This document shows positions 1 to 64,000 of a DNA stretch of 64,000 nucleotides, one piece after another (the first letter of the stretch is position 1; each line of letters begins with the position of its first letter). The position numbers were made by a program, and so were the translations under genes. The notes beneath the pieces are model-generated. The model saw nothing but the letters and a program-made list of their open reading frames with translations. It was not told where the DNA came from and did no database searches. The DNA comes from Betaproteobacteria bacterium (GTDB lineage Bacteria > Pseudomonadota > Gammaproteobacteria > Burkholderiales > SG8-41). The stretch covers positions 1,717 through 65,716 of the forward strand of contig JBKDUF010000046.1 in assembly GCA_046339595.1 (NCBI GenBank), in the 5' to 3' direction.

Positions 1-472
1 CGGCGAACTGTTCAAGGCTGCCACCGGGCTCGATCTGCTGCATGTGCCGTTCAAGGGCGCCGGCCCCGCGCTGATCGAACTGGTCGGCGGCCGCAACGTG
101 CAGGTCATCTTCGACAACATGCCCTCGTCGATCGGCCATGTCCGCTCAGGTACTTTGCGCGCGCTTGCAGTGACCACCGCCAAGCGCAACGCCGCGCTGC
201 CCGACGTGCCGGCGATGGCCGAAACACTGCCCGGCTTCGAGGCCAGCGCCTGGTTCGGCATGGGTGTGCCGAAGGGCACGCCGGCGCCCATCGTCGCCCG
301 CCTGAACCGGGAGATGAATGCCGGCCTTGAAGACCCCAAGTTGCGTGCTCGCCTGGCCGAACTGGGCGGCGACCCGATCATCGGTACCCCGGCTGATTTC
401 TGGAAACTGCATGCGGCCGAGACCGAGAAGTGGGCCAAGGCGGTTAAGATTTCCGGCGCCAGGGTCGAATGA
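1..472 (+). CDS. Bug/TctC-family tripartite tricarboxylate transporter substrate-binding protein, C-terminal part (5' end outside window)
   Basis: Frame is open from base 2 (GELFKAATGLDLLHVPFKGAGPALIELVGG...). HVPFKG, LRALAVT and LPGFEASAWFGMGVPKGTP motifs are shared with the other nine TctC-like ORFs here. Stop TGA at 470-472. Confidence 0.9.
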   Translation, partial: GELFKAATGLDLLHVPFKGAGPALIELVGGRNVQVIFDNMPSSIGHVRSGTLRALAVTTAKRNAALPDVPAMAETLPGFEASAWFGMGVPKGTPAPIVARLNREMNAGLEDPKLRARLAELGGDPIIGTPADFWKLHAAETEKWAKAVKISGARVE

Positions 473-657
473 CGCACTGACGCGGGGAAGCTTACGCGAT
501 GGCCTAGAAGCCGGTAGAGGCGGTGATGACGGCTTAGGCCGACCTGATAGAGGTGGTACGCACGCTGAAGCAGGTGGTCCCCGTCAAAGGCTGGCTGGGC
601 CTGACCGGCTTCGATTCACGGAACCTTCCCGCCTTCACCCCCTCCAATCGCCATGCC

Positions 658-684
658 GCCGGCAAGACGTGCTGCCGGCTTGTT
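658..684 (+). terminator. weak hairpin plus short T tract (possible terminator or attenuator between TctC gene and OMP gene)
   Basis: GCCGGCA (658-664) pairs with TGCCGGC (673-679) around an 8-nt loop, followed by TTGTT. Paired by hand; the T tract is poor. Confidence 0.3.
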
Positions 685-716
685 AAGTACCATTACAGAG
701 ATCAACCGAGTCAGCC

Positions 717-1622
717 GTGCCGCGCCTGCACCTTTTACCCCTCATTTCAATGGTTCTGGCCATGGCCTGCACCAGTCTCGTCAGCCTCGCGCAAAGCCCT
801 GAGCGGATCTATTCGCTGTCGGTTTCACCGGTGCATCAAGGCAAGGCCGACCTGGAGGGCGGTGGCGACCTGTCTTCGACCAGCCTGCTGATGCGTGCCG
901 GCGCTTCCACTGCCTTGCGCGGCGGCCACCGCGCCGGGGTGAACCTGAGCTACGACTACAGCGACTACGCCTTTGGCGCCGCCTCCGCCTTCGGCGGCCG
1001 GGCACCCTGGGGCAGTGTCGAGCGTTACGGCTTCTCGCTGCCTCTCAGCTACGCGCTGCAGGATGGCTGGAGCCTGGGCCTGGCGCCTTCAGTGGACTGG
1101 TTCGGCGAGCGTGGTGCGGATTCCGGCGAGTCGCTGGCCTGGGGCGGCCTGTTCACCGCCACCAAACGCTACGCCAACGGCAACCGCCTCGGCTTCGGTT
1201 TCGGCGCATTCGACCGCTATGAAAAAACCAGCGTGTTCCCGATGGTGCTGGTGGACTGGAAACTCTCCGAACGCTGGAAGCTGGTCAATCCGCTGCCGGC
1301 GGGCCCCACCGGACCCGCGGGACTTGAACTCGACTACCGCTTCGACAGCGACTGGAACCTGGGCATCGGCGCGGCCTGGCGCAGCACCCGCTTCCGGCTC
1401 GCCACCAACAATGCGGTGGCCAACGGTGTTGGCGAAGAACGCGGAGTACCGGTTTTCCTGCGCGCCTCGCGCAACTTCGGCAAGCAGGCTGCGCTCAACC
1501 TCTACGCCGGTGTCGTCACCAACGGCGAGTTGCGGGTCGAGGATGCAGCCGGCAACACGCTGCGTCGCGTTGACCTTGGCACAGCGCCGGTGTTTGGCGC
1601 CACTTTCACCCTGCGCTACTGA
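717..1622 (+). CDS. putative outer-membrane beta-barrel protein
   Basis: 301-codon ORF (GTG 717; alternative ATG 750). N-terminal hydrophobic signal-like segment ending ...SLAQS. Alternating Gly/aromatic beta-strand-like pattern. C-terminal ...GATFTLRY ends in an aromatic residue, typical of OMPs. Family not identified. Confidence 0.6.
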   Translation: MPRLHLLPLISMVLAMACTSLVSLAQSPERIYSLSVSPVHQGKADLEGGGDLSSTSLLMRAGASTALRGGHRAGVNLSYDYSDYAFGAASAFGGRAPWGSVERYGFSLPLSYALQDGWSLGLAPSVDWFGERGADSGESLAWGGLFTATKRYANGNRLGFGFGAFDRYEKTSVFPMVLVDWKLSERWKLVNPLPAGPTGPAGLELDYRFDSDWNLGIGAAWRSTRFRLATNNAVANGVGEERGVPVFLRASRNFGKQAALNLYAGVVTNGELRVEDAAGNTLRRVDLGTAPVFGATFTLRY

Positions 1623-1640
1623 AAGGCAACAACCGCCAGC

Positions 1641-3242
1641 TCAAGGTCTCACCGAACCGAGCTGGCGTAACGCGTCGACTGCCTGGACCAAGGCGCGCCG
1701 CAGCGCGCTGGCAGCACGCAGGCGCGCATCCATCTCCGCCACGGTGATCACCCCACCGGCGCCAAGCCCCAGCAAACCCTGCTTCAGCGCCTCGTAGCCT
1801 TCATCGAACCGGCCGAAGGCCGCCTCCGCCACGGCAATTCCAGGGGCGTCCTGCGCCGGCTCCACTGCATCGAGCACAGACAGCGCATCAGCGCGCAGGC
1901 GGGCCAGCAGCGCCCCGCCACGTTCATCGCCGGGAAGGCCCGGATATTCGTCCGCTGCAGCCGCGATCTCGGCAGCCAGCATGGAAGCCACCTCGTAATG
2001 ACGTGCGGCACGCAGTAGCAGCGGCAAGCGCTGCGCGCTGGCACCAGTCATGCCGGTGCGGTTGATTTCAACAATGAAAGCGGCAATGGCATGCCCCAAC
2101 GCCTCCACGACATGCCTCTGTCGAGCGCCCGTGGCGTCCGCAGGCCCCGCCAGCGCGGCGCGCAGCGCACGCAAGGACAGGCCTCCCATGCGCCGCACCT
2201 CGCGCTCGAGGGCATCGAGTGCGAGCGTCGGCACCGCCAGTACGGTACGGTCGATGTGGCGCGGGCGTGCCTCCTCTTCCTCCGCGGCGCGGAAATGCGA
2301 CTCGAGCAGCCGCGTCAGATGCGCGGCGAGTGGCCAGATCAGGAGCACGCCAAGCACGTTGAACAAGGTGTGGAAGAGCGCCAGTTGGCCTGCGGGCGAG
2401 GATCCCAATTCCATCCAGTCGGAAATGACTGCGAGCAGCCCGACCAGCCAGGGCAAAAGCAACAGTGCGACCGCGCCAGTGAGCAGATTGAACGCGATGT
2501 GTGCAGCTGCGGCCCGCTTCGCAGCGGGTGTAGCGCCAATCGCGGCAATCAAAGCGGTGACAGTGGTGCCGATGTTGGCACCGATCACCACCGCTGCCGC
2601 GCCCTGAGTGGTGAGCAGTCCACCCTGGGCCGCGGTCAGAGCGATCGCCAGCGCGGCGCTGGAACTCTGCATCAGGACGGTGAGAACGATGCCGACCAGC
2701 ACCTGGGCCGCCGAGTCGGTAAAACCGCGACCTTCAGGCAACCTGAAGTTTCCGGCCAGGCCCGAGAACGTGTCCTTGAGCAGGTCGATACCGAGGAACA
2801 GAACACCGAAGCCCGCCATCGCCAGCCCGAAAGCACCGCGACGACTCTGCTCCCCGCTCAGGCGCAGCAACATGCCAAGACCGATCATGGGCAGCGCAAG
2901 GGCCTCGATCTTGAACTGGAGTCCGACCAGGGCGACAAGCCAGCCGGTCATTGTGGTGCCAACATTGGCGCCAAACAGAACCCACAGCGCCTGTGACAGG
3001 TTGAGCAGCCCGGCATTGACAAAGCCGATAGCGGCCACCGTGACCGCGCTGGAGGACTGCACCAGCGCAGTGACAAGGATGCCCGAGGCAAGCCCGCGCA
3101 GGCGGGTGCGCGTCGAATTGGCCAGGATTCGTTCGAGTGCAGGACCCGCGGCCAGTTTCAGGCCGTCGGTCATCAGGCCCATGCCGAGCAGGAATAACCC
3201 CACACCACCGGCCAGTCCACCGGCCAGCGCGAAATGATCCAT
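1641..3242 (-). CDS. Na/Pi cotransporter family protein with PhoU-like C-terminal region
   Basis: 533 aa. N-terminus GLFLLGMGLMTDGLK. Two QSSSA(V/A) Na/Pi-cotransporter repeats (LVQSSSAVTVA, LMQSSSAALAI). Alpha-helical, acidic C-terminal third. Confidence 0.85.
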   Translation of the reverse strand: MDHFALAGGLAGGVGLFLLGMGLMTDGLKLAAGPALERILANSTRTRLRGLASGILVTALVQSSSAVTVAAIGFVNAGLLNLSQALWVLFGANVGTTMTGWLVALVGLQFKIEALALPMIGLGMLLRLSGEQSRRGAFGLAMAGFGVLFLGIDLLKDTFSGLAGNFRLPEGRGFTDSAAQVLVGIVLTVLMQSSSAALAIALTAAQGGLLTTQGAAAVVIGANIGTTVTALIAAIGATPAAKRAAAAHIAFNLLTGAVALLLLPWLVGLLAVISDWMELGSSPAGQLALFHTLFNVLGVLLIWPLAAHLTRLLESHFRAAEEEEARPRHIDRTVLAVPTLALDALEREVRRMGGLSLRALRAALAGPADATGARQRHVVEALGHAIAAFIVEINRTGMTGASAQRLPLLLRAARHYEVASMLAAEIAAAADEYPGLPGDERGGALLARLRADALSVLDAVEPAQDAPGIAVAEAAFGRFDEGYEALKQGLLGLGAGGVITVAEMDARLRAASALRRALVQAVDALRQLGSVRP

Positions 3243-3383
3243 CGCTGCGCTCCTCGCGCCCGCCCTTGCGCATGGCAGGCCAGGCTTGGAATGGCTCGCC
3301 GCTGCAGCTGCCGACTTGGGTAGCGACCCGCCATCAATAATATTTATTAATTAAATCAATAGGTTAAAAAATGTGTTTGCAGA

Positions 3384-4760
3384 CTATTGGCGGGCACCGG
3401 CCACAGCCGCATCGACCGCGGCCGCCAGCTTGCCAACGATCTCATCAAGCTGCAGTTCGCTGACGATGAACGGCGGCGCCAGCAGCACGTGGTCGCCGCG
3501 GGTGCCGTCCACCGCGCCGCCCATCGGGTAGCACAACAACCCTTGGTCCATCGCCGTGACCTTCAGTTTCGAGTGCAGCTTCAGGCGCGGATCGAAAGGC
3601 ATCTTGCTGGCACGCTCGGCGACCAGTTCCACTCCCACGAACAGGCCACGGCCGCGGATATCGCCAACATGCGGATGCGCGGCGAAGCGTTCGCGCAGGG
3701 CACGGCAGAAATACTCGCCGCGCGACTGCACCTGCGCGAGCAGCCCGCGTTCGCGCACAGCGCGCTGCACGGCAAGCGCGCCGGCGCAGGCGGCAGCATG
3801 GCCGATATAGGTGTGGGAATGGGCAAACGCACCGCTGCCGCACCGCACCGCCTCGACGATACGCGCGGACACCAGGGTCGCACCGATGGGCTGGTAGCCC
3901 GCGCCGAGACCCTTGGCGATGCAGGCAATGTCGGGCGCGATACCTTCCTGCTCGCAGGCCCACAGCGTGCCGGTACGCCCCATGCCGCACATCACCTCGT
4001 CGAGGATGAGCAGGATACCGTGGCGGTCGCACAGCTCGCGCAGCAGCGTGAAATAGCCGGGTGGCGGCGTGGTCGCGCCCAGCGTGGCGCCGGATACGGT
4101 CTCGGCGATGAAGGCAAAAACCCGCTGCGGGCCGGCGCCCTCGATCTCGGCCTCGATTTCGGCCACCAGCCGGCGCGCATACCCCTCCTCGGTCTCGTCG
4201 GCACGGCGCTCGCGATAGTCGTAGCAGGGCGAGACATGACGCACTGGCGCCAGCAGCGGCTCGAAACCGCGGCGATTGGCGGCACGGCCGCCGGCGGCGA
4301 GCGCACCGAGCGTGCTGCCGTGGTAGCTCTGGCGGCGCGCGATCAGCAGCTCGCGCCCGGCCTGTCCGCTGTCCACCGCGTACTGGCGCGCAAACTTGAT
4401 CGCCGCCTCCACTGCCTCGGATCCGCCGGAACAGAAATAGACCTGGTCCAGACCTGCGGGCGCGTGCGCGACGAGATCATCCGCCAGCGCCTCCGCGGCT
4501 TCGGTGGTGAAAAACGAGGTGTGGGCATACGGCAGGCGGTCAAGCTGGTCCTTGATCGCAGCGATCACCTCGCGGTCGCTGTGCCCGAGGCAGGACACTG
4601 CAGCGCCGCTGGAGGCATCGATGTAACGCCGGCCGGCACTGTCAATCAGGTACGGTCCGTCGCCGGCGACGGCACGAGGGTAGTCATGGCTGAGGCTGCG
4701 ATGGATGATGCGCGACACGTCGGCTCCGGGAGGGATGGTTTGCTGCCGATTTTGCGGCAA
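3384..4760 (-). CDS. class-III (omega) aminotransferase, PLP-dependent
   Basis: 458 aa. Motifs SGGSEAVEAAIKFARQY, LILDEVMCGMGRTG and the PLP-lysine region IACIAKGLGAGYQPIG. Confidence 0.9.
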   Translation of the reverse strand: MPQNRQQTIPPGADVSRIIHRSLSHDYPRAVAGDGPYLIDSAGRRYIDASSGAAVSCLGHSDREVIAAIKDQLDRLPYAHTSFFTTEAAEALADDLVAHAPAGLDQVYFCSGGSEAVEAAIKFARQYAVDSGQAGRELLIARRQSYHGSTLGALAAGGRAANRRGFEPLLAPVRHVSPCYDYRERRADETEEGYARRLVAEIEAEIEGAGPQRVFAFIAETVSGATLGATTPPPGYFTLLRELCDRHGILLILDEVMCGMGRTGTLWACEQEGIAPDIACIAKGLGAGYQPIGATLVSARIVEAVRCGSGAFAHSHTYIGHAAACAGALAVQRAVRERGLLAQVQSRGEYFCRALRERFAAHPHVGDIRGRGLFVGVELVAERASKMPFDPRLKLHSKLKVTAMDQGLLCYPMGGAVDGTRGDHVLLAPPFIVSELQLDEIVGKLAAAVDAAVAGARQ

Positions 4761-4825
4761 GCCTCGTGCAGGGTCAAAACCACCGACGTCGATTCTGTGG
4801 CGTCATCATCGTTTAACATACCCGC

Positions 4826-5443
4826 ATGCACATTCAACGCATGAACCGGCTGCTCCCGGCGCTGTGTGCCATGATCTGGGCCACAGCCTCTGCACAACAG
4901 CCGTCGCACCCTCGAAAACCTGACCCCACGCAGGACGCCAGACACGCCGCCGAGCTGCGCGCGCGTGTAGCCAAGGGGGATGGCGACGCGGCGCTGCGCC
5001 TGGGCAACCTGGTGGAACTCAAACGCGCGCCTGCCGGCTACGGCACCGCGCTCGAGTGGTATCGCCGAGGCTGCGAGCTGCTCGACCTTTCCGCATGCCA
5101 TAACGTCGGCCTTGCCCATCAGGAGGGCCGGCATGGCCTCAAGCCCGATCTGGCCGAGGCCGCGCGCTTCTATGAACAGTCCGCCGAGCGCGGCTTCCTG
5201 AATTCAATGTACAACCTGGCGATTCTCTACGCTGACAGCGGCCTCATCGCCACCGATCCGCGCGAAGGCCTGCGATGGATGCTGGTGGCGCAGCGCGCCG
5301 CCGCGCAATGCCCGGAACGGCGGCTGTGTCAGGAAGTAACTGCAGACCCCAGGGGTTACCGCGTCCGGCTCGAGCAGAAACTTTCGTCTCGCGAGCGGCG
5401 AGACACTTACGAGCGCGCGATGGCCTGGCAGCCGAAAAACTGA
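4826..5443 (+). CDS. Sel1-repeat (TPR-like) secreted protein
   Basis: 205 aa. Signal-like N-terminus ...IWATASAQQ. Repeated A..WY..(A/S)A..G...(A/S)...LG..Y units (ALEWYRRGCELLDLSACHNVGLAH, AARFYEQSAERGFLNSMYNLAILY). Confidence 0.75.
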   Translation: MHIQRMNRLLPALCAMIWATASAQQPSHPRKPDPTQDARHAAELRARVAKGDGDAALRLGNLVELKRAPAGYGTALEWYRRGCELLDLSACHNVGLAHQEGRHGLKPDLAEAARFYEQSAERGFLNSMYNLAILYADSGLIATDPREGLRWMLVAQRAAAQCPERRLCQEVTADPRGYRVRLEQKLSSRERRDTYERAMAWQPKN

Positions 5444-5486
5444 GCAGCCGGCACCGCGCGCATCAACGCGGGATGTCCGCTCCGCC

Positions 5487-6998
5487 TCAACCTTCGGTCT
5501 CGAGCTGCACCTTGCGCCCGCGGAACCTGAGCTTTTGCAGTATCAGCGGCAGGCACAGGAACAGTAGGGTCAGCAGCAGGAATGCCGCCACGATCGGCCG
5601 CTCGAGCAGCACCAGCAGGTTGCCCTGGGACATGATCATCGACTGGCGCAGCGCCTCTTCCATGCGCGTGCCCAGCACCAGCCCGAGGATCACCGGCGCG
5701 ACTGGATAAGCGTGCTTTCTCATGAAATAGCCCAGCACGCCGAAGCCGCAGAGGAAAATCAGGTCCAGGGTCTGCTGGTTGACGTTGTAGACGCCAACCA
5801 CGCAGATCACCATGATCACCGGCAGCATCAGGCGCAGCGGCACGTAGAGCAGGCGCACGAAAAGGCCGACCATCGGCAGGTTGAGGATCAGCAGCATCAC
5901 GTTGCCGACGTAGAGCGCGGCGATCAGTCCCCACACCACTTCCGGATGCTGGCTGAACATCATCGGCCCCGGATGCACATTGAGCGCCGTCAGCGCCAGC
6001 AGCAGGATCGCCGTGGTGCCCGACCCGGGAATGCCGAGGGTGAGCATCGGCACCATCGCGCCGGCACTGGCAGCGTTGTTGGCCGACTCCGGCGCGGCGA
6101 CGCCGCGGATCTCGCCCTTGCCGAAGCGCTCGGGGTTTTTGCTGATCTGCGATTCAACCGAATAGGACAGGAAAGACGCGATGCCGGCGCCGGCGCCGGG
6201 CATCACGCCGACGACGAAACCGATCGCGGTGCCGCGGCCGATCGCGCCCAAGCTTTCGCGGATTTCCTGGAAGGAGATGTACAGCCGGTGTTTGATCACC
6301 GACTTGGCCTCGCCGCTGCGCAGTTCATTGGTGTTGAGCAGCACCTCGGACACCGCGAAGAGGCCGATGGTGACGATCAGGAACTCGATGCCGTCGAGCA
6401 TTTCGGCAATGCCGAAGGTGAAGCGCGCGACGCCGGTGACATCGGTGCCCATGGTAGAGATCATCAGGCCGAGGGTCATCGCCATCAACCCCTTCACCAG
6501 CGAGCCGCCGGACAGTGCAGCGACCGACGACAGGCCGAACACCATCAGCACGAAATACTCCGGCGGACCGAAGTTCAGCGCCCATTCGGCGATACGCGGC
6601 GCGAAGAGCATCAGCGCTACCACACCAAGTGTGCCAGCAATAAAAGAACCGATGGCAGAGATACACAGCGCCGACCCCGCCCTGCCCTGCAGCGCCATCT
6701 GGTGACCGTCAAGGCAGGTCACCACGGAGGACGATTCGCCCGGCACGTTGAGCAGGATCGAGGTGGTCGAACCGCCGTACATCGCGCCGCAGTAAAGCGC
6801 GGCGAGCATGATGATGGCGCCCACCGGGTTCATGTTGAGCACGATCGGCAGCAGCATCGCCAGCGCGCCGGCGGGTCCGATGCCCGGCAATACGCCGATC
6901 ACCGTGCCGAGGACAGCACCGATGAGGGCAAACAGCAGGTTCTGGGGTTGCAGCGCGGTCTCGAATCCACCCATCAGCAGTGGCAGCACGTCGCCCAT
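5487..6998 (-). CDS. tctA: tripartite tricarboxylate transporter large permease TctA
   Basis: 503 aa polytopic membrane protein. GVLPGIGPAGALAMLLP and YGGSTTSILLNVPGE motifs. Lies directly downstream of tctB and tctC. Confidence 0.92.
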   Translation of the reverse strand: MGDVLPLLMGGFETALQPQNLLFALIGAVLGTVIGVLPGIGPAGALAMLLPIVLNMNPVGAIIMLAALYCGAMYGGSTTSILLNVPGESSSVVTCLDGHQMALQGRAGSALCISAIGSFIAGTLGVVALMLFAPRIAEWALNFGPPEYFVLMVFGLSSVAALSGGSLVKGLMAMTLGLMISTMGTDVTGVARFTFGIAEMLDGIEFLIVTIGLFAVSEVLLNTNELRSGEAKSVIKHRLYISFQEIRESLGAIGRGTAIGFVVGVMPGAGAGIASFLSYSVESQISKNPERFGKGEIRGVAAPESANNAASAGAMVPMLTLGIPGSGTTAILLLALTALNVHPGPMMFSQHPEVVWGLIAALYVGNVMLLILNLPMVGLFVRLLYVPLRLMLPVIMVICVVGVYNVNQQTLDLIFLCGFGVLGYFMRKHAYPVAPVILGLVLGTRMEEALRQSMIMSQGNLLVLLERPIVAAFLLLTLLFLCLPLILQKLRFRGRKVQLETEG

Positions 6999-7001
6999 GA
7001 T

Positions 7002-7478
7002 TCAGCCCTGGAAAAAGCGGGCCAGCGGCCCGAGAGGCAGCCGGATGTCCAGCAGATAATGAAACAGCCCGAACACCACCCCGGTCACGGCCGCACTGTA
7101 GCCGAGGATGCCCGTCCAGCTGGGATGCCCGAAGTAGCGGAAGGTGATCACCAGAAACAACGGTGTCGCAATCAGGAACCCGAGGTCCTCGAACACCAGG
7201 GCATAAGCCAGCAGCATGGCCGCCGGCACCAGCGCCGTGATGTCCGATCCTCCGTCATCCGCCTTGTCCTTCTTGCCGTCGGAGCCGCCCTGCAGCAGCA
7301 GCAGGATGCTCAGCAGGATGCCCAGCGCCGTCAGCAGCCGGTTGAAAAATGCCGGGCCGATCACATCCCCCTGCAGCGCGGCGGTGAGCTGGGTGCCGCC
7401 CCAGCCGTAGACCAGGACAACCCCGAGGAAAAGTAACGCACCGATGCGGCCGGCGCCGAGCGAAAATTTCATGCGCAT
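7002..7478 (-). CDS. tctB: tripartite tricarboxylate transporter small permease TctB
   Basis: Small 4-TM protein between tctC and tctA. I prefer ATG 7478 (TGGGAG SD 5 nt upstream) over the TTG at 7490 listed in the ORF track. Confidence 0.8.
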   Translation of the reverse strand: MRMKFSLGAGRIGALLFLGVVLVYGWGGTQLTAALQGDVIGPAFFNRLLTALGILLSILLLLQGGSDGKKDKADDGGSDITALVPAAMLLAYALVFEDLGFLIATPLFLVITFRYFGHPSWTGILGYSAAVTGVVFGLFHYLLDIRLPLGPLARFFQG

Positions 7479-7511
7479 GCGAACTCCCAATCTTCCATGT
7501 CCCGTCGCGTA

Positions 7512-8495
7512 TCAATTGCCGGGTTTGAGGAGGCTCATCTCCTTGTTCAGGCGCATATAGGTCTTTTCCTCTTCTTCGAAGAAGGCAACCAGCGCCGGCC
7601 CCGTGGTCCAGCTGTCGACCAGCGCGTTGCGGGAAACGTACTCCTTCCACTGCTTGGTCTCGCGCACCTTGGCCAGTGCCTGCACCCAATACTGGGCGGC
7701 CTCGGCGCTGATGCCTTGGGGCGCCATCACACCGCGGAACTGCTTCGGGAAACGCGCGTTTATGCCAACATCCTGAAACCGCGGAACATCCGGCAACAGT
7801 TCAAGCCGCTCAGTCGCAGCCAGCGCACGCAACTTGCCGGCCTTGACGTGCTGCGCCATCTCCGCCGGATTTTCCATCATGAAATGCACATGTTTGCCGA
7901 GCAACTGCGGAATCGCCTCTCCGGCGCCGCGAAACGGAGTGTAGGAAAACTGCACACCGCCAAAATCCTCGAAAATCTTGCCCGCCATCGATGCACTGCT
8001 GCCATAGGAACCACCGCCCTGCAGGATCTGCTTGGGTTTTTGCCTTGCCGCATCCAGCAGGTCTCGCGGCGTACGCCATGAGCTCTCGGCATTGACCACC
8101 AGCAGCATTGGGTCTACCGCCATCAGCGCGATCGGCGTGAAACTGCGCCAGCCCGTATCGGAATTGATGAGCAGCGGCAGGTTGAGGCTCTGCGGCGTGT
8201 AGGCTGCCAGCATGTGCGGGTTGCCCTTGTTCTGGAAGGTCACATAGCGGCGAGCCTTCTCACCCTGGGAACCGGTCACCGACTCCACCGCAACCTGGCG
8301 GGGCACGATCTTGTTCTTGTTCATGATGTCGGCAATCTCTCGCAACATCAGCTCGTTACCTGTGCCAGGCGCGGAATGGGTGACCATGACCACGCGCTCG
8401 GTAGGCGCCCATTGCGCGAGTGCGCTGCCAGTAACGGACAACGCCAGCGCGCCCGCGGTGATTGCAGCAGTACGGCAGAAAGTCGTGCCATTCAT
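7512..8495 (-). CDS. tctC: tripartite tricarboxylate transporter substrate-binding protein TctC
   Basis: ORF trimmed to ATG 8495, preceded by GGAGGAGACCATC. Signal peptide MNGTTFCRTAAITAGALALSVTGSALA. FSYTPFRGAGEA and KAGKLRALA motifs. First gene of the tctCBA unit. Confidence 0.88.
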   Translation of the reverse strand: MNGTTFCRTAAITAGALALSVTGSALAQWAPTERVVMVTHSAPGTGNELMLREIADIMNKNKIVPRQVAVESVTGSQGEKARRYVTFQNKGNPHMLAAYTPQSLNLPLLINSDTGWRSFTPIALMAVDPMLLVVNAESSWRTPRDLLDAARQKPKQILQGGGSYGSSASMAGKIFEDFGGVQFSYTPFRGAGEAIPQLLGKHVHFMMENPAEMAQHVKAGKLRALAATERLELLPDVPRFQDVGINARFPKQFRGVMAPQGISAEAAQYWVQALAKVRETKQWKEYVSRNALVDSWTTGPALVAFFEEEEKTYMRLNKEMSLLKPGN

Positions 8496-8562
8496 GATGG
8501 TCTCCTCCATGCGGCTCTTACGCCGCACTTGATTTGTGGTTGCTGTCCTGTTGCGTTGTTGC

Positions 8563-9543
8563 CTATGTCCTGCTGCCGAAGCCGGGCAGGTAGACCGGCC
8601 CGTCCTCGATGCCATCCACCGGCGGACCGCTCATGCCGTGGCTGGTGTCCTTGGCGACAAAGGTAAGCACGTCGCCGGCCGCCGATGCAATCGCGCTGTG
8701 GCGCACGCCCGGCGGCAGGTGCGTCACCGAGTTCGGCGGCGCCTCCACCGCATGGCCGTCGATTTCGTAGAGCATGGTGCCGCTCAGCACGAAACTGAAC
8801 TGTTCGTTGGGATGGGTGTGCAGTTTGGTGCCGCTGCCAACCCCCTTGTGGATATGTCCGACCTGCACTTTTTCACCCCGCAGCGCGGCGCCGAATGATG
8901 ACGATTTCCCGGAGATGAAGTTGCGCGGGATCACCTGCGCGCTGGTCGGCCACTCCGGCACGGCATCGAGATGCTCGATGTCGTAGACGTACTGGATTTT
9001 CCGGCCCGACCCGTTTTTTGTCTGTGGCTCCGGCAGGCCATCAGGGCCCGGCTTCCATTCGTTGTCGCCCTTCCCGAAACCGGGCAGGTGCCGCGGGCCG
9101 TTGTAGACACCGTCGATCGGCGGACCAACGATGCCGTGGCGGGTATCCTTGACCGCGTAGAAAATCACATCCTCTTCGGCGCTAGACACGTGGCTGTGCG
9201 GCATGCCGGCGGGGATATGCACGACATGCCCCTTCGGCACGCGAAACACCTGGCCGTCCATGTCCGCGATCAGGGTGCCCTGAATCACGTAATTGAACTG
9301 TTCGTTGGGATGGGTATGGATCTTGGAGCCGGTACCGCGCGGCTTGTGCACCAGCGCAACCTGCAAACGCTCCCCCTTGACCACAGCCCCAACGGAAGTT
9401 GACTTTCCGGTGGCCAGCGTCTCGCCAGATAGCAGCCGCCGCGGGGATACTTTTGCGCTGCTAGGCCCCTCCGGCACGCGGTCCAGTTCCTCGAAGCGGT
9501 AAATATGGCGAACCGGTGGTGCTTCCCGTGTTATCGCTGACAT
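8563..9543 (-). CDS. bicupin protein A (two metal-site cupin_2-like domains), function unknown
   Basis: ORF 8563..9921 trimmed to ATG 9543 (SD GAGGAGGG). Both halves carry G(T/S)G(S/T)K(I/L)HTHPNEQF ... P.G..HS (HxH..E...H cupin metal site), each followed by GPP(I/V)DG..(N/D)GP..LPGFG. Confidence 0.85.
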   Translation of the reverse strand: MSAITREAPPVRHIYRFEELDRVPEGPSSAKVSPRRLLSGETLATGKSTSVGAVVKGERLQVALVHKPRGTGSKIHTHPNEQFNYVIQGTLIADMDGQVFRVPKGHVVHIPAGMPHSHVSSAEEDVIFYAVKDTRHGIVGPPIDGVYNGPRHLPGFGKGDNEWKPGPDGLPEPQTKNGSGRKIQYVYDIEHLDAVPEWPTSAQVIPRNFISGKSSSFGAALRGEKVQVGHIHKGVGSGTKLHTHPNEQFSFVLSGTMLYEIDGHAVEAPPNSVTHLPPGVRHSAIASAAGDVLTFVAKDTSHGMSGPPVDGIEDGPVYLPGFGSRT

Positions 9544-9640
9544 ACTGCCCTCCTCAGTGGGTGCGGCCCGGCCGGATCGGGCGTACACCCGGATCCGGCC
9601 CCGCCGCGGCCTTCGTTCGGTTTGCGGTAACGCCCTGACC

Positions 9641-10627
9641 TTACTTCTTTGGCCCGAAGCCCGGCAGGAAACGCGGGCCGTCCTCGATGCCGTCGATCGG
9701 CGGGCCCGAGAGACCGTGGCGGGTGTCCTTGGCCACAAAAAACAGCACATCGCCATCGGCCGAGGCCACGCAGGAATGCACCACGCCAGCAGGCATGTGG
9801 ATCGCATGGTTGCGCGGCACCATAACACCTTCCTGGCCGTCGATGTCGGCAACCAGCGCGCCTTCCAGCACCAGATTGAACTGCTCGTTGGGGTGTGTGT
9901 GCAGCTTTGAGCCCGACCCACGACCCTTGCGGATCAGACCGACCTGGACCTTCTCGCCGACCAGTGCAGCGCCGAAAGACGAAGACTTGCCCGAGACCTT
10001 GCCCGTGGGCAGCACCTTGGCGCTGCAGGGACCTTCCGGCACCTTGTCGAGCTCATCCCATTTGTAGACGTAGCGCACCTTTTCCTCGGATACCCGCGGG
10101 CTCTGCGCAATGAGTTCTCCGTCGGGGCTGACCGGCCACTCGTTTTCGGACTTGCCGCCGAACCCCTTCAGCGCGCGCGGGCCGTTGAGCTTGCCGTCGA
10201 CCGGCGGTCCGACGATGCCGTGACGCGTGTCCTTGGCAGCGATGAAGTGCACATCCTCCTCGGGACTGGCAACATGCGAGTGCGGCATCCCGGCCGGAAT
10301 GTGGATGACATGGCCGGCCGGCACGCGCAGCACCTGCCCGTCGATGTCGGCGATCAGCGTGCCCTTGAGCACGTAATTGAACTGCTCGTTGGGATGGGTG
10401 TGCAGCTTGGAACCGGTGCCGCGCGGCTTGAACACCCAGGCCACATGCACGTGGGTGCCTGACAGCACCGGCCCGCGAGTGGTGGACTTGCCGGTATCCA
10501 GCGTTTCACCGGACAGCAGCCGGGTCGGCGCCACGCTGCAGCTGTTGGTGCCTTCCGGCACCGCATCCAGCGCATCCAGGTTGTAGACGAAGCGTTTCCG
10601 GACTTTCTCCTGGGTTGCCGTGCTCAT
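9641..10627 (-). CDS. bicupin protein B, paralogue of A
   Basis: 328 aa, collinear with bicupin A over its whole length. Examples: KLHTHPNEQFNYVLKGTLIADIDGQVLRVPAGHVIHIPAGMPHSHV versus KIHTHPNEQFNYVIQGTLIADMDGQVFRVPKGHVVHIPAGMPHSHV. Confidence 0.85.
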   Translation of the reverse strand: MSTATQEKVRKRFVYNLDALDAVPEGTNSCSVAPTRLLSGETLDTGKSTTRGPVLSGTHVHVAWVFKPRGTGSKLHTHPNEQFNYVLKGTLIADIDGQVLRVPAGHVIHIPAGMPHSHVASPEEDVHFIAAKDTRHGIVGPPVDGKLNGPRALKGFGGKSENEWPVSPDGELIAQSPRVSEEKVRYVYKWDELDKVPEGPCSAKVLPTGKVSGKSSSFGAALVGEKVQVGLIRKGRGSGSKLHTHPNEQFNLVLEGALVADIDGQEGVMVPRNHAIHMPAGVVHSCVASADGDVLFFVAKDTRHGLSGPPIDGIEDGPRFLPGFGPKK

Positions 10628-10657
10628 GCCTCTGCTCCTCCTGTGTCAAGTTTCGTT

Positions 10658-11485
10658 TCAGCCCCGCCAGTTGTCCGCGGCACCATTGCGTTCGATTTCG
10701 GCTTCCAGCGCCGGGGTTGACCGGACCATGGCGTAGCGGGCATTTTCCTTTCCCGCGACATTCCAGCACCAGGGTTTGCCTTTCGGCATGTGGATCAGGT
10801 CACCGGAGGAAACGCGCTTTTTCTCGCCATCGACTTCCGCATCCAGCGCACCCCGGATCACGTAGATGAAAATCTCGTGCGGCGAAGCCCCGCTCTCGCG
10901 ACCGTAGCCGGCCGGCGACTCGATGAGGCCGAAAGCCAGCTTGGCGCCTTCTACCCACTGCTCCCAGTGCGCCGATGCCGGCGGTGCATCCAGTGAATCG
11001 ATCATCGGATAGAAGCAGCGGCCGAGCCCCTCGATGATGGCCTGGGATTTCTGTGGCGCCTTCTCCTGCCCCGGCCACTTGCCCTCCTTGAGGGCCTTCG
11101 CCACCTGCGTCGCTGAGGGTGCCTCGTCCGGAAGCGATTCGTCAGCGGCCGAACCAATCAGGGTCCACGTGCGGTCCTTGATATACAGGTATTGCACCTC
11201 CCCGTCCTCGGTCGCGCGGAAGCTGTGGCGCGCGCAGGAGGGCACATGAACAAAGGTCCCGGGCGGCACAATCTGACGGTCCTGGCCGACCACGCAGTTG
11301 ATCTTGCCGGTGATCGGGAAGGTCATCAGCTCGGTGGGGTGGTAGTGCATTTCCGAGCCGGTTCCGGCGCGCTTGATGTTGATGCGGAAATACATGTACT
11401 GGCCTTCGATCACCGGCCCCTCGCCGCTCGACAGGTGGGGGTTGAGGTGGTGGCGCTTCATCTCGTGGAGTCGGAAAAACGGCAC
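10658..11485 (-). CDS. divergent bicupin protein C
   Basis: 275 aa. The N-terminal cupin has HYHPTE...H (GTGSEMHYHPTELMTF...HVPSCARHSF). The C-terminal cupin-like half (SPHEIFIYVIRGALDAEVDGE...IHMPKG) lacks the HxH pair. Confidence 0.75.
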   Translation of the reverse strand: MPFFRLHEMKRHHLNPHLSSGEGPVIEGQYMYFRINIKRAGTGSEMHYHPTELMTFPITGKINCVVGQDRQIVPPGTFVHVPSCARHSFRATEDGEVQYLYIKDRTWTLIGSAADESLPDEAPSATQVAKALKEGKWPGQEKAPQKSQAIIEGLGRCFYPMIDSLDAPPASAHWEQWVEGAKLAFGLIESPAGYGRESGASPHEIFIYVIRGALDAEVDGEKKRVSSGDLIHMPKGKPWCWNVAGKENARYAMVRSTPALEAEIERNGAADNWRG

Positions 11486-11520
11486 GGCAATCTCCAGTAT
11501 TCAAAAACCCTTCACCGCCA

Positions 11521-12501
11521 TCACTGCTTGGCCGCAACCTCGGCCAGCACCTTGGCGTACAGCTTCTCTTCGCTGTCGATAAACGCAGCAAGCTCGGCGC
11601 CGACGATCCACTCCTCGACCAGTCCGTTCTGCCTGACGTAGTTTTTCCACTCCGGCGTCTGCCGGGCGCGTTCCATCGCGGCGACGTAAAAATTCACGGC
11701 CTCCTGCGAAATACCCGGCGGCGCCACCAGCCCGCGGAATTGCTTGAGCACGCGGAACTTGTAGCCTAGGGATGCGAAGGTCGGCAGACCGGGGTATTGC
11801 TCGGCGGGATGCAGGCTGGCGAGGGGGCGTATGCGGCCGGTCTTGACATGCTGGTCCGCCTCGGAGGGCTGCTCCAGCACGAAATGGACATGCCCGCCCA
11901 GCAGCGCAACCACGGCCTCGGCACTGGAACGAAAAGGCGTGTAGGAAAACTCCACGCCCCTTTCACGGGCGAGGTCGCGGCCGGCAATCGATGGCGGCGC
12001 GCCGAAACCGCCGCCGCCCTGAAGTATCGCCCGCGGCTTCTGGCGGGCGCTGGCAATCATGTCGTTCATGTTCTTCCACGGCAGCCCGGCGTGCACATAC
12101 AGCACCATCGGCTCGACCACTGCTATGGCGATCGGTGTGAAGCTCTTGACCGTGACGTCTGACTTGGCGTTGAGCGGCGCAACGATCAATTGCGGCGAGA
12201 ATCCGAACAGGACATTGGGATTGCCGCGGCTTTGCACCGCGACATGGCGCCGCGCGCGGTCGCCACCCGCACCGCTCATGTTCTCGACGGTGATCCTGGA
12301 CTGCACAATCCGGTTTTTTTCCCAGGCCGCCGCCACCTGCCGCAGGAACATGTCGACACCGGAGCCAGGCCCGGCATGGGTGACCATGGTTAGCCGGTCG
12401 CCGGGCGCCCATTCAGCGGCACGCGCCGGAAGCGCATGCAGCAGGGTCAGGGTAAGGGCCAATGCAAGGACCGGGCCAAGCAAATGCCTGAGCGGGCTCA
12501 T
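11521..12501 (-). CDS. second TctC-type substrate-binding protein of the operon
   Basis: 326 aa with signal peptide ...LHALPARAAEW. Same subfamily as 7512..8495 (MVTHAGPGSGVDMFLRQVAAAW versus MVTHSAPGTGNELMLREIADIM; FSYTPFRSSAEA). Confidence 0.88.
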   Translation of the reverse strand: MSPLRHLLGPVLALALTLTLLHALPARAAEWAPGDRLTMVTHAGPGSGVDMFLRQVAAAWEKNRIVQSRITVENMSGAGGDRARRHVAVQSRGNPNVLFGFSPQLIVAPLNAKSDVTVKSFTPIAIAVVEPMVLYVHAGLPWKNMNDMIASARQKPRAILQGGGGFGAPPSIAGRDLARERGVEFSYTPFRSSAEAVVALLGGHVHFVLEQPSEADQHVKTGRIRPLASLHPAEQYPGLPTFASLGYKFRVLKQFRGLVAPPGISQEAVNFYVAAMERARQTPEWKNYVRQNGLVEEWIVGAELAAFIDSEEKLYAKVLAEVAAKQ

Positions 12502-12600
12502 GTTTCCTCCTCGAAAACGGTGTGTACGGACCCATGCTTGGCGACCGCTGTTGTTTTCGAACTGTATTCATCGACCATGCATAGAACAAATGCTTTTTGT

Positions 12601-12619
12601 TTATTGAAATCATCGATAA
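12601..12619. promoter_or_regulatory. candidate LysR-type T-N11-A box (TTAT-N11-ATAA) in divergent promoter region
   Basis: TTATtgaaatcatcgATAA lies 40 bp upstream of the LysR start and about 100 bp upstream of the tctC2 start. Pattern match by eye only. Confidence 0.3.
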
Positions 12620-12658
12620 CATCTATGCCAACCAAGACGCCCGCGGAGGGTTTGCATC

Positions 12659-13582
12659 GTGGAACTCCGACATCTGCACTACTTCCTGAAAATCGCCGAA
12701 ACCGGGAGCTTCACTCAGGCAGCAGCGGCATTGCGGGTGACCCAGCCCACGCTGTCCCACCAGATCAGGCAACTGGAACAGGAAATCGGGTCGCCCCTGT
12801 TCGACCGCATGGGCCGCAGCATCCGCATCACCCAGACCGGCCGCGTCCTGCGTGACCATGCCGAGCGTGCGCTGCGCGAACTGGAATCAGGGCTGGCCTC
12901 GGTGACCGCCCTGGACGAAATGGCGCATGGCAGCCTGCGTATCGGGGTATTCCGCTCATTCGGCAATTCACCGCTGCCCGGCGTGCTTGCAGACTTCCAC
13001 AATGCCTATCCCGGCATTCACGCCTCGGTGCTGGAAATGTCGCTGTCTGACATGGAAGAGGGACTGATCAGCGGCAGCATCGACCTTGCCATCACCACCT
13101 ACCTGCCGGCCACTTCATCGAAGCTCACCTCCGAAACACTGTTCAAGGAACCCTTGGTGCTCGCTGTGGGAGCCCGGCACGAGTGGTATGGGCGCACGAG
13201 TATTCCACTCGAGAAGCTCGAGTCCGTGAAACTCGTGCTCCGGCCAGCGGGAGCACCTTCACGCAGGCTGATCGAGCAGTGCTTTGCCGCGCGCAAGCTC
13301 AAGCCCACGGTGGTCATGGAAATGAACAGCAGCGAGGCCGCGCTCGCCACCGTCAGGAGCAGCGGGCTGGCCACCATCTGCGCAAAACGCGCCCTCGCGG
13401 ATGCCACAGGACTCTCCGCAATACGGATTGAGGCGCCGGAATTGCGGCGCCATGGCGCGATCCTCTGGCACCGGCATCGCCATCGCCCCAGAGCCGCGGC
13501 AATCTTCGCGGACATGGCCAAGCAGGCTTACGCCATCAACCGGGCAGAGCATGCCGGTTGTGTGCGCGGCAAACCGCGCTGA
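12659..13582 (+). CDS. LysR-family transcriptional regulator
   Basis: GTG start gives the typical MELRHLHYFLKIAETGSFTQAAAALRVTQPTLSHQIRQLE wHTH N-terminus. 307 aa. Divergent from the tctC2-bicupin-tctCBA operon. Confidence 0.92.
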   Translation: MELRHLHYFLKIAETGSFTQAAAALRVTQPTLSHQIRQLEQEIGSPLFDRMGRSIRITQTGRVLRDHAERALRELESGLASVTALDEMAHGSLRIGVFRSFGNSPLPGVLADFHNAYPGIHASVLEMSLSDMEEGLISGSIDLAITTYLPATSSKLTSETLFKEPLVLAVGARHEWYGRTSIPLEKLESVKLVLRPAGAPSRRLIEQCFAARKLKPTVVMEMNSSEAALATVRSSGLATICAKRALADATGLSAIRIEAPELRRHGAILWHRHRHRPRAAAIFADMAKQAYAINRAEHAGCVRGKPR

Positions 13583-13626
13583 TGGATAATGGCTATCCCG
13601 TATGTGACCTGCCACTGATCAGCGCC

Positions 13627-14502
13627 ATGTCCGAGTGCCAACCCGCCATACTCCAGGCCGTGCCGCCCCTGGCACGCTTTGCCAGCTATACCCTGCACCC
13701 CGGTTCCAAACCGGCGGCCAGCCTGCGCGCGCTGGCCAGACTCGCGGACGGCGACCGCACCGTCGCGGGGCTCGGCCTCTCGCTGGTGTCAGCGCTGGGA
13801 TATCACATCGAAGGGCTGCGCCCATTCCCCGAATTCAGCGGCTTCGGCATCGACATGCCTTCCACGCCGGCAGCGCTGTGGCTGTGGCTGCGCGGCAAGG
13901 ACGCCGGCGAGCTGTTCCACCGCCAGCGCGAAATCAATGCGGCGATCGGCGAAGCCTTCCGTGCAAACCAGGTGATTGATGCATTCAAACACGGCAGCGG
14001 CCGCGACATCACTGGCTACGAGGACGGTACCGAGAATCCCAAGGGAAAAAAAGCCGTGCAAGCGGCAGTCTGCACCGATAGAGGCCTCGCCGGCTCCAGC
14101 TTTGTTGCCGTGCAGCAGTGGGAACACGACCTTGAACGCTTCAACGCGATGTCACCTGCCGGACGCGACCACTGCATCGGCCGCCGTCTGTCGGACAACG
14201 CAGAACTCGACGATGCGCCAGATTCGGCGCACGTCAAACGCACCGCACAGGAAAGTTTTGATCCGGAGGCCTTCGTGGTGCGACGCTCGATGCCGTGGAC
14301 CGAGGGCCAGCGCTGCGGTCTGGTGTTCACCGCCTTCGGCCGCTCCCTCGATGCCTTTGAGGCGCAGCTGCGGCGCATGCTCGGCGTCGAGGACGGCACC
14401 AGCGACGCGCTGTTCCAGTTCACCCGGCCGCTGAGCGGCGCCTATTTCTGGTGCCCGCCGGTGAAGGGCGGCAGGCTCGACCTGTCGGCGATCGAACTCT
14501 GA
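13627..14502 (+). CDS. Dyp-type peroxidase (YfeX/EfeB-like, cytoplasmic)
   Basis: GYEDGTENPKG (GxxDG motif), FVAVQQWEHDLERFN and a C-terminal ...FTRPLSGAYFWCPP. Start set at ATG 13627 (MSECQPAIL, like the YfeX N-terminus); ATG 13582 is also possible. Confidence 0.85.
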   Translation: MSECQPAILQAVPPLARFASYTLHPGSKPAASLRALARLADGDRTVAGLGLSLVSALGYHIEGLRPFPEFSGFGIDMPSTPAALWLWLRGKDAGELFHRQREINAAIGEAFRANQVIDAFKHGSGRDITGYEDGTENPKGKKAVQAAVCTDRGLAGSSFVAVQQWEHDLERFNAMSPAGRDHCIGRRLSDNAELDDAPDSAHVKRTAQESFDPEAFVVRRSMPWTEGQRCGLVFTAFGRSLDAFEAQLRRMLGVEDGTSDALFQFTRPLSGAYFWCPPVKGGRLDLSAIEL

Positions 14503-14503
14503 C

Positions 14504-14899
14504 TCAGCCCGCGGTGACCTGCTTCCAGTAACTGTCCTTGGAGGCGATCAGGCCTTCGCGTACCGTGTCGATGTCGCAGCCGCGAAGGTCGACTGCAGCG
14601 CCATCGCTGCGGCGTATGGCGGTCATGCGGAAGGTGCCGACGACAAATTCACCGGCGGCGAACACCTGGGCATCGGAAAAGCGCACGCCGTCGAGTTCCT
14701 GCGCGCGTTCGGCCAGCGCCGCACGCAGCGCCTCGCGGCTCTCGACGATGCGGCCATGCGGCGCATCGGGGCCGCGCGCCATGATCCAGCGGACCTCCGG
14801 TGTGACCCAAGCGAGGATGCCCTCGACATCGGCGGCATCGAAGGCCTTGCCGAAGCGGCGGAACAGCCCCTGCAGCCCGGGGCCCAGCGGCACGCTCAT
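14504..14899 (-). CDS. SnoaL/NTF2-like small protein
   Basis: ORF 14504..15184 trimmed to ATG 14899, which overlaps the upstream gene's stop (ATGA). 131 aa. The size and pattern (FDAADVEGILAWVTPEVRW...FVVGTFRMTAIRRSDG...DSYWK) fit an NTF2-like fold. Assignment is tentative. Confidence 0.55.
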   Translation of the reverse strand: MSVPLGPGLQGLFRRFGKAFDAADVEGILAWVTPEVRWIMARGPDAPHGRIVESREALRAALAERAQELDGVRFSDAQVFAAGEFVVGTFRMTAIRRSDGAAVDLRGCDIDTVREGLIASKDSYWKQVTAG

Positions 14900-15327
14900 G
14901 CCGCGCCCAGCAGATTGCGCAGCCGGTCCGGCAGCGGCACCGATTTCTGCTCGGTGATGTCGTACCAGACCAGCGTCGCGTAACCCTCGGCGCACAGCGC
15001 ATCGGCCTCGACATGGCGCAGCCGGTAATGGGTCTGCACGCTGCTGCGCCCGACCCTGCCGGCATGCAGCGAGACCTCGACACTCGCCGGATAGTCGAGC
15101 GGGCGGTGGTAATGGCAGGCGGCGTTGAGCAGCACGATCACCGGATGCGGCGGCACTGTCGGAATGCCCAGTCCGGACACCCATCGCATGCGGGTTTCCT
15201 CCATGAAGCGGAAAAACCCGGTGTTGTTGACGTGGCCCTCGGCGTCCATGTCGCCCCAGCGCACCGGGATCACCGTGGTGAACACCAGGGCGCCGAGGGG
15301 CGCGTCCTCACTGACGACGCGGATCAT
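14896..15327 (-). CDS. acyl-CoA thioesterase, 4HBT/YbgC-like hotdog fold
   Basis: 143 aa with VRWGDMDAEGHVNNTGFFRFMEE, the hotdog thioesterase active-site region. Confidence 0.8.
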   Translation of the reverse strand: MIRVVSEDAPLGALVFTTVIPVRWGDMDAEGHVNNTGFFRFMEETRMRWVSGLGIPTVPPHPVIVLLNAACHYHRPLDYPASVEVSLHAGRVGRSSVQTHYRLRHVEADALCAEGYATLVWYDITEQKSVPLPDRLRNLLGAA

Positions 15328-15346
15328 GACGGCCGGGAGAGCAGCC

Positions 15347-16567
15347 TCAGACGACGTTGCGCTTGTGCAGGTCGGCGATTTCGCCGTCCCGGTAGCCCAG
15401 TTCGCGCAGGATCTCGTCGGTGTGCTGGCCGCAGTCCGGGGTCGCGCTGCGGATTTCGTGCGGGGTGCGCGACAGGCGGAACGGCTGGTTGATCACGGCA
15501 ACGTCGCCGACGCCGGGGATGTGCAGCGGCGCCGCCATCTGGTTGTACTGAACCTGCGGATCGGCAAAGACCTCATTCATCTTGTAGATGGGGCCGCCGG
15601 CCACACCGCATTCCTCGAAGCGCGCGGTCCAGTAGGCCTTGTCCTTCTGGATCATCAGCGCCTGCAGCTCCTGGTTCAGCGCGGCGCGGTTCTTCGAGCG
15701 CGTCGCACGGTCCTTGTATTCGGGCTTCTCGTTGAGGCCCTCGGCGCCCAGCGCCTTGCACAGCCGCGAGAACATCTCGTTGTCGCCGGCGGCAATGTTC
15801 ATGTAGCCGTCGCTGGTCTGGAACACGCCGGTGGGAATCGAGGTCGGGTGGTCGTTGCCGGCCTGCTCGGGCACTTCATGCTCCACGGTCCAGCGGGCGG
15901 CCTGGAAGTCGAGCAACGCAATCATCGCGTTGAGCAGCGACACCTCGATCCACTGGCCTTCGCCCGATTCCTCGCGTTCAAGCAGCGCGGTCATGATGCC
16001 CAGCGCGCAGTACAGGCCCGCGGCGGAATCCGATACGGCACAGCCGGCACGCATCGGGCCGCGACCCGGCTCGCCGGTAATCGCCATCAGCCCGCCCATG
16101 CCCTGGGTGACCTGGTCGAAACCGGGACGCTTGGCGTAGGGGCCGCTCTGGCCGAAGCCGGAGATGCTGGCGAGGATGATCTTCTTGTTGACCTTTTTCA
16201 GCGATTCATAATCGATACCGAGACGGAACTTCACGTCGGGGCGGTAGTTCTCGGCCACCACATCGGACTTCTCGGCGAGCTTCATGAAAATCTTCAGGCC
16301 ATCCGGATCCTTCAGGTTGAGCGTGAAGCCGCGCTTATTGCGGTGCAGGTTCTGGAAGTCAGCGCCGGTGCGTTTGCCGCCCCAGCCATCGGACAGGTTG
16401 AGCCCCGGCGGAGTCTCGATCTTGATCACGTCGGCGCCCCAGTCAGCGAGCTGGCGCACGGCGGTCGGGCCGGAACGCACACGGGTCAGATCGATTACAC
16501 GGAAGCGTGACAGCGGGCCGCGGCGTGGGGTGGAAGCAGTCATGGGAAATCTCTCGGTTTCGGTCAC
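15347..16567 (-). CDS. family III CoA-transferase (CaiB/BaiF/Frc-like)
   Basis: 406 aa. N-terminal LSRFRVIDLTRVRSGPTAVRQLADWGADVIKIE signature. Confidence 0.9.
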   Translation of the reverse strand: MTETERFPMTASTPRRGPLSRFRVIDLTRVRSGPTAVRQLADWGADVIKIETPPGLNLSDGWGGKRTGADFQNLHRNKRGFTLNLKDPDGLKIFMKLAEKSDVVAENYRPDVKFRLGIDYESLKKVNKKIILASISGFGQSGPYAKRPGFDQVTQGMGGLMAITGEPGRGPMRAGCAVSDSAAGLYCALGIMTALLEREESGEGQWIEVSLLNAMIALLDFQAARWTVEHEVPEQAGNDHPTSIPTGVFQTSDGYMNIAAGDNEMFSRLCKALGAEGLNEKPEYKDRATRSKNRAALNQELQALMIQKDKAYWTARFEECGVAGGPIYKMNEVFADPQVQYNQMAAPLHIPGVGDVAVINQPFRLSRTPHEIRSATPDCGQHTDEILRELGYRDGEIADLHKRNVV

Positions 16568-16747
16568 AGTTCAATGACATGCGCAAGATCAGCCGGACGG
16601 CGCAGTCCGGAACAACGTTCCGGCAGCCGAGGCGCAGGATTCAGCGCTGAGGAACCGGAGTTTCGCACAAAACGCCGCGATTTTGGCCTGATCAGGCCGC
16701 TCCGCATGGCCGGGGCGGCGATGCGGTCACTGCTATAGAATCCAGCC

Positions 16748-18238
16748 ATGAACGCCCCCGTGCAGAGAATGCCGGTTGACCTTGAGCGCCAGAGCGCAGT
16801 CTGCGCCGCGCTGCGCGCCTTCATGCCGGCGCAGAACGTGCTGTTTGAGCGGGAGGACGTGACGCCGTACGAATGCGACGGGCTCTCCGCCTACCGCCAG
16901 GTGCCGATGGTGGTGGCCCTGCCCGAAAACGAGGAGCACGTCTGCGCAATTCTCGAGGCCTGTCACCAGCTGCGGGTGCCGGTCACCGCGCGCGGCGCCG
17001 GTACCGGGCTGTCCGGCGGGGCCCTGCCGCTGGGCAACGGCGTGCTGCTCTCACTGGCCAAATTGATGAAGATCATCGCCATTGACCCGGCCTCGCGCAC
17101 CGCGCGGGTGCAGCCCGGCGTGCGCAATGTGGCGATCTCGGAAGCGGCCGCACCCCACGGCCTGTATTACGCGCCGGATCCCTCGAGCCAGATCGCCTGT
17201 TCGATCGGCGGCAATGTCGCCGAGAATTCCGGCGGCGTGCATTGCCTGAAGTACGGCCTCACCGTGCACAACATCCTGAAAATCCGCGTCGCCACGATCG
17301 AAGGCGAAATCGTCGAGCTCGGCAGCGGCGGGCTGGATGGCGCAGGCTACGACCTGCTCGCGCTGATGGCCGGCTCCGAGGGGCTGCTCGGCGTGGTCAC
17401 CGAAATCACGGTCAAGCTGCTGCCGCGCCCGGAATGCGCGCAGGTGGTGCTTGCCGCCTTTGATGATGTCGCGCGCGCAGGCCAGGCGGTGGCCAACGTG
17501 ATTGCCGCCGGCATCATCCCCGCCGGCATGGAAATGATGGACCAGCCGGCAACGCTCGCAGTGGAGCCCTTCGTCAACGCCGGCTATCCGACTGACGCTG
17601 CCGGCATCCTGCTCTGCGAATCCGACGGCACACGCGAAGAGGTGGCCGAGGAAATCGCGCGCATCGAGAAAATCATGGCCGACAGCGGCGCGCACCTGGT
17701 CCGCGTATCGAAGGATGAAAGCGAACGCCTGCGCTTCTGGGCCGGGCGCAAGGCCGCCTTTCCAGCCGTCGGCCGGCTGTCGCCGGACTACTACTGCATG
17801 GACGGCACCATTCCGCGCAAGCGGCTGGCCGAAGTGCTGCGCGGGATCACCGACATGGAAAAGAAATACGGCCTGCGCTGCGCCAACGTGTTCCACGCCG
17901 GCGACGGCAACCTGCATCCGCTGATCCTCTACGACGCCAACGACCCGGACCAGCTGAAAAAGGCCGAGGACTTCGGCGCTGAAATCCTCAAGCTGTGCAT
18001 CGATGTCGGCGGCACCATCACCGGCGAGCACGGCGTCGGCGTGGAAAAAATCGACTCGATGTGCGTGCAGTTCCGCGCGGTCGAACTCGAAACCTTTCAC
18101 GCGCTGAAGCACGCCTTTGACGAACACGGCCTGCTCAATCCGGGCAAGGCAGTGCCGGCTTTGCACCGCTGCGCCGAGTTCGGCCGCATGCATGTGCACG
18201 TCGGGCAGGAAAAATTCCCGGAATTACCCAGATTCTAA
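16748..18238 (+). CDS. glcD: glycolate oxidase FAD-linked subunit GlcD
   Basis: 496 aa. FAD-binding TARGAGTGLSGGALP and C-terminal GGTITGEHGVGVEK. Followed by glcE and glcF. Confidence 0.9.
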   Translation: MNAPVQRMPVDLERQSAVCAALRAFMPAQNVLFEREDVTPYECDGLSAYRQVPMVVALPENEEHVCAILEACHQLRVPVTARGAGTGLSGGALPLGNGVLLSLAKLMKIIAIDPASRTARVQPGVRNVAISEAAAPHGLYYAPDPSSQIACSIGGNVAENSGGVHCLKYGLTVHNILKIRVATIEGEIVELGSGGLDGAGYDLLALMAGSEGLLGVVTEITVKLLPRPECAQVVLAAFDDVARAGQAVANVIAAGIIPAGMEMMDQPATLAVEPFVNAGYPTDAAGILLCESDGTREEVAEEIARIEKIMADSGAHLVRVSKDESERLRFWAGRKAAFPAVGRLSPDYYCMDGTIPRKRLAEVLRGITDMEKKYGLRCANVFHAGDGNLHPLILYDANDPDQLKKAEDFGAEILKLCIDVGGTITGEHGVGVEKIDSMCVQFRAVELETFHALKHAFDEHGLLNPGKAVPALHRCAEFGRMHVHVGQEKFPELPRF

Positions 18239-18271
18239 AAAACAAAGCAGCAACAGGACACTATCAACTGC

Positions 18272-18370
18272 AAAATCAATTAACAGGATATGCAGGATGG
18301 GCAGGATCAAGAACAGGAATTAATCATCGCGCATTGTTTTATCCTGAATATCCTGTCCATCCTGTTAATT
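18272..18370. repeat. CAGGAT-array palindromic element, copy a (glcD|glcE spacer)
   Basis: Left arm: AAAATCAATTAA-CAGGAT-atg-CAGGAT-ggg-CAGGAT-caagaa-CAGGAA. Right arm: TTTT-ATCCTG-aat-ATCCTG-tcc-ATCCTG-TTAATT. Confidence 0.85.
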
Positions 18371-18396
18371 AGTTTCTTGTCTTCTGTGTGGCTTTA

Positions 18397-19455
18397 ATGC
18401 CAGATTTTATTCATCAACTGTCCGACACCATCAGCGCCGCCGCCGACGCCAGGCGCCCGCTGGCCATCCGCGGCAGCGGCAGCAAGGCCTTCTATGGCCA
18501 TGCCGTCAATGGCGAGGCGCTGGATGTCACCGGCCACCGCGGCATCATCAGCTACGAGCCCACGGAACTGGTGATCACCGCACGCACCGGCACGCCGCTC
18601 GCGGAAATAGAAGCGGTGATGCGCGGGCAGGGCCAGATGCTCGGCTTCGAACCGCCGCAATTTGATGGCGGCGGCACGCTGGGCGGCTGCATCGCCGCCG
18701 GTCTTTCCGGCCCGCGCCGTGCCGCAGCCGGTTCCGCGCGGGACTTCGTGCTCGGTCTGCGCTTGCTCGACGGCCGCGGCACGGATCTTTCCTTCGGCGG
18801 CCAGGTCATGAAAAACGTCGCGGGCTATGACGTGTCGCGCCTGATCGCCGGTTCGCTGGGCACGCTGGGCGTGATCCTTGAGGTCTCGCTGAAGGTTCTG
18901 CCGCTGCCGCCGGCAGAGCTGACCCTGGTGCAGGAGCATAGCCAGGCCGACGCGCTGCGGCTGATGAACGAATGGGCCGGCAGGCCGCTGCCGATTACCG
19001 CCACCTGCCATGCCGACGGCAAGCTTTATCTGCGCCTTGCCGGCGCGCAGGCTGCGGTCAAGGCCGCAGCCGCGACACTCGGCGGCGAAATGCTGGCTGA
19101 TGCGGAAACCTTCTGGCGCGAGCTGCGCGACCAGCGCCATGGATTTTTTGCCGGTGATACCCCGCTATGGCGCCTGTCGCTGCGTTCAACCACGGCAGAA
19201 CTCGCGCTGCCCGGTGCGCAGCTCGTTGAATGGGGCGGCGCGCTGCGCTGGCTGCGCAGCGATGCCGATGCCATGAGCATCCGCAAGGCCGCGCGCGCCG
19301 GCGAAGGCCACGCCACGCTGTTCCGCGGCGGCAAGCCCGGTACGCCCGTATTCCATCCACTGCCGGCGGCGCTGATGAAACTGCATAAACGGGTCAAGCA
19401 GGCGATGGACCCGGCGGGCATCCTGAACCCGGGCCGGATGTACCCGGAGCTGTAA
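18397..19455 (+). CDS. glcE: glycolate oxidase FAD-binding subunit GlcE
   Basis: ATG 18397 preferred over GTG 18388. Motifs LAIRGSGSKAFYG and VMKNVAGYDVSRL. 352 aa. Confidence 0.88.
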   Translation: MPDFIHQLSDTISAAADARRPLAIRGSGSKAFYGHAVNGEALDVTGHRGIISYEPTELVITARTGTPLAEIEAVMRGQGQMLGFEPPQFDGGGTLGGCIAAGLSGPRRAAAGSARDFVLGLRLLDGRGTDLSFGGQVMKNVAGYDVSRLIAGSLGTLGVILEVSLKVLPLPPAELTLVQEHSQADALRLMNEWAGRPLPITATCHADGKLYLRLAGAQAAVKAAAATLGGEMLADAETFWRELRDQRHGFFAGDTPLWRLSLRSTTAELALPGAQLVEWGGALRWLRSDADAMSIRKAARAGEGHATLFRGGKPGTPVFHPLPAALMKLHKRVKQAMDPAGILNPGRMYPEL

Positions 19456-19460
19456 AAGTT

Positions 19461-19553
19461 AAAAACATCAATTAACAGGATGGACAGGATAAAACCGCTG
19501 CCGCCGCGAACATGATTGTTTTTATCCTGTCCATCCTGTCCATCCTGTAAATT
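19461..19553. repeat. CAGGAT-array palindromic element, copy b (glcE|glcF spacer)
   Basis: Left arm: AAAAACATCAATTAA-CAGGAT-gga-CAGGAT-AAAACC. Right arm: TTTTT-ATCCTG-tcc-ATCCTG-tcc-ATCCTG-TAAATT. Confidence 0.85.
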
Positions 19554-19560
19554 TCTTTTA

Positions 19561-20796
19561 ATGCAAACTACCCTCGCCGACTTCATCAAGGACACGCCAC
19601 AGGGCCGCGAGGCCGAGGCCATCCTGCGCAAGTGCGTGCATTGCGGCTTCTGCACCGCGACCTGCCCGACCTACCAGCTGCTCGGCGACGAGCTGGACGG
19701 GCCGCGCGGCCGCATTTACCTGATGAAGCAGGTGCTCGAAGGCGCGCCGGCCACCGAGAAAACCCGACTCCACCTCGACCGCTGCCTGACCTGCCGCTCC
19801 TGCGAGACCACCTGCCCCTCCGGCGTGCACTACAGCCGGCTGCTCGACATTGGCCGTGCCGTGGTGGCCCAACAGGTGCCGCGCCGCGGCTTCGAGCAAC
19901 TGCAGCGGCAAGCGCTCGCCGCAGTGATTCCGAAACCTGCGATTTTCAATCCGCTGCTCGCAGCCGGACGCATCGCGCGCAACCTGCTGCCCAAGGTGCT
20001 TGACGATGTGGTGCCGGAAGCACCGGCACGCGCGCGGCCGTGGCCGGTGGCCGGTCACGCGCGGCGCATGCTGGTGCTGGAAGGCTGCGTGCAGCCGGCG
20101 CTGTCACCCGCGACCAATGCCGCTGCCGCGCGCGTGCTCGACCGGCTCGGCATTTCACTGATCCGCGCCGCGAATGCCGGCTGCTGCGGCGCGGTGGCCT
20201 TCCACCTCGACCAGCAGGCGCAAGCGCTCGATGCGATGCGGCGCAATGTCGATGCCTGGTGGCCGCACGTCGAACAGGGCGTCGAGGCGGTGGTGTTCAC
20301 TGCTTCCGGCTGCGGCACGATGGTCACCGACTACGGCCACGCGCTGGCGCATGACCCCGCCTATGCCGAGCGCGCAAAGCGGCTGTCGGCGCTGGCAGTG
20401 GATCTGAGCACTGTCGTCGAAAGAGAAAAAAGCCAATTAAAACAATTGCTTATAAATAAAGCCCCAGCGGAAACCCAGGTTTTCCACCCGCCCTGCTCGC
20501 TGCAGCACGGCCTCAAGCTGAAGGGCCGCGTTGAGGCGCTGCTGACTGAACTGGGCTTCAAGCTCGCGCCGGTGGAAAACGCGCACCTGTGCTGCGGCTC
20601 GGCCGGCACTTATTCGATATTGCAGCCGGAAATTTCGGCGCAGCTGAAAGCCAACAAGATCCGGGCACTCACCGCGCAGTCGCCGCAACAGATCCTCACC
20701 GCCAACATCGGCTGCCAGACCCATCTGCAGTCGGCCGTGCAAATGCCGGTGCGGCACTGGATCGAGTTCATCGACGACCTGCTGTCGGCCGTTTAA
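19561..20796 (+). CDS. glcF: glycolate oxidase iron-sulfur subunit GlcF
   Basis: ORF trimmed to ATG 19561 (MQTTLADFIK). Two 4Fe-4S motifs, CVHCGFCTATCP and CLTCRSCETTCP, plus CCG repeats (AGCCGA, HLCCGSAG). Confidence 0.9.
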   Translation: MQTTLADFIKDTPQGREAEAILRKCVHCGFCTATCPTYQLLGDELDGPRGRIYLMKQVLEGAPATEKTRLHLDRCLTCRSCETTCPSGVHYSRLLDIGRAVVAQQVPRRGFEQLQRQALAAVIPKPAIFNPLLAAGRIARNLLPKVLDDVVPEAPARARPWPVAGHARRMLVLEGCVQPALSPATNAAAARVLDRLGISLIRAANAGCCGAVAFHLDQQAQALDAMRRNVDAWWPHVEQGVEAVVFTASGCGTMVTDYGHALAHDPAYAERAKRLSALAVDLSTVVEREKSQLKQLLINKAPAETQVFHPPCSLQHGLKLKGRVEALLTELGFKLAPVENAHLCCGSAGTYSILQPEISAQLKANKIRALTAQSPQQILTANIGCQTHLQSAVQMPVRHWIEFIDDLLSAV

Positions 20797-20841
20797 GCCA
20801 TGTCATTGCGGCGCATGCCGGAATGAGGGCCCAATTTTTCC

Positions 20842-20942
20842 CTTGTACTTTTTGTGACAGAGGCGTACCTTCCGATGCCGTACGCGGAAACGCCCGGTCC
20901 TCCACGATTGAAACACTTGTACTTTTCGTGACAGGGGCGTAC
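20842..20942 (+). repeat. two 27-bp direct repeats (25/27 identical) with 74-bp period upstream of the methyltransferase gene
   Basis: CTTGTACTTTTTGTGACAGAGGCGTAC (20842-20868) and CTTGTACTTTTCGTGACAGGGGCGTAC (20916-20942). Each repeat begins and ends with GTAC. A fifth GTAC lies at 20880-20883. Confidence 0.8.
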
Positions 20943-20976
20943 TCTCCGCGCCATTCGACCCGGGGAGGAGCCTCAA

Positions 20977-22206
20977 ATGGCTGCAGTCGCATCCGTCACC
21001 GCCTACGATCTCGCAGTCACCGCACCCGCAGCACGCCGCACACGCGCCGCACCGCCTCGACGCATCGACGGCGTGCCGGTCTACGAACAGGAGTTCTGGA
21101 CCAGCAAGCAGCGCCAGGCCAACCCGCTGCATGAGGTCTCGTATCGCGGCTGCTTCAAGCCGCAGTTGCCGGCCTACTTCATCGACCGCCTGAGCAAGCC
21201 CGGCGATCTCATCCATGACCCGTTCAGCGGCCGCGGCACCACCGCGGTGGAAGCGGCGCTGATGGGACGAAACGTCGCCGCCAACGACATCAACCCGCTG
21301 TCGCAAATCCTGACCCTGCCGCGGCTGGAAGTGCCGCTGATCGCCAGCATCGACGTGCGGTTGCGCGCGATCAAGGTGTCGGCGAAGCTGAAAAACGACA
21401 TCGACCTGTCGATGTTCTACCACCCGGACACCGAACGCGAGCTGCTCAACCTGCGTGCCTGGCTGCACCAGCGGCGCGACAGCGGCGCCGAGGATGCCGC
21501 CGACCGCTGGATCCGCATGGTCGCCACCAACCGGCTGACCGGGCATTCGCCGGGTTTTTTCTCGGCCTACACGCTGCCACCCAACCAGGCGGTGTCGCCG
21601 GAAAGCCAGATCCGCATCAACGAAAAAACCGGCAAGGCCCCGGAATACCGCGATGTGCGCGCGCTGATCCTGAGAAAGTCGATGCAGCTGCAGAGCGACA
21701 TCAACGCCGCGGCACGCTGGCGCCTGCAGCAGGCTGCGCAGCGCGCGCAGTTCATGGAGGGCGCTGCGGGCGCAACCTCCACGCTGGCCGACAACAGCGT
21801 GCAGCTTACCGTGACCTCGCCGCCCTTCCTCAACGTGGTGCAGTACACGAAGGACAACTGGATGCGCTGCTGGTTCAACGGCCTGGATGCCGAGGCCATC
21901 AGCGACGGCATCACCATGGCGACCAGCGTCAACGAATGGTCCGAGGTCATGCTCGGGGTGCTGGAAGAGCTGCACCGGGTCACTCGTCCCAAGGGCTGGG
22001 TCGCCTTCGAGGTCGGTGAGGTGCAGCGCGGCTCCGTCAACCTCGACGAGGCGGTGGTGCCGGTCGCGCGCGAGGCCGGCTTCAGGGTCGAAGCGATCCT
22101 GATCAACACTCAGAAGTTCACCAAGACCTCGAACATCTGGGGCATCGGCAACAACGCGCAGGGCACCAACAGCAACCGCATCGTGATGCTGCAGAAACCG
22201 GCCTGA
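20977..22206 (+). CDS. DNA methyltransferase (N4-cytosine or N6-adenine class), apparently orphan
   Basis: 409 aa. AdoMet motif I-like LIHDPFSGRGTTAVEAALMGR (about residue 80) and catalytic motif IV VTSPPFLNVV (about residue 275). SD GGGGAGGAG before the ATG. No nuclease-like neighbour. Confidence 0.85.
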   Translation: MAAVASVTAYDLAVTAPAARRTRAAPPRRIDGVPVYEQEFWTSKQRQANPLHEVSYRGCFKPQLPAYFIDRLSKPGDLIHDPFSGRGTTAVEAALMGRNVAANDINPLSQILTLPRLEVPLIASIDVRLRAIKVSAKLKNDIDLSMFYHPDTERELLNLRAWLHQRRDSGAEDAADRWIRMVATNRLTGHSPGFFSAYTLPPNQAVSPESQIRINEKTGKAPEYRDVRALILRKSMQLQSDINAAARWRLQQAAQRAQFMEGAAGATSTLADNSVQLTVTSPPFLNVVQYTKDNWMRCWFNGLDAEAISDGITMATSVNEWSEVMLGVLEELHRVTRPKGWVAFEVGEVQRGSVNLDEAVVPVAREAGFRVEAILINTQKFTKTSNIWGIGNNAQGTNSNRIVMLQKPA

Positions 22207-22271
22207 CTGGTTTCTCGCCTGCGGCGGCGCCGGTTACACTGGCGCCACCGTCAACACTGGAGGACTTCGCC

Positions 22272-22667
22272 ATGTTCGATGCCGTCTCCATCCCCTTCGG
22301 CGCGCGCATGCTGTTCAACACCGTGAAGCTCAAGCCCGGCGTCAGCTTCGAGGACGTCGAACTCGCGCTGGGAGAAATGTGCAACGTGGTCAAGAACACC
22401 TACGGCGGCGACAAGGGCGGCTTCATCGCCGGCCAGGTGTTCCGCTTCTCGGGGTTCGTCTCCGAGCAGGGCTCGCTCAGCCCGGGCGGCGGCGCCGGCG
22501 ACCATGTCGCGATCGTCACCTACTGGCGCTCCTTTGAGGAGCACGAACGCTCCCACGCCGACCAGGTGTTCAACGAGAAATTTGCCGCCCTCGCCGCGCT
22601 GTGCTCGGGCAGCGAGGAACTCGGCTACGAGATGCTCTGGCAGGGCGAGTCGAACCCGGGATACTGA
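22272..22667 (+). CDS. hypothetical protein (small alpha/beta, possibly ABM/Dabb-like)
   Basis: 131-aa ORF with SD TGGAGGA and GC3-rich codon usage like its neighbours. ...VAIVTYWRSFEEHERSH... resembles ABM-fold proteins, but the assignment is weak. Confidence 0.5.
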   Translation: MFDAVSIPFGARMLFNTVKLKPGVSFEDVELALGEMCNVVKNTYGGDKGGFIAGQVFRFSGFVSEQGSLSPGGGAGDHVAIVTYWRSFEEHERSHADQVFNEKFAALAALCSGSEELGYEMLWQGESNPGY

Positions 22668-22703
22668 AATACGGACGCAAGACACCGCGCCGCGACCCGC
22701 AGA

Positions 22704-23681
22704 TCACTCGGTGACAATTTTCGCCGCCTTGACGATCTGGTTGTATTTCTCCAGTTCGGACTTGATCAGTTTGCCGAATTCCTCCGGCGTGCCGCCCGCG
22801 GGCTCCAGCCCCTGCTGTGCCAGCGCCTCGGTCATGCCGGGCAGGCCCAGCGTCTTCAGGATGTCCTGATTGAGCTTGCGCACGATCACCGGCGAGGTTT
22901 TTGCCGGCGCCAGCACGCCCTGCCAGTTCGACACATTGAAGCCCTTGACGCCGGACTCGGCGATGGTGGGCACGTCCGGCGCAGCGGCGGCGCGTCTGGC
23001 CGTGGTCACCGCGATCGCGCGCAGCTTGCCCGCCTTCACCTGCGGCAGTACCGGCGGCATGGTGCTGAAAATGAGCTGGACGCGGCCGCTGACCAGGTCA
23101 GCCATTGCCGGGCCGGTGCCCTTGTACGGCACATGCAGCAGGTCGGTGGCAGTGGCGTGCTTGAAGAGCTCACCCGCCATGTGCAGCGATGAACCGGTGC
23201 CGGCCGAGGCATAGGTCAGCTTGCCGGGGCTCGCTTTCGCCATCGAGACCAGGTCCTGCACCGTCTTCACCGGCAGCGAAGGATGCACCGCCAGCATGAA
23301 GGAGGACACTGCCACCAGCGCCGCCGGTGCGAAATCGCGCAGCGGCTGGTACGGCAGGTCCGCCTTCAGCGCCGGGGTCTGCGCGAGATTGCCGACGCTG
23401 CCGAGAAACAGGGTGTAGCCGTCAGGATTGGCCTGCGCGGCGATGGTGGCACCCAGCGCGCCGCCGGCGCCACCGCGGTTGTCCACCACCACCTGCTGCG
23501 CCACCACTTCCGACAGGCGCTGGCCGAGGGTGCGCGCGAGGATGTCGTTGCCGCCACCCGGCGGAAACGGCACCACCAGTCGCAGGGCCTTGTTGGGATA
23601 GCCGGCTGCAGCGCCTTGCGCAATGGCGGCCGGTGCAGCAAGCGCGGCCAGCACGGCGGCGCCAATCAGGGTGGGTTTCAA
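22704..23681 (-). CDS. Bug/TctC-family substrate-binding protein
   Basis: 325 aa. Signal peptide ...AAPAAIAQGAA. Motifs YPNKALRLVVPFPPGGGNDI, HVPYKGTGPAMADLVSG and KAGKLRAIAVT. Confidence 0.9.
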   Translation of the reverse strand: MKPTLIGAAVLAALAAPAAIAQGAAAGYPNKALRLVVPFPPGGGNDILARTLGQRLSEVVAQQVVVDNRGGAGGALGATIAAQANPDGYTLFLGSVGNLAQTPALKADLPYQPLRDFAPAALVAVSSFMLAVHPSLPVKTVQDLVSMAKASPGKLTYASAGTGSSLHMAGELFKHATATDLLHVPYKGTGPAMADLVSGRVQLIFSTMPPVLPQVKAGKLRAIAVTTARRAAAAPDVPTIAESGVKGFNVSNWQGVLAPAKTSPVIVRKLNQDILKTLGLPGMTEALAQQGLEPAGGTPEEFGKLIKSELEKYNQIVKAAKIVTE

Positions 23682-23804
23682 GCGGTTCTCCTCGTCGAAG
23701 CGGCGCTATGGGCGGCGCCGGGGCGGGCATTGTAGGTGCGCCGGCAAAGGGTGGGCAAGCCGGCCAAACACAGCCTGGCAGCGGGCGCGCAGAAACGGCG
23801 GCGG

Positions 23805-24671
23805 TCAGAGCGTGAATGCCATCAGGTCCTCGCCCCAGATCACTTCACCGCCGAATGCGGCACGGATCTCCGCCAGCAGACGCTGCGGCCGGTCACCGCC
23901 GTCGATCCAGGGGCCATGGTGGGTGGTGACCAGGGTCTTGACGCCGGCCTCCCGCGCAAGCGCAGCCGCAAAGCGCGGGCCGGCAAGGCCGCCCGGATGG
24001 TTCGCCTCGAAGGCAAAGGCATTGAGGTAATGCACCAGCAGGTCGGCGCCCCGCGCCAGTTCCAGCAGCGCGGGCGGCGCGCCGCCGGGACGGGCGAGAT
24101 TGACGTCGCTGGTATAGACGAAGGCCTTGCCGCCGGCCTCGACACGGTAGGCAAAACTGTCGAGATAGGGCTGGTAATGCGGCACCTCGCAACGCAGGAT
24201 GCGCCAACCCGCGAACTCGAGCACTCCTTCACCTGAGAGCTCGGTGACCCGGGTGTCAGGCCAGGGCCGTGGTGGCGTGCCGCCCCGCTCGCGGTAGGCA
24301 CCAACGCTGAGCGGATGCTGCGTGCGTGACACCAGGTCACGGCTGAACGCGCCCTGCGGACCGAACACGCGGTCGATGAATTCCTGCGTGCCGGGCGGAC
24401 CGAAGATGCGCAGCGGCGGTGTCGCGTCGCCGCTCGCATCCCAGCGGTGATGGAAGAGCCGGATCAGGTCGGCGCAATGGTCAAAATGCAGGTGACTCAG
24501 GAAGACGTGCGTGACATCCGTCGAGTACCGCCCGGCCTGCATCAGGCGCAGGAAGGCGCCGGGGCCGTGGTCGATCAACACCCTGTCCTCCCCGGTCTCG
24601 ACCAGATAACTGGACGAGGCCCTTTTAAGCGACGGCAGCGGACTGCCGGTGCCGAGCAGCGTGACCTTCAC
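23805..24671 (-). CDS. MBL-fold metallo-hydrolase
   Basis: ORF trimmed to GTG 24671 (VKVTLLGTGSPLP), overlapping the PrpD-like stop in GTGA. HxHxDH motif VFLSHLHFDHCADL. Confidence 0.85.
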   Translation of the reverse strand: MKVTLLGTGSPLPSLKRASSSYLVETGEDRVLIDHGPGAFLRLMQAGRYSTDVTHVFLSHLHFDHCADLIRLFHHRWDASGDATPPLRIFGPPGTQEFIDRVFGPQGAFSRDLVSRTQHPLSVGAYRERGGTPPRPWPDTRVTELSGEGVLEFAGWRILRCEVPHYQPYLDSFAYRVEAGGKAFVYTSDVNLARPGGAPPALLELARGADLLVHYLNAFAFEANHPGGLAGPRFAAALAREAGVKTLVTTHHGPWIDGGDRPQRLLAEIRAAFGGEVIWGEDLMAFTL

Positions 24672-26014
24672 GGCGCAGCCGCGCGCGCGATGGTGCCGGC
24701 ATCGGGCAGGTGCTCCACATCCCAGCACAGGCGAATCACCTCGTCCGCCTGCCGGTCATCAAGAATGCCTTCTGCAAGTCCGCGGAACTTGGCTTCGAGA
24801 TCGGCATCACTCATGGGCCGCTCCAGCGTGCCCAGTGCATGCACAACATGACGCTCAAGAACGCGGCCGTCCCTGGTGCGGATGGAGATGTGCGACTGCA
24901 CGCGGCCGATCGACTCGTCGCGCTCGATGCGCACCCTGCGGCGCAGCGCCACGGTCACCGGATCGAGCACGCTGGCGTCGCTGAACTGCGCCTCGCCGGC
25001 CTTGCCGGTGTGCAGCGCAACGGCAGCGGCATGGAACACGCTGAACTTGCCTTCCAGCCCCGTCTGCGGATTCTCCTTGGCGGTCAGCTCGAACACGATT
25101 GGGCTGACCCTGAGATCCACCGACTCGATCATCTCCGGTTTCAGCCCCTGCTCATTGCGGAGCTGGATGCAGCCATCAATGGTGCCCTGCACCACCAGAC
25201 CGCAGGCATAGGGTTTGTACATGTTCTGCGACAGCTCCCAGCTTCTACCCCAATCCGCTGTGATGATGGAGGGATCGAATTTGGTCGACATCACATGGCC
25301 GAAGCCGCGCTTGGCCTCGATGCCTTGCTCGGAGCTGGTGAAGTTTTTTTCAGCCATCAGTGCAGCGGCCAGACCGCCCTGTGCGGCGCGTCCGGGATGC
25401 AGGCTCTTGCACATCGAGCCAAACATCTCGCGCAGGCCCGAGGACTGCGTCGCAGCAATGCCCAGGGCCCAGGCCATCTGCTGTTCGTTGAGCCCCAGCA
25501 GCTTGCCCGCGGCGGCGGCGGCGCCGAAAACGCCGGCGGTACCAGTGATATGCCAGCCGATCATGTAATGCTCGGGGAACACCGACAGGCCGATGCGGCA
25601 TTCGGCCTCGACACCCAGCACGAAGGCGTGCACCAGATCGGCACCACTGATCTTTTTCCATTCCGCCAGCGCCAGTATTGCCGGATACACCGGCGCACTG
25701 GGATGGATCGCGCGGGCATGGGTGTCATCGAAATCGAAGACATGCGAGGCCACGCCGTTTGCCAGTGCCGCATGCAGGCAGTCGGTGCGTTCGCGGCGAC
25801 CGAGTATCTGCGCCTGCGGCACCCCGGCGAACGGCAGCAGGGCCGCCAGCAGGTTGTCCACGGTCTCGTGGCGGGAGGCGCCGATCGCGCAGCCGCACCA
25901 GTTGAGCAGCGCGCGCGCGGCCTCATGGCGCACATCGGCAGACACCTCCTCCCGACGCGAAGCGACGAGCCGGCGTGCCAGCCAGCGGGTGACATCCGCG
26001 GAGTCGTCAGCCAT
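24668..26014 (-). CDS. MmgE/PrpD-family protein (2-methylcitrate dehydratase-like)
   Basis: 448 aa. ALANGVASHVFDFDDTH and GWHITGTAGVFGAAAAAGKLLGL are typical of the PrpD family. Confidence 0.88.
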   Translation of the reverse strand: MADDSADVTRWLARRLVASRREEVSADVRHEAARALLNWCGCAIGASRHETVDNLLAALLPFAGVPQAQILGRRERTDCLHAALANGVASHVFDFDDTHARAIHPSAPVYPAILALAEWKKISGADLVHAFVLGVEAECRIGLSVFPEHYMIGWHITGTAGVFGAAAAAGKLLGLNEQQMAWALGIAATQSSGLREMFGSMCKSLHPGRAAQGGLAAALMAEKNFTSSEQGIEAKRGFGHVMSTKFDPSIITADWGRSWELSQNMYKPYACGLVVQGTIDGCIQLRNEQGLKPEMIESVDLRVSPIVFELTAKENPQTGLEGKFSVFHAAAVALHTGKAGEAQFSDASVLDPVTVALRRRVRIERDESIGRVQSHISIRTRDGRVLERHVVHALGTLERPMSDADLEAKFRGLAEGILDDRQADEVIRLCWDVEHLPDAGTIARAAAP

Positions 26015-27000
26015 CAGTCAGCCTTGACGCCGGAAGCGGCGAGCACCTTCGCCCACTTCACCGACTCGGAGCGGATGTAGGCGGCGAACTGCTCCGGTGT
26101 ATTGCCGATGGTGGTCGCGCCCTGCGCCGCGAGCTGCTTCTCGACATCCGGGTGACGCACTGCGCGTGCGATGTCGCCATGCAGCCGCGCGATGACCTCG
26201 CGCGGCGTCGCCGCCGGCGCCATCAGGCCGAACCAGGTACCCGCTTCGAAACCCCGAAAACCGGATTCCACCATGGTCGGGATCTCCTTCGCCACGTTCT
26301 GCCGCTGCAGGCTAGTCACCGCCAGCGCGCGCTGGCGGCAGGCCCTGACCTGCTCGATCACCGACAGCATGTTGCCGAAAAACACCTGCACGTTGCCGCC
26401 AAGCAGATCGGTGGTCGCCGGCGCGCTGCCTTTGTACGCCACATGCATCATGTCGATCCTTGCCTGCTGCTTGAAGAACTCAGCAGCAAGGTGCGGCAGT
26501 GTGCCATTGCCAGTGGAAGCATAGTTGATTGCCCCGGGCTTGGCCTTCGCCAGGGCCACCAGGTCCTTCACTGACTTCACGGGCATCGAGGGATGCACCA
26601 CCCGCACGCTGGGCACGCTGGCGACCAGCGACACCGGCGCGAAATCGCGCTCCACTGAATACGGCAGCTTCGCCTGCATATGCGGAATCACGGTGAGGAT
26701 GCCGGCCGTGGCCATGAACAGGCTGTAACCATCGGGCGGGGCTTTCGCTGCAAGTTCAGCGCCGACGATGCCGCCGGCACCGGCACGGTTGTCGACGATG
26801 ACCTGCTGGCCCAGCGCCTCGGCGAACCGCCCCACCACCGCCCGCGTCACAATGTCCACGCCGGCGCCCGGGGGAAACGGCACCACGACGCGCACCGGTT
26901 TCGAGGGATAAGTCTGGCACCAAGCCGGAATTGCGGGGGCGGCGAGCAGTACGCAGGCGATTAGGCGGGAAAGCATGTGCATGTGCATGTGCATGGGCAT
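26014..27000 (-). CDS. Bug/TctC-family substrate-binding protein
   Basis: TYPSKPVRVVVPFPPGAGVDI and HVAYKGSAPATTDLLGG. The start is uncertain: five in-frame ATGs (MPMHMHMHML) lie at 26976-27000. The stop overlaps the PrpD-like start (TGATG). Confidence 0.88.
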   Translation of the reverse strand: MPMHMHMHMLSRLIACVLLAAPAIPAWCQTYPSKPVRVVVPFPPGAGVDIVTRAVVGRFAEALGQQVIVDNRAGAGGIVGAELAAKAPPDGYSLFMATAGILTVIPHMQAKLPYSVERDFAPVSLVASVPSVRVVHPSMPVKSVKDLVALAKAKPGAINYASTGNGTLPHLAAEFFKQQARIDMMHVAYKGSAPATTDLLGGNVQVFFGNMLSVIEQVRACRQRALAVTSLQRQNVAKEIPTMVESGFRGFEAGTWFGLMAPAATPREVIARLHGDIARAVRHPDVEKQLAAQGATTIGNTPEQFAAYIRSESVKWAKVLAASGVKAD

Positions 27001-27099
27001 GGGCGTGGTCCTGGATTGAAATGCCGCGAAAAACACTCGCACAAAAACCACAACAACAGCGAAATGAAGCGCAGTTCCGGACGGCAGACTCGCGGCGGT

Positions 27100-27975
27100 T
27101 CAGTACACCAGTCCGGCCGCAGCATCCCGGGGCAGGTCTTTCTCGGCTTCACCCAATTGCTCGTAGAACGACTCGATGTAGGCCCTGAAGGTCGTGTCGT
27201 GGCGCTGCATCTCGATTTCGCCGAAATCGACCTGCGGCCGCGGCTGCAGATCAAAGTGGTGGTGTTCGTCGCGGCCGCGGATCAGCGTCGCCGGCATTCG
27301 CCGCTTGCCGATGTAGCGGGTACGCGTCGGGATGTAGCTGAAGGCAATGCCGACGCGGCGCTCGAGCGAGCGGTTGGGGCCGGACTGATGCACCACGCAG
27401 GTGTGGTGCAGCGAGAACTGCCCCGGCTTCAGGGTCGCGCGCTCGATCTGCGACTGGTCGAACCACTCGACGATGATCTGGCCGGCGGTATTCACGCTGT
27501 TCTTGATCAGGCCGCTCTTCTGCTGCAGCTGACCTCGGATGTGGCTGCCGACCGCGAACTCGAGCGCGCCGGTCTCCTCGTTGGCATTGCACAGCGCCAC
27601 CCAGGCGGTGACGTGGTCGAAGGGACGCAGCCCGAAATAGGTCGAGTCCTGGTGCCAGGCCGCGATGCCTTCGCTGTGCGGCTCCTTGATAAAAAAGCGG
27701 CTGGTGTAGAGCAGGATGTCCGGACCGAGCAGGTCCTCCACGGCATCGACGATGGCCGGCGTGCGCGCCAGTTCGTCCATCCAGCGGCACAGCACATGCA
27801 GGTTGCCGCGGTACTTCTTGTCGATCGCCATCAGCGATCCACCGAGGTGCTTCTCGGCCACGCGCAGCCCCTCCAGGTAACGCGCGACATCGGCTTCAAA
27901 CAGCGCATCCACGGGATAGACAAAACCGTCCGCCCGGTAATCGCGTTGCTGCTGCGCGCTCAGTTTTTTCGGCAT
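27100..27975 (-). CDS. phytanoyl-CoA dioxygenase (PhyH) family Fe(II)/2-oxoglutarate oxygenase
   Basis: Trimmed to ATG 27975 (SD GAGGAGGAG). MPKKLSAQQQRDYRADGFVYP N-terminus and the HxD motif IAAWHQDSTYF. Confidence 0.85.
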   Translation of the reverse strand: MPKKLSAQQQRDYRADGFVYPVDALFEADVARYLEGLRVAEKHLGGSLMAIDKKYRGNLHVLCRWMDELARTPAIVDAVEDLLGPDILLYTSRFFIKEPHSEGIAAWHQDSTYFGLRPFDHVTAWVALCNANEETGALEFAVGSHIRGQLQQKSGLIKNSVNTAGQIIVEWFDQSQIERATLKPGQFSLHHTCVVHQSGPNRSLERRVGIAFSYIPTRTRYIGKRRMPATLIRGRDEHHHFDLQPRPQVDFGEIEMQRHDTTFRAYIESFYEQLGEAEKDLPRDAAAGLVY

Positions 27976-28185
27976 GACTCCTCCTCGATGCGGCACCGGC
28001 ATGGCGCAGGCCAGCGTTTGTTTATATGTACTGTTCCTACGCACTGTTCGCACCGCCACGATGCGGTCGCAGTCTTTCTGCGCATGAGGACCATGCTAGT
28101 ATAGTTGGCGAAAAACCAGCAAGCGCTGCATTCCATGGGAACAGCTGTTTCCACGGCGCCATTGCCCTCCCATCCGGTACATGCC

Positions 28186-29043
28186 ATGGCCATCGATTAC
28201 CAGAAACTGCTGAACTACGACATTCCACAAGTTGAACAGACGCTGACCCGGCGCGACACCATCCTCTATGCCCTCGGTGTCGGCCTCGGCGCCGACCCGA
28301 CCGACCTCCAGCAACTGCAGTTCGTCTACGAGGAAAACCTGAAGGCGCTGCCGACGATGGCCATCATCCTTGGCTATCCCGGCCCCTGGCATGCCGCAGC
28401 GGACACCGGTGTCACGCGCAGCCATGTCGTCCACGGCGAGCAGGGTTTCGTCATCCACAAGCCGCTGCCGGTCGAAGGCGCGATCAGCGGCAAGACCCGG
28501 GTTGTTGCGGTGCTCGACAAGGGCAAGGACAAGGGCGCGTTGCTGCTCACCGCCTGCGACGTCCGCGACAAGGCCACGAACGACCTGATCTGCACCCTGA
28601 CCTCGACCACGTTCTGCCGTGCTGACGGCGGCTTCGGCGGTCCCTCGGGTCCGGTCACGCCGCCGCACCCGATTCCGGAAACGCCGGCGCAGTTCATCTG
28701 CGACCTGCCGACGCTGCCGCAGGCCGCACTGATCTACCGTCTCTCCGGCGACTACAACCCGCTGCACGCCGATCCGGCCTACGCCGCGAAGGCCGGCTTC
28801 AAGGCCCCGATCCTGCACGGCCGCGCCACCTTCAGTGTGGTCGGACATGCGCTGCTGAAAACGGTCTGTGGCTACGATCCGCTGCGACTGAAAAGCACGT
28901 CCGGCCGCTTCTCCTCGCCGGTGTATCCGGGCGAAACCATCCGCACCGAGATCTGGGTGGACGGCAAGGTCATCACCTTCCGCGCCACCGTGCCGGCGCG
29001 CGGCGTCACCGTGCTCAACAACGGTCGCGCTGAAATCGCATAA
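28186..29043 (+). CDS. MaoC-like double-hotdog (R)-specific enoyl-CoA hydratase
   Basis: Trimmed to ATG 28186 (MAIDYQKLLNY). YRLSGDYNPLHADPAYAAKAGFKAPILHG hydratase-2 motif in the C-terminal hotdog. Confidence 0.85.
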   Translation: MAIDYQKLLNYDIPQVEQTLTRRDTILYALGVGLGADPTDLQQLQFVYEENLKALPTMAIILGYPGPWHAAADTGVTRSHVVHGEQGFVIHKPLPVEGAISGKTRVVAVLDKGKDKGALLLTACDVRDKATNDLICTLTSTTFCRADGGFGGPSGPVTPPHPIPETPAQFICDLPTLPQAALIYRLSGDYNPLHADPAYAAKAGFKAPILHGRATFSVVGHALLKTVCGYDPLRLKSTSGRFSSPVYPGETIRTEIWVDGKVITFRATVPARGVTVLNNGRAEIA

Positions 29044-29084
29044 ATAATCGTTTAAAATCAATTACTTAATTACTGAAGGGCGCC

Positions 29085-30005
29085 ATGGCTGACAACATGA
29101 TGAAAGGCAAGGTGGTGGTGGTGACCGGTGCGGGCCGCGGTATCGGTGCGGCGATCGCGAAAATGGCCGCCGCCGAAGGTGCGAAGGTCATCGTCAACGA
29201 CATCGGCGTGTCCCTCGACGGCGCCGGCGGCGACCAGACCCCGGCGCAGGAAGTCGTCAACGAGATCAGGAAGGCCGGCGGCGATGCCGCACCGAGTTAC
29301 GACAGCGTGGCCGAATTCAGCAGCGCCGCAAAAATCATCCAGTGTGCGATTGACCACTTCGGCCGCATCGACGGCGTCGTCAACAACGCCGGCATCCTGC
29401 GCGACGTGATCTTCCACAAGATGAGCGAGCAGGACTGGGATGCCGTGGTCAACGTGATGCTGAAGGGCGCCTTCAACATGTCTCGCCACGCCGCAGACCA
29501 TTTCCGCAAGCAGGAATCCGGCGCCTTCGTGCACATGACCTCGACCTCGGGCCTGATCGGCGGCATGGGCCAGGTCAACTACGGTGCAGCCAAGCTCGGC
29601 ATGGTCGCGCTGTCGAAAGCCATCGCCGTGGACATGTCGCGTTTCAACGTGCGCTCGAACTGCATCGCACCGGTGGCCTGGACACGAATGACCGCGTCCA
29701 TCCCGGCGAAGGATCCCGCGACCGCCGCGCGCATCGAGCAGCGCAAGCAGGTCACCCCCGAACACAACGCGCCGCTCGCGGTGTACCTGCTCAGCGATGC
29801 CGCGAAGGGCGTCAACGCCCAGATCTTCGCCACGCGCAAGAACGAGATTTTCCTGATGAGCCAGTCGCGGCCGCTGCGCAGCATCCACCGCGCCGACGGC
29901 TGGACGCCGATGCGCTGCTCGGAGCACATGTATCCGGCGCTGAAGAGCGGCTTCTACTCCCCCACTGAGCGCACTGCAGACGTATTCGCCTGGGATTCGA
30001 TCTGA
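29085..30005 (+). CDS. SDR-family 3-hydroxyacyl-CoA dehydrogenase (MFE-2 dehydrogenase-domain-like)
   Basis: 306 aa. GKVVVVTGAGRGIGAAIA, NNAGILRD and the YGAAK catalytic pair (NYGAAKLG). Confidence 0.88.
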   Translation: MADNMMKGKVVVVTGAGRGIGAAIAKMAAAEGAKVIVNDIGVSLDGAGGDQTPAQEVVNEIRKAGGDAAPSYDSVAEFSSAAKIIQCAIDHFGRIDGVVNNAGILRDVIFHKMSEQDWDAVVNVMLKGAFNMSRHAADHFRKQESGAFVHMTSTSGLIGGMGQVNYGAAKLGMVALSKAIAVDMSRFNVRSNCIAPVAWTRMTASIPAKDPATAARIEQRKQVTPEHNAPLAVYLLSDAAKGVNAQIFATRKNEIFLMSQSRPLRSIHRADGWTPMRCSEHMYPALKSGFYSPTERTADVFAWDSI

Positions 30006-30056
30006 GACCGCCGACAACACCAGATCACTGACAAGAGCCAATACGGCCGTCCCGAT

Positions 30057-31325
30057 TTGAACGCGGCAACCGGCAGCAGGGACTTTGGCTGGTTGCTGTG
30101 GCTGTGCGCGAGCCGCACCAGCTTCACGCTGATCTTCACCGCCTATGCCGCGGCGATCCCGCTGCTGAAACCGGAATGGGGCATGAGCGCGGGCGAGGCC
30201 GGGCTGATCCAGTCGGCCTGGCATTTCGGCTACCTGTTCTCGCTGGTCGCAGTCGGCTTCCTCGCCGACCGTTACGGTGCCAAACGGGTATTCATCGTCT
30301 CCAGCGTTGCCGCCAGCACCAGCGCGATGGTGTTCGCGCTGTTCGCGGAGAGCTTCCTCACCGGCGCGATCCTCTACGGCCTCACCGGCTTGTTCTCCGG
30401 CGGCTCGTATACCCCCGGACTGGCCCTGATCGCGGAGCGCTTCCAGCCGGCGCGGCGCGGCCGCGCGATGGGCTTCTACCTCGCCGCGGCCTCCGCCGGC
30501 TACGCGCTGGCGCTGGTGCTCACCGGCGCGCTCACGCCGCTGATCGGCTGGCGCGGCGCCTTCATCGTCAACGCGGCTGGCCCGCTGCTCGGCACCCTGC
30601 TCGCCCTGGTGGCGCTGCGCGACACGCCCAATGTCGTGCATCCTCGCACCACTGGTGAAGCAGCCGAAAAACCGGTCGGCGTCATCCTCGGCAACCGGCC
30701 CGCGATGCTGGTGACCTGGGCTTACACCTTCCATTCCTGGGAAATGCTCGGCATGAAGGCCTGGATGCCGGCCTTTCTGTCGGCGGCCGCCGCCTACTCC
30801 ACCGGCAGCAGCGCCACCGCGGCAGCGAGCCTCGGCGCCGGGCTCGCCGCGGTCGCCTATGTCGGTAGCATGGGCGGCAGCGTGTTCGGCGGCTGGCTCT
30901 CCGACCGCATGGGCCGCACCTGGACCATGATGGTACTGGCCACCATCAGCGCGGCGTGCTCGCTGGCGCTGGGCTGGCTGATCGACCTGCCACTGTGGCT
31001 GCTGGTGGCGATCTGCGCCTTCTACAGCTTCGCCGCAGTGGGTGACTCCTCGGTCTACTCCACCGCCGTCACCGAACTGGTGCCGCCGCGCCACATCGGC
31101 GCCGCCTACTCGGTGCGCTCGGTGCTCGGCTTCGGCGCTGGCGCCATTGCACCCTGGGTGTTCGGCCTGGTGCTTGATGCAGCCGGCGCGGCCGAAGCCT
31201 CGCCGCTGGTGACCTGGGGCCTCGCCTGGTGTTCACTGGGCGTGATCGCGCTGATGAGCCCCGTCGCCACCTGGCGACTGCGGCAAATGCCGGAAGCGCG
31301 ACAGATGGCCAACGGCAGGCGTTAA
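30057..31325 (+). CDS. MFS transporter
   Basis: 422-aa 12-TM-like protein. GFLADRYGAKRV (MFS loop 2-3 motif). The start (TTG 30057) is uncertain. Confidence 0.8.
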   Translation: MNAATGSRDFGWLLWLCASRTSFTLIFTAYAAAIPLLKPEWGMSAGEAGLIQSAWHFGYLFSLVAVGFLADRYGAKRVFIVSSVAASTSAMVFALFAESFLTGAILYGLTGLFSGGSYTPGLALIAERFQPARRGRAMGFYLAAASAGYALALVLTGALTPLIGWRGAFIVNAAGPLLGTLLALVALRDTPNVVHPRTTGEAAEKPVGVILGNRPAMLVTWAYTFHSWEMLGMKAWMPAFLSAAAAYSTGSSATAAASLGAGLAAVAYVGSMGGSVFGGWLSDRMGRTWTMMVLATISAACSLALGWLIDLPLWLLVAICAFYSFAAVGDSSVYSTAVTELVPPRHIGAAYSVRSVLGFGAGAIAPWVFGLVLDAAGAAEASPLVTWGLAWCSLGVIALMSPVATWRLRQMPEARQMANGRR

Positions 31326-31375
31326 ACTGCGGCTGCGCATACTCCGTTTGCCCTGGCCGTCCACCCTGAAAACAA

Positions 31376-32512
31376 ATGAAAATCACCAAAATCGAAGTAC
31401 ATATCCTGCGTGCCCCGGACGAGGACAAGCGCCCGTTCTGGGTCAGCAACTTCATTGTGCCCAAGGCCAACGAAATCCTGGTTCGCCTCTTTACCGATGA
31501 AGGCATCGAGGGCATCGGCATCGCCACCAGCTACACCCCGATCGAGGCCGCAATCAAGGCCTTCAGGAGCGGCATCGCTGACCAGATCATCGGCGAGGAC
31601 CCGCTGGCGCCGGAACACCTCCACCACAAGGTGTTCTGGCTGACCGCGCAGAAAATCGCCTCCGAGAAAGGCTGGACGCGCGAAGCCATCGTGCGCATCG
31701 CCGCCGCTGTGGACATCGCCTGCTGGGACATCATCGGCAAGGCGGCCAGGCTGCCGCTGTATCGCCTGTTTGGCGGCTTCCGCAATGTCATCCCCTGCTA
31801 TGTCACCTGCGCCTACTACCGCGACGGCAAGGACCTCGCCGAGATCAAGGACGAGATGCAGATGCTGAAGGCCCAGGGGCACCAGGGCTTCAAGGCCAAG
31901 GTCGGTGGTGCGCCGCTGAAGGAGGACATGAAACGCCTCGAACTGATCCGCGAGTTGATCGGCCCTGACAAGGACCTGATGATTGATGTCAACCGCGCCT
32001 GGGACCTGCCCACTGCAATCACCGCCGCACGCGAGATGCTGCCGCTCAATCCGCGCTGGCTGGAAGAGCCCGTGCGCTGGGCTGATGACCACCGCGAACT
32101 GATCAAGCTCGCGAAACAGACCAACATCCCACTGTCCGCCGGCGAAAGCGAACTCACTGCCTTCGGCTGCCGCGACCTCATCGAAGACGGCGCGATCCAG
32201 ATCCTGCAGTTCGACTGCACGATGATGGGCGGCTTCACCACCGGCCGCAAACTCGCGGCATTGTGCGAACTGAACCAGGTGCAGGTCGCCCCGCACCACG
32301 ACTGCTTCATCCACGCCCATATCGTCGCCGGCAGCCCTGCGGGCTGCATCGTCGAATCCTTCACCGATCCCGAACGCGACCCGCTGCAGGCCGAACTGTT
32401 CGAGGACCCGCCGAAGATCGACAACGGCATGCTCCATCTGAAAGAGCAGCCGGGGCTGGGGCTGACGCTGTCGGCTGCCGCACTGAGAAAGTTCGGCGAA
32501 AAGATTCTCTAG
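31376..32512 (+). CDS. enolase-superfamily enzyme (mandelate racemase/muconate lactonizing family)
   Basis: 378 aa. MKITKIEVHIL N-terminal capping domain, FKAKVG, LMIDVNRAW, WLEEP and SAGES metal-ligand regions. Confidence 0.88.
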   Translation: MKITKIEVHILRAPDEDKRPFWVSNFIVPKANEILVRLFTDEGIEGIGIATSYTPIEAAIKAFRSGIADQIIGEDPLAPEHLHHKVFWLTAQKIASEKGWTREAIVRIAAAVDIACWDIIGKAARLPLYRLFGGFRNVIPCYVTCAYYRDGKDLAEIKDEMQMLKAQGHQGFKAKVGGAPLKEDMKRLELIRELIGPDKDLMIDVNRAWDLPTAITAAREMLPLNPRWLEEPVRWADDHRELIKLAKQTNIPLSAGESELTAFGCRDLIEDGAIQILQFDCTMMGGFTTGRKLAALCELNQVQVAPHHDCFIHAHIVAGSPAGCIVESFTDPERDPLQAELFEDPPKIDNGMLHLKEQPGLGLTLSAAALRKFGEKIL

Positions 32513-32668
32513 CCTGCCTCAGCCTGCGGGGGTGCACGGGTATTTCCTGCCACAACTGCTGTTCGCACTGCGGACAGCACCGCTCTCCACAAAATGGAAG
32601 CGAACCATAGTGCTTGCAGCGTGCGGGTTACAATCATTTCCCCTCCAAAAACGCCCCGATTGCCGAAC

Positions 32669-33454
32669 ATGGCCCTGTCCGAACACTTCATCGTGATCCG
32701 CGGCGAAGTCCGCATTGCAGTGCATGCCGAGGGCCGCGGCCCGCGCGTGGTGATGATGCCCTCGCTCGGCCGTGGCGCCGCCGATTTTTTCGATATCGCC
32801 AAACGCCTTGCCGCCGCCGGCCTGCGCGCCGTATGCCCTGAGCCGCGCGGCCTCGGCGGCAGCTCGGGCCCGCTCACCGGCATCACGCTGCATGATTTCG
32901 CCGACGATATCGCGGCAGTGATCCGCCACGACGGCGGCGAGCCGACAGTGGTGGCGGGCCACGCCTTCGGCAACTTCGTCGCGCGCACCATGGGCGCCGA
33001 CCATCCGCAGCTGACCCGCGCCGTGGTACTGCTCGCCGCCACCCACACCTGGCCGCTGGCACCGGAACTGCGCGACTCGATCAACAAATGTCACCAGATG
33101 GATCTGCCCGAGGCGGTCCGCCTGAAGCACCTGCAGCATGTGTTTTTCGCGCCGGGCAACGATGCCCGCGTCTGGCTCGACGGCTGGGACGAAGAGGTCA
33201 TGCACGCCGAGCGCGACGCCACCGAGGCCACGCCGAAGCCGGAATGGTGGACCGCGGGCACGGCGCCGGTGCTCGATGTGCTGTCGCTGAAGGATCCGCT
33301 GTCGCCGCCGGACAGCATTTACACCTACCGCGACCAGTGGGGCGCCGACCGCGTGACCATCGCGCGCATCGACAACGCCGCTCACGCGCTGCTGCCCGAG
33401 CAGCCGGCGGCCGTGGCGCGGGCCATCATCGACTACGTGAAAACCCTGCCGTGA
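32669..33454 (+). CDS. alpha/beta-fold hydrolase
   Basis: Trimmed to ATG 32669 (MALSEHFIVIRGEVRIAVHAEG). Nucleophile-elbow-like VVAGHAFGN. Its stop overlaps the GST start (GTGA). Confidence 0.75.
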   Translation: MALSEHFIVIRGEVRIAVHAEGRGPRVVMMPSLGRGAADFFDIAKRLAAAGLRAVCPEPRGLGGSSGPLTGITLHDFADDIAAVIRHDGGEPTVVAGHAFGNFVARTMGADHPQLTRAVVLLAATHTWPLAPELRDSINKCHQMDLPEAVRLKHLQHVFFAPGNDARVWLDGWDEEVMHAERDATEATPKPEWWTAGTAPVLDVLSLKDPLSPPDSIYTYRDQWGADRVTIARIDNAAHALLPEQPAAVARAIIDYVKTLP

Positions 33455-34074
33455 AGCTCTACTGGTCGTCGCGATCGCCCTTCGTGCGCAAGGTGATGGT
33501 GTTCGCCCATGAATGCGGCCTCGCATCGCAGCTGAAGCTCGAGCGCACCCCGGTGGCGATGAACAATCCCAACCGCGGACTGCTCAAAACCAATCCCACT
33601 GGCAAGATCCCGACGCTGGAGCTTGATGATGGCAGCGTGTTGTACGACTCGACGGTGATCTGCGAATACCTCGACAGCGTTCAGCAGGGGCCGCGGCTGT
33701 TTCCGGCCGCGGGCCAGGCGCGCTGGACTGCGCTGCGCCGCCATGCCCTGGGCAACAACCTCACCGACAACCTGATGCTGTGGCGCAATGAACTGTTGCG
33801 CCCTGCCGCGCAGCAGTCGCCGGAAATACTCGCCGCCTTCGAGCTGAAAGTGCGCAATGCCCTCGACGTGCTCGAATCGGAAGCCGGGGCGCTGGCACGG
33901 GACGCACGTACCCAGTTGACGATTGGCCCTATCGCCATTGCGGTGGCGCTGAGTTATATCGATTTCCGTTTTGCCGCGCTCGGCTGGCGCGAAGGCCATG
34001 ACCAGCTCGCAAACTGGTATGCGGAATACTCGCAACGGCCGGCCATGCGCGAAACCGCTTTTGTCGATCAATAA
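33451..34074 (+). CDS. glutathione S-transferase
   Basis: GTG 33451 (VKLYWSSRSPFVRKV...). KIPTLELDDGSVLYDSTVICEYL is a GST N-terminal thioredoxin-fold motif. 207 aa. Confidence 0.82.
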   Translation: MKLYWSSRSPFVRKVMVFAHECGLASQLKLERTPVAMNNPNRGLLKTNPTGKIPTLELDDGSVLYDSTVICEYLDSVQQGPRLFPAAGQARWTALRRHALGNNLTDNLMLWRNELLRPAAQQSPEILAAFELKVRNALDVLESEAGALARDARTQLTIGPIAIAVALSYIDFRFAALGWREGHDQLANWYAEYSQRPAMRETAFVDQ

Positions 34075-34132
34075 ACCGGTCAGCAATACAGAATTAACCA
34101 AAACAAGCAGTACTGAGACTGAGGAGAACGCC

Positions 34133-35101
34133 TTGCATTGCAGAATCCTGCTTCCGCTGCTGCCCCTGCTGCTCGCCGCGCCTGCCGTGACCGCCTGGGC
34201 CCAGGCCTATCCCGTCAAACCGGTTCGCATCGTGGTACCCTTCCCGCCCGGCGGTCCGACCGACATCGTGACCCGGCTGATGGCGCCGAAAATGGCCGAA
34301 GCGATGGGCCAGCAGGTGATCGTGGACAACCGCGGCGGCGCCGGCGGCGCCATCGGTACCGAGCAGGTCGCCCGTTCCGCGCCCGACGGCTACACACTGG
34401 TGATGGGCACCATCGGCGGCCTTGCCGTGGCGAAAAGCCTCAACCCCAAAATCGGCTATGACACCCTGCGCGACCTCTCCCCCATCAGCCAGAGCGTGAC
34501 CGTGACCAGCGTTCTGGTCACCCACCCCTCAGTGCCGGCAAAAACCGTCAAAGACCTGCTCGCGCTGGCGAAGAACCGCAAGCACAAGCTCAATTACGCC
34601 TCCTCCGGCAACGGCACCATCACCCACCTCGCCGGCGAACTGTTCAAGCTCATGGGCAAGGTGGACATCACCCACGTCGCCTACAAGGGAGGCGCACCGG
34701 CGATGGTCGCGCTGATTTCGGGGGAAGTCGACCTGAGCTACGAGAACAGCCTGATCATCACGCCACACATCAAGTCGGGCAAGGTCAAGGCCATTGCCGT
34801 CACCGGTGCGAAACGGTCGCCGCTGCTGCCGGAACTGCCGACCATCGGCGAAACCCTGACCGGCTACAGCGCCAACGGCTGGTACGGCCTGCTCGCGCCC
34901 GCGGGTACGCCGCGGCCGATCATCACCCGACTGCACGCCGAGGCTGTAAAGGCGCTGCGCGCGCCGGATGTGGCCGACAAACTGGCCGGACAGGGCGCCG
35001 AGCCGGTGGCCAGCTCGCCGGAGGAATTCACCGCCTTCATCCGCAGCGAAACCGAAAAATGGGCGAACCTGGTGAAGGCCGCCAACATGCGCACGGATTG
35101 A
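34133..35101 (+). CDS. Bug/TctC-family substrate-binding protein
   Basis: TTG 34133 lies 5 nt after GAGGAGAA. Signal peptide ...AAPAVTAWAQA. Motifs YPVKPVRIVVPFPPGGPTDI and HVAYKGGAPAMVALISG. Confidence 0.88.
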   Translation: MHCRILLPLLPLLLAAPAVTAWAQAYPVKPVRIVVPFPPGGPTDIVTRLMAPKMAEAMGQQVIVDNRGGAGGAIGTEQVARSAPDGYTLVMGTIGGLAVAKSLNPKIGYDTLRDLSPISQSVTVTSVLVTHPSVPAKTVKDLLALAKNRKHKLNYASSGNGTITHLAGELFKLMGKVDITHVAYKGGAPAMVALISGEVDLSYENSLIITPHIKSGKVKAIAVTGAKRSPLLPELPTIGETLTGYSANGWYGLLAPAGTPRPIITRLHAEAVKALRAPDVADKLAGQGAEPVASSPEEFTAFIRSETEKWANLVKAANMRTD

Positions 35102-35110
35102 AGGACTTTT

Positions 35111-35206
35111 ATTTACAGGATGGACAGGATGTTCAGGATAAAAACCAAAATTCCTGATGCGATTGATTCCGCCTTTATCCTGCAAATCCTGCCCATCCTG
35201 TTAATT
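35111..35206. repeat. CAGGAT-array palindromic element, copy c
   Basis: Left arm: ATTTA-CAGGAT-gga-CAGGAT-gtt-CAGGAT-AAAAACC. Right arm: CTTT-ATCCTG-caa-ATCCTG-ccc-ATCCTG-TTAATT. Confidence 0.85.
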
Positions 35207-35228
35207 GCCTTTTGATTTGATTGAATCC

Positions 35229-37364
35229 ATGACCACCCTGCCCGGCACCGCCCCCGACCTCTCCCGTCTGCTTGATCCACGCGGCGTCGCCATCATCGGC
35301 GCCTCGACTGACCTCGCCCGCATCGGAGGCCAGCCGATCCGGCTGCTCACCGAATACGGCTATGCCGGCCAGGTCTATCCGGTGAATCCGAAATACACCG
35401 AGATCAAGGGCCTGAAGTGTTATCCCGACGTGTCGGCGGTGCCGCAGCCCTGCGACGTCGCGCTGATCGCGGTGTCGGGACCGCTGGTGCCGGGCGCCAT
35501 CGAGCAATGCGGCAAGGCCGGCATTCCCTTCGCCGTGGTGCTCTCCGCCGGTTTCAGCGAAGCCGGTGAAGCCGGCAAGGCACTCAACGACCAGCTGCTC
35601 GCCGCGATCAACAAGAGCGGTGTGCGCGTGGTCGGCCCGAACTGCCTGGGCGTACTCAACCTCGACGCCAATTTCCGCCTCGGCTTCGGCGGCACGCTGC
35701 AGCTGAAGACGCTGAAGCCCGGCCCGATCGCGATGGTCACCCAGTCCGGCGGCTTCGGTTTCGGCGTGGTCGCCGTCGGCTGCTATTACGGCCTGGGATT
35801 CAATCACGTGGTCTCCACCGGCAACGAGGCCGACCTCACCGCACTCGACTGGATGGAGTACCTGATCGAGCGCCCGGATGTCGAAATCCTCACCGCCTTT
35901 CTCGAAGGCACCACCGAAGGCCGGCGCCTGCGCCGGCTCGGCGCACGCGCCCTCGAGCTCGGCAAGCCGATCCTGATCTGGAAAGTCGGCAATTCCGAAA
36001 TCGGCAGCAAGGCCGCGACCTCGCACACCGCGCGGCTTACCGCCGGCTACGAACTGTTCCGCACCGCCTTCCGCGAAGGCGGGTTCATTGAAGTGCAGGA
36101 CGTCGACGATCTGGTCGATTACTGCAAGGCCTTCCGCATGAACAAGCTGCCGAAAGGCCCGGGGGTGGGCGTAATGACGCTGTCCGGTGGCGCGGGCGTG
36201 CTGCTCGCCGACCGCTGCCACGCGCGCGGCCTGACCCTGCCGCGGCTGTCCGACAGGACGCGCGAAACGCTGCGCGGCATTGTCGTCGCCTACGCCTCGA
36301 TCGAGAACCCGATCGACACCACCGCGCAGGGCTACAACGACAACTTCGCCTCGTACACCAAGACCATGCGCGAAGTGCTGGCTGATCCCAACATTGACGC
36401 CATTGTCGCGCGCTCCCCGCGCGGGGCGGTCGCCATGGCCTGGGCCGAGGGCCTGATCGAAATGCTCAAAGGCGTGGACAAGCCCCTGCTGCTGAACTGG
36501 CCGACCTCGCCCGATGACAACCGCGCTGCGATGGATTACCTCGAGAACCACGGCGTGCCATGCATGCTGGCCCCGGGGCGCACCGTCGATGCGCTGGCCG
36601 CATTGAACGACTTCGCCAACAAGAAGCGCGACTTTGAAGCCGCACGCGCCCGCGGCGGCAAGCGCCTGATCGAGAAACAGCCGCTCCAACTGAAGGGTTC
36701 AGGCACGCTGGGCGAACACGCATCCAAAGACATCCTGAAGGCCTACGGCATCCCGGTCACCGGCGAAACCCTGCTCAGTGCAGCAGCCGTCGAGCAACTC
36801 AAGGCTGCGCCGTTGCCCTTCCCGCTGGCGGTGAAAATCGAATCCGCCGACATCCCGCACAAGACCGAGGCCGGCGTGATCCGCCTCAACATCACCACCC
36901 TCGACGGACTGAAACAGGCGGCGCGCGAAGTACACGCCGCGGCTGCGGCCTACAACAAGGACGCCCGCATCGCCGGCATTCTGGTGCAGCAGATGGCCAG
37001 CGGCGAGGAAGTCATCGTCGGCGCGGTCAACGATCCGCACTTCGGCCCGGTGATCGCGGCCGGCCTCGGCGGCGTGTTCACCGAGATCATGCACGACGTG
37101 ACCCACCGCTACGCACCCTTCGACGTCGAAACCGCGAAGGCGATGATCCACGAGATCAAGGGTGTCAAGCTGCTGCAGGGTTACCGCGGCAAACCGGCCT
37201 GCAATATCGACGCGCTGGCCGAGGCCATTTCGCGGCTGTCGCTGCTTGCCGCCGACCACCAGGACCGTATCGCCGAGATTGACGTAAACCCGCTGTTCGT
37301 CAATGCCGAGGGCGTGGTGGCTGCGGATGCGTTGATTGTGCTTAACAACCAATTTACAGGATAG
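35229..37364 (+). CDS. ADP-forming (NDP-forming) acyl-CoA synthetase, fused alpha/beta type
   Basis: ATG 35229 (MTTLPGTAPDLSRLLDPRGVAIIGAS...). CoA-binding N-terminus, VTQSGGFG, and an ATP-grasp C-terminal half (FPLAVKIESADIPHKTEAGV). The last four codons and the TAG lie inside repeat copy d. Confidence 0.88.
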   Translation: MTTLPGTAPDLSRLLDPRGVAIIGASTDLARIGGQPIRLLTEYGYAGQVYPVNPKYTEIKGLKCYPDVSAVPQPCDVALIAVSGPLVPGAIEQCGKAGIPFAVVLSAGFSEAGEAGKALNDQLLAAINKSGVRVVGPNCLGVLNLDANFRLGFGGTLQLKTLKPGPIAMVTQSGGFGFGVVAVGCYYGLGFNHVVSTGNEADLTALDWMEYLIERPDVEILTAFLEGTTEGRRLRRLGARALELGKPILIWKVGNSEIGSKAATSHTARLTAGYELFRTAFREGGFIEVQDVDDLVDYCKAFRMNKLPKGPGVGVMTLSGGAGVLLADRCHARGLTLPRLSDRTRETLRGIVVAYASIENPIDTTAQGYNDNFASYTKTMREVLADPNIDAIVARSPRGAVAMAWAEGLIEMLKGVDKPLLLNWPTSPDDNRAAMDYLENHGVPCMLAPGRTVDALAALNDFANKKRDFEAARARGGKRLIEKQPLQLKGSGTLGEHASKDILKAYGIPVTGETLLSAAAVEQLKAAPLPFPLAVKIESADIPHKTEAGVIRLNITTLDGLKQAAREVHAAAAAYNKDARIAGILVQQMASGEEVIVGAVNDPHFGPVIAAGLGGVFTEIMHDVTHRYAPFDVETAKAMIHEIKGVKLLQGYRGKPACNIDALAEAISRLSLLAADHQDRIAEIDVNPLFVNAEGVVAADALIVLNNQFTG

Positions 37365-37449
37365 TCAGGATTTACAGGATTAAAACCCATGGCTCATAGG
37401 CGTATCGAAATCGGCTTTTATCCTGAACATCTTGTCCATCCTGTTAATT
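37351..37449. repeat. CAGGAT-array palindromic element, copy d
   Basis: Left arm: AATTTA-CAGGAT-agt-CAGGAT-tta-CAGGAT-TAAAACC. Right arm: CTTTT-ATCCTG-aac-ATCTTG-tcc-ATCCTG-TTAATT. Confidence 0.85.
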
Positions 37450-37462
37450 AAAAAAATTTTTC

Positions 37463-38461
37463 ATGACTACTCCATTCAAAACCCGCATCACCGAGCTCTA
37501 CGGCATCCGCCTGCCGGTCGTTGCCAGCGGCCTGATGTGGCTGGCCGATCCGGTCTATGTCGCGGCAGTGGCACGCGCCGGTCTGATCGGATTCATGACC
37601 GCGGCGAGTTTTCCCAATGTGCAAGCGCTGCGCGAAGGCATCCGCCGCTGCCGCGAACTTAGTGAAGGCAAGCCCTTCGGCGTCAACATCATGATCCGCG
37701 TCAGCCGCGACGGCACGGACCGCGTCAATCCGCTGATTGACGCCGTGATCGAGGAAGGCGTGAAGTTCGTCGAGACTGCGGGCAACAACCCCGAGGCGTA
37801 CATCCGGCGGATGAAGGACGCTGGCATCACCGTGCTGCACAAGGTGCCCGGCGTGCTGCGCTACGTAAAAAAGGCCGAATCGCTCGGTGCCGATGCGGTG
37901 ACCGTGATCGGCTCTGAAGCCGGTGGCCATCCTGGCATCGAACCCGTGGGCAGCATGGTCGCAGGTGCGGCCGCGGCGCGCGCAGTGAAGATTCCGGTCA
38001 TCCTCGCCGGCGGTATCGGCACCGGCGAACAGCTGGTCGCAGCACTGGCGCTGGGCGCTGATGGCGTGGCCATGGGCACGCGTTTCCTGGTCGCCGAGGA
38101 AATCTGGGCGCACCGCCAGTACAAGGAGCGCCTCGTTGCCGCCGCCGAAACCGACACCACGCTGCTGCTGCAAAGCATGCGCAACACCCAGCGTGCACTG
38201 AAAACGCCGCATGTGGCGATGATCCAGCAGCTGGAAAAGGCGGAGCCCGTGGACACCGCGGCGATCCTGCCGCACATCATGGGCACCGTCGGCCGCAAGG
38301 CCTACGAGACCGGCGACGTCGAGAAGGCGATGCTGTCCTGCGGCCAGGGCGTGGTCTTCGCCGATAGAATCGAACCGCTGGCCGCGATCGTCGATCGCAT
38401 CGAGGCCGAGGCCCGCGCCGCGATGTCACGCCTGCAGTCCATCTGCGGCAAGAGTGCATGA
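37463..38461 (+). CDS. nitronate monooxygenase / NPD-family FMN oxidoreductase
   Basis: 332 aa. LYGIRLPVVASGLMW and ILAGGIGTGEQLVAALALGADGVAMGTRF. Confidence 0.88.
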   Translation: MTTPFKTRITELYGIRLPVVASGLMWLADPVYVAAVARAGLIGFMTAASFPNVQALREGIRRCRELSEGKPFGVNIMIRVSRDGTDRVNPLIDAVIEEGVKFVETAGNNPEAYIRRMKDAGITVLHKVPGVLRYVKKAESLGADAVTVIGSEAGGHPGIEPVGSMVAGAAAARAVKIPVILAGGIGTGEQLVAALALGADGVAMGTRFLVAEEIWAHRQYKERLVAAAETDTTLLLQSMRNTQRALKTPHVAMIQQLEKAEPVDTAAILPHIMGTVGRKAYETGDVEKAMLSCGQGVVFADRIEPLAAIVDRIEAEARAAMSRLQSICGKSA

Positions 38462-38479
38462 GTTTCCGGAGGAGATCCC

Positions 38480-39442
38480 ATGAAAAATTATAAGTATATG
38501 ATTTTATTGACTTTTATTTTTGGCGTGGGCGCTGCGCAGGCCCAACCCTTTCCGAACAAGGCCGTGCGTCTGGTGGTGCCCTTCGCTGCTGGCGGCAGCA
38601 CCGACGTCATCGCGCGCATTCTGGCACCGAGAATGGCTGAAGCCTGGGGCCAGCAGGTCATTGTTGACAACCGCCCCGGCGGTAACACCACCATTGGCAC
38701 CGAAATCGTCGCCCGCGCCGCACCCGACGGCCACACGCTGCTGGTCACCCCGGCACCGTTCACCGTGGTGCCAAGCGTGATGACCAAGCTGCCCTATGAC
38801 CCGGTGAAGGATTTCGAGCCGATCCTGCTCATCAACACCACGCCGATGGGCCTGGTAGTGCATCCCGGCGTGCCGGCGAAAAACATGAACGAACTGATCG
38901 CACTGGCGAAAAAGCGCCCCGGCCAGATGAATTTCGGCTCCTCCGGCAACGGCGGCGTGCCACACCTCTCCGGCGAACTGCTCAACACTATGGCCGGACT
39001 GAAAATCCTTCACGTGCCGTACAAGGGCAATGCCCCGGCGCTGGCCGACCTCGTCGGCGGCCATGTCGACATGGTCTTCAACGGCCTGACCTCGGTGATT
39101 CCGCTGATCCGCGCCAACCGCGTGCGCGTGCTCGGCGTCACCAGCCTCGCCCGCACCGCGGCGCTACCCGACGTGCCCACGCTCGACGAACAGGGCCTCA
39201 AGGGTTTCCAGGCAGTGGCCTGGAATGGGCTCAGCGCACCGGCGCGCACGCCGAAGGAAGCCATCGTGCGCATCCAGGAAACCACTGCGCGCATCGTGCG
39301 CTCGCCCGAACTCGCCGAGCAGTTGAAGCGCGACGGCTCCGATCCGGTGGGCAGCTCCACCGCCGAGTTCCAGAACCACCTGCGCGACGAGGTAGTCAAA
39401 TGGAAACGCGTGCTCGACCGTGCAGGCATCAAATCCTTCTGA
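38480..39442 (+). CDS. Bug/TctC-family substrate-binding protein
   Basis: SD GGAGGAGA. Signal peptide ...GVGAAQAQ. Motifs FPNKAVRLVVPFAAGGSTDV and HVPYKGNAPALADLVGG. Confidence 0.9.
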   Translation: MKNYKYMILLTFIFGVGAAQAQPFPNKAVRLVVPFAAGGSTDVIARILAPRMAEAWGQQVIVDNRPGGNTTIGTEIVARAAPDGHTLLVTPAPFTVVPSVMTKLPYDPVKDFEPILLINTTPMGLVVHPGVPAKNMNELIALAKKRPGQMNFGSSGNGGVPHLSGELLNTMAGLKILHVPYKGNAPALADLVGGHVDMVFNGLTSVIPLIRANRVRVLGVTSLARTAALPDVPTLDEQGLKGFQAVAWNGLSAPARTPKEAIVRIQETTARIVRSPELAEQLKRDGSDPVGSSTAEFQNHLRDEVVKWKRVLDRAGIKSF

Positions 39443-39466
39443 ATGCCTTCTGAACGGACACCGGCC

Positions 39467-40237
39467 ATGAGCGTCACTGTCACCCATGCCGACGGCATCG
39501 CCACCGTCACCCTTAACCGCCCCGACAAGCTCAATGCCCTGTCCGCGGACATGTACGAGGAACTCGCCCGCGTGTTCGGCGAGCTCAATCTCGACGATGC
39601 CGTGCGCGTGGTTCTGCTCACCGGCGCGGGGAAGGCCTTCTGCGCCGGCGGCGATGTCGGCTCGATGGGCAGCTACGATATCGTCAGTGGCCGCAAGCGC
39701 TCCAAGGGCCACCACCGCATGGTGCTGGCGCTGCACCACCTCGAGAAGCCGGTGATCGCAGCGGTGCGCGGCCCTGCCGCCGGCATCGGCGCCAGCCTGG
39801 CACTGGCCAGCGACCTCATCGTGGCCAGCGACACCGCCTACCTGCTGATGGCTTTCAAGAATGTCGGCATCCCGCCTGATGGCGGTGCGATCTATTTCCT
39901 GACCCAGCACCTGGGCCTCGCCCGCGCCAAGGAGATTGTCTACAGCGCCCGCAAGCTACCCGCAGCCGAGGCGAAGGATATGGGACTGGTGAGCAAGCTC
40001 GTGCCTGATGACCAGCTCGAGGCCGAGGCACTGGCTCTGGCACAGGAAATCGCCGATTCCGCGACCTACGCGCTGACGCTGGCCAAACGCATGTTCCAGT
40101 ACATGTACAGCCCGACGCTGGAACAGCTGCTGGAAATGGAAGTGCTGGCCATCTGCGGCGCGCGCATGACCCATGACCATGTCGAGGGCGTCACCGCGTT
40201 CAAGGAAAAACGCAAACCGCAGTTCAAGGGTAAATAA
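39467..40237 (+). CDS. enoyl-CoA hydratase/isomerase (crotonase family)
   Basis: ATG 39467 (MSVTVTHADGIATVTLNRPDKLNAL). The oxyanion-hole region is LLTGAGKAFCAGGD. Confidence 0.88.
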   Translation: MSVTVTHADGIATVTLNRPDKLNALSADMYEELARVFGELNLDDAVRVVLLTGAGKAFCAGGDVGSMGSYDIVSGRKRSKGHHRMVLALHHLEKPVIAAVRGPAAGIGASLALASDLIVASDTAYLLMAFKNVGIPPDGGAIYFLTQHLGLARAKEIVYSARKLPAAEAKDMGLVSKLVPDDQLEAEALALAQEIADSATYALTLAKRMFQYMYSPTLEQLLEMEVLAICGARMTHDHVEGVTAFKEKRKPQFKGK

Positions 40238-40243
40238 AAACGG

Positions 40244-40337
40244 AATTAACAGGATGGACAGGATATTCAGGATGAAAACCACAACCTCACGACCGCCCAA
40301 GGGTTTTATCCTGCACATCCTGTCCATCCTGTAAATT
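40244..40337. repeat. CAGGAT-array palindromic element, copy e
   Basis: Left arm: AATTAA-CAGGAT-gga-CAGGAT-att-CAGGAT-GAAAACC. Right arm: GGTTTT-ATCCTG-cac-ATCCTG-tcc-ATCCTG-TAAATT. Confidence 0.85.
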
Positions 40338-40351
40338 GGATTTTTTTAGTG

Positions 40352-41992
40352 ATGCCTCGCAGCACACCGGAGTGGAAGGCACAGACGCTTGCAGAAGCGC
40401 TGGCGGCGACGGCCCACGCCCACCCGCAGCAGGAAGCCCTGGTCATCGGCAGCCGCCGCCTGACCTGGGCCGAACTGCGCGACAACGTGCGCGAGGTCGC
40501 CCGCGGCCTGCGCTCGCTGGGTATCAACCGCGGCGACCATGTCGCGGTATGCATGGGCAACTCGCCGGAATGGGCCATCTTTTTCTATGCCGCGGCCAGC
40601 ATCGGCGCGGTGACGGTTCCGGTCAACACCCGCTTCAAGGCCGACGAGATGGCGTACTGCCTGAAGCAGGCCGACGTGAAGCTGCTGTTCATCGCCGACC
40701 GTTTCCTGAAAATCGACTTCATCGCCATGCTGCGCGCCATCTGTCCCGGCATTGACCGCAGCCTGCCCGATCCCGCGCTGCCGCTGCTGGGCAGCGTGGT
40801 GGTGCTGGGCGAGGACGTGCCTGCCGCCACCCTGCCCTTCGCCGGGCTCTTGGCACGAAGCGCGGCCTTCGACAAACGCATCCCGCCGGAAGTGCATCCC
40901 GGCGACCCGCTGCTGATGCAGTTCACTTCGGGCACCACCTCGTACCCGAAGGGCGTGATGCTCAGCCACGACAACATGCTGCGTAACGCCCGTTACGTAG
41001 CGGCGCGCTTCCACCTCAATGCCGGCGACCGTTACTACAGCGCACGGCCCTGGTACCACGTTGCCGGCACCACGCTGTCGATGCTCGCCGCGCTCACCAC
41101 TGGCGCCTGCCTGGTGTCCTCGCCCCATTTCGACGCCGGCGAAGCGCTGATGGCGATGTGGAGGGAGGAATGCAGCCACACTTCGGGCAACGACACCATG
41201 TTCCTGATGATGCTCAATCATCCGGACTTCAGAAAGTATGCGCTGAAACTGCGTCACGGCTGGGTATCCTGCGGACCCGAGGTCTCGCGCCGCGTGGTCG
41301 ATGAAATGGGCATGACCGGCCTGGTGCAGGCTTACGGCCTGTCGGAAGCCTCGCCCAATGTGTGCATGTCGCATTACGACGATGACCTTGAGAAACGCAT
41401 CAACGGCTGGGCGCACCTTCTCGATGAGGTCGAAGTGCGCCTCGTCGATGCCGAAACCGGTGCCGTGCAGCCGCCGGGCAAGACCGGCGAAATCCAGGTC
41501 CGCGGCTGGAGCGTGATGCAGGGTTATTACAAGATGCCGGAACAGACCGCGAAAACCATCGACGCAAAGGGCTGGCTGCATACCGGCGACCTCGGCGTGA
41601 TGGACGGGGACGGACGGCTCAAATTCATCACCCGCATCAAGGACGTGTTCCGTGTCGGCGGCGAAAACGTCGCGCCGGCTGAGGTCGAGGACGTGCTGCA
41701 CAAACATCCCGGGATCAAGCAGGCCCAGGTCATCGGTGTGCCCGACCCGAGGCTGGTCGAAGTGCCGGCGGCCTACGTGATCCTGAAGGACGGCGCATCC
41801 GCCACGCCGGAGGAACTGATGGCCTGGAGCAAGGAACGGCTGGCGAACTTCCGCGTGCCGCGTTACCTGAAAATCGTCGACAGCTTCGAGACCATCGGCA
41901 TGACCGGCAGTTCTAAGGTGCAGAAGAACAAGCTGCGCGCGCAGGCATTGATTGATTTTGGCCTGGAAGAACAAAGCAAATTAACAGGATAG
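40352..41992 (+). CDS. AMP-forming acyl-CoA synthetase/ligase (FadD-like)
   Basis: AMP-binding motif LMQFTSGTTSYPKGVMLSH, YGLSEASP and TGDLGVMDGDGRLKFITRIKD. The last four codons and the TAG lie inside repeat copy f. Confidence 0.9.
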   Translation: MPRSTPEWKAQTLAEALAATAHAHPQQEALVIGSRRLTWAELRDNVREVARGLRSLGINRGDHVAVCMGNSPEWAIFFYAAASIGAVTVPVNTRFKADEMAYCLKQADVKLLFIADRFLKIDFIAMLRAICPGIDRSLPDPALPLLGSVVVLGEDVPAATLPFAGLLARSAAFDKRIPPEVHPGDPLLMQFTSGTTSYPKGVMLSHDNMLRNARYVAARFHLNAGDRYYSARPWYHVAGTTLSMLAALTTGACLVSSPHFDAGEALMAMWREECSHTSGNDTMFLMMLNHPDFRKYALKLRHGWVSCGPEVSRRVVDEMGMTGLVQAYGLSEASPNVCMSHYDDDLEKRINGWAHLLDEVEVRLVDAETGAVQPPGKTGEIQVRGWSVMQGYYKMPEQTAKTIDAKGWLHTGDLGVMDGDGRLKFITRIKDVFRVGGENVAPAEVEDVLHKHPGIKQAQVIGVPDPRLVEVPAAYVILKDGASATPEELMAWSKERLANFRVPRYLKIVDSFETIGMTGSSKVQKNKLRAQALIDFGLEEQSKLTG

Positions 41993-42088
41993 ACAGGATG
42001 AGCAGGATAAAAACAGTTGGAACTTTGAAGCATCACGGAACCGACGTGACGGGGTTTTATCCTGACCATCCTGTCCATCCTGTAAATT
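41978..42088. repeat. CAGGAT-array palindromic element, copy f
   Basis: Left arm: AAATTAA-CAGGAT-aga-CAGGAT-gag-CAGGAT-AAAAAC. Right arm: GGTTTT-ATCCTG-acc-ATCCTG-tcc-ATCCTG-TAAATT. Confidence 0.85.
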
Positions 42089-42105
42089 GATTTTTTAGGT
42101 CACTC

Positions 42106-42909
42106 ATGGAATACACCCTCAAACGCCCCGACGGCTGCAGCATCTTCTACACCGTCGACGATTTCACCGATCCCTGGCAGACCGCAGAAACCGCGCTGTT
42201 CGTGCATGGGCTCGCCGAGTCGGGCGAGGCTTGGCGTGCCTGGGTGCCGCATTTCGCGCGCCATTACCGCACGGTACGCCTCGACCTGCGCGGCTTTGGC
42301 CGTTCGACAGCGATGAGTGCGACCCACGAATGGTCGATGGACGAACTGCTCGACGACATCGAGGCGCTGATCGACCACCTCGGCTGCAAACAAGTCCATC
42401 TGATTGGCGCCAAGAGCGGCGGCTCCATGGCACTGGCGATGGCTGCGCTGCGGCCGCATCGCGTGAAGACGCTAACGGGTGTCACACCGCCGATCCTGCC
42501 CGCCGCCGGCGTCGATGACTGGGTCAAGCACATCAACAGCAAGGGTGTCCTCGACTGGGCCGCGCACACCATGCAGGGCCGTCTCGGCAGCAAGGCCGCA
42601 CAGGCCGAGATCGACTGGTGGATCCACAACCTGCAGGGCAAGACGCCGCTGACCACGCTGCAGAGCTATCTGCGCTGGGTACCCAAGCTCGACCTGCGCG
42701 AGATCGTCAAGAAAATCACCTGCCCGACCCTGATCATCACTACCACTGGCAGCGGCCTGCGCTCGGTGGACGGCGTCAAGGCCTGGGTTTCCGGCCTGCC
42801 CTCGGCACGACTGCTGGTCATGGAAGGCGATGCCTGGCATGCCGCCGGTGCCTACCCCGACGCCTGCGCGAAGGCGACCCTGGAATTCCTCGGCAACGCC
42901 GCGGCATGA
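42106..42909 (+). CDS. alpha/beta-fold hydrolase
   Basis: 267 aa. LFVHGLAESGEAW and the nucleophile elbow HLIGAKSGGSMA. The stop overlaps the next start (ATGA). Confidence 0.8.
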   Translation: MEYTLKRPDGCSIFYTVDDFTDPWQTAETALFVHGLAESGEAWRAWVPHFARHYRTVRLDLRGFGRSTAMSATHEWSMDELLDDIEALIDHLGCKQVHLIGAKSGGSMALAMAALRPHRVKTLTGVTPPILPAAGVDDWVKHINSKGVLDWAAHTMQGRLGSKAAQAEIDWWIHNLQGKTPLTTLQSYLRWVPKLDLREIVKKITCPTLIITTTGSGLRSVDGVKAWVSGLPSARLLVMEGDAWHAAGAYPDACAKATLEFLGNAAA

Positions 42910-43865
42910 AACCCGCCGCGATCATGCTGGCCATCTGGGCGCTGTTGCTGCCCGGTGCAGCCGCGGCCCAGACCTATCCCGTGAAGACCGTGCGCATGGT
43001 CGTCGGCTTCCCGCCCGGCGGCCCCACCGATATGCTCGCGCGCATCGTCGCCCAGAAGCTTGGCGAATCCTGGGGCCAGCAGGTCATCGTAGACAACCGC
43101 GCGGGTGCAAGCGGCATGATCGGCGCCGAACTGGTGGCACGCGCCGCTCCCGAGGGCTACACGCTGCTGATGGTGCCGGTGACCTTCGCGGTCACCCCGA
43201 GCCTGTTCAGCAAAATGAACTACGACAGCGAGCGTGACTTCGCAGCAGTGGCCCAGGTCGCCGCCGCACCCTTCATCCTTGTCGTCCATCCCACGCTGCC
43301 GGTGAAGTCGGTCAAGGAACTCGTCGCACTGGCCCGCGCGCGCCCCGGCCAGCTCAACTACGCCTCTGCCAGTACCGGCGGCATGCCGCACCTGGCCGGC
43401 GAGCTGTTCAACCTGATGGCCGGTGTGAAGATGGTGCATGTGCCATACAAGGGCGCCGCGCCGGCGACCACCGACCTGCTCGCGGGCCAGGTGCAGCTGA
43501 TGGTCAACCACATGCTGTCGGCCATGCCGCAGGTGAAGGCCGGCCGCCTGCGCGCGCTGGCAGTGACCAGCACACGTCGCTCCAATGCGCTGCCGGAACT
43601 GCCGGCCATCGCCGAAACCCTGCCCGGCTACGAGGCCAGCGGCTGGTACGGCCTGCTCGCACCCGCGGCCACGCCGCGCGAGGCCGTTGCGCGCATCAAC
43701 AGCGAAACCAGCCGCATCATGAAGCTGCCGGAGGTCGCGCAGCGGCTGGCCGGCGACGGCGTCGAAGCCGTCGGCACCACGCCGGGGCAGTTCGCCGCCT
43801 ACCTGCGCGCTGAAATCGAGAAATGGGGCAGGATCGTGAAAACCGCCGGAATCAAGGCCGACTGA
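42906..43865 (+). CDS. Bug/TctC-family substrate-binding protein
   Basis: ORF trimmed to ATG 42906 (MKPAAIMLAIWALLLPGAAAAQTYPVKTVRMVVGFPPGGPTD). HVPYKGAAPATTDLLAG. Confidence 0.9.
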   Translation: MKPAAIMLAIWALLLPGAAAAQTYPVKTVRMVVGFPPGGPTDMLARIVAQKLGESWGQQVIVDNRAGASGMIGAELVARAAPEGYTLLMVPVTFAVTPSLFSKMNYDSERDFAAVAQVAAAPFILVVHPTLPVKSVKELVALARARPGQLNYASASTGGMPHLAGELFNLMAGVKMVHVPYKGAAPATTDLLAGQVQLMVNHMLSAMPQVKAGRLRALAVTSTRRSNALPELPAIAETLPGYEASGWYGLLAPAATPREAVARINSETSRIMKLPEVAQRLAGDGVEAVGTTPGQFAAYLRAEIEKWGRIVKTAGIKAD

Positions 43866-44836
43866 TGACCCAACACCTGCCGCCGCGCCACCGCTGGCTG
43901 ATGGCCCTGCTGCTTGCCTGCGGCTCTGCCACGGCGGCCGACTACCCGGTCAAGCCAGTACGCCTGGTGGTGCCCTTCCCCGCCGGCGGCCCGGTGGACA
44001 TCACTGCGCGCACCCTGGCACCAAGGCTGGGGGAAGCGCTGGGCCAGCGCGTGGTGATCGACAACCGCGGTGGCGCCGGCGGCGTACTTGGCTCCGATAT
44101 CGTCGCCAAGTCGCCGCCCGACGGCCACACCCTGCTGCTGTGCACGACCGGCAACGCCATCAACGTCAGCCTGGTGCCCAACCTGCCCTATGACATCCGC
44201 AAGGATTTCGCAGCGGTCTCGATGGTCGCGATCATCACCAGCATCCTGGTCGTGCATCCGGCCCTGCCGGTAAAATCGGTGAAGGAGCTGATCGCGCTGG
44301 CGAAAGCGCGTCCCGACGCGCTGAGCTATGCCTCCACCGGCAACGGCGCGCCCACACACCTCGCCGGGGAACTGTTCAAGACCATGGCCGGCGTGAAGAT
44401 GCTGCATGTGCCCTACAAGGGTGCGGCGCCGGCGGTGGTGGACCTGCTCAGCGGCCATGTCCAGCTCTCCTTCATCAGCGCACCCGGCGTGATGCCGCAT
44501 GTGGAAGCCGGCAGGCTGCGCGTGCTGGCGGTGACCAATGCCCGCCGCTCGGTACTGCTGCCTCATGTGACCACCATCAGCGAAGCCGGCCTGCAGGGTT
44601 ACGAATCCGAGGGCTGGCACGGCCTGTTCACGCCCGCCGGCACGCCGCGGCCGGTGGTTGACCGGCTCTACCGCGAACTCGCCACGCTGCTGCGAGATGC
44701 CAAAATCAGCCAGCAGCTGGCCGCCGGCGGCGCCGAGCCGGGGGGCATGCCGCCGGACGAATTCGCGCGGGCACTGCACCGCGAAATCGAAAAATGGGCC
44801 AGGGTCGTCAAGGCCTCCGGCATGAAGGTGGATTGA
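43865..44836 (+). CDS. Bug/TctC-family substrate-binding protein
   Basis: ATG 43865 overlaps the previous stop (TGATG). Motifs ...GSATAADYPVKPVRLVVPFPAGGPVDI and HVPYKGAAPAVVDLLSG. Confidence 0.9.
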   Translation: MTQHLPPRHRWLMALLLACGSATAADYPVKPVRLVVPFPAGGPVDITARTLAPRLGEALGQRVVIDNRGGAGGVLGSDIVAKSPPDGHTLLLCTTGNAINVSLVPNLPYDIRKDFAAVSMVAIITSILVVHPALPVKSVKELIALAKARPDALSYASTGNGAPTHLAGELFKTMAGVKMLHVPYKGAAPAVVDLLSGHVQLSFISAPGVMPHVEAGRLRVLAVTNARRSVLLPHVTTISEAGLQGYESEGWHGLFTPAGTPRPVVDRLYRELATLLRDAKISQQLAAGGAEPGGMPPDEFARALHREIEKWARVVKASGMKVD

Positions 44837-44899
44837 ATTTGCGAAGATGGAAGTTCCGAATGCAGCACGTTGTTTCACATGGAAGAAAGGAAGCGGCAC

Positions 44900-45289
44900 A
44901 TGTCTGATCTGATGAAGCAGTCCCCGCTCGGCACCTATGTCGGGCATCTGAACAAGGGCGAACTCGCCTACCAGGTGTGCAAGGACGACGGCAAGGCGTT
45001 CTTCTACCCGCGCGCGGTCGCGCCGGAGACCGGCAGCAGCAACATCGAGTGGCGGGTATCGAAAGGCCTCGGCACGGTATATTCGACGACGGTCGTGCAC
45101 TACAAGGGCGAAGCGCCGCTGAACGTCGCGCTGATCGACATGGACGAAGGGTACCGCCTGATGAGCCGGGTCGAGGGCATCGACGCGATGGACGTGAGGA
45201 TCGGCATGCGCGTGAAGTTCAAGACCCATCCCGGCGACGAGAAAAACCTGCCCTATCCGGTATTCACCCCTGCGGGAGACGTGAAATGA
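44900..45289 (+). CDS. DUF35-type OB-fold protein (thiolase partner)
   Basis: ATG 44900 follows AAGGAAG. ...GTVYSTTVVHYKGEAPLNVALIDMDEGYRLMSRVEG... is a typical DUF35 OB-fold core. The Zn-ribbon cysteines appear degenerate. The stop overlaps the thiolase start (ATGA). Confidence 0.75.
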   Translation: MSDLMKQSPLGTYVGHLNKGELAYQVCKDDGKAFFYPRAVAPETGSSNIEWRVSKGLGTVYSTTVVHYKGEAPLNVALIDMDEGYRLMSRVEGIDAMDVRIGMRVKFKTHPGDEKNLPYPVFTPAGDVK

Positions 45290-46443
45290 CCAAGACCCTC
45301 AAACGCGGCAGCATTGCGGTGGTCGGCGCCGCTGAATCCGACCTTGGCCAGGTTGCACAACACACCACGCCCGTTGACCTGATGGCCCAGGCCACGATGC
45401 GTGCGCTGGACGACTGCGGGCTCACCCTGAAGGATGTCGACGGCCTGTTCGTCGCCGCCTCCCAGGTGCGCATGGGGCCGATGCAACTCGCCGAATACCT
45501 GCGCATCAAGCCGAAAGTCTTCGACGGCACCCAGATCGGCGGCTCCTCCTTCATGTCGCACGTTGCCCACGCCCAGGCTGCGATCGAGCTCGGCCTGTGC
45601 GAGGTCGCGGTGATCGCTTACGGCAGCACCCAGCGCTCGGTGTCGCGCGCCGCCGCCAGCCCGCGCGAATTCAACCCCTACGAGTCGCCGTACCGGCCGA
45701 TCCTGCCGATCAGCGCCTACGCCATGGCCGCGGCGCGCCACATGCACCAGTACGGCACCACCCGTGAGCACCTGGCCGAGGTGGCCGTGGCTGCCCGCCA
45801 ATGGGCGCTGATGAACCCCAAGGCCTGGGAGAAGGAGCCGCTGACCATCGAACAGGCGCTCAACGCGCGCATGGTGTCCTACCCCTTCACCGTGCGCGAC
45901 TGCTGTCTGGTTGTGGACGGCGGCGGCGCAATCGTGCTGACCTCGGCGGCGCGCGCAAAGACGCTGAAGAAAAAGCCGGTGTATGTGCTGGGCGTCGGCG
46001 AAACGCTGTCCCATGCCAACATCTCCAGCATGCCCGACCTCACGGTCACCGGCGCGGCGATCTCCGGCCCGCAGGCCTTCAAGATGGCCGGCGTCACCCA
46101 GAAGGACGTCAACATGCTGTCCCTCTACGACGCCTTCACGATCACGCCGATCCTGTTCCTTGAAGACCTCGGTTTCGTGCCCAAGGGTGAGGGTGGACGC
46201 TTCGTCGCCGGCGGCACCATCGCTCCGGGCGGCAAACTCGCGGTCAACACCTCCGGTGGCGGCCTGTCGTACTGCCACCCCGGCATGTACGGCCTGCTGG
46301 TGATCATCGAGGCCGTGCGTCAGGTGCGCGGCGAATGCGGCCAGCGCCAGGTCAAGGGCTGCGATGTGGCCTTGGCGCACGGCAATGGCGGCGTGATGTC
46401 CAGCCAATGTACGGTGATCTTTGGTTCTGAAAATGCCCTGTGA
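45286..46443 (+). CDS. SCP-x/lipid-transfer-type thiolase
   Basis: ATG 45286 (MTKTLKRGSIAVVGAAESDLG). C-terminal NTSGGGLSYCHPGMYG thiolase motif. 385 aa. Confidence 0.88.
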   Translation: MTKTLKRGSIAVVGAAESDLGQVAQHTTPVDLMAQATMRALDDCGLTLKDVDGLFVAASQVRMGPMQLAEYLRIKPKVFDGTQIGGSSFMSHVAHAQAAIELGLCEVAVIAYGSTQRSVSRAAASPREFNPYESPYRPILPISAYAMAAARHMHQYGTTREHLAEVAVAARQWALMNPKAWEKEPLTIEQALNARMVSYPFTVRDCCLVVDGGGAIVLTSAARAKTLKKKPVYVLGVGETLSHANISSMPDLTVTGAAISGPQAFKMAGVTQKDVNMLSLYDAFTITPILFLEDLGFVPKGEGGRFVAGGTIAPGGKLAVNTSGGGLSYCHPGMYGLLVIIEAVRQVRGECGQRQVKGCDVALAHGNGGVMSSQCTVIFGSENAL

Positions 46444-46518
46444 TGCCGTGCGCACGATCGCCTGCGGGGTCGCATCCCCGGACTTGCGTCCGGGATCCCT
46501 GCTCCGCCTTGCGGCGAT

Positions 46519-46584
46519 CACGGCAACGGTGGCGTGATGTCCAGCCAGTGCACGGTGATGTTCAGTTCCGAGAACACGCTGTAA
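46519..46584 (+). pseudogene. displaced duplicate of the thiolase gene's last 21 codons plus stop
   Basis: It encodes HGNGGVMSSQCTVMFSSENTL*, versus HGNGGVMSSQCTVIFGSENAL* in the live 3' end (46378..46443). 53 of 66 nt are identical. It is followed directly by a strong terminator. Confidence 0.75.
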
Positions 46585-46602
46585 TACATCAAGCCGCACC
46601 CG

Positions 46603-46635
46603 CCGGATGCGGAGGGATCCGCATCCGGTTTTTTT
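46603..46635 (+). terminator. rho-independent terminator
   Basis: Perfect 11-bp stem CCGGATGCGGA / TCCGCATCCGG, loop GGGA, then TTTTTTT. Confidence 0.85.
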
Positions 46636-46650
46636 CCGCAGGAGCTCGCC

Positions 46651-47307
46651 TTGAGACTTGAACTGTATTACGCCCCCAAGACCTGTGCCCTGGTGCCCTT
46701 CGTCACGCTGACCGAAGCCGGCGCCGACTTCACTGTGCACAATATGAATTCCCGTTCCGGGCAGCTCAAAACGCCGGAATACCTGAGACTCAATCCCAAG
46801 CACAAGGTGCCGGTGCTGGTCATCGACGGGGAGCCGCTGACGGAAAATGTCGCTATCCAGATCTTCATCCACCGCAGTTTTCCGCATGCGAAACTGCTGC
46901 CGCAGGACCCGAAGCAGGAAATCAGGGCGATCTCGCTGATGGCCTGGTTTGCCTCGACCATACACCCCCACCTGACGCCCAATGCGCGCCCCGAAAACTA
47001 TTGCGACCTTCCCGGCAGCGCCGATGCTGTCAAGCGCGCCGGCAACAAGCTCCTGTTCGAGGACTTCCGCATCGCGGAAAGCCTGCTCGCCGGCCGCGAA
47101 TTCTTTTTTGACCACTTCACCGCGCCCGACGCCTATTTCTTCTGGTGCTTCCGCCGCGCGATCACCTTCAAGCTGGACCTGTCGCCGTTCCCGAACTGCA
47201 TGGCTTTTGTCGAGCGCCTGCGGCAGCGACCCAGCCTGCAGAAAGTGCTGGCCCACGAACAGGCGGTCGAAGCCGAATTCGCCCGAACCGCGCAACCCCT
47301 GAACTGA
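46651..47307 (+). CDS. glutathione S-transferase
   Basis: TTG 46651 follows CAGGAG. MRLELYYAPKTCALVPFVTL... and HKVPVLVIDGEPLTENVAI (GST N-domain). 218 aa. Confidence 0.8.
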   Translation: MRLELYYAPKTCALVPFVTLTEAGADFTVHNMNSRSGQLKTPEYLRLNPKHKVPVLVIDGEPLTENVAIQIFIHRSFPHAKLLPQDPKQEIRAISLMAWFASTIHPHLTPNARPENYCDLPGSADAVKRAGNKLLFEDFRIAESLLAGREFFFDHFTAPDAYFFWCFRRAITFKLDLSPFPNCMAFVERLRQRPSLQKVLAHEQAVEAEFARTAQPLN

Positions 47308-47315
47308 AAGTACCC

Positions 47316-48005
47316 ATGAAACTGACAATACTGACCTCCAACAGCACGATGCCGGCACTCCACGCCCTGATCCCGGCTTATGAACATGGCAGCGGGAATA
47401 CCGTGACCGTCAGCGGCGATTCCGCAAAGGCCATGGTCGCGCGCATCCGCGGTGGCGAAACCGGTGATGTCGTCGTGCTCGGCAGCGGAGCGGTGCGGGA
47501 GCTCGCCGCCGACGGCATCGTCAGCGAATCCACCCGCCGTCCTTTTGCCCGGGCCATCATCGGCGTGGGCGTACGCAGCGGCACGCCCCATCCCGACATC
47601 AGCTCGGTGGATGCCTTTCGCAGGACGCTGCTGGCTGCACGCGCCATTGCCCATACCGTCCATGGCGCCAGCGGTATGTACATTCCTAACCTGCTCGAAA
47701 AGCTGGGTATCGCCGCCGAAATGAAGGCGAAGGCCGTGACGCGCCCCGGAGGCTATATCGGCAAGGTTGTGGTCGCAGGCGAAGCCGACATCGCGCTCCA
47801 GCAGATTCCGGAGCTGCTCGCGGTGCCGGGCCTCGACTGCGTGGGCCCGGTGCCGGATGCCGTGCAGAAATCCTTCGAAACCTCGATCGCGCTTTTCCGG
47901 GACTCACCCCACGCCGACGCCGCGCAGGCCATGGTCGATTTTTTCGCCAAACCGGTAAATATGGCGCTGTTCCGCGCCAAGGGTCTGGAACTCACCCTAG
48001 AATGA
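47316..48005 (+). CDS. ModA-like periplasmic-binding-fold protein without recognisable signal peptide
   Basis: ORF trimmed to ATG 47316 (MKLTILTSNSTMPALHALIPAYE...). A type-II PBP pattern resembling molybdate/anion-binding proteins (GETGDVVVLGSG, GEADIALQQIPE). No N-terminal hydrophobic or positively charged signal. Confidence 0.7.
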   Translation: MKLTILTSNSTMPALHALIPAYEHGSGNTVTVSGDSAKAMVARIRGGETGDVVVLGSGAVRELAADGIVSESTRRPFARAIIGVGVRSGTPHPDISSVDAFRRTLLAARAIAHTVHGASGMYIPNLLEKLGIAAEMKAKAVTRPGGYIGKVVVAGEADIALQQIPELLAVPGLDCVGPVPDAVQKSFETSIALFRDSPHADAAQAMVDFFAKPVNMALFRAKGLELTLE

Positions 48006-48019
48006 GGCCTCAAAGCCCC

Positions 48020-48052
48020 TCAGAACTGATCCCAATTCAGAACTGATCCCAA
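48020..48052 (+). repeat. tandem direct repeat, 2 x TCAGAACTGATCCCAA (17-bp period), upstream of a TctC gene
   Basis: Copies at 48020-48035 and 48037-48052 are identical. They lie 29-61 bp upstream of ATG 48081. Confidence 0.8.
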
Positions 48053-48080
48053 AAATAACACCCTTGCCGAGGAGAAGCCT

Positions 48081-49058
48081 ATGAGCAGAATCGTCCTGTC
48101 CTTTGCCGCCCTGTTGGCCCTGCTGCCATCGGGTGCGACGCTCGCATTCGCTTCAGACAAATACCCGAATAAACCGATCCGCTTCATCGTGCCCTATCCG
48201 CCCGGAGGTACTACCGACCTGGTCTCCCGAGGCATCGGCGCCAAACTGGCTGACAAATTCGGCCAGCAGGTGGTGATCGACAATCGCGGCGGCGCCAGCA
48301 CCATCATCGGCACCGACCTGATGGCCAAGGCCGCGCCTGATGGCTATACCATCGGACTGATCACGCAGACCACGATGTCGATCAATCCGAATGTCATTCC
48401 CAAGTTGCCTTATGACACCGTGCGCGACCTTGCGTCGATCACGCAGGTCGTGTATTTCCCGTACGTCATCGCGGCCCATCCCTCCGCGCCCTTCTCCAAC
48501 ATGAAGGAGATGATCGCCCACGCCCGGGCCAAGCCGGGCTCCATCACCTACGGCACGCCCGGTACAGCCTCGACCAACCACCTCGGCGGTGTCATCCTGG
48601 AGCAGATGATCGGCGCCAAGCTGCTGCATGTGCCGTTCAAGGGCTCCGGCCCCGCGCTTACCGCGGTACTGGGCGGCCAGGTGCAGGCCATCATCACCGG
48701 CGCCGCAACAGTGATGCCACAGGTCAAGAACGGCCGCATCAAGGTCATCGCCTTTGCCGCCGAAAAACGCCATCCCAACTGGCCCGACGTTCCCTCCACC
48801 GGCGAAGCCGGCCTCAAGGGCTACGAATCCGGCACCTGGTTCGGCATCGTCACCCGCGCCGGCGTGGCCAAACCCATCGTCAACACCCTCAACCGCGAAA
48901 TCATCGCCGCGCTCGGCCAGGCCGATCTGCGCGCGAGTCTGAACGGGGCTGGATTCGACATCCGTACCCAGTCACCCGAGGAATTTGCAAAATTCATGAA
49001 TGAAGATCGCGCCCTCATCGGGCGCGTGATCAAGGCGGCCAACATCACGCTCGACTGA
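48081..49058 (+). CDS. Bug/TctC-family substrate-binding protein
   Basis: SD GAGGAGAA. Signal peptide ...GATLAFASD. Motifs YPNKPIRFIVPYPPGGTTDL and HVPFKGSGPALTAVLGG. Confidence 0.9.
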   Translation: MSRIVLSFAALLALLPSGATLAFASDKYPNKPIRFIVPYPPGGTTDLVSRGIGAKLADKFGQQVVIDNRGGASTIIGTDLMAKAAPDGYTIGLITQTTMSINPNVIPKLPYDTVRDLASITQVVYFPYVIAAHPSAPFSNMKEMIAHARAKPGSITYGTPGTASTNHLGGVILEQMIGAKLLHVPFKGSGPALTAVLGGQVQAIITGAATVMPQVKNGRIKVIAFAAEKRHPNWPDVPSTGEAGLKGYESGTWFGIVTRAGVAKPIVNTLNREIIAALGQADLRASLNGAGFDIRTQSPEEFAKFMNEDRALIGRVIKAANITLD

Positions 49059-49112
49059 GGGCGGCGGCAGGCAGGCCGCCGCAATAAAATGCCACCGGGG
49101 GGTTCCGTTGCA

Positions 49113-49937
49113 ATGATTTTGCTGCACAAACTGATCGCCGTGGTTGCCGCACTGTCCACACTGGGCGTCACCGCCAGTTGCCAATCCACCACCTCTGGCG
49201 GGTCGGTCGGCGCCGACCGCAAGCAACTGCTGCTGGTCTCCTCCGACCAGCTCAACCAGATGGCGGCCAAGGCCTACCTGCAGCTGCGGCAGGAATCGGC
49301 CAAAAAAGGTGTCCTCAACACCGACGCCGCGCTGACCGCGCGCGTGCGGGCCATCGCCGCGCGCATCACGCCGCACACCCGGGTATTCCGTGCCGACGCA
49401 CCAGGCTGGAAATGGGAGGTCAACACCATTACCAGCGACCAGCTCAATGCCTTCTGCATGCCTGGCGGGAAGATCATGTTCTACACCGGCATCGTGCAGC
49501 GGCTGAAACTCACGGATGACGAGATTGCAGTGATCATGGGCCACGAGATCGCACACGCCCTGCGTGAGCACTCGCGCGAACAGGTCTCGCAGGCCGTGGC
49601 AGCCGAGGCCGCCATCGGCATTGGCGCCGCGCTGCTCGGGCTCGGCGACGGCACCGCCAACCTCACCGGCACCGCCTACCAGGCGCTAGTTGCTACACGC
49701 TTCAGCCGCGGCCACGAAACCGAAGCTGACCGCATCGGCCTCGAACTTGCCGCACGCAGCGGCTATGACCCCCGCGCCGGCATCACGTTATGGAAAAAGA
49801 TGCTGGGCGCAAACCAGGGTGGGCGGCCGCCGGAATTCCTCAGCACCCATCCTGCTGAAAACCGGCGTATCCAGGATCTCGAAGCCCTGATGCCCGCGGT
49901 GCTCCCGCTCTATGAGGCAGCCCGCGGCGGCCGCTGA
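49113..49937 (+). CDS. M48-family zinc metallopeptidase, exported (possible lipoprotein)
   Basis: HExxH in VIMGHEIAHALREH. N-terminus MILLHKLIAVVAALSTLGVTASC. The ORF could also start at 49089. Confidence 0.82.
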   Translation: MILLHKLIAVVAALSTLGVTASCQSTTSGGSVGADRKQLLLVSSDQLNQMAAKAYLQLRQESAKKGVLNTDAALTARVRAIAARITPHTRVFRADAPGWKWEVNTITSDQLNAFCMPGGKIMFYTGIVQRLKLTDDEIAVIMGHEIAHALREHSREQVSQAVAAEAAIGIGAALLGLGDGTANLTGTAYQALVATRFSRGHETEADRIGLELAARSGYDPRAGITLWKKMLGANQGGRPPEFLSTHPAENRRIQDLEALMPAVLPLYEAARGGR

Positions 49938-49970
49938 CGAATAAACCCACTGCGTAAGCGGCTGTTTCCT

Positions 49971-50460
49971 GTGGCCGCACTCGCACTTGCAGTGTCACCC
50001 GGCATCGCCTCGGCACGGGTGCCGCCTGGCGCAGAAGAAGCAGCGCGCATGCTGGAACGCGACCCTTACGATGCGGTAACCATCGCCGCAGTGGCGAACG
50101 ACGAAGACACCCTGCGCGCGCTGCTCGCCGAGGACGCCAGCGCGGAGCTGATCACCAGCCGCATGATGGCACTGCACTGATTGCAGCAGCCCACCTCGGC
50201 CACGCCCGCGTGTTGAAGCAGCTGATCGCTGCCGGCGCGCCGCTGGACCATGTCAACAACCTGCACTGGACCGCGCTGATCGAATTCATCGTGCTGGGCA
50301 ACGGCTCCCCTCGCCATACCTAAACCCTGCGCCTGCTGGTCAAGGCCGGGGCGAGCCACAAGCCCACCGACTGCAACGGCAATACCCCGCTCAGGCCGGC
50401 AAAAGGGTGCCGTTAAAAGCCATGGTGGAAATCCTGTATAAAGCCGGCGCGAAAAAGAAC
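49971..50460 (+). pseudogene. ankyrin-repeat protein gene disrupted by frameshifts and an in-frame stop
   Basis: Frame 0 encodes signal-like AALALAVSPGIASA...TLRALLAEDASAELI and stops at 50180. The next frame continues DGTALIAAAHLGHARVLKQLIAAGAPLDHVNNLHWTAL... and hits TAA at 50321-50323, then TLRLLVKAGA...CNGNTPL. A third frame gives KAMVEILYKAGAKK. Confidence 0.65.
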
Positions 50461-50470
50461 CGCACGTGCC

Positions 50471-52090
50471 TTATTTTTCCGGCAGCGCCTGCCGCTCGGC
50501 CTCAAGCTTGGTCCTGAGCAGCCAATCGCGGTAGTCGTCCATGTCACCGTCATAGGGCTGCAGCCGTCCGTCGGCAACGATCAGGAACTGGTCGGTGGTG
50601 GCGCGCAGCAGGTGACGGTCGTGCGACACCAGCACCAGCGTGCCCTCGAACTGCGCCAGCGCCACGGTCAGCGCCTCACGGGTTTCCAGGTCGAGGTGGT
50701 TGGTCGGCTCGTCCAGCAGCAGCAGGTTGGGTCGCTGCCAGACAATCATCGCCAGCGCGAGGCGTGCCTTCTCGCCACCGGAGAAATGGGTGATCGGATT
50801 GAGCGCCATTTCACCGGGGAAATTGAATCCGCCGAGAAAGCCGCGCAGCTCCTGCTCACGCACCCGCGGTGCAACCTTCGCCAGGTTCCACAGCGGTGAT
50901 TCGTCGTCGCGCAGCATTTCCACCTGGTGCTGGGCAAAGTAGCCGATCGCCAGGCCCTTGTTGAAATTGGCGCTGCCCGACAGCGGCGCCAGTTCACCGG
51001 CGATGGTCTTGATCAGTGTGGACTTGCCGGCGCCGTTGATGCCGAGCAGGCCGTAACGCTGGCCGCTCTGCAGCGAAAAATTGATACCGTCGAGCACCCG
51101 CTTTTCGCGGCCGTCCTCGAGCCGGTAACCGGCCACCACATCCTCCATCACCAGCAGCGGATCGGGTGCACGCAGCGGTTCCCGGAACTCGAACTGGAAC
51201 GGCGCGGAGACATGCAACGGCGCCAGGTCCTCCATCCTGGCCAGCATTTTCATGCGGCTCTGGGCCTGGCGCGCCTTGCTCGCCTGCGCCTTGAAGCGGT
51301 TGATGAAGGATTCGAGGTGGGCGCGCTCTCGCTGCTGCTTCTCGATCATGCCCGCGGCCAGCACCACCGCGGCGGCGCGCTGGCGCTCGAAGTCGGAGTA
51401 ATGCCCGGCGTAACGCTTCAGTTTCTGGTTGTCGATATGGACGATCACGTTGACCACGCCGTCGAGAAAATCACGGTCGTGCGAGACGATCACCAGCGTG
51501 CCGCGGTATTTCTTGAGCCACTCCTCGACCCACAGGATCGCGTCGAGGTCGAGGTGGTTGGTCGGCTCGTCCAGCAGCAGCAGGTCCGAGGGGCACATCA
51601 GCGCCTGCGCGAGATTGAGCCGCATCCGCCAGCCCCCGGAAAAACTCGCCACCGGCTGCCCCATCTGGTCGTGGCTGAAGCCGAGGCCGTAGAGCAGGCG
51701 CTCGGCGCGCGAATGCGCGGTCCAGGCGTCGGCATCGGCAAGATCGGCATAGACCGTGCCGATGCGTTCGCCATCGCCTTCGGCTTCAGCCGCAGCCAGT
51801 TCGTCCTCGAGACGGCGCAGCGTGGTGTCTCCATCAATGGCGTAATCGATGGCCGCGCGCTCCAGCGCCGGTGTTTCCTGCGCGACATGGGCGACACGCC
51901 AGCGCTGGGGGAAATCAACCTCCCCCTGGTCGGCGTGCAGTTCGCCGCGCAGCAGCGCAAACAGGCTGGACTTGCCGGTGCCGTTGGCACCGATCAGCCC
52001 GATCTTGTCCCCGGGGTTGAGCGAGAGGTCGGCATCTTCGAGCAACACCTTGGCGCCGCGGCGCAGCGTAATCTGGCTGAAACGGATCAT
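50471..52090 (-). CDS. ABC-F family ATPase (YheS-like, no membrane domain)
   Basis: 539 aa. Two Walker A motifs (GANGTGKSS, GINGAGKST), two signatures (FSGGWRMRLNLA, FSGGEKARLALA), and an inter-domain linker. Confidence 0.9.
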   Translation of the reverse strand: MIRFSQITLRRGAKVLLEDADLSLNPGDKIGLIGANGTGKSSLFALLRGELHADQGEVDFPQRWRVAHVAQETPALERAAIDYAIDGDTTLRRLEDELAAAEAEGDGERIGTVYADLADADAWTAHSRAERLLYGLGFSHDQMGQPVASFSGGWRMRLNLAQALMCPSDLLLLDEPTNHLDLDAILWVEEWLKKYRGTLVIVSHDRDFLDGVVNVIVHIDNQKLKRYAGHYSDFERQRAAAVVLAAGMIEKQQRERAHLESFINRFKAQASKARQAQSRMKMLARMEDLAPLHVSAPFQFEFREPLRAPDPLLVMEDVVAGYRLEDGREKRVLDGINFSLQSGQRYGLLGINGAGKSTLIKTIAGELAPLSGSANFNKGLAIGYFAQHQVEMLRDDESPLWNLAKVAPRVREQELRGFLGGFNFPGEMALNPITHFSGGEKARLALAMIVWQRPNLLLLDEPTNHLDLETREALTVALAQFEGTLVLVSHDRHLLRATTDQFLIVADGRLQPYDGDMDDYRDWLLRTKLEAERQALPEK

Positions 52091-52187
52091 CGGAATGCGG
52101 CAGAGCGCCGCGCAAAGAGGCGCATTCTACGCAGATTGACTGCCTCCCGCCCGCATTCCCCGCGCTGGGACCGAACCGCGCCGGTGC

Positions 52188-52997
52188 TCAGCGGCCGCTG
52201 CTCTCCGGCCAGGCGCTGGCGTCAATGGCCTCGCGATAGGCATGCCAGGTGGCATGGCCGAGCAGCGGTACCGTCAGCGCCAGGCCGAGCAGCGCGGTGG
52301 CGAAGCCGATGCCGGTCAGGAACACGATCAGCAGCGCCCACAGCGCCATCGCACGCTTGTTGCGCAGCACCGCATTGACGCTGGTGACGATGGCAGTGAC
52401 CGCATCAACCTCGCGGTCACAGATCATCGGCAGCGAGAACGCACTGAACATGAAGGTCAGCAGCGCGAAGATCGAGCCCACCGCCGAGCCAATGGCCAGA
52501 AACACCGCAAGCTGGTTGAGATCAGTACCGCCATCCGCCGGGAAGAACACATGCACCATTGAGCCTGCTCGCGCCCATACCAGAAACAGGACCAGCAGCG
52601 CCAGCGCGAACACCATCGCGTTGCCGAGGGCACGGCGCTGCTCTGCGAAGCAGCGCGACAGGCGGGCCCGCTCTCCGGCCTCAAGCTGGCGGCTGATGGA
52701 ATACAGGCCCAGCGCCAGCAACGGCGCGACAAACACGAAACCCGACATCAGCACCAGCACCGCCCAGTAGCTGCCCAGGCGCAGGCCGATGCCAGTCACC
52801 CCCCAGGACAGCACCACGATCGCCAGGCCGCAGGCCAGGCTCTGCCGCGGCGCGCGTTTGAGGTCGGACCAGCCCTGGCGCAGCCAGCCCAGCGCGGCGA
52901 GTGGCGGCAAAGCCCGACAGGGCGCGACAAACGGCAGTTCGCCCGCAGGCTGTGCGTCCTGACCAACGGGATCAGGGAACAAGTCTGGCTTTTCCAT
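52188..52997 (-). CDS. DUF2189-like integral membrane protein
   Basis: 269 aa. N-terminal ...LAALGWLRQGWSDLKRAPRQSLACGL followed by about five hydrophobic helices. Family name recalled from memory. Confidence 0.7.
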   Translation of the reverse strand: MEKPDLFPDPVGQDAQPAGELPFVAPCRALPPLAALGWLRQGWSDLKRAPRQSLACGLAIVVLSWGVTGIGLRLGSYWAVLVLMSGFVFVAPLLALGLYSISRQLEAGERARLSRCFAEQRRALGNAMVFALALLVLFLVWARAGSMVHVFFPADGGTDLNQLAVFLAIGSAVGSIFALLTFMFSAFSLPMICDREVDAVTAIVTSVNAVLRNKRAMALWALLIVFLTGIGFATALLGLALTVPLLGHATWHAYREAIDASAWPESSGR

Positions 52998-53124
52998 GGC
53001 GCGTCAGACCGCAACCGCACACATATGCAGCGGTGCGATGCCCTGAAAATGATTCCGGACAAACCGCACGCCGGAGGAGAGGGAAGACACTGACCAGCGC
53101 GGATGCTGCGACTGCAAATGGCAT
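52972..53124 (-). CDS. possible 50-codon small ORF (hydrophobic N-terminus, three Cys), not in ORF track
   Basis: AGGGAGGAAGCC-ATG at 53124. It encodes MPFAVAASALVSVFPLLRRAVCPESFSGHRTAAYVCGCGLTRHGKARLVP*. It overlaps the DUF2189 start, which has no SD, by 26 nt. No homology evidence. Confidence 0.25.
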   Translation of the reverse strand: MPFAVAASALVSVFPLLRRAVCPESFSGHRTAAYVCGCGLTRHGKARLVP

Positions 53125-53194
53125 GGCTTCCTCCCTGAGAAGCACTGCTCACAGCGGGCCGACGGACCAAAGCCCGCCGGCCGGGTGTAAAAAT

Positions 53195-53728
53195 CTACTG
53201 ATGGCCTTTCAACAACAGGTCCACCACCTGGGGCGCGATCTCCGCCGCGCGCTGGTCCATCTGTTCCGGCGTCAGGTTGGCGATCGGGTGCGGCATGACC
53301 AGGAACTTCAGGTCCGGCACGCCCCAGGTCTTCGCCATCGCCTTGCCCGTCACCGTGAACACGTGGGTGACGATGGACGCCGAAGGAATCCCCTGCTGCT
53401 CAAATACGATGCTGTCGAGCACACTGCCCGAGCTGCATGACCCTCAATCGCCGACGCCTGCAACGATGATGTCGCAGTTCTGCTTGTACTCGGCAATCAT
53501 CTCCGGGCCGGGGGCCGAACCGGCGCTTTTCTTTTTGCGGATCACATGCGACTTCGCACCGTGTTCCTTCTCGAGGATCGCTGCGATGCGCATCAGCAGC
53601 TGGTCGGAGTTGTGCTTGGTGTTGTCGACCAGACCGATGCGCAGGCCCTGGAGCGACTTCGGCCGCGGCACGAAGTTGATCTTGCGACTGCTGGTTTCGG
53701 TGGTGGGATCGTAGATCTGGATGCTCAT
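53195..53728 (-). CDS. UGSC-motif selenoprotein (in-frame UGA at 53444..53446 read as Sec), function unknown
   Basis: ORFs 53444..53728 and 53195..53422 share one frame and are separated only by TGA plus 7 sense codons. Product: ...IIVAGVGD-U-GSCSSGSVLDSIVFEQQ... SD TAGGAGA precedes ATG 53728. The downstream part has no ATG or SD of its own. Confidence 0.75.
53409..53438 (-). promoter_or_regulatory. candidate bacterial SECIS hairpin for the UGSC gene
   Basis: mRNA +6..+35 after the UGA. Lower stem AUGC/GCAU, 3x2 internal loop, upper stem UCGGGC/GCUCGA (one G-U pair), apical loop AGUGU. Folded by hand only. Confidence 0.45.
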
Positions 53729-53782
53729 GGCGATCTCCTAAATAAAAATCAATTAAAACAATGGGTTGAATACACCCACATT

Positions 53783-54820
53783 TCAAGGACACCGGATTTC
53801 CCGGGTAACACTCTGCGAACCGTTCTTGCCGCCCCAGCCGGGGATGTAACAGGACTGCACGCCGGCCTTGCCGCCGGCGGCGATGACCAGCAAATCCTGC
53901 GGCGTGTGCACCAGCGGCTGCATCGTGGCTTCGGATTCGGCGGTGACCGGGCCGGGGCGTATGTTGGCGCGCTGCATCTCGGCCTGCGACAACTGGCTGT
54001 GCTCGAACACATAACGCTGCACATCCTCGCGCGACCAGCCCGCCTTCTGCATGATCAGCTGGTGCTCGCCGGCGAACACCATCGCGTACTGCGGCTGGCG
54101 GTTGGTGCCGGCCGAGAAGCGCATCTGCGCACAGGCCGTGGTCAGCACGCCTTCGGGCGTCGCACTGAGGCCGTTCGAATACTGATGCACGCCAAGGGCT
54201 GCGAAAATCGTCACCGCGTTATGCTCCGGCTTGAAGCCGCGCGTGGTGTGGAAAGGCGGCCACGGGCTGTCCACCTCGTTCTCGGCGATGCAGAAGGTGT
54301 ATTTGCCGGGGTGGCCGAGGCTGGAGCGGTCGAGCACCCCGGGCGTGGTGCCGATCACGTTCTGCATCACGAGGCGGATGGCGCGGCCGATGGTGGCATT
54401 GGCGCGCCAGCCCTGGCCGAACACGTTATCGCCGCTGTTGATGTTGAGCTGTTTCGCGATCGGGCCGTTGACCAGCATGAACACCGCCGAGCCGCCGGTG
54501 CTGGTTGCCGGGCCGTGGTAGCCGTAGAGCGGATCGGCCAGCGCCTCGACGGTGGCGGTGATCACGGGCATGAACTCCGGCTTGCAGCCAGCCATCACCG
54601 CGTTGATCGCGACCTTCTCGGCGGTCACCGAGACCTGGCGGTTTTCGATGAACGAAAGTTGTTTACCCGGTTCGAGGCCGCCGGCTTCAAGCATCGCGGC
54701 GATCCGCGACGCGGTCGGCGGAATCACCGGCAGGCCGTCGGTCCAGCCATTCGCATAGCAGAGCTCGATGGCGCTGCCTTCGTCGTCGGCCGTCAGCCGG
54801 CGGGACTTCAGTTCGATCAT
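53783..54820 (-). CDS. uncharacterised 345-aa protein immediately upstream of the UGSC selenoprotein gene
   Basis: ORF trimmed to ATG 54820 (SD GGAGGAG). MIELKSRRLTADDEGSAIELCYANGWTDGLPVIPPT... I recognise no named domain. Soluble-looking. Only 54 bp separate it from the UGSC gene. Confidence 0.75.
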   Translation of the reverse strand: MIELKSRRLTADDEGSAIELCYANGWTDGLPVIPPTASRIAAMLEAGGLEPGKQLSFIENRQVSVTAEKVAINAVMAGCKPEFMPVITATVEALADPLYGYHGPATSTGGSAVFMLVNGPIAKQLNINSGDNVFGQGWRANATIGRAIRLVMQNVIGTTPGVLDRSSLGHPGKYTFCIAENEVDSPWPPFHTTRGFKPEHNAVTIFAALGVHQYSNGLSATPEGVLTTACAQMRFSAGTNRQPQYAMVFAGEHQLIMQKAGWSREDVQRYVFEHSQLSQAEMQRANIRPGPVTAESEATMQPLVHTPQDLLVIAAGGKAGVQSCYIPGWGGKNGSQSVTREIRCP

Positions 54821-54963
54821 GCCGCTCCTCCGCTGCGCTTGCTCCGGACGGGCAAGTCTGCAGATCAGTCTACCGCAGTTCACCGGGAACGCCTGGCGCC
54901 GCATCCACATCATGGGCCGGGGACTCTGCTAAGGTGGCAACCTCGTCACCATCCATGCCTGCC

Positions 54964-55293
54964 ATGACCGAACTCGTCCTGCTCGCCACCGTTGTTGCCC
55001 TCGCCTGGCTGTGGTGGGACAGCATGCAGGCGCGCGAAGCCGCGGTCACGGCGGCGCGCGCCGCCTGCGAAGCGGAGGGTCTGCAGTTCCTTGACGACAC
55101 GGTCGGCATCGCCTCGCTGCGCCCGGCGCGCAACGCCGGGGGCCGTCTGCTTCTGCAGCGTGCCTACGATTTCGAGTTCAGCGACACCGGCGACAACCGC
55201 ATCCGCGGCAGCGTGGTCACGTTAGGCCGGCGGGTGATCCTGCTGCGCGTACTGCCGCCGCAGCCGGTGGCAACCGTCACCCGCATCCGCTGA
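54964..55293 (+). CDS. DUF3301-family small membrane-anchored protein
   Basis: MTELVLLATVVALAWLWWDSMQAREAAVTAARAACEAEGLQFLDDTV...YDFEFSDTGDNR matches my recollection of the DUF3301 pattern. The ORF could also start at 54934. Confidence 0.7.
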   Translation: MTELVLLATVVALAWLWWDSMQAREAAVTAARAACEAEGLQFLDDTVGIASLRPARNAGGRLLLQRAYDFEFSDTGDNRIRGSVVTLGRRVILLRVLPPQPVATVTRIR

Positions 55294-55302
55294 TCACGCC
55301 GG

Positions 55303-56085
55303 CTATTGCGCGGTCCAGCCGCCGTCGATGGCCTGCAGGCTGCCGGTGATGGAGGCGGCTTCGTCACCGGCCAGAAAAACAGCCAGCGCCGCCACCTGCT
55401 CCACGGTGACAAACTGCTTCGTCGGCTGTGCCGCGAGCAGTACGTCGCGCACCACCGCCTCCTCGCTGATGCCGCGTGCCCTTGCGGTGTCCGGAATCTG
55501 TTTCTGCACCAGCGGCGTCAATACATAACCCGGGCAGATCGCATTGCAGGTGATGCCGAAGGCGGCAGTTTCCAGCGCCACCGTTTTGGTCAGTCCCGCG
55601 ACACCGTGCTTGGCCGCGACATAGGCCGACTTGAACGGGGAAGCCACCAGCGCATGCGCCGAGGCCATGTTGATGATGCGCCCCCAGCCGCGGCGCTTCA
55701 TGCCGGGCACGGCATGGCGGATGGTGTGGAACAGCGCCACCAGGTTGAGTTCGATGATGTCGCACCATTTGTCCGGCGGAAAATCCTCGACCGGCGACAC
55801 GAACTGGATGCCGGCATTGTTGACCAGGATATCCACTGCACCGAAGCAGGCTTCTGCCTGTGCCATCAGATCGGCAATCTCGTCCGGCCTGCGCAGGTCG
55901 GCGCCGTGGTATTCGGCGCGAACGCCATGCTCGGCGGCGATGCGCCGGCGCAGGGCCTCGACCTGCGCCGTCTCGCCAAAGCCGTTGAGCATGACATTGA
56001 CGCCCCTTCCGGCGAACGCCTCGGCGATGCCGAGGCCGATGCCGCTGGTGGAACCGGTGATTACCGCGTTTCTGTCCTTGAGCAT
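55303..56085 (-). CDS. bdhA: 3-hydroxybutyrate dehydrogenase (SDR)
   Basis: ATG 56085 (SD GGAGGTG). AVITGSTSGIGLGIA, NNAGIQ, the YVAAKHG catalytic pair and C-terminal ...IDGGWTAQ. Confidence 0.88.
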   Translation of the reverse strand: MLKDRNAVITGSTSGIGLGIAEAFAGRGVNVMLNGFGETAQVEALRRRIAAEHGVRAEYHGADLRRPDEIADLMAQAEACFGAVDILVNNAGIQFVSPVEDFPPDKWCDIIELNLVALFHTIRHAVPGMKRRGWGRIINMASAHALVASPFKSAYVAAKHGVAGLTKTVALETAAFGITCNAICPGYVLTPLVQKQIPDTARARGISEEAVVRDVLLAAQPTKQFVTVEQVAALAVFLAGDEAASITGSLQAIDGGWTAQ

Positions 56086-56130
56086 GACCACCTCCGTTGC
56101 TGGCACATCATGCACCCGAATGCCGCCATG

Positions 56131-56161
56131 AAAAAGGCCGGCGGTGGCAGCCGCCGGCCTT
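56131..56161 (-). terminator. rho-independent terminator after the selenoperoxiredoxin gene
   Basis: Minus-strand AAGGCCGGCGG-CTGCCA-CCGCCGGCCTT followed by TTTTC. Confidence 0.75.
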
Positions 56162-56180
56162 GCCGCCCCGATGCGCCGGG

Positions 56181-56642
56181 TCAGAGCTTGCGGATTTCCG
56201 CCAGCAGCTCATCACTGGCAGGGATCGTGCCCTGCGGGTAGACCTTGGCGTAGCGGATGACGCCCCCCGCATCGATGACGTAGGCGGCGCGCTTGTCGAT
56301 ACCGCGTTCCTCGTTGAAGATGCCAAAGGCCCTGCCCACCGCGCCATGCGGCCAGAAATCCGACAGCAGCGGGAACGGCACCCCGCCGAGGACATCGGCC
56401 CAGCCCTTCAGGCTCGGCGTCGGGTCTATGCTCAACTGCAGGATCTCGGTGTTGAGCGCCTTGAATTTGTCGTAGTTCTCACGGAACCCACGGACTTGAT
56501 TGGTTCACCCGCCGGTAAATGCAAAAGGCATGAACGCGACCACGACCGGCCGGCCGCGGAACGCGGACAGCGTGACCTTCTGGTCGGAATTGTGCGCGGC
56601 CAGCGAAAAATCGGGCGCGGCGCTGCCAGCTTGAATTTCCAT
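56181..56642 (-). CDS. AhpE-like 1-Cys-type peroxiredoxin with selenocysteine at the peroxidatic position (UGA 56505..56507)
   Basis: ATG 56642 (SD GGGAGAA) gives MEIQAGSAAPDFSL...VVVAFMPFAFTGG-U-TNQVRGFRENYDKFKALNTEILQLSIDPTPSLKGW...FPLLSDFWPHGAVGRAFGIFNE... The UGA falls exactly in the PxxxTxxC signature. The two track ORFs (the tail of 56505..57320, and 56181..56435) are in one frame. Confidence 0.8.
56469..56495 (-). promoter_or_regulatory. candidate bacterial SECIS hairpin for the peroxiredoxin gene
   Basis: mRNA +10..+36 after the UGA: GU(C)CGU(G)GGUUC-CGUGA-GAACUACGAC. Ten pairs with two single-nucleotide bulges and a 5-nt loop. Folded by hand only. Confidence 0.5.
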
Positions 56643-56722
56643 GCAAGTTCTCCCGGGATTGAGTGGGTGCTGCGGACTGCCTGCGCAGAATACCGGCACG
56701 GCGGCGCCGAGGCAACGCGGAT

Positions 56723-57565
56723 TCAGCGGCGGCGCTCGTGGCGGATCATGTAGAGGCTGCTCGCCACCACCACCGTAGCCCCCGCCCACAGCCAGACGTC
56801 GGGTACCTCGCCCCAGATCAGGAAGCCGAACAGCGCCGCCCACAGCAGCGCGGTGTAGCGGATCGGCGCCAGCAGCGAGGCTTCCCCGCTGCGCAGCGCC
56901 TCGATCATGCAGAAATGCGCGGTACCGTTGAACACCCCTGCGGCGACGATCCACATCGCGGCCTGGGCATCCACCGGCTTCCAGCCCAGCGGCAGCGTGG
57001 TAAAGCCGCCGGCCATCAGGATGATGTTCGACCAGAACAGGATGGACATCGAGCTTTCGCTGCGTGACATGCGCCGGGTCAGCACGTCGCGCAGCGCGTT
57101 GACCGCAGCGGCGGCCAGCGGAATCAGCAGCGCCCACTGGAAATCCATGCCACCCGGGCGCAGGATGATCAGCACCCCGGCAAAGCCGCCGAGCACGGCC
57201 ACCCAGCGGTGGTGACCGATGCGCTCCTTGAGCATCGGCATCGACAGCAGCACCATGAACACCGGGCTCAGGAACAGCATGGTGATCGCGGTGGCGAGCG
57301 GCAATTCGGCAAGGCTCCACACGATCAGGGCCGAACCGACGATGAACAGCAACCCGCGCGCGAGCTGGCCCTGTACATCGACCATGCGCAGCTGCGACCA
57401 GTGGCTGAACAGCATCACATAGGGCAGCAGCACCATCAGAGTGGCTGTCTGGCGCAGGCCGATCACCTGGCCTACCGGATAGGTCTGCACCAGGTGCTTG
57501 GTGGCGGCATCGTTGGCGGTGATGAGCAGGATGCCCAGCACCATCAGCAGCAGGCTGCGCAGCAT
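56723..57565 (-). CDS. EamA/DMT-family transporter
   Basis: 280 aa, about 10 TM helices with two EamA-like halves. The start overlaps the upstream stop (TGATG). Confidence 0.8.
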   Translation of the reverse strand: MLRSLLLMVLGILLITANDAATKHLVQTYPVGQVIGLRQTATLMVLLPYVMLFSHWSQLRMVDVQGQLARGLLFIVGSALIVWSLAELPLATAITMLFLSPVFMVLLSMPMLKERIGHHRWVAVLGGFAGVLIILRPGGMDFQWALLIPLAAAAVNALRDVLTRRMSRSESSMSILFWSNIILMAGGFTTLPLGWKPVDAQAAMWIVAAGVFNGTAHFCMIEALRSGEASLLAPIRYTALLWAALFGFLIWGEVPDVWLWAGATVVVASSLYMIRHERRR

Positions 57566-58725
57566 CAGGCCGCCTTCCGCGCGCGGGGTTCGCTCAGCAG
57601 CAGCGCGGTCAACGCGAGCAATACCGCACCGAGGATCAGCACCGCATCAAAGCCGTAGCCGGCATCAAAGAGGCCGCCGGCGGCGAGCGGACCAATGATC
57701 TGGCCGAGCGCGAACGCTGCAGTCATCGCCGCCACCAGCCGAGTCGCGTCGCCGCGGGCAGTTTCGCGCGCAACCTGCAGGCTTGCCAGCGTGGTCACCA
57801 CAAAAGTGCCGCCGACCAGCAGCGCGGACAGGATGATCGCGGCGAGGCCGCCAAACAGCGCCGGCAGCGCAACACCCGCCGCCATCATCAAATGGCTGAG
57901 CATCCACACCCGGCGATGGCCGAGACGCTGCGCAAGTGCCGCAGCCACCAGGGTCGAGACCAGCGCAGCCGCGCCGAATACCGGCCACGACCAGCCGAAC
58001 AGCGCGGCATCCGGAACCACGGCCTTCGCCATCACCGGCAGGAAGGTCGCGGGAATGATGTAGCCGAAACCCGAGATGCCGTAGCACAACACCAGCAGCG
58101 CGGCGCCGCCGCCGACATGACTGCGGGTATCGGGCGCAGCCACAGCAGCGGGCAATCGTACGCGCCCCAGCACCGGCAGCACAAACAGCGCCAACAGCAG
58201 CGCGAACAGGCCGGCAATGCACCAGGCCCAGGCCGAACCGCTGCCCGACTGCATCAGCACCAGACACAGCAGCCCGGTGGCGGCGATGCCGCCGCCAACG
58301 CCGGCATAGACCAGGCCGGTGAGGCGGGTGCGCCCGGCCGCGGCGAGCGCAGTGATGCAGCGCGTGGATACCGCAATGAACATCAGGGCACTGGCCACGC
58401 CGGCGGCAAAACGCAGCAGCATCCATGCCCATGGCTGGTCGGTGAGTCCCATGGCGAAGGTGCTCAGCGCCACCGCCAGCATCGAGACCGCCAGCGCAGC
58501 ACGGCCGCGCAGCGGCCACAACGTGACCGCCAGCGCGCCGAGCAGGTAGCCGATGTAGTTGGCCGAGGCCAGCCAGCCGCCAAGGCCGACGCTGACCGCG
58601 TAATCGTCCTGCATCATCGGCAGGATCGGAGTGAAAGCGAAGCGGCCGATGCCCATCGCCACCGCAAGCGCGGCGAGACCGGCGATTGCGATGCGAAGCG
58701 GGGAGAGTTGCGGCGAATGCGGCAT
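57565..58725 (-). CDS. YbfB/YjiJ-type MFS transporter
   Basis: ORF trimmed to ATG 58725. MPHSPQLSPLRIAIAGLAALAVAMGIGRFAFTPILPMMQDD is typical of the YbfB/YjiJ family N-terminus. Confidence 0.8.
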   Translation of the reverse strand: MPHSPQLSPLRIAIAGLAALAVAMGIGRFAFTPILPMMQDDYAVSVGLGGWLASANYIGYLLGALAVTLWPLRGRAALAVSMLAVALSTFAMGLTDQPWAWMLLRFAAGVASALMFIAVSTRCITALAAAGRTRLTGLVYAGVGGGIAATGLLCLVLMQSGSGSAWAWCIAGLFALLLALFVLPVLGRVRLPAAVAAPDTRSHVGGGAALLVLCYGISGFGYIIPATFLPVMAKAVVPDAALFGWSWPVFGAAALVSTLVAAALAQRLGHRRVWMLSHLMMAAGVALPALFGGLAAIILSALLVGGTFVVTTLASLQVARETARGDATRLVAAMTAAFALGQIIGPLAAGGLFDAGYGFDAVLILGAVLLALTALLLSEPRARKAA

Positions 58726-58774
58726 GGGCCGCCCACTATAACCGATCACCAGCCAAATCGAGAAATTTTTCCAA

Positions 58775-58792
58775 TATAAACAATGGTTTATA
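58775..58792. promoter_or_regulatory. 18-bp palindrome TATAAAC-AATG-GTTTATA overlapping a perfect TATAAT (58789-58794) in a divergent promoter region
   Basis: Seen directly in the sequence. It lies between the MFS gene (minus strand) and the DUF1653-ylqF genes (plus strand). The operator/promoter role is inferred. Confidence 0.35.
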
Positions 58793-58835
58793 ATATGACC
58801 ATTATCCCGCACAAGCCATCCGAAACACCCCACCC

Positions 58836-59057
58836 ATGTCCTCCCCGCCCGACATTCCGCCCGGCCGCTACCGCCACTACAAGGGCCGGGAATACGAAGT
58901 GATCGGCATGGCCAGCCATTCCGAGACGCTGGAACCGATGGTGGTCTATCGCAAGCTCTATGATGACGGCGGCCTGTGGGTGCGCCCCGCCCCGATGTTC
59001 ACTGAAACCGTGATCATCGACGGCAGGCCGCAACCGCGTTTCAGCCGGCTGGCCTGA
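58836..59057 (+). CDS. DUF1653-domain protein
   Basis: 73 aa. GRYRHYKGREYEVIGMASHSETLEPMVVYRKLY is a typical DUF1653 core. Confidence 0.8.
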   Translation: MSSPPDIPPGRYRHYKGREYEVIGMASHSETLEPMVVYRKLYDDGGLWVRPAPMFTETVIIDGRPQPRFSRLA

Positions 59058-59061
59058 AGCC

Positions 59062-59910
59062 ATGACCATCAACTGGTTTCCCGGCCACATGGCCGTCGCC
59101 CTCGAGAAGATCGAAAAGGCGATGGCAGACCACGATCTGGTGATCGAGGTGCTTGATGCGCGCTGCCCGCAGGCCAGCGCCAATCCACTGGTCGCCTCGC
59201 TGCGCATGGCGCGCCAGCGTCCGGTGCTGAAACTGCTGAACAAGGCCGACGCGGCCGATGCCGCGGTCACCGCGCGGTGGATCACCCACTTCGAGGCGCA
59301 GTCCGGCGTGCGTGCGCTGGCGATCTCCTCCAAAAAGCCCGGTGATGCGGCGCGGGTCATCGCCGGCGCCAAGCGCATGGCGCCCCACCGCAACGATCCG
59401 ACCAAACCGCTGCGCATGCTGGTCATGGGCGTGCCCAATGTCGGCAAATCCACGCTGATCAATGCCCTGCTCAAACAGCGCGCGGCAAAAGTCGGCGACG
59501 AACCGGCGATCACCAAGGCGCTGGCCCACTACAAGCTCTCGCCGGAGCTGGGGCTCACAGACACACCAGGACTTCTGTGGCCCAAGATCGAGGATCCGCG
59601 GCACGGTCTCATCCTGGCGGCGAGCCACAGCGTCGGCATCAATGCCTACATTGAATCGGAGGTCGCCGAATTTCTGGCCGGTCTGCTGCTCGCGCAATAC
59701 CCGAAGCTGCTCGCCGCCCGTTATGGCACCCCTGCCGATGGCAGCGGCCTGGATGGCGTGGCGATGATCGAAGCGGTGGCCGTGAAACGCGGGTTTCGAG
59801 TGCGCGGCGGCGGCCTGGACACCGAAAAAGCCGCGGTGGTGCTGCTCAACGACTTCCGCAGCGGCGCGCTGGGCCGCATCAGCCTCGAGGCGCCGCCGGC
59901 GCAAAGCTGA
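59062..59910 (+). CDS. ylqF: ribosome biogenesis GTPase YlqF/RbgA (circularly permuted GTPase)
   Basis: MTINWFPGHMAVA. Permuted order G4 NKAD, G1 GVPNVGKSTLIN, G3 DTPG. Confidence 0.9.
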   Translation: MTINWFPGHMAVALEKIEKAMADHDLVIEVLDARCPQASANPLVASLRMARQRPVLKLLNKADAADAAVTARWITHFEAQSGVRALAISSKKPGDAARVIAGAKRMAPHRNDPTKPLRMLVMGVPNVGKSTLINALLKQRAAKVGDEPAITKALAHYKLSPELGLTDTPGLLWPKIEDPRHGLILAASHSVGINAYIESEVAEFLAGLLLAQYPKLLAARYGTPADGSGLDGVAMIEAVAVKRGFRVRGGGLDTEKAAVVLLNDFRSGALGRISLEAPPAQS

Positions 59911-59917
59911 AGCCCGG

Positions 59918-61240
59918 CTATACGGCGGCAACCACCCGCGGCAACCACCACCACTGCAGCAGCCCGCGTAGGCCCAGAAACACCGTCACCGCGGCCCACA
60001 GGCCGGCGTTGCCGAAAAACGGTGCAGCCCCGAACAGCACGGCCAGGAACGCGGCAAAAGCCAGCAGCACGATGTTGCGCATCGGCCGCGTGCGCGTCGC
60101 AGCGAGGTACACGCCGTCATAGCAGTAGGCCCACACCGAGATCAGCGGCATCAGCGCCGGCCACAGCAGCCATGCTTCGGCCTGCATGCGCACCTCGGGC
60201 TGGCTGGTCAGCAGCGCGATGATCGCGCTGCCTGCGGCAAGATAAATCGCGCAGTTGGCTGCGCCTACCGCGAAAGACCAGCCCAATACCGCGCGCAGGC
60301 CGCGACGGAATCCCTCACGGTCGCGCCGCCCCGCCGACTCGCCGAGGATGGCCTCCGCGGCATGGGCCAGCCCGTCGAGCCCGAAGGAGGTGAACATCAG
60401 GAAGGTGTGCAGCACCTGGTTCGCCGCCAGCGGCAAATCGCCAAGGCCGGCGCTCTGCGCCATGAATAGCGCCATCACTGAAACCACGCAGAAGGTGCGC
60501 AGCACCAGGTCGCCGTTGATCGCCAGCATGCGCTGCAGCCGTTCTCGGTCGAGCAGGGCGGCGCGGCGGTTTGCCGCCGGCAGCCGACCCAGTGCATGCA
60601 GCACGCACCACAGCCCCGCCGCGAATCCGGCGTACTCGGCAATCAGCGAGGCCCAGGCAACACCGGGCACACCCCAGCCGAAGCCGTGCACGAAGAGCAC
60701 GCTGAGCACGATGTTGGCGCCGTTGGTGAGCACCAGCAGCGCCAGCGGTGTGCGCGCGTCGCGCAATCCGTAGAGCCAGCCGACGATGGCATAGCTGCCG
60801 AGCACCGCGGGCAGCGCCCAGGCGCGGATCAGGAAATACTCTCGGGCATGCTGCTCGACCGGCGCACTGGCCTCGATCAGCCACAGCGCCGCATCGAGCA
60901 GCGGCCGGTGCAGCAGCAGCAGCATCGCGCTGGCGGCCAGCGCCAGTAACAGCGCACGGCCGATCATTGCACGCACCTCCGCGGCGTCACCGGCGCCACG
61001 CGCCTGCGCGGTGGGGCCGGTGGTACCCATGCGCAGGCAGTTGAACAGGTGGTAGATGAAATTGAACAGCATCGCGCCGATGGCCACAGCACCGATATAG
61101 TGCGGCGCATCGAGATGGCCGACCACTGCGGTATTGACCGCGCCCAGCAGCGGCACCGAGACATTGGCGAGGATGATGGGCGCGGCCATCATCCAGATCT
61201 GGCGGTGCAGGCCGGTGTTGGTGGAGCTGGAGTGACTCAT
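59918..61240 (-). CDS. MATE-family efflux transporter (DinF-like)
   Basis: 440 aa, 12 TM helices. N-terminus ...IWMMAAPIILANVSVPLLGAVNTAVVGHL. Confidence 0.85.
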   Translation of the reverse strand: MSHSSSTNTGLHRQIWMMAAPIILANVSVPLLGAVNTAVVGHLDAPHYIGAVAIGAMLFNFIYHLFNCLRMGTTGPTAQARGAGDAAEVRAMIGRALLLALAASAMLLLLHRPLLDAALWLIEASAPVEQHAREYFLIRAWALPAVLGSYAIVGWLYGLRDARTPLALLVLTNGANIVLSVLFVHGFGWGVPGVAWASLIAEYAGFAAGLWCVLHALGRLPAANRRAALLDRERLQRMLAINGDLVLRTFCVVSVMALFMAQSAGLGDLPLAANQVLHTFLMFTSFGLDGLAHAAEAILGESAGRRDREGFRRGLRAVLGWSFAVGAANCAIYLAAGSAIIALLTSQPEVRMQAEAWLLWPALMPLISVWAYCYDGVYLAATRTRPMRNIVLLAFAAFLAVLFGAAPFFGNAGLWAAVTVFLGLRGLLQWWWLPRVVAAV

Positions 61241-61293
61241 GAGCCGCCAATTCTAGCTGCAGCGGATCCGCCGCAGGGTTTTGTTGCGGCGTC

Positions 61294-61755
61294 TCAACGG
61301 CCGTGCCAGAAGCGTTCCATCTCGAGATAGGTGAACGAAGCCGACCAGCCAATCATCAGGAAACCCGTCAGTGCCTCCATGCCCGACGCAAATCGGATAG
61401 GTCCCACCGGAACCACATCACCGAAACCGACCGTGGTGTAGGTTACCGCGGACAGATAGACCGAATCGAGCAGCCCGAAGACGCCTGGTGCCGCACCGCT
61501 GCCAGACACAACGTGGCCGCAGGCGGGCCATTGCAGAAGCGCCCAGATCAGCAGGCCAAAAATCCAGATCTCGGCAATGTGCAGCGCAAGCATCGAGGAC
61601 ATGCCATAGAGCACCTTCACCCGCTGCTGGCCGCCAATATGCTGCAGGCGACGCGAAGTCAGCAGCAGGCCCTCATAGTGCACCACCACGCACAGCGCGA
61701 CAGCGGTGACGGTCGCGGCGACAACGGCCAGATTCACCAGCCAGTTCTCATACAT
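61294..61755 (-). CDS. two-TM potassium channel-like protein
   Basis: 153 aa with the selectivity filter TYTTVGFGD. Confidence 0.85.
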   Translation of the reverse strand: MYENWLVNLAVVAATVTAVALCVVVHYEGLLLTSRRLQHIGGQQRVKVLYGMSSMLALHIAEIWIFGLLIWALLQWPACGHVVSGSGAAPGVFGLLDSVYLSAVTYTTVGFGDVVPVGPIRFASGMEALTGFLMIGWSASFTYLEMERFWHGR

Positions 61756-61917
61756 GTCGTGTTGCCCTGCGAAAAACGCGGATCACGGCGGCTGTTTCAG
61801 AAACCAGCCTGAGCATGCAACAGGGTCGCCCCGGGGTCAATATCTTGATTCCCCGCCGCCGTGTCGCGTTTTTGCAGGCATCATGAATAAATGGGCTAAG
61901 CCAAGGGACTTTCAGCA

Positions 61918-62958
61918 TCAATCACGGATCGGGCCATGAGTTTCATCTGACTCATGATGCAACTGTGTGTTTTCCAGAGCCACATCCAGCACCGGCTTGC
62001 CGACCATGCGCCGCTCTTCATAGGCAGCATGCGCTCGCGCGACATTATCCAGGGTGTAACGGCCGGCCAAGGCAATCTTGAGTGAACCGTCCTGCAGGGC
62101 TGTGAACAGGTCGTCGGCACGGCGGCGGATTTCGGCGGCATCGCGCAGATGGTCTGCGAGCCGCGGTCGCGTCAGCAGCAGCGAACCTGCCTCCCCCAGC
62201 TCCAGCGGATCAAGGTCGGTGACCGAACCGGAGACATTGCCGTAGTTGACCACCAGTCCCCGCTGGCGCGTGGCCCGGAAACTCTCGCGCAGCGTGGCCT
62301 TGCCCAGCGAGTCGAACACCACATCCACGCCCTGCCCCGAGGTGGCCTCGAGCACCGCCCCGGCAAACCCCTGATACGGGAACACCGCGTCGGCGCCGCG
62401 TTCGCGCGCGACCGCAGCCTTGTCCGCGGAACTGGTGGTGGCGAGCACGCGTGCACCGGAACGCCTGGCCAGCTGGATCAGGATCTGGCCGATACCCCCG
62501 GATGCGGCATGCACGAGGCAGGTCCGACCCGGCGCGAGCGCTCCGATATCGTGGGCCAGGTAATGCGCGGTAAAACCCTGGAATACCGTCGCCGCCGCGA
62601 GATCGAGGGCCACAGCCTCCGGCACCGGCACCGCCTGCCAGGCCGGCACCACCGCGTATTCAGCGTAGCTGCCCCAGACAATGCACCAGGCGACGCGGTC
62701 GCCGACGCGGTGCGAACTTACCCCTTGGCCAAGCTCAACTACCTCGCCAGCACCCTCCATGCCCAGCGTGCAGGGCAGCCGCACCGGATAGCTGCGCGAG
62801 TTGCGATACTTGCCCTGGCGGGTATGGATATCCATGAAGTTGATGCCGGCATGGCGTACGCGCACCAGCAGCTCGCCAGCAGCCGGATGCGGCACCGGCA
62901 GATCGGCATGCTGCATCACCTCGGGGCCACCGTAAGACTCGATCCGGATCGCGCGCAT
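61918..62958 (-). CDS. NADPH:quinone oxidoreductase (MDR/zeta-crystallin family)
   Basis: ATG 62958 (MRAIRIESYGGPEVM...). GINFMDIHTRQGKY and the nucleotide-binding VHAASGGIGQILIQLA. Confidence 0.85.
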   Translation of the reverse strand: MRAIRIESYGGPEVMQHADLPVPHPAAGELLVRVRHAGINFMDIHTRQGKYRNSRSYPVRLPCTLGMEGAGEVVELGQGVSSHRVGDRVAWCIVWGSYAEYAVVPAWQAVPVPEAVALDLAAATVFQGFTAHYLAHDIGALAPGRTCLVHAASGGIGQILIQLARRSGARVLATTSSADKAAVARERGADAVFPYQGFAGAVLEATSGQGVDVVFDSLGKATLRESFRATRQRGLVVNYGNVSGSVTDLDPLELGEAGSLLLTRPRLADHLRDAAEIRRRADDLFTALQDGSLKIALAGRYTLDNVARAHAAYEERRMVGKPVLDVALENTQLHHESDETHGPIRD

Positions 62959-63125
62959 GGTCTGTCCCAGAAAAAAAGAACGGCGATTATCCCGCATCGG
63001 CAGCCATCTTTCGCTGCGCTGTAAGGCCGGCTACAGTGCGGCGACCAAGCACTGAACGCAGCAGCCAGGCCTCGGGAATGCCGTCCGCAGCCTGCGGTCA
63101 CCAACAATCGCCGGAGGGAAAGACC

Positions 63126-63680
63126 ATGAACAGACGCAGCTTCACCCGTGCAGGCATGCTGGCCGTGCTGGGCATCGGCTGGCAGGGCCTGGCCCGGGCC
63201 GCCGCGGCATCTATGAAGGAGATCGCCGCCATGCAGAACAACTGGCGCAACCTGCTCGCGCCCGGCATCAAGCCGCCAGCGCCAGGCGAACCGCTGAAAC
63301 TCGCCGAAGCGGAGTGGCGCAAGCGGCTGACGCCGGCACAGTTCAATATCCTGCGCGAGGAAGGCACCGAGCGCGCAGGCACCAGTCCGCTCAATGCCGA
63401 AAAACGCCCCGGCATTTTCGTCTGCGCCGGCTGCGACCTGCCGCTGTTCAGTTCGGAAATGAAATACGAATCGGGCACCGGCTGGCCCAGCTTCTTCACC
63501 ACCATTCCCGGCGTGTTCGGCACCAAGATCGATTACAAGCTGGTATGGCCGCGCACCGAGTACCACTGCATCCGCTGCGGCGGACACCACGGCCATGTCT
63601 TCGAGGACGGCCCGCAGCCGACGCGGCAGCGCTGGTGCAACAACGGGCTGGCGCTGAAGTTCATCCCCAGGCAGGGATAG
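63126..63680 (+). CDS. msrB: peptide-methionine (R)-S-oxide reductase MsrB with twin-arginine signal peptide
   Basis: ATG 63126 (SD GGAGGG). MNRRSFTRAGMLAVLGIGWQGLARAAAA. Two CxxC Zn sites (CAGCD, CIRCG), GTGWPSF, HHGHVFEDGP and the catalytic RWCNN. Confidence 0.88.
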   Translation: MNRRSFTRAGMLAVLGIGWQGLARAAAASMKEIAAMQNNWRNLLAPGIKPPAPGEPLKLAEAEWRKRLTPAQFNILREEGTERAGTSPLNAEKRPGIFVCAGCDLPLFSSEMKYESGTGWPSFFTTIPGVFGTKIDYKLVWPRTEYHCIRCGGHHGHVFEDGPQPTRQRWCNNGLALKFIPRQG

Positions 63681-63720
63681 ACTGGAAACCCATCCACGCG
63701 CCCCGCAAGGGAGCAGGCGT

Positions 63721-63990
63721 TCAGTGCCCGGTGTAGGGGGAAGGGGCGCGGGTTTTCTCCCGGCGCTGCTGGCAGGGCATGCAGCGCTTGGCGCTGGGGT
63801 AGGCCTTCAGGCGCTCAAAGCTCACCAGCTCGCCGCAATCGGTGCACAGGCCGTAACGGCCGTCGGCGATGCGCTGCTCGGCGGCGGCAATGTCGCGCAC
63901 CTCGCCCAGGTCGCGCAGCACTTCGGCCTCGGAGATGTCGCGAAACAGCCGCGCCGCAGCCTCGTCCCCCATGCTGCCAACCTCGCTCAC
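63721..63990 (-). CDS. DksA/TraR-family C4 zinc-finger protein
   Basis: 89 aa with CTDCGELVSFERLKAYPSAKRCMPCQ. The start may be ATG 63990 or 63972. Confidence 0.8.
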   Translation of the reverse strand: MSEVGSMGDEAAARLFRDISEAEVLRDLGEVRDIAAAEQRIADGRYGLCTDCGELVSFERLKAYPSAKRCMPCQQRREKTRAPSPYTGH

Positions 63991-64000
63991 CTGTTGGGCA

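Follow-up and report, generated by a model that had tools for sequence, protein, structure and literature searches.

The window, a stretch of 64,000 nucleotides (64 kb), contains six A+T-rich palindromic elements, which are its strongest short-range inverted repeats. They lie in the glcDEF region and among genes of acyl-CoA metabolism and related functions; all six were recovered where a first-pass annotation had placed them, and the gene names it had assigned on either side of each copy were confirmed, with support from Pfam matches. The elements are as follows.

Copy 1: 18273..18375, no strand assigned; glcD/glcE spacer; 33-nt core; left arm AAATCAATTAA-CAGGAT-ATG-CAGGAT-GGG-CAGGAT, right arm ATCCTG-AAT-ATCCTG-TCC-ATCCTG-TTAATT; inverted repeat 18273-18310 / 18338-18375, arms 76% complementary.
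Copy 2: 19470..19553, no strand assigned; glcE/glcF spacer; two hexamers on the left and three on the right; core AAAACCGCTGCCGCCGCGAACATGATTGTTTTT.
Copy 3: 35111..35205, no strand assigned; between a TctC-family receptor gene and an ADP-forming acyl-CoA synthetase gene; 3+3 hexamers; 37-nt core; arms 88% complementary.
Copy 4: 37351..37449, no strand assigned; between acyl-CoA synthetase and nitronate monooxygenase genes; three hexamers on the left, two exact ones and the variant ATCTTG (at 37429) on the right.
Copy 5: 40236..40345, no strand assigned; between enoyl-CoA hydratase and AMP-binding ligase genes; 3+3 hexamers; arms of 45 nt, which include the outer AAAAACGGAATTAA / TAAATTGGATTTTT segments and are 82% complementary; the longest inverted repeat in the window.
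Copy 6: 41979..42088, no strand assigned; between ligase and alpha/beta-hydrolase genes; 3+3 hexamers; 50-nt core.

The frame AATTWA-[CAGGAT-NNN]n-AAAAC...GTTTT-[ATCCTG-NNN]n-TWAATT, as originally proposed, proved correct. In total, the six copies contain 34 exact CAGGAT/ATCCTG hexamers and a single variant. When up to one mismatch is allowed, CAGGATNNNCAGGAT matches the window 24 times, compared with 0.25 expected (sd 0.54, largest shuffle 2), and 23 of these matches fall within the six copies. Palindromes composed of such arrays were found at a period of 9 only (periods 7, 8, 10, 11, and 12 were also tried). The cores, 18-50 nt long, are unrelated to one another and have only AAAAC/GTTTT in common.

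The two spacers within an arm behave differently. Across 38 distinct relatives, the outer spacer reads GGA/TCC and pairs at 2.5 of 3 nt, whereas the inner spacer is free and paired at 0.9 of 3 nt, which is about chance; overall, 60% of spacer nucleotides are complementary versus 42% in shuffles. The hexamers, on the other hand, are invariant across phyla. Because they are invariant and the spacers are poorly complementary, the evidence supports selection for the hexamer and its 9-bp phasing, and not for pairing alone, as had been suggested from the window.

The copies might nevertheless serve the host as RNA elements of the polycistronic mRNA that adjust the ratio of neighbouring cistrons by way of RNase III processing, 3'-end stabilisation, or partial termination, in which case any link to a nuclease (see below) would be incidental. 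RNA stems inside operons have precedents in E. coli REP stabilisers and T7 RNase III sites, and 23S rRNA intervening sequences likewise form operon-internal stems with internal loops. RNA folding, which had been proposed as a check, predicts strong hairpins on either strand (-29 to -50 kcal/mol; -40.1 kcal/mol for the RNA of copy 1). Copies of the family lie at a median distance of 22 nt past a stop codon, and several lineages keep them within the glcDEF operon. Moreover, in a gene-carrying copy both the minimum free energy and the centroid structure are predicted to pair the arms as a closing stem around the open reading frame (z -2.9); a 23S rRNA intervening sequence can also hold a small ORF in its loop. 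Yet pairing requires no invariant hexamer, and intergenic mRNA hairpins are defined by structure, while the elements described here are defined by a phased word whose inner spacer pairs no more often than by chance. The sense strand has no folding advantage (antisense RNA gives the better fold in five of the six window copies), the same spacers are empty with abutting genes in close relatives, and about 20% of copies lie between divergent genes. Nor are they canonical terminators. Such a host-serving role is considered quite unlikely to account for the family.

The A-rich left and T-rich right flanks had been likened to a bidirectional terminator. This likeness did not survive a simple terminator scan, in which none of the six copies was called, their loops measuring 18-50 nt compared with the 3-8 nt of intrinsic terminators; in addition, the runs in most other subfamilies are of T upstream and of A downstream. 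Classification as intrinsic terminators, which possess a G+C-rich stem, a 3-8-nt loop, and an adjacent U-tract, was thus rejected.

The first-pass annotation had left room for the possibility that only these copies exist. This is not so: the same architecture, with conserved hexamers, was traced to at least 120 loci, which come from many bacterial phyla, from Methanoperedens/Methanosarcinales archaea, and from tailed and Mu-like phages, including copies in genuine phages, which bears out the claim of a real repeat family. The family is cross-phylum and not lineage-specific. It includes sibling families with other heptamers (CACAGAG, CACGGAG, CACGAAA, and others), and most subfamilies end in GAC/GTC and lack AAC/GTT. 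The rule that copies occupy co-directional spacers reflects a local sample of six; of the 110 copies from other loci that could be classified, 59 lie between co-directional genes, 29 between convergent ones, and 22 between divergent ones. No Rfam family matched the window or 18 further loci at or above the gathering threshold, in keeping with the earlier statement that the design does not match REP/BIME, ERIC, or Correia-type elements, and a literature search found no prior description. The element family is apparently undescribed.

Phased arrays could also be sites for a host protein unrelated to mobility, with the palindrome reflecting symmetric binding: a CsrA-type regulator (given the site-like ACAGGAUG), DnaA (given the 9-mers), a repressor at its operator, or a Chi-like system. 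ACA-GGA-UG resembles the CsrA consensus, and short phased sites resemble the operators of RHH proteins or response regulators. However, the sibling families CACAGAG and CACGAAA have no GGA, the GGA motifs are buried in the predicted stem, and the elements are also found in archaea and phages. A conserved host factor cannot explain why genomes with 92-93% identical GlcDEF proteins carry different motif types, and it leaves the specific link to GxxExxY genes unexplained. This explanation is regarded as very improbable.

Evidence of mobility comes from orthologous glc spacers, the comparison of which had been recommended for finding empty sites. The glcD/glcE spacer is empty in five relatives (L143, L145, L146, L147, and L148); two others (L142 and L144) have a CACAGAG-type element there. 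The glcE/glcF spacer is empty in L145 and L146; it contains a CACAGAG-type element in L142, L144, and L147, a GGTGAT-type element in L143, and, in L148, a CAGGAT-type element whose core is homologous to that of copy 2. In close relatives with empty glc spacers, the genes abut. Whole-element copies with shared cores were found in a Mu-like phage and in Pyrinomonadaceae, tandem copy number differs between samples, and nested elements were observed. Target-site duplications were not detected: of 154 elements, 85 lack a flanking direct repeat and in 46 it is 1 nt long, a distribution that looks like chance and agrees with the initial reading of the window. The same reading had noted no transposase; neither a transposase nor a GxxExxY ORF lies within the 64-kb window, no transposase recurs near copies elsewhere, and, apart from GxxExxY, no gene was seen to recur as cargo or as a neighbour of family copies.

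A metagenome scan that used one arm as query returned 127 arm matches, 79 of them with a partner array within 200 nt. In about nine loci, the arm is followed by an ORF of 120-133 amino acids and then by the right arm. The enclosed ORFs encode GxxExxY / PDDEXK_3 proteins (E 5e-42 and 4e-41), which match the TIGR04256 / PF13366 profiles with 142.8 bits (cut-off 35) and 140.4 bits (cut-off 22). The catalytic residues of the D...ExK motif, D72, E82, and K84, are invariant in 30 GxxExxY sequences. For an AF2 model of the protein, the nearest folds are PD-(D/E)XK nucleases at E >= 3e-3, structural matches that would place it in the PD-(D/E)XK superfamily only. The GxxExxY / PDDEXK_3 family comprises 25,135 clusters (50% identity) at E <= 1e-3; it is seldom mentioned in the literature searched, and a superfamily catalogue gives its function as 'Unknown, Prokaryota & Viruses, multiple transfers' (PMC3424549).

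The association with inverted repeats also holds in the opposite direction. Some 15 distinct GxxExxY loci were inspected, including six retrieved through their protein; every one is enclosed by inverted repeats, and in nearly all of them the phasing is visible. In one set of loci, 13 of 13 GxxExxY ORFs were flanked in this way, with a motif that differs with lineage (CAGGAT, CGCAGATT, ACACGGAT, or CCAGGA). Among the protein-fetched loci, L304 has CACGGA, L305 CGCGAAAAG, and L306 CACGAAA, and L307, L316, and L326 have CAGGAT arms; gene-carrying copies with the same arms as the window copies are L215, L307, and L326. CAGGAT-type proteins are 56-85% identical among themselves and 37-58% identical to other types, so that the flanking motif appears to track the protein lineage, judged from about 11 proteins whose identity ranges overlap slightly. 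Both forms can share a genome: the 666-kb contig Ga0172367_10000002 carries a gene-containing element (L185) and a gene-less one (L192) with the same arms. Among the loci examined, none of the CACAGAG-type elements was found to carry the gene. The first-pass annotation, confined to the window, had missed the cross-phylum spread, the sibling families in relatives' spacers, and the nuclease gene between the same arms.

Because the same arms enclose a GxxExxY gene in relatives, the window copies are read as gene-less derivatives. On balance, the six copies are probably non-autonomous, MITE- or REPIN-like members of a mobile-element family associated with the GxxExxY nuclease. Its observed features are shared arms, nuclease cargo, both forms in one genome, a presence that varies among orthologous sites, nesting, and a distribution that spans phyla and phages. 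A full-length member consists of a gene for a GxxExxY (TIGR04256 / Pfam PDDEXK_3) PD-(D/E)XK nuclease of about 125 amino acids between two inverted arms, each made of two to four ACAGGAT heptamers phased at 9 bp, with AATTAA outside and AAAAC inside. The nuclease may mobilise the palindromes through these arrays. A gene-carrying copy elsewhere in the genome would supply it in trans; the heptamers would be the sites at which it recognises and cuts the element ends or centre, and host repair would then copy or re-insert the palindrome with no target duplication. The centre of a resident palindrome and the position just after a stop codon would be favoured insertion points. As a by-product, copies transcribed with an operon would fold, in either orientation, into an interrupted hairpin of about 30 bp, which may serve as an RNA processing or stabilising stem but would not be the cause of hexamer conservation. 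A simple origin by internal deletion is unsupported, since the cores in the window do not resemble the interiors of copies that carry the gene. We know of no small stand-alone PD-(D/E)XK nuclease that acts as a transposase.

The order of events could be the reverse, with the palindromes primary and generated or spread by other means. GxxExxY would then be a secondary, homing-type invader that recognises the symmetric heptamer arrays, cuts the centre of an empty palindrome, and is copied in via the arms of about 40 bp, and the variable cores would be scars of error-prone repair. Nuclease genes that stand alone between conserved genes are characteristic of homing elements, and such a setting, with presence/absence polymorphism, is found in the arrangement TctC, GxxExxY, acyl-CoA dehydrogenase. 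The nuclease gene always occupies exactly the core, between AAAAC and GTTTT; insertions at palindrome centres are common (L002, L157, and L035), gene-less copies outnumber gene-carrying ones by about ten to one, and the unrelated window cores look scar-like. Homing, however, leaves the arrival of gene-less palindromes at new loci such as glcD/glcE unexplained, and no other candidate mobilising gene recurs near them. It is considered unlikely, though it and mobilisation by the nuclease are inseparable on present data because both predict that motif and protein covary.

The closest parallel to the favoured, nuclease-mobilised family is the REPIN-RAYT system, which also consists of short, non-coding, intergenic palindromic doublets lacking target duplication (here two inverted arms around an 18-50-nt core), with a small cognate nuclease gene that also lies between inverted copies of the repeat and a repeat sequence that varies by lineage at long-persisting sites (PMC3116915, PMC3337134). 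The enzyme is, however, a PD-(D/E)XK (PDDEXK_3) protein here and an HUH Y1 (IS200-like) REP-associated tyrosine transposase there; the gene lies inside the palindrome loop, and the motif is common to phyla, archaea, and phages. A REP unit is an imperfect palindrome of 20-40 bp, one end of which bears a conserved GTAG or CGTC tag (PMC3733652), whereas the arms described here are direct ACAGGAT arrays with no self-complementarity and no such tag. With neither a tag-bearing palindromic unit nor an HUH Y1 enzyme, membership of REP or REPIN-RAYT was rejected.

MITEs such as Correia/NEMIS, Nezha, and MITEAba12 are similar in being non-coding, multicopy, about 100 bp long, and bounded by terminal inverted repeats, and here too the ends are shared with longer gene-carrying relatives. 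The elements differ in the absence of target-site duplication and a DDE transposase, in their internally repetitive repeats, and in the unrelated window cores. An IS-derived MITE was rejected, as there is no fixed-length duplication or known transposase (DDE, HUH, serine, or tyrosine) and the sole cargo is the PD-(D/E)XK protein of about 125 amino acids. Foldback (FB) and Galileo elements are described as having long inverted arms of short tandem sub-repeats and a variable middle (PMC3573991, PMC4079207). This likeness is one of architecture and implies no homology: those elements are eukaryotic, kilobase-scale, and served by P- or MULE-type transposases.

Integron attC sites are alike in being imperfectly palindromic, 60-140 bp long, conserved at the ends, and variable in the middle, and in lying between co-directional genes; the AATTAAC / GTTAATT ends match RYYYAAC / GTTRRRY at 6/7 positions in one subfamily only. 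However, most subfamilies end differently, the flanked genes are fixed operon genes, and there is no integrase. They are not cassettes, because glcE occupies its place even where the site is empty. An attC identity was therefore rejected.

More broadly, GxxExxY / PDDEXK_3 proteins (about 25,000 clusters) may, as a tentative generalisation somewhat short of even likelihood, be the dedicated nucleases of an unrecognised cross-domain class of palindromic mobile elements with ends of 9-bp-phased heptamer arrays, a lineage-specific heptamer, and gene-less REPIN-like parasites. With GxxExxY linked to a specific DNA architecture, a large protein family acquires a role that can be tested. Were the link mechanistic, it would represent a second REPIN-RAYT-like system independent of HUH enzymes, with a simple, lineage-variable recognition word of interest for mobile DNA and possibly a small sequence-specific nuclease scaffold. 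For annotation, the elements account for long A+T-rich operon spacers in uncultured soil and freshwater bacteria and in phages. In at least two cases here, neither mentioned in the first-pass annotation, the element also provides the stop codon of the upstream gene: the TAG of the ADP-forming acyl-CoA synthetase ORF (37362-37364) lies inside the first hexamer of copy 4, and the ligase ORF upstream of copy 6 stops at the TAA of the AATTAA terminus (41990-41992).

The six palindromes of the window appear to be gene-less representatives of a broad and apparently undescribed class of nuclease-associated elements, akin to other non-autonomous palindromic mobile repeats that have a nuclease of their own. 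All six copies reported in the first-pass annotation were confirmed at their positions, and no other short-range inverted repeats in the window are as long. Their arms contain 34 exact hexamers in total, plus one variant. CAGGATNNNCAGGAT (at most one mismatch) matches the window 24 times, with 23 of the matches inside the six copies, while dinucleotide shuffles give an expectation of 0.25; a generic inverted-array detector picks up the copies at period 9 only. Pfam supports the original naming of the flanking genes (glcD/E/F, TctC, ADP-forming acyl-CoA synthetase, NMO, crotonase, AMP-ligase, and hydrolase). The source of the window is a freshwater Burkholderiales-type MAG. Two upstream ORFs terminate within an element:

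37362-37364, stop codon TAG, copy 4 (first hexamer)
41990-41992, stop codon TAA, copy 6 (AATTAA terminus)

The elements are not confined to this genome. The exact two-arm pattern, with 24 specified bases and, by our own arithmetic, fewer than one chance match expected in 596 Gb, was found at no fewer than 120 loci across phyla in one-genome-per-species contigs. The hosts among the loci listed include Acidobacteriota (especially Pyrinomonadaceae), Verrucomicrobiota, Planctomycetota, Chloroflexota, Desulfobacterota, Bacteroidota, Gamma- and Betaproteobacteria, Chlamydiota, and Gemmatimonadota, together with the archaea Ca. Methanoperedens and Methanosarcinales. IMG/VR adds 17 loci, whose carriers are genuine phages, some with Mu transposase, GemA, and portal genes and others with terminase, portal, and capsid genes. 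One Mu-like phage, IMGVR_UViG_3300044712_002254 (loci L125 and L136; MuA, GemA, Mu portal), carries at least five complete and two half CAGGAT elements between genes, with cores in common. When a plasmid collection was queried with window copy 5, the sole match was an element on plasmid 2 of the cultured Gemmatirosa kalamazoonensis (NZ_CP007130.1, ~812.6 kb; locus L149, 1985-2090), which has a (GGACAGGAT)x5 left arm and a matching right arm. Besides this strain (KBS708), carriers in culture include Gemmata algarum JC673, Spirosoma telluris, Thiobaca trueperi DSM 13587, and Thioalkalivibrio denitrificans ALJD. In Ca. Methanoperedens BLZ2 (locus L070), a second repeat of ~90-110 bp (GAAATGTCTGATGAC...) abuts most CAGGAT copies:

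L070 431-540, second Methanoperedens repeat
L070 3367-3425, second Methanoperedens repeat
L070 3995-4109, second Methanoperedens repeat
L070 5432-5518, second Methanoperedens repeat

The window subfamily has the arm AATTAACAGGATGGACAGGAT, which hardly differs from AATTAACAGGGATGGACAGGAT, the arm of copies in Pyrinomonadaceae and Geobacteraceae, and the step between hexamers is 9 bp in 451 of ~520 cases. Spacer nucleotides are complementary at 60%, compared with 42% after shuffling; across 38 distinct copies of the window type, pairing is seen in the outer spacer (2.5 of 3 nt) but not in the inner one (0.9 of 3 nt). Since spacer pairing is weak and the inner spacer is unpaired, the hexamer is constrained as a sequence and not merely as a stem, in agreement with the initial proposal of selection beyond hairpin potential.

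Other parts of the initial description fared differently. Placement between co-directional genes proved to be a local pattern: elsewhere, 59 copies lie in co-directional, 29 in convergent, and 22 in divergent settings, at a median of 22 nt past a stop codon. The suggested likeness to bidirectional terminators was not borne out, as a terminator scan called none of the six copies; no canonical terminators or promoters were called in them. RNA folding yields strong hairpins from both strands, with no advantage for the sense strand. The absence of target-site duplications was upheld, as was the mismatch to known repeat families, with no Rfam match in the window or in 18 loci. No recurrent neighboring proteins were found around the 120 genomic loci, and the only recurrent neighbors at viral loci are phage structural genes. 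CsrA sponges, DnaA boxes, and Chi-like sites were dropped as explanations because sibling types such as CACAGAG and CACGAAA lack GGA, the elements occur in archaea and phages, and the motif differs between relatives whose GlcDEF proteins are 92-93% identical. An attC site was rejected because the flanked genes are fixed operon members, there is no integrase, and a 6/7 core match occurs in one subfamily only. Sigma-dependent pause sites, a TA or TTAA target of Tc1/piggyBac-like elements, and telomerase-like templated addition were also considered and dropped.

The link to a nuclease comes from gene-carrying forms. A one-arm scan of metagenomes gave 127 arm matches, 79 of them with a partner array within 200 nt, and at ~9 loci the arm is followed by an ORF of 120-133 amino acids and then the right arm. 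The enclosed ORFs belong to GxxExxY (TIGR04256, E 5e-42) and PDDEXK_3 (PF13366, E 4e-41). Among the loci examined, 13 of 13 GxxExxY ORFs lie between inverted repeats, whose motif varies by lineage (CAGGAT, CGCAGATT, ACACGGAT, or CCAGGA); the same flanking is seen at six loci retrieved through the protein and not through the repeat (L304, L305, L306, L307, L316, and L326), with weak phasing in L305. CAGGAT-type proteins are 56-85% identical among themselves and 37-58% identical to other types. On one 666-kb contig, a gene-carrying copy occurs together with a gene-less one that shares its arms, and in L326 the complete form lies between the stop codon of TctC and the start codon of an acyl-CoA dehydrogenase gene, which is the same kind of site as that of window copy 3. 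A weak Y1_Tnp (IS200/RAYT-like) ORF occurs 5 kb from this element (L326 4483-4812). L316, L317, and L318 are one locus in three samples, with 5, 3, and 1 tandem gene-less units, respectively, behind the GxxExxY gene (downstream of 1501-1899); the annotated N-terminus of its product, MDIQDIQDIQD, is translated from the left arm. No other cargo recurs between arrays, viral contigs gave 0 matches for CACAGAG or CAGGAT arrays at gene-sized spacing, and the 64-kb window has no GxxExxY ORF. Compared with gene-carrying interiors, the window cores gave no sign of being what a deletion left behind (z from -1.0 to 1.6); they resemble neither other DNA of the window nor each other.

Residues D72, E82, and K84 are invariant in the GxxExxY ORFs. 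The closest solved folds to the AlphaFold2 model (pLDDT 84) are all PD-(D/E)XK, though weak (E >= 3e-3): Cas4 SSO0001, MGME1, lambda-exonuclease-like proteins, Hjc-type resolvases, and splicing endonucleases. Searches with the nuclease returned no match in PDB sequences or PADLOC and only a weak one, to a PHROG of unknown function, in PHROGs. A cutoff of E <= 1e-3 gives the family 25,135 clusters, and the stricter E <= 1e-10 leaves 8,583. About one-tenth of the top family matches are tandem two-domain fusions of 250-295 amino acids with two matched stretches (e.g., P0241, P0243, and P0246), which suggests that the protein may work as a dimer. In a catalogue of the PD-(D/E)XK superfamily, the function of GxxExxY / PDDEXK_3 is listed as unknown (PMC3424549). 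GxxExxY is rarely mentioned in the papers searched, in which we found neither a link between it and repeats nor an account of the present repeats and their nuclease.

Evidence for mobility was provided by orthologous spacers in seven loci with DNA (L142-L148), found via GlcE homologues. In the GlcDEF tree, clade A consists of the window, L142, and L146, which are 92-93% identical, with L143 as a further member; clade B consists of L144, L147, and L148 (about 90% identical); and L145 is the outgroup. Empty sites were found at both spacers, and the outer flanks are homologous whichever element type fills the spacer.

Elements in the glc spacers of the window and its relatives
Window: glcD-glcE, CAGGAT; glcE-glcF, CAGGAT
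L142: glcD-glcE, CACAGAG; glcE-glcF, CACAGAG
L144: glcD-glcE, CACAGAG; glcE-glcF, CACAGAG
L147: glcD-glcE, empty; glcE-glcF, CACAGAG
L148: glcD-glcE, empty; glcE-glcF, CAGGAT, core homologous to that of the window
L143: glcD-glcE, empty; glcE-glcF, GGTGAT-type
L146: glcD-glcE, empty; glcE-glcF, empty
L145: glcD-glcE, empty; glcE-glcF, empty

The GlcE N-terminus (from 18397 in the window and ~10001 in L142-L148) reads MxDFIxQ where the glcD-glcE spacer is filled and MSDxP..LA or MTDL where it is empty. Because the filled/empty pattern is at odds with the tree and the filled allele, with its GlcE N-terminus, is common to clades A and B, alleles have been exchanged and elements replaced at the same sites; the shared N-terminus further indicates that insertion replaced the start of glcE and that the allele moved by recombination. 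The clade of the window has one element type per sample; in other phyla, types are mixed within a single contig. Directly after glcF, the window encodes an N6/N4 DNA methyltransferase (20977-22206; PF01555) and then a small unknown ORF of ~131 amino acids. The methyltransferase, which looks like an orphan with no restriction partner seen, is kept at this position in 6 of the 7 relatives (L142, L144-L148; L143 ends too early to judge), and the small ORF comes next in most of them, L147 and L148 being the exceptions.

The CACAGAG type is itself widespread (35 viral loci), and further sibling families are CACAGAT, CACGGAG, GCAAAGAG, AACGGAT, and CACGAAT. Nested compound elements occur in L002, L157, L035, and L052. 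Moreover, a mini-hairpin of ~25 nt (CACCCCTCAAGGGGGTATCAAG) is inserted within the arms of some CACAGAG-type copies:

L142 11062-11190, CACAGAG element with mini-hairpin
L144 11078-11200, CACAGAG element with mini-hairpin
L144 16375-16540, CACAGAG element with mini-hairpin

L142 carries it in one arm and L144 in the opposite one; the orthologous copy at L142 20655-20805 lacks it. The mini-hairpin is apparently a mobile insert smaller still than the palindromes, with the palindrome interior inverted. Cores are common to copies within a Mu-like phage and likewise within Pyrinomonadaceae; therefore, whole elements are copied.

What was observed is that the two forms share their arms and occur together in one genome, that the cargo is a nuclease, that sites can be empty or filled, that elements nest, and that phages carry them. 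In the mechanism we propose, the heptamers would be the recognition sites of the nuclease, and gene-less copies would be worked on in trans, by analogy with REPINs and RAYTs (PMC3116915). The nuclease may cut at the element ends or centre, followed by host repair, which would explain why the target is not duplicated, why insertions lie at palindrome centres, and why the cores look like scars. Alternatively, the gene might home into pre-existing palindromes, the arms serving as homology; we consider this rather improbable, although the present data fit it and nuclease-driven movement of the elements equally well. For the RNA, folding predicts that the two arms of a gene-carrying copy pair into a long stem that encloses the ORF (z -2.9), and gene-less copies fold in either orientation; a processing or stabilizing side effect of such hairpins on host operons is therefore plausible. 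Two insertion sequence genes adjoin a CAGGAT copy or half copy, one of the IS1634 family (L070 5540-6568) and one IS110-like (L236, the ORF after the arm at ~59); these neighbors may be incidental or may be insertion sequences that target the palindromes.

Follow-up and report, generated by a model that had tools for sequence, protein, structure and literature searches.

A UGSC-family selenoprotein and an unnamed 345-aa protein as a widespread, often fused two-protein unit with links to thiol redox genes

The locus and its features

Within the window, by which we mean the whole 64-kb stretch of DNA that was analysed, the region of interest carries genes for a 345-aa protein of an unnamed family, for a selenoprotein of the UGSC family and for a DUF2189 membrane protein, together with a 50-codon open reading frame (ORF) and several predicted RNA hairpins (Table 1). 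An earlier note on this DNA had placed all of these features on one strand and had treated the genes as a group of four; the common strand is borne out, and the grouping is not supported. The selenoprotein gene, with its in-frame TGA and its position 54 nt downstream of the 345-aa ORF, is present as that note described it. The assignment to UGSC is secure, the Pfam profile giving 199.9 bits (cut-off 25; E = 4.5e-59; residues 4-173) and the NCBIfam model 153.2 bits (cut-off 125). Between the two genes lies a weak terminator-like hairpin, one of three such sites found where 2.1 would be expected by chance, and in relatives neither the sequence nor the structure of this spacer is conserved, although it is U-rich in Burkholderiales. 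Elsewhere in the window, the same strand carries a gene for a peroxiredoxin selenoprotein 1.4 kb upstream of the pair, and MsrB is encoded about 8 kb away. The sel genes and tRNA-Sec are absent from the 64 kb.

Table 1. Positions of the features at the locus, with the basis for each.
Feature	Position	Strand	Basis or remark
345-aa UGSC partner gene, unnamed family (MIELKS...REIRCP)	54820..53783	-	ORF; start with GGAGGAG Shine-Dalgarno
Spacer, 54 nt, AT-rich	53729..53782	-	Sequence; ends in AGGAGA Shine-Dalgarno of the UGSC gene
Weak terminator-like hairpin in the spacer	53779..53761
UGSC-family selenoprotein gene, 177 aa	53195..53728	-	PF24696, NF041046
Sec codon, in-frame TGA	53446..53444	-	Motif GD-U-GSC-SS
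SECIS-type hairpin, starts 12-14 nt past the UGA	53414..53432	-	Covariation
GC-rich hairpin directly after the UGSC stop, no U tract	53148..53191	-	Folding
50-codon ORF behind GGGAGGA	52972..53124	-	Judged non-coding
DUF2189 membrane protein gene, no Shine-Dalgarno	52188..52997	-	PF09955, E = 5.5e-22

Selenocysteine decoding and predicted fold of UGSC

UGSC was catalogued in 2007/2008, in the work of Zhang and Gladyshev, among the selenoprotein families without an assigned function, and "function unknown" is still its entry in reviews of 2022 and 2026. It ranks among the most abundant environmental prokaryotic selenoprotein families, was the most frequent of all in several non-marine GOS samples, and has been viewed as a stand-alone selenoprotein with a "likely Trx-like fold", a fusion to an unnamed domain, "Unknown_1", having been recorded in 2008 (PMC2398784). 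Sec forms greatly outnumber Cys forms in the GOS data (255 against 21; PMC2398784), and the same bias is seen among the partner-linked UGSC genes collected here, 74 of 79 of which have TGA at the Sec position and the remaining 5 TGC. The TGA of the window gene aligns with the Cys of GVGDCGSCSS in 30 Cys homologues. Downstream of it, the SECIS-type element has a core stem, UCGGGCA/UGCUCGA, that closes a loop with an invariant G-U; in an alignment of 70 distinct sequences the stem occupies columns 18-24 and 30-36 around an A-G-U-N-U loop, and 89% of its cells are paired, as against 18-56% in controls slid along the alignment. Changes on both sides of the stem number 33 cells compared with 7.3 in shuffles, a count reached by none of 500 shuffles. 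The hairpin is missing from all five Cys-form genes examined, which encode the same peptide, and no Rfam family matches it. On these alignments the in-frame TGA is read as a real selenocysteine codon, and the gene is a typical member of its family in motif, length and SECIS-bearing TGA.

The predicted fold departs from the literature view. A model of a Cys homologue, 61% identical to the window protein, is of high quality (pLDDT 92.9) and forms a three-layer sandwich of five beta-alpha units. Its closest PDB structures are flavodoxin-like proteins, namely the FMN reductase MsuE, lumazine synthase and receiver domains (TM 0.4-0.5); there is no thioredoxin-fold protein among the top 50. We accordingly rejected the thioredoxin fold that had previously been assumed, and UGSC is predicted to be flavodoxin-like. 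What has been treated as a stand-alone, probably thioredoxin-like selenoprotein thus appears here as one half of a two-protein unit with a different predicted fold. The earlier note's description of the system as a candidate for a previously undescribed one calls for a qualification: the UGSC family itself goes back to 2007/2008, and the fusion to Unknown_1, a domain that may be the 345-aa family, to 2008 (PMC2398784).

The partner family and the extent of the conserved unit

The larger member of the pair belongs to a sizeable family, with at least 5067 representatives at 50% clustering, and its plasmid-borne relatives are called "hypothetical protein" throughout RefSeq. As the earlier note had supposed, no named domain is to be found in it: no Pfam or NCBIfam family was matched, and profile searches against PDB sequences gave nothing better than E = 0.49-0.95. 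Structure prediction and fold searches, which that note had proposed for both proteins, yielded an AlphaFold2 model of the 345-aa protein with pLDDT 81 and pTM 0.85, for which Foldseek returned nothing from the PDB at E <= 0.001 (best TM 0.27), so that no catalytic fold is recognisable in it among PDB folds. The weak top matches were Fe-S hydro-lyases, with a class I fumarate hydratase at E = 3.6e-3 and TM 0.27. The main conserved residues across the family are D28, C79 (in NAVMAGC), R139, R146, C177 (in CIAE) and E180, to which the window lineage adds C21. Individual members have C79 with C177, C21 with C79, or C177 alone, a flexibility of cysteine pattern that is typical of thiol enzymes.

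Together, the 345-aa protein and UGSC make up a two-protein unit that is ancient, widespread and in many cases fused. Of 78 loci that were informative, 67 have a UGSC gene on the same strand less than 1 kb from the gene for the 345-aa family; they represent Burkholderiales, Methylomirabilota, Chloroflexota, Acidobacteriota, Binatia, Actinomycetota and others, and the pairing also occurs in a haloarchaeon; when metagenomes are searched from the UGSC side, the partner gene is directly upstream in 68 of 69 informative loci, a single UGSC gene (at L122) having no partner. Ten loci have a 345-aa family gene but lack UGSC within 8 kb of it. In cultured strains (Paraburkholderia, Janthinobacterium, Agromyces and Pseudonocardia) the two genes share a 4-nt stop/start overlap, and 34 of the 54 relatives that are at least 400 aa long are fusions with a UGSC domain, in either order. 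Two or three paralogous pairs stand side by side in several genomes (L014, L017, L049, L067, L072 and L087), 713-aa tandem-duplicated forms exist, and in cultured strains the pair is found within catabolic clusters with genes for acyl-CoA ligase, acyl-CoA dehydrogenase, aldehyde/alcohol dehydrogenases and amidohydrolase-2. No other neighbour recurs: the 135 flanking ORFs represent 139 Pfam families, the commonest of which appears in only 5. Conserved co-occurrence across phyla, translational coupling and gene fusion together sustain the functional linkage that had been suggested for the two genes, an association that we count as obligate, and we infer a physical complex of the two proteins.

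The unit does not extend further downstream. The earlier note had put forward one co-transcribed, possibly membrane-linked redox module made up of the 345-aa protein, the selenoprotein, a possible Cys-rich micro-protein and the DUF2189 protein; in its favour, all four share a strand and have short spacers, and no U-tract terminator comes after UGSC. The DUF2189 gene is a true one (78.7 bits, cut-off 26.2), its start lacks a Shine-Dalgarno sequence as that note had observed, and it keeps its place downstream of UGSC in three close relatives, of which two have a shorter spacer. These three (L101, L104 and L114), with 345-aa proteins 90-98% identical to that of the window, are however the only UGSC-seeded metagenome loci among 80 to possess it, and it is found within 8 kb of a 345-aa family gene in none of 81 loci from genomes of other species. 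It is gone wherever the partner is 78% identical or less, an opposite-strand TctC gene taking its place in a 77% relative (L007). On these comparisons DUF2189 is a lineage-specific downstream neighbour outside the conserved module, and the membrane link is left unsupported because it was based on DUF2189. The 50-codon ORF, although present behind its ribosome-binding motif, is not judged to be a gene: its GC3 is 47%, compared with 81-87% for all the real genes nearby, homologues are confined to the same species, and it is absent from the matching spacers of L104 and L114, whose 345-aa proteins are 98% and 90% identical to the window's; we place it outside the module as well. The stable GC hairpin between UGSC and DUF2189, whose lack of a U tract had been correctly described, folds with a dG of -34.6 kcal/mol (z = -2.4; 4 of 200 shuffles fold equally well) and does not occur in L104 and L114, where the spacer is shorter. 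It could mark the end of a transcript or serve as a stabiliser, and in the window its position between the two genes also speaks against a single module. With synteny having largely refuted it, the four-gene model now seems scarcely credible.

Redox associations and candidate function

The suggestion that the selenoprotein takes part in thiol/selenol redox chemistry is supported by the company that the pair keeps. On an Arthrobacter plasmid the operon reads trxB-trxA-partner-UGSC, and trxB-like genes adjoin the pair in Variovorax, Paraburkholderia, Pseudonocardia and four MAG loci (4 in 1.13 Mb, where roughly 0.3-1 would be expected). Relatives of the 345-aa domain are fused to Pyr_redox_2, FeThRed_B and AhpC-TSA domains, that is, to thioredoxin-reductase-like, ferredoxin:thioredoxin-reductase and peroxiredoxin modules, and an Nfu-like CxxC domain is found either in a third gene beside the pair or fused to UGSC. 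Only in a minority of loci is trxB near the pair, Pyr_redox_2 and FeThRed_B are rare accessory domains (in 3 of the 54 long relatives, and lacking from the window proteins), and the AhpC/TSA fusion is seen in 1 of 54.

We favour, and think rather probable, a reading in which the two proteins are subunits of one cytoplasmic thiol/selenol oxidoreductase fed by thioredoxin. The UGSC motif would place Sec95-x-x-Cys98 on a loop that leads from a beta-strand into the N-terminus of a helix, where the two residues would cycle between a selenol/thiol and a selenenylsulfide form, Sec being the attacking or reducing atom as in the substrate-specific selenoproteins B of proline and glycine reductases. The 345-aa subunit would form the substrate pocket from its invariant Asp28, Arg139, Arg146 and Glu180 and several Asn residues, and it would also contribute one cysteine or two (Cys79 with either Cys177 or Cys21). 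Reducing equivalents would pass from NADPH through thioredoxin reductase and thioredoxin to the pair, or in some lineages through a fused thioredoxin-reductase-like or ferredoxin:thioredoxin-reductase module or an Nfu-like CxxC domain, and the net result would be the two-electron reduction of a substrate that is probably small and anionic. In the window trxB is absent from the 10 kb around the pair, which stands by itself and would therefore draw on the general thioredoxin system of the cell. Against this reading may be set the partner's lack of a recognisable catalytic fold, the loci at which one of the two genes occurs without the other, the scarcity of trxB near the pair, and the weakness of the similarity to PrdB described below; and a gene context so variable would suit a general housekeeping redox function as much as a specific catabolic one.

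It is instructive to set the pair beside known systems. Methionine sulfoxide reductases, ArsC and PAPS reductase resemble it in their supply by thioredoxin reductase and thioredoxin, which for the pair is deduced from operons and fusions, and in a conserved nucleophilic Cys whose second Cys shifts between subfamilies; they differ in that the UGSC redoxin is flavodoxin-like and not of the thioredoxin fold, is dedicated, nearly always a Sec form and frequently fused, and in that the 345-aa fold matches no known reductase. The placement of FeThRed_B or Pyr_redox_2 on the 345-aa polypeptide in some relatives recalls ferredoxin:thioredoxin and NADPH-thioredoxin reductase fusions and indicates a disulfide-relay chain. 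The pair also loosely recalls the selenoproteins PrdB and GrdB, in that UGSC is a small UxxC selenoprotein with the motif after a hydrophobic beta-strand and before a helix, and in having an obligate larger second subunit encoded next door, as for PrdB/PrdA and GrdB/F/H with GrdE. In some organisms grd operons include trxB-trxA, and the Arthrobacter relative has these genes in the same operon as the pair. A high ratio of Sec to Cys forms is likewise common to UGSC and PrdB/GrdB (PMC2398784). An hhalign comparison of UGSC with 15 PrdB-like sequences gave a weak local match centred on the motif (E = 8.7e-4, probability 23%, 54 columns), with both residues of U/CxxC in register, compared with E = 0.48 for the 345-aa family against the same set. 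The differences are nevertheless considerable. UGSC is about 175 aa long, the PrdB/GrdB proteins about 240-440 aa, and the Pfam family GRDB (PF07355) does not match UGSC even at E up to 10, while a GOS PrdB-like sequence, as positive control, matches it at E = 1.3e-9. The partner has no similarity to the PrdB-like set, equivalents of GrdA, GrdC and GrdD and a pyruvoyl-forming subunit are lacking, and no PrdA/GrdE homologue was detectable in a Pfam search and a comparison with the PrdB-like set. The hosts, haloarchaea included, are mostly aerobic or facultative heterotrophs and not amino-acid-fermenting clostridia.

The same redox associations may be read in other ways. An antioxidant or repair system, in which the pair would reduce peroxides, an oxidised protein or an oxidised cofactor and not a metabolite, would be a dedicated peroxiredoxin reductase or a methionine-sulfoxide-reductase-like repair enzyme; it would suit the highly variable gene context, as for a stand-alone housekeeping function, the relative with a fused AhpC/TSA domain, the AhpF-like CPHC reductase near the pair at one locus (L065), and the peroxiredoxin selenoprotein and MsrB gene of the window. 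We regard it as unlikely, however, given that the peroxiredoxin fusion is confined to one long relative, that the side-by-side paralogous pairs and tandem forms suggest substrate diversification and the invariant Arg/Asp/Glu/Asn set a small-molecule pocket, and that cultured strains place the pair inside catabolic clusters. Four potential ligands (C79, C177 or C21, U95 and C98) raise the alternative that the cysteines of the partner and the Sec/Cys of UGSC jointly bind an iron-sulfur cluster or another metal between the subunits, which would make the pair an enzyme of the lyase or ferredoxin:thioredoxin reductase kind, with selenium as a ligand, and the Nfu-like Fe-S carrier domain, the fusions to the 4Fe-4S ferredoxin:thioredoxin reductase catalytic chain and the fumarate hydratase fold match are consistent with this. 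Those fold matches are far below significance, though, one-cysteine partner paralogues (A79 with C177; L014, L017) still sit beside Sec-form UGSC genes, and the genuine CATC-type thioredoxin reductase and thioredoxin partners point to disulfide/selenenylsulfide chemistry, all of which renders a metal centre improbable.

Less probable again is a role in sulfur or selenium trafficking, with the Sec/Cys loop of UGSC carrying a persulfide or perselenide in the manner of DsrE/TusA-type carriers and the 345-aa protein serving as donor or acceptor enzyme. DsrE-type carriers have their reactive residue at a helix N-terminus, as the flavodoxin-like UGSC would, and the Nfu-like domain might be seen in the same light. 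Yet no cysteine desulfurase, rhodanese, SelD or cofactor-biosynthesis gene recurs nearby, so strong a preference for Sec over Cys would be unusual in a carrier, and the thioredoxin links are better suited to the thioredoxin-fed reductase that we favour.

More tentatively, the UGSC pair could be a new class of selenium-dependent enzyme, a possibility to which we give limited credence and which might take either of two forms. One would be reductive bond cleavage of the PrdB kind, built on a partner that is unrelated and has a novel fold, and at work in haloarchaea and in aerobic heterotrophs of soil, fresh water and the sea; in the other, a metal or Fe-S centre between the subunits would have selenocysteine as a ligand.

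The recognition of the pair shifts the UGSC question from a single small protein to a tractable piece of two-protein biochemistry, amenable to co-expression, supply of thioredoxin reductase, thioredoxin and NADPH, and substrate screening. In cultured, Sec-free hosts with Cys forms (for example Paraburkholderia sediminicola, Arthrobacter sp. ERGS1:01, Variovorax sp. SRS16, and members of Agromyces, Pseudonocardia and Natrinema) genetics is feasible and the problems of selenoprotein expression do not arise. For databases, a large unnamed family without Pfam model or structure has been defined, and if the pair does prove to be such a new selenium-dependent enzyme, in whichever of the two forms, a function would be assigned to a selenoprotein family that is among the most abundant in aquatic metagenomes.

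Gene layout and selenocysteine signal of the locus

The minus strand carries four open reading frames in head-to-tail order, and the arrangement proposed in the earlier note (a 345-aa ORF, a 54-nt gap, the UGSC selenoprotein gene, a 50-codon ORF and a DUF2189 membrane protein gene) was found as it had been described. The 345-aa start was preferred over a longer, 376-aa reading because close homologues nearly all measure 340-350 aa. Neither this protein nor the product of the 50-codon ORF matched any model in Pfam or NCBIfam, and the observation that the 345-aa protein has no named domain held through sequence and fold searches of the PDB, none of which gave a significant match. The UGSC product (U written as C) matched Pfam PF24696 from end to end (E = 4.5e-59) and scored 153 bits against the NCBIfam equivalog NF041046, for which the cut-off is 125. 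The source is an uncultured Burkholderiales bacterium, and the identical 345-aa protein is encoded on contigs of several metagenomes and one MAG. Across the whole window no Rfam family came up to threshold. A promoter and terminator scan gave no promoter, and terminator-like sites occurred only at chance level. The 113-nt region between the 345-aa gene and the divergent DUF3301 gene must hold both promoters, and a consensus scan of it gave no sigma-70-like promoter.

A second selenoprotein gene, encoding an AhpC/TSA-type peroxiredoxin with the motif F-T-G-G-U, lies on the same strand 1.4 kb upstream of the 345-aa gene, with an SDR gene and the DUF3301 gene between them. Its in-frame TGA reads through as ...AFMPFAFTGG*TNQVRGF..., and public gene calls break it into fragments of 45 and 84 aa.

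Features of the window and of related loci (L-numbers; each in its own coordinates)
Feature	Position or length	Strand	Remark
Four head-to-tail ORFs	52188-54820	-	ORF reading
345-aa ORF	54820..53783	-	good Shine-Dalgarno sequence
Spacer, 345-aa ORF to UGSC gene	54 nt	-	AT-rich
UGSC gene	53728..53195	-	in-frame TGA at 53446..53444
SECIS-type hairpin	53432..53414	-	covariation (alignment A6)
GC hairpin directly after UGSC stop	53148-53191	-	11-bp GC stem, no U tract, dG -34.6 kcal/mol, z = -2.4
50-codon ORF	53124..52972	-	ORF reading
DUF2189 gene	52997..52188	-	true DUF2189, E = 5.5e-22
DUF3301 gene	54934-55293	+	divergent from 345-aa gene
Peroxiredoxin selenoprotein gene	56181-56639	-	TGA 56507-56505
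Small CxxC protein gene	L088 7552-7827; L091 7552-7812; L067 1578-1790		behind UGSC
CxxC domain fused to UGSC C-terminus	L093 7018-7833; L086 about 9071-9856		
Split TPP-enzyme gene	L007 6214-7894		upstream of pair

On comparative grounds, the in-frame TGA of the UGSC gene is a genuine selenocysteine codon. When 70 distinct Sec-form sequences were codon-aligned, a hairpin emerged that begins 12-14 nt 3' of the UGA, with 89% of cells paired, an invariant G-U in the loop, and compensatory changes at two stem positions (U-A to G-U, A-U or C-G; C-G to G-C). Double-change cells numbered 33, versus 7.3 in shuffles, and the observed covariation was reached by none of 500 shuffles; controls in which the alignment was slid gave 18-56% pairing. 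The motif codon was TGA in 74 and TGC in five of the 79 UGSC genes that are linked to a relative of the 345-aa protein; in the five Cys-form genes, other codons specify the same peptide and the hairpin cannot form. Such a strong preference for Sec over Cys (74 Sec to 5 Cys forms in the present set, 255 to 21 in the GOS environmental data; PMC2398784) suggests that the selenium has a chemical rather than a structural role. Of the folding approaches applied to this region, only the comparative analysis was informative: single-sequence folding was not significant (z = -0.59), and the minimum-energy fold of the window's own sequence 3' of the UGA, a longer structure, does not correspond to the short hairpin backed by covariation, so that single-sequence folding would have indicated the wrong SECIS. 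No Rfam family matches the hairpin.

A two-gene unit across genomes

The family of the 345-aa protein is large, with at least 7996 matches in a 90%-clustered database and at least 5067 representatives at 50% clustering (1196 at E <= 1e-30). A genome scan limited to one genome per species returned at least 600 matches, from which 80 loci were kept (Burkholderiales, Methylomirabilota/Rokubacteria, Dehalococcoidia and other Chloroflexota, Poribacteria, Acidobacteriota, Binatia, SAR324, Actinomycetes and others); with L007, a long-read metagenome contig, these make 81. A UGSC gene is present in 68 of these loci. In 67 it shares the strand and is no more than 1 kb away, in most cases 0-250 nt downstream and in some upstream. 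Three of the 13 remaining loci are too short to judge; the other ten (L026, L035, L038, L044, L046, L050, L056, L064, L071 and L082, five of them from Poribacteria) are true orphans even at HMM sensitivity, with no UGSC within 8 kb, and their 345-aa-family genes keep all the conserved cysteines. When the search was seeded on UGSC, the partner was found directly upstream on the same strand in 68 of 69 informative metagenome loci; one UGSC gene, in L122, has no partner within 3 kb. The co-occurrence of UGSC with homologues of the 345-aa protein, which the earlier note had proposed as a check, is thus borne out by both searches.

In cultured strains with Cys forms, the two genes overlap by 4 nt in Paraburkholderia sediminicola, Janthinobacterium, Agromyces bauzanensis and Pseudonocardia, and adjoin on plasmids of Arthrobacter, Variovorax and the haloarchaeon Natrinema, where RefSeq names the relatives of the 345-aa protein 'hypothetical protein'. 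Among the best 150 of at least 5067 representatives of the family, 34 of the 54 relatives of at least 400 aa are fusions to a UGSC domain, either in the order partner then UGSC N-terminal half, ending exactly at the Sec position, or in the order UGSC then partner. Two or three partner-UGSC pairs stand side by side in some genomes, and several MAGs have two pairs at one locus (L014, L017, L067, L072 and L087 are involved), a 2.1-kb contig (L049) carries three copies of the partner family in a row, and six proteins of about 710 aa (P0121, P0122, P0127, P0129, P0136 and P0139) contain two tandem partner domains.

No other gene recurs beside the pair. Immediately flanking ORFs (n=135) gave 139 Pfam families, the commonest of which appeared only five times, and neither their clustering nor the Pfam census yielded a third universal gene; SDR, luciferase-like, NHL, CoA-transferase, TPP-enzyme and TctC genes are sporadic neighbors. 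Acetolactate-synthase-type TPP enzymes lie near the pair in eight loci. In L007 a TPP-enzyme gene upstream of the pair is called as separate N- and C-domain fragments with spurious opposite-strand calls between them, which is probably an assembly frameshift artefact. A link to sulfonate metabolism, initially hinted at by an Arthrobacter phosphosulfolactate synthase, NMT1-type transporters and these TPP enzymes, was dropped because the latter fall short of every curated cut-off and score as generic proteins of the acetolactate-synthase-like kind.

The four-gene, membrane-linked module envisaged in the earlier note is not supported. DUF2189 is absent from all 81 other-species loci seeded on the 345-aa family, and the only UGSC-seeded loci with it behind the pair are L101, L104 and L114, whose 345-aa proteins are 98%, 98% and 90% identical to that of the window; it is gone once identity falls to 78% or below, and in L007, at 77%, an opposite-strand TctC gene takes its place. 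The 50-codon ORF is a chance reading frame in an intergenic region: its GC3 is 47%, versus 81-87% in every real gene nearby, it has no homologue beyond the same species, and it is absent from the short corresponding spacers of L104 and L114. The ORF is also unrelated to the small Nfu-like protein that other loci encode downstream of UGSC. The stable GC hairpin without a U tract that had been noticed after the UGSC stop does exist. It may be where the transcript of the pair ends, or it may act as a stabiliser, and L104 and L114, close relatives with shorter spacers there, do not conserve it. A weak terminator-like site between the 345-aa and UGSC genes is at chance level and not conserved, the relatives' spacers being merely U-rich before a strong Shine-Dalgarno sequence.

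Predicted folds, conserved residues and redox associations

The fold search that had been suggested for both proteins was run. A model of a 61%-identical Cys homologue of UGSC (30 sequences; pLDDT 92.9) has five beta-alpha units arranged as a flavodoxin-like three-layer sandwich, with the U/CxxC motif between strand 3 and the N-terminus of helix 3. Its PDB matches are generic flavodoxin-like proteins (TM up to 0.5), and the top 50 include no protein with a thioredoxin fold; the predicted fold contradicts the thioredoxin-like fold guessed earlier for UGSC in PMC2398784. The partner model (pLDDT 81, pTM 0.85) has no fold match in the PDB by Foldseek (best TM 0.27), and sequence and profile searches of the PDB returned nothing related. 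Sub-threshold matches to Fe-S hydro-lyases and Toblerone-fold amidohydrolases (TM <= 0.27) were not taken as homology.

Across 55 partner sequences of 34-45% identity, D28, P31, G78, R146 and a few glycines are invariant, and C79 (NAVMAGC), R139, N141, N154, C177 (CIAE), E180 and W187 are at least 90% conserved. The cysteine pattern differs by subfamily: the majority have C79 with C177, Rokubacterial and Paraburkholderia/Janthinobacterium partners combine C21 and C79 with a valine at position 177, and a few paralogues have C177 alone. All of these subfamilies adjoin a UGSC gene, and the window protein has all three cysteines.

Genes of the thioredoxin system turn up repeatedly beside the pair. 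On the Arthrobacter plasmid the order is trxB-trxA-partner-UGSC, with trxA overlapping the partner gene, and a thioredoxin-reductase-type gene lies beside the pair in Variovorax, Paraburkholderia and Pseudonocardia. The 81 genome loci, which together span 1.13 Mb, include four with such a gene, against roughly 0.3-1 expected; in L063 it is directly downstream. Relatives of the 345-aa protein are fused once to Pyr_redox_2, once to AhpC/TSA and twice to the ferredoxin:thioredoxin reductase catalytic chain. In Paraburkholderia and Janthinobacterium the UGSC stop codon overlaps the start codon of a gene for a small CxxC protein (86-91 aa), and one is also found behind UGSC in a deltaproteobacterial MAG; in Arthrobacter the same domain is fused to the C-terminus of UGSC and scores as NifU-like (PF01106, 27.2 bits), and L086 is likewise fused. 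The Nfu-like protein is an optional third component of the UGSC system; it is not present in the window.

Proposed activity and standing of the pair

The best-supported reading is that the 345-aa protein and UGSC would together form a two-subunit cytoplasmic thiol/selenol oxidoreductase, in which UGSC would supply the Sec-Cys redox or nucleophile center, the 345-aa subunit would supply a pocket and one or two cysteines, and electrons would come from the thioredoxin system. Because the second cysteine changes position, the invariant residues include charged ones and paralogous pairs have multiplied, we favor a family of reductases for small substrates that are probably anionic, and the setting of the pairs inside catabolic clusters in cultured strains points the same way. 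A role in repair or antioxidant defense is less likely, although the variable gene context, the peroxiredoxin-domain fusion and the peroxiredoxin selenoprotein 1.4 kb upstream in the window speak for it. We think it improbable that the subunits share an Fe-S or metal center, a reading that the Nfu-like and ferredoxin:thioredoxin-reductase links support but that the partner paralogues with a single cysteine weaken; trafficking of sulfur or selenium by the pair seems more doubtful still.

The nearest analogue of such a small-substrate reductase is the substrate-specific selenoprotein B of proline/glycine reductase. The region around the Sec motif resembles that of PrdB/GrdB-like selenoproteins: profile-profile comparison of UGSC with 15 PrdB-like GOS sequences aligned 54 columns at E = 8.7e-4, with only 23% probability, placing both motif residues and the following E..G-I-P element in register. 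The 345-aa family has no similarity to the same set (E = 0.48). However, UGSC does not match the Pfam GRDB model, there is no pyruvoyl subunit, and the hosts are mostly aerobes, and for these reasons the likeness is treated as analogy and not as membership.

UGSC has been catalogued since 2007/2008 as a selenoprotein family of unknown function (PMC2398784), and reviews from 2022 and 2026 still list it as such. A passage of the 2008 paper mentions its fusion to an unnamed domain, 'Unknown_1', which is plausibly the 345-aa partner family. Full-text searches of the literature for UGSC turned up no description of an obligate partner, of thioredoxin-system links, of a flavodoxin-like fold or of an optional Nfu-like component. 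The partner family is without a Pfam or NCBIfam model. We rate the locus in the window as an ordinary member of this uncharacterised and very widespread system, which we place in kind with the thioredoxin-linked selenoprotein reductases and which stands a real chance of proving to be a new class of enzyme.

What the first reader, a model, noticed from the sequence alone, without database searches (positions are those of the whole stretch)
53195..53728. In-frame UGA fuses two 'short ORFs' into one UGSC-motif selenoprotein gene of unknown function
On the minus strand, ORFs 53444..53728 and 53195..53422 are in the same frame. They are separated only by TGA (53444..53446) and seven sense codons.

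Reading through gives a single 177-codon product: ...NCDIIVAGVGD-U-GSCSSGSVLDSIVFEQQGIPSASIV... The upstream part has a good SD (TAGGAGATCGCC-ATG). The downstream ORF has neither an ATG nor an SD; its listed M is an internal GTG.

The UGA sits in a U-x-x-C redox-type motif. A hand-paired hairpin lies 6-35 nt 3' of it (53409..53438), where a bacterial SECIS would be expected.

From memory, NCBI family models include a 'UGSC family (seleno)protein' with no assigned function; I cannot verify membership here. The C-terminal half (GIPSASIV...GKAMAKTWGVP...MPHPI) loosely recalls GrdB/PrdB-type reductase B-subunit folds. That resemblance is a weak inference.
Basis: partly seen in the sequence, partly recalled or inferred. 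Interest (0 to 1): 0.8.

Follow-up and report, generated by a model that had tools for sequence, protein, structure and literature searches.

The report
UGSC selenoprotein gene with obligate partner
The two "short ORFs" are one gene for a selenocysteine-containing protein of the already catalogued UGSC family, whose function is unknown; here it proves to be tied to a large unannotated partner protein, which gives a concrete way to find out what it does.

Summary
ORFs 53728..53444 and 53422..53195 (minus strand) form one 177-codon gene interrupted only by TGA at 53446..53444.

**Family.** The read-through protein passes the curated cut-offs of NCBIfam NF041046 and Pfam PF24696 (UGSC family).

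**Sec decoding.**
- All 80 related genomes keep TGA at that codon. Full-length database homologues have Cys there.
Synonymous sites are frozen in Sec forms and free in Cys forms encoding the same peptide. Compensatory base-pair changes occur at two stem pairs.
- TGA is the ordinary stop codon of neighbouring genes.
- A second TGA-recoded gene, a peroxiredoxin, lies 3 kb away.

**Prior knowledge.** The family has been published since 2007/2008, so the gene is a new member of a known kind with no assigned function.

**Added here.**
- UGSC is always adjacent to, and often fused with, a 345-aa protein (54820..53783). That protein belongs to a very large family with no Pfam, NCBIfam or PDB match.
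- One lineage fuses that partner to a thioredoxin-reductase-like flavoprotein.
- The predicted UGSC fold is flavodoxin/Rossmann-like, not thioredoxin-like as the literature guessed.
- The GrdB/PrdB resemblance is in register at the Sec residue but statistically weak.

The parts
53195..53728 (-). UGSC-family selenoprotein gene, 177 sense codons plus a TAG stop. Single CDS with Sec at codon 95.
   Evidence: Translation. NF041046 scores 153.2 bits and PF24696 scores 199.9 bits over the full profile. Orthologues in 80 genomes match residues 1-177.
53735..53739 (-). Shine-Dalgarno sequence AGGAG, 6 nt upstream of the UGSC start codon.
   Evidence: Read directly from the sequence.
53444..53446 (-). 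In-frame TGA, the Sec95 codon.
   Evidence: TGA in 80/80 related loci. Cys in full-length database homologues, and about 20 database 'proteins' truncated exactly at residue 94.
53435..53437 (-). TGC codon for Cys98, the proposed resolving Cys of the U-G-S-C motif.
   Evidence: Invariant column C98 in alignment A2.
53409..53438 (-). Bacterial SECIS hairpin. Lower stem 53438-53435 / 53412-53409; upper 6-bp stem 53431-53426 / 53420-53415; apical loop AGUGU 53425-53421. The upper stem starts 12 nt after the UGA.
   Evidence: RNAalifold consensus. The upper stem is paired in 100% of cells, with a CG<->GC swap in 7 distinct sequences. Synonymous-codon entropy is 0.32 bits for codons 96-106 against 0.96 and 1.10 in the flanks, and this constraint is relaxed in Cys forms. 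A distant Sec form, L087, keeps a stem at the same offset with two compensated pairs. The rival MFE hairpin is broken in 8 sequences.
53783..54820 (-). Partner gene, 345 aa, true start at ATG 54820 with TGA stop. It belongs to a large family with no Pfam or NCBIfam model and is probably co-transcribed with UGSC (55-nt spacer).
   Evidence: Homologues are 344-347 aa and start at this Met. The gene is adjacent to UGSC in every locus that has enough sequence. It is fused to UGSC in 37 of 150 representatives. No family or PDB match was found.
54825..54830 (-). Shine-Dalgarno sequence GAGGAG of the partner gene.
   Evidence: Read directly from the sequence.
54584..54586 (-). Codon for partner Cys79 (motif M-A-G-C-x-P). 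It is the only Cys conserved from Proteobacteria to Actinobacteria and is a candidate active-site or relay thiol.
   Evidence: Alignments A3 and A6 and the four-way alignment. The motif is retained in the fusion proteins.

Best explanation
**Shown.**
- 53728..53195 is one gene for a UGSC-family selenoprotein.
- UGA95 lies in a context that is strongly selected: the TGA is conserved, a SECIS hairpin starts 12 nt downstream, and Cys occupies the site in other lineages.
- TGA is otherwise a stop codon in this genome.
- The gene forms a conserved two-gene unit with the upstream 345-aa gene. In many organisms the two are one fused polypeptide, and in one lineage the partner is fused to a thioredoxin-reductase-like flavoprotein.

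**Inferred.**
- SelB/Sec-tRNA reads UGA95 as selenocysteine.
- Sec95 sits at the N-terminus of helix 3 of a flavodoxin/Rossmann-like domain and, with Cys98, forms a selenenylsulfide redox couple.
- UGSC and the partner assemble into one cytoplasmic enzyme. The partner, with invariant Cys79, supplies the substrate site, and the selenolate is the attacking nucleophile.
- The oxidised U-x-x-C is re-reduced by NAD(P)H through a thioredoxin-reductase-type system. That system is dedicated in some genomes and presumably the housekeeping one here.
- The chemistry is most likely a reductive cleavage or reduction of a small organic substrate feeding into acyl-CoA-type catabolism, formally like PrdB/GrdB. 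The substrate is unknown.
For: **Gene and family.**

**Recoding.**
- TGA is conserved in 80/80 loci.
- Homologues show the Cys column, and many database proteins are truncated at residue 94.
- P0003's 'W' at this column is really a TGA.
- TGA is the normal stop for 8 of 11 neighbouring genes, including the partner.

**SECIS.**

**Sec use in this lineage.** A second TGA-interrupted gene, an AhpC/TSA peroxiredoxin, has its TGA conserved in at least 9 relatives.

**Partner linkage.**
- Adjacency holds in all informative loci among L001-L080.
- It also holds in Actinobacteria and Paraburkholderia and in five further Cys-form loci, with 4-nt gene overlaps.
- Among 150 representatives there are 32 UGSC-partner and 5 partner-UGSC fusions.

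**Reductase link.**
- P0349 is a partner::Pyr_redox_2 fusion, sitting directly after a Sec-type UGSC gene.
- TrxB-like genes lie next to the pair in L082, L083, L089 and L093.

**Fold.** The AF2 model has pLDDT 91 and consists of five beta-alpha units, with Sec/Cys at the N-cap of helix 3.

**PrdB/GrdB register.**

**Catabolic context.** Acyl-CoA dehydrogenase, AMP-binding ligase, CoA-transferase, ETF and Amidohydro_2 genes recur near the pair.
Against: - No selA, selB, selD or tRNA-Sec was found in the 64-kb window or in any fetched flank. The rest of the genome cannot be read.
- No TrxR-like gene lies in the window or in the 80 closest loci, so the electron donor here is assumed.
- 3 of 9 complete fusion proteins have lost both redox residues and 1 has lost the second Cys. 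The UGSC domain can therefore persist without redox chemistry.
- The PrdB/GrdB similarity is not significant: hhalign E = 0.028 with probability 1.8%, and HMM scores are at most 5.6 bits.
- The partner shows no similarity to PrdA/GrdE or to any solved fold, and its model is only moderate at pLDDT 76.
- There is no expression, 75Se-labelling or activity evidence.
Confidence: 0.8

Rival explanations
1. The region holds two independent short genes, or a pseudogene or sequencing error, and the TGA is simply a stop.
For: Gene callers routinely output the two halves separately. About 20 database 'proteins' end at residue 94, and L087/L088 have two called ORFs of 99 and 78 aa. The single-sequence fold of the region is no more stable than shuffles, with z = 0.56.
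Against: TGA is conserved in 80/80 species with both halves under protein-level conservation. The downstream half has no start codon or Shine-Dalgarno sequence. The halves match complementary halves of one HMM. Cys-form homologues are continuous. Synonymous sites 3' of the TGA are frozen.
Confidence: 0.02
2. The UGA is read through, but not as Sec. This could be Trp or Gly under an alternative genetic code, or Cys/Trp by near-cognate suppression.
For: One database entry (P0003) shows W at this column. The Sec machinery could not be verified.
Against: P0003's codon is TGA and its locus does not translate to the query under table 11, so it was called under another code. TGA terminates 8 of 11 neighbouring genes at family-consistent C-termini. 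A conserved hairpin with a GU-containing apical loop sits at the SECIS position. The position is Cys in homologues, which is the classical Sec/Cys pair. A second U-for-catalytic-Cys gene, a peroxiredoxin, lies nearby.
Confidence: 0.04
3. UGSC is a stand-alone thioredoxin-fold thiol/selenol oxidoreductase with a general antioxidant or disulfide-exchange role. This is the literature's working guess, and under it the neighbour is incidental.
For: The U-x-x-C motif sits at a helix N-terminus, as in thioredoxins. [quoted passage not shown] A peroxiredoxin selenoprotein lies 3 kb away.
Against: The confident AF2 model has a parallel five beta-alpha flavodoxin/Rossmann-like topology, and the top 50 Foldseek hits contain no thioredoxin-fold protein. 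UGSC is invariably adjacent to or fused with the partner across phyla. Some fusions keep the domain without its cysteines, which fits a structural subunit better than a diffusible redox carrier.
Confidence: 0.1
4. UGSC plus its partner is a true, very divergent member of the GrdB/PrdB-GrdE/PrdA pyruvoyl-dependent Stickland-type reductases. Under this reading the partner self-cleaves at a Cys to make a pyruvoyl group.
For: Recurrent weak hits link UGSC to PrdB (11/33), GrdB (6/33), selenoprotein-PB (4/33) and GrdF (2/33). The Sec and Cys columns and E(U+15)-x-x-G-I-P align in register with GOS PrdB-type selenoproteins. PrdB Sec151 (PMC11229817) corresponds to the aligned profile position. The partner has an invariant Cys.
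Against: The scores are far below the family cut-offs: 14.6 bits against 300, and hhalign probability 1.8%. The partner has no detectable similarity to PrdA/GrdE or to anything else. There is no PrdH-like maturase and no evidence of cleavage. The hosts are aerobic-type heterotrophs, not Stickland fermenters.
Confidence: 0.15

Closest known systems
UGSC-containing protein / UGSC family (seleno)protein (NCBIfam NF041046, Pfam PF24696; Zhang & Gladyshev 2007/2008)
   Same: The protein matches the HMMs over their full length and above the cut-offs. It has the same U-G-S-C motif and the same Sec/Cys alternation. As reported for the family, it comes from non-marine and environmental Proteobacteria.
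   Different: There is nothing essential that differs; this is a member of the family. The literature guessed a Trx-like fold, whereas the model here is flavodoxin/Rossmann-like. The literature mentions a fusion to an 'Unknown_1' domain only in passing. Here the partner is shown to be obligatory, very widespread and occasionally fused to a TrxR-like flavoprotein.
Selenoprotein B of D-proline / glycine / sarcosine / betaine reductases (PrdB, GrdB, GrdF; Pfam PF07355, TIGR04483, TIGR01917)
   Same: The local pattern is shared: beta-strand, U-x-x-C, helix, E-x-x-G-I-P-T/S, beta-strand, in register with the catalytic Sec. Both work as one subunit of a multi-subunit enzyme. In both, the oxidised Se-S form would need an external reductant.
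   Different: The similarity is below significance. UGSC is much shorter, at 177 aa against about 240-440 aa. The partner is unrelated to the pyruvoyl subunits PrdA/GrdE. The genomic context is aerobic catabolic clusters, not prd/grd operons.
Thioredoxin-fold UxxC/CxxU selenoproteins (Trx-like, Prx-like, SelW-like, DsbA-like)
   Same: A redox motif with Sec plus a resolving Cys sits at a helix N-terminus, and Cys-form homologues exist.
   Different: The predicted fold is not thioredoxin-like. UGSC is tied to a dedicated partner protein.
Bacterial SECIS elements such as E. coli fdhF/fdnG (established knowledge: a minimal 17-nt upper stem-loop about 11 nt 3' of the UGA, with G-U in the apical loop)
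   Same: A 17-nt upper stem-loop (6 + 5 + 6) starts 12 nt after the UGA. The apical loop A-G-U-G-U carries GU. A lower stem is separated from it by an internal loop.
   Different: The sequence is family-specific, and no Rfam model matches it. No bulged U was identified. Binding to SelB has not been tested.

Membership tests
UGSC family (NF041046 / PF24696) | HMM score above the curated cut-off, covering the whole profile | tested here: met
   NF041046 scores 153.2 bits (cut-off 125) over profile 2-146 of 147. PF24696 scores 199.9 bits (cut-off 25) over 1-171 of 172. The N half matches profile 2-68 and the C half matches 70-146.
UGSC family (NF041046 / PF24696) | U/C-G-S-C motif at the conserved column | tested here: met
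   G-V-G-D-U-G-S-C-S aligns with the invariant G91-V-G-D-C-G-x-C-S of 32 homologues.
Bacterial selenoprotein gene | In-frame UGA conserved among orthologues, with protein conservation on both sides | tested here: met
   80/80 loci have the TGA, and tblastn matches cover residues 1-177.
Bacterial selenoprotein gene | Cys-containing homologues at the Sec position | tested here: met
   All full-length database homologues that keep the motif have Cys at this column. The one apparent exception, W in P0003, is a TGA codon.
Bacterial selenoprotein gene | SECIS stem-loop immediately 3' of the UGA, under selection | tested here: met
   Synonymous-site freezing is specific to Sec forms. The stem is 100% paired, with compensatory changes at pairs 21-27 and 19-29. 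The position and GU loop match the bacterial consensus.
Bacterial selenoprotein gene | selA, selB, selC (tRNA-Sec) and selD present in the genome | not testable with these tools
   None of these lies in the 64-kb window or in the flanks of L001-L083, and the rest of the genome is unavailable. Indirect support comes from a second TGA-recoded gene (a peroxiredoxin), conserved in at least 9 relatives.
Bacterial selenoprotein gene | Selenium actually incorporated (75Se labelling or mass spectrometry) | not testable with these tools
   This is an experimental test.
Thioredoxin-fold oxidoreductases | Thioredoxin fold (mixed sheet, beta-alpha-beta-alpha-beta-beta-alpha) | tested here: not met
   The AF2 model of Cys homologue P0001 (60% identical; pLDDT 91) has five parallel beta-alpha units. 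The best Foldseek hits are CheY-like, FMN-reductase and lumazine-synthase folds with TM at most 0.51.
GrdB/PrdB selenoprotein B (PF07355, TIGR04483) | HMM score above the curated cut-off | tested here: not met
   TIGR04483 scores 14.6 bits against a cut-off of 300. Pfam GRDB gives no hit.
GrdB/PrdB selenoprotein B (PF07355, TIGR04483) | Catalytic U-x-x-C aligned with that of PrdB/GrdB | tested here: inconclusive
   The alignment is in register in hhalign (E = 0.028, probability 1.8%) and in 5 of 9 HMM alignments. Per-sequence P values run from 5e-4 to 0.05, against a reversed-control best of 0.044.
GrdB/PrdB selenoprotein B (PF07355, TIGR04483) | Pyruvoyl proprotein partner (PrdA/GrdE) encoded alongside | tested here: not met
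   The adjacent 345-aa protein has no Pfam, NCBIfam or PDB similarity to anything, PrdA/GrdE included.

The most novel reading that the evidence does not exclude
UGSC and the unannotated 345-aa 'partner' together constitute a previously unrecognised class of selenium- or cysteine-dependent two-subunit reductase. In many organisms the two are fused. The enzyme would be recycled by a thioredoxin-reductase-type flavoprotein and would be anciently related to the Sec-bearing core of the Stickland reductases GrdB/PrdB. It would operate in aerobic heterotrophs on an unknown catabolic substrate, with a substrate-binding subunit of novel fold.
Probability: 0.25. Interest if true: 0.7.

Novelty: new member of a known kind. 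Interest (0 to 1): 0.4.

Why it matters
[quoted passage not shown] The 2026 review (PMC13188914) still lists its function as uncharacterised.

This particular gene adds little on its own, being one more member that gene callers mis-annotate as two ORFs. The context analysis, however, turns an orphan into a testable system:
- a fixed two-protein unit, frequently fused;
- a very large partner family with no model in Pfam or NCBIfam (5,067 clusters at 50% identity);
- a recurrent thioredoxin-reductase-type electron donor;
- recurrent acyl-CoA catabolic neighbours.

This tells an experimenter which proteins to co-express and which reductant to supply. It also corrects the assumed Trx-like fold.

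Tried and rejected
1. **Rfam.** No family matched at gathering thresholds over the whole window or at E <= 10 over 53150-53800. No curated model covers this SECIS.
2. **Single-sequence folding.** The region is not more stable than shuffles, with z = 0.56. Its MFE hairpin (cols 25-29 / 34-38) is contradicted by 8 sequences and was rejected in favour of the covarying stem.
3. **PDB sequence and profile searches.** Searches for both proteins returned nothing meaningful.
4. **Foldseek.** UGSC gave only generic flavodoxin-like matches, and the partner gave no significant match (best E = 0.012, TM 0.27).
5. **Partner as a PrdA/GrdE analogue.** There is no sequence support, with only singleton chance hits in NCBIfam and Pfam across 46 diverse members.
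6. **'Unknown_1' of the GOS paper.** The supplementary alignment is stored as an image, so identity with the partner could not be verified. It remains a likely but unproven equivalence.
7. **Sec machinery.** E. coli SelA/SelB/SelD queries found nothing in the window or in any fetched locus, and ARAGORN found no tRNA.
9. **First SECIS control with 3 Cys forms.** This was ambiguous. It was resolved by adding five more Cys-form genes.
10. **The ~480-nt gap upstream of the partner.** It is not regulatory RNA but a DUF3301 gene on the other strand.
11. **The terminator-like hairpin between the two genes.** It is within the chance expectation.
Full report
**1. The observation.**

On the minus strand, the frame that starts at ATG 53728 stays open to TAG 53197..53195 apart from one TGA at 53446..53444, which is codon 95. 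A Shine-Dalgarno AGGAG lies 6 nt upstream of the ATG. The 'second ORF' in a mechanical ORF list (53422..53195) begins at an internal GTG with no ribosome-binding site.

**2. One gene of a known family.**

With U replaced by C, the protein scores 153.2 bits on NCBIfam NF041046, 'UGSC family (seleno)protein' (cut-off 125), and 199.9 bits on Pfam PF24696, 'UGSC family'. The N-terminal piece alone matches profile positions 2-68 and the C-terminal piece matches 70-146, so the two ORFs are the two halves of one domain.

**3. Conservation of the TGA.**

- A scan of one genome per species returned 80 loci, all uncultured Burkholderiales/Betaproteobacteria, 64-95% identical in protein, matching residues 1-177.
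- In 80 of 80 the aligned codon is TGA and the frame is open on both sides.
- In the protein database, full-length homologues have Cys at this column (D-C-G-S-C). About 20 predicted 'proteins' stop exactly at ...GxGD, residue 94, so they are truncated Sec forms.
- One entry with Trp at the column (P0003) has TGA in its DNA and was evidently called under another genetic code.
- TGA is the ordinary stop codon of 8 of 11 neighbouring genes. This includes the gene immediately upstream, whose C-terminus ...TREIRCP* matches its family consensus.

Sequencing error, pseudogene, two separate genes and genome-wide TGA reassignment are therefore excluded.

**4. The SECIS.**

- Across the Sec-form orthologues, mean synonymous-codon entropy is 0.32 bits for codons 96-106, against 0.96 bits upstream and 1.10 bits downstream. 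Six-fold degenerate Ser100 and Leu104 use one codon in 80 of 80 sequences.
- The upper stem is paired in 100% of cells. Its closing pair switches C-G to G-C in 7 distinct sequences, and slid controls reach only 24-58% pairing.
- The thermodynamically preferred hairpin of the single sequence is broken by those same substitutions.
- As a natural control, six Cys-form genes encoding the identical peptide GSCSSGSVLD vary freely at the sites that are frozen in Sec forms, and they lack the AGUGU loop.
- Two more distant Sec forms keep a stem at the same offset. L086 has a one-sided wobble change. L087 has two compensated pairs (G-U to U-A and C-G to G-C), and its loop still begins A-G-U.
- A 17-nt upper stem-loop starting 12 nt after the UGA, with G-U in the loop, corresponds to the minimal E. 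coli fdhF-type SECIS. That comparison rests on established knowledge, not on a test made here.
- No Rfam model matches.

**5. Sec machinery.**

No tRNA, selA, selB or selD lies in the window or in any fetched flank, and the rest of the genome cannot be read. Indirect support exists: 3 kb away, on the same strand, a second gene (56642..56181) has an in-frame TGA at 56507..56505. Its read-through product is an AhpC/TSA peroxiredoxin (112 bits across the TGA) with ...FAFTGG-U-T... at the peroxidatic-Cys position. That TGA is conserved in at least 9 relatives.

**6. What is already known.**

- The 'UGSC-containing protein' was named by Zhang and Gladyshev (PMC1976440, 2007).
- That paper guessed a Trx-like fold and noted a fusion to an 'Unknown_1' domain.
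- Reviews from 2022 and 2026 list it with NF041046 and state that its function is uncharacterised.
- Only eight papers in the library mention it.

The finding is therefore a new member of a known kind.

**7. The partner.**

- The gene directly upstream on the same strand has a mechanical ORF of 54913..53783, but its true start is ATG 54820, with GAGGAG 5 nt upstream. It encodes a 345-aa protein with no Pfam or NCBIfam match.
- Its homologues are nearly all 344-347 aa 'hypothetical proteins'. The word-indexed search saturated at 8,000 candidates. The exhaustive search found 5,067 clusters at 50% identity with E <= 1e-3, of which 1,196 had E <= 1e-30.
- The gene lies immediately next to UGSC in every one of the 80 loci that has enough upstream DNA, while the other neighbours (3-hydroxybutyrate dehydrogenase, DUF2189, ABC-F) are not retained.
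- The pairing persists in Agromyces, Pseudonocardia and Paraburkholderia. There the partners are 36-51% identical to the window's, the genes overlap by 4 nt and the order is reversed in Actinobacteria. It also persists in five further Cys-form loci.
- Among 150 representatives of the partner family, 32 are UGSC-partner fusions. Of these, 8 are complete, 1 is partial and 23 begin just after the Sec position. Another 5 are partner-UGSC fusions that end at profile position 93-94, just before the Sec, and about 7 are tandem duplications.
- One representative (P0349) is a partner fused to a thioredoxin-reductase-like Pyr_redox_2 domain. In its locus it directly follows a UGSC gene with an in-frame TGA.
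- Separate TrxB-like genes flank the pair in L082, L083, L089 and L093. None is present in the window or in the 80 close loci.
- Across phyla the only invariant partner Cys is Cys79 (M-A-G-C-x-P).
- The partner has no sequence match in the PDB and no recurrent weak family hits. Its AF2 model (pLDDT 76) has no significant Foldseek match.

**8. Fold and the GrdB/PrdB question.**

- The AF2 model of the closest natural Cys form (P0001, 60% identical) is confident (pLDDT 91, pTM 0.88). It shows five beta-alpha units with Sec/Cys95 directly after strand 3, at the N-terminus of helix 3.
- Foldseek returns only generic flavodoxin/Rossmann-like matches with TM at most 0.51 and no thioredoxin fold. The literature's fold guess is not supported.
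- GOS PrdB/GrdB-type selenoproteins taken from the 2008 supplement (5 of 9 match Pfam GRDB) align with the two Sec residues, the resolving Cys and E(U+15)-x-x-G-I-P in register.
- The statistics are weak: hhalign gives E = 0.028 and probability 1.8%, HMM scores are at most 5.6 bits, and reversed controls are only slightly worse.
- PrdB's catalytic Sec is U151 (PMC11229817), consistent with the aligned profile position.

I regard common ancestry of the Sec-bearing core as possible, at about one in three, and membership of the GrdB/PrdB family as not met.

**9. Mechanism.**

Shown: single gene, selected UGA plus SECIS, Sec/Cys alternation, obligatory partner, fusions, and the link to a TrxR-type flavoprotein.

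Inferred:
- Sec95 and Cys98 form a selenenylsulfide couple on a subunit that docks onto the partner.
- The selenolate attacks a substrate held by the partner.
- Cys98 resolves the adduct.
- The Se-S bond is re-reduced by NAD(P)H through thioredoxin reductase or thioredoxin. That reductant is dedicated in some genomes and presumably the housekeeping one here.

The recurrent neighbours point to catabolism of an organic acid, but the substrate is unknown. These neighbours are acyl-CoA dehydrogenase, AMP-binding ligase, CoA-transferase, ETF, enoyl-CoA hydratase, Amidohydro_2 and GntR/MarR regulators.

As a caution, 3 of 9 complete fusion proteins lack both redox residues and one lacks the second Cys. 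The domain therefore also has a structural role in the complex.

**10. Verdict.**

It is not novel as a kind. Its value lies in the partner/fusion/TrxR context, which makes the function of a very abundant orphan selenoprotein family experimentally approachable. Interest is 0.4.

Noticed in passing
window 56181..56642 (minus strand); TGA at 56505..56507: A second selenoprotein gene. A 153-aa AhpC/TSA peroxiredoxin has an in-frame TGA at the peroxidatic-Cys position (...FAFTGG-U-TNQVRGF...), followed by a hairpin with a CCGUG loop. The TGA is conserved in at least 9 related genomes. A mechanical ORF list splits it into two pieces.
   Followed up: partly
window 53783..54820 (minus strand); P0207-P0356: The 345-aa partner belongs to a very large, highly conserved family: 5,067 clusters at 50% identity, and more than 8,000 at 90%. 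It has no Pfam, NCBIfam or PDB counterpart. It includes tandem-duplicated forms of about 710 aa, and forms with unexplained N- or C-terminal extensions of 70-190 aa.
   Followed up: partly
L083:6552-6827, L090:2064-2321, L091:2052-2312, L092:2046-2303, L093:2062-2313: In Cys-form Burkholderiales loci, an 83-91-aa ORF with no Pfam domain follows UGSC directly. It carries an invariant A-C-E-D/E-C-L-V-P-K (CxxC) motif and may be a third redox component. It is absent from the window and from the 80 Sec-form loci.
   Followed up: partly
P0228, P0248, P0255, P0322 (UGSC-partner fusion proteins): Some complete fusions have lost one or both residues of the U/C-x-x-C motif (for example GHCGASSS, AEIGGSLF, GDAGSLR). 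These are redox-dead UGSC domains retained within the enzyme.
   Followed up: no
window 54934..55293 (plus strand): The apparent 480-nt intergenic gap upstream of the partner is a DUF3301 gene on the opposite strand (99.8 bits), conserved at 72-85% nucleotide identity in relatives. The 5' extension of the partner's ORF to 54913 is spurious.
   Followed up: yes
window 53761..53779 (minus strand): A weak terminator-like hairpin (GTGGGTGTATTCAACCCAT followed by TGTTTTAATT) lies between the partner stop and the UGSC start. The number of such sites in the region is within the shuffle expectation, and its conservation was not examined.
   Followed up: no
P0057 (NCBI, Candidatus Rokubacteria, partial protein): This entry shows Arg at the Sec/Cys column (GIGD-R-GSCSSGSVL). 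Whether this is a real CGA/AGA codon or an annotation artefact was not checked.
   Followed up: no
L033, L036, L042, L077; L021, L048, L052 and others: Several MAG records carrying this betaproteobacterial locus (about 75% identical to the window's proteins) are titled 'uncultured Streptomycetaceae' or 'Bordetella parapertussis'. These are probably taxonomic mislabels of metagenome bins.
   Followed up: no
L087:4435-7088 and L088:487-3140: This operon contains a Sec-type UGSC gene (called as two ORFs of 99 and 78 aa), then a partner::thioredoxin-reductase-like fusion (695 aa), then NAD-dependent epimerase-like and SDR genes. Upstream lie divergent acyl-CoA dehydrogenase, AMP-ligase and MarR genes. 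It is the most complete version of the system seen.
   Followed up: partly
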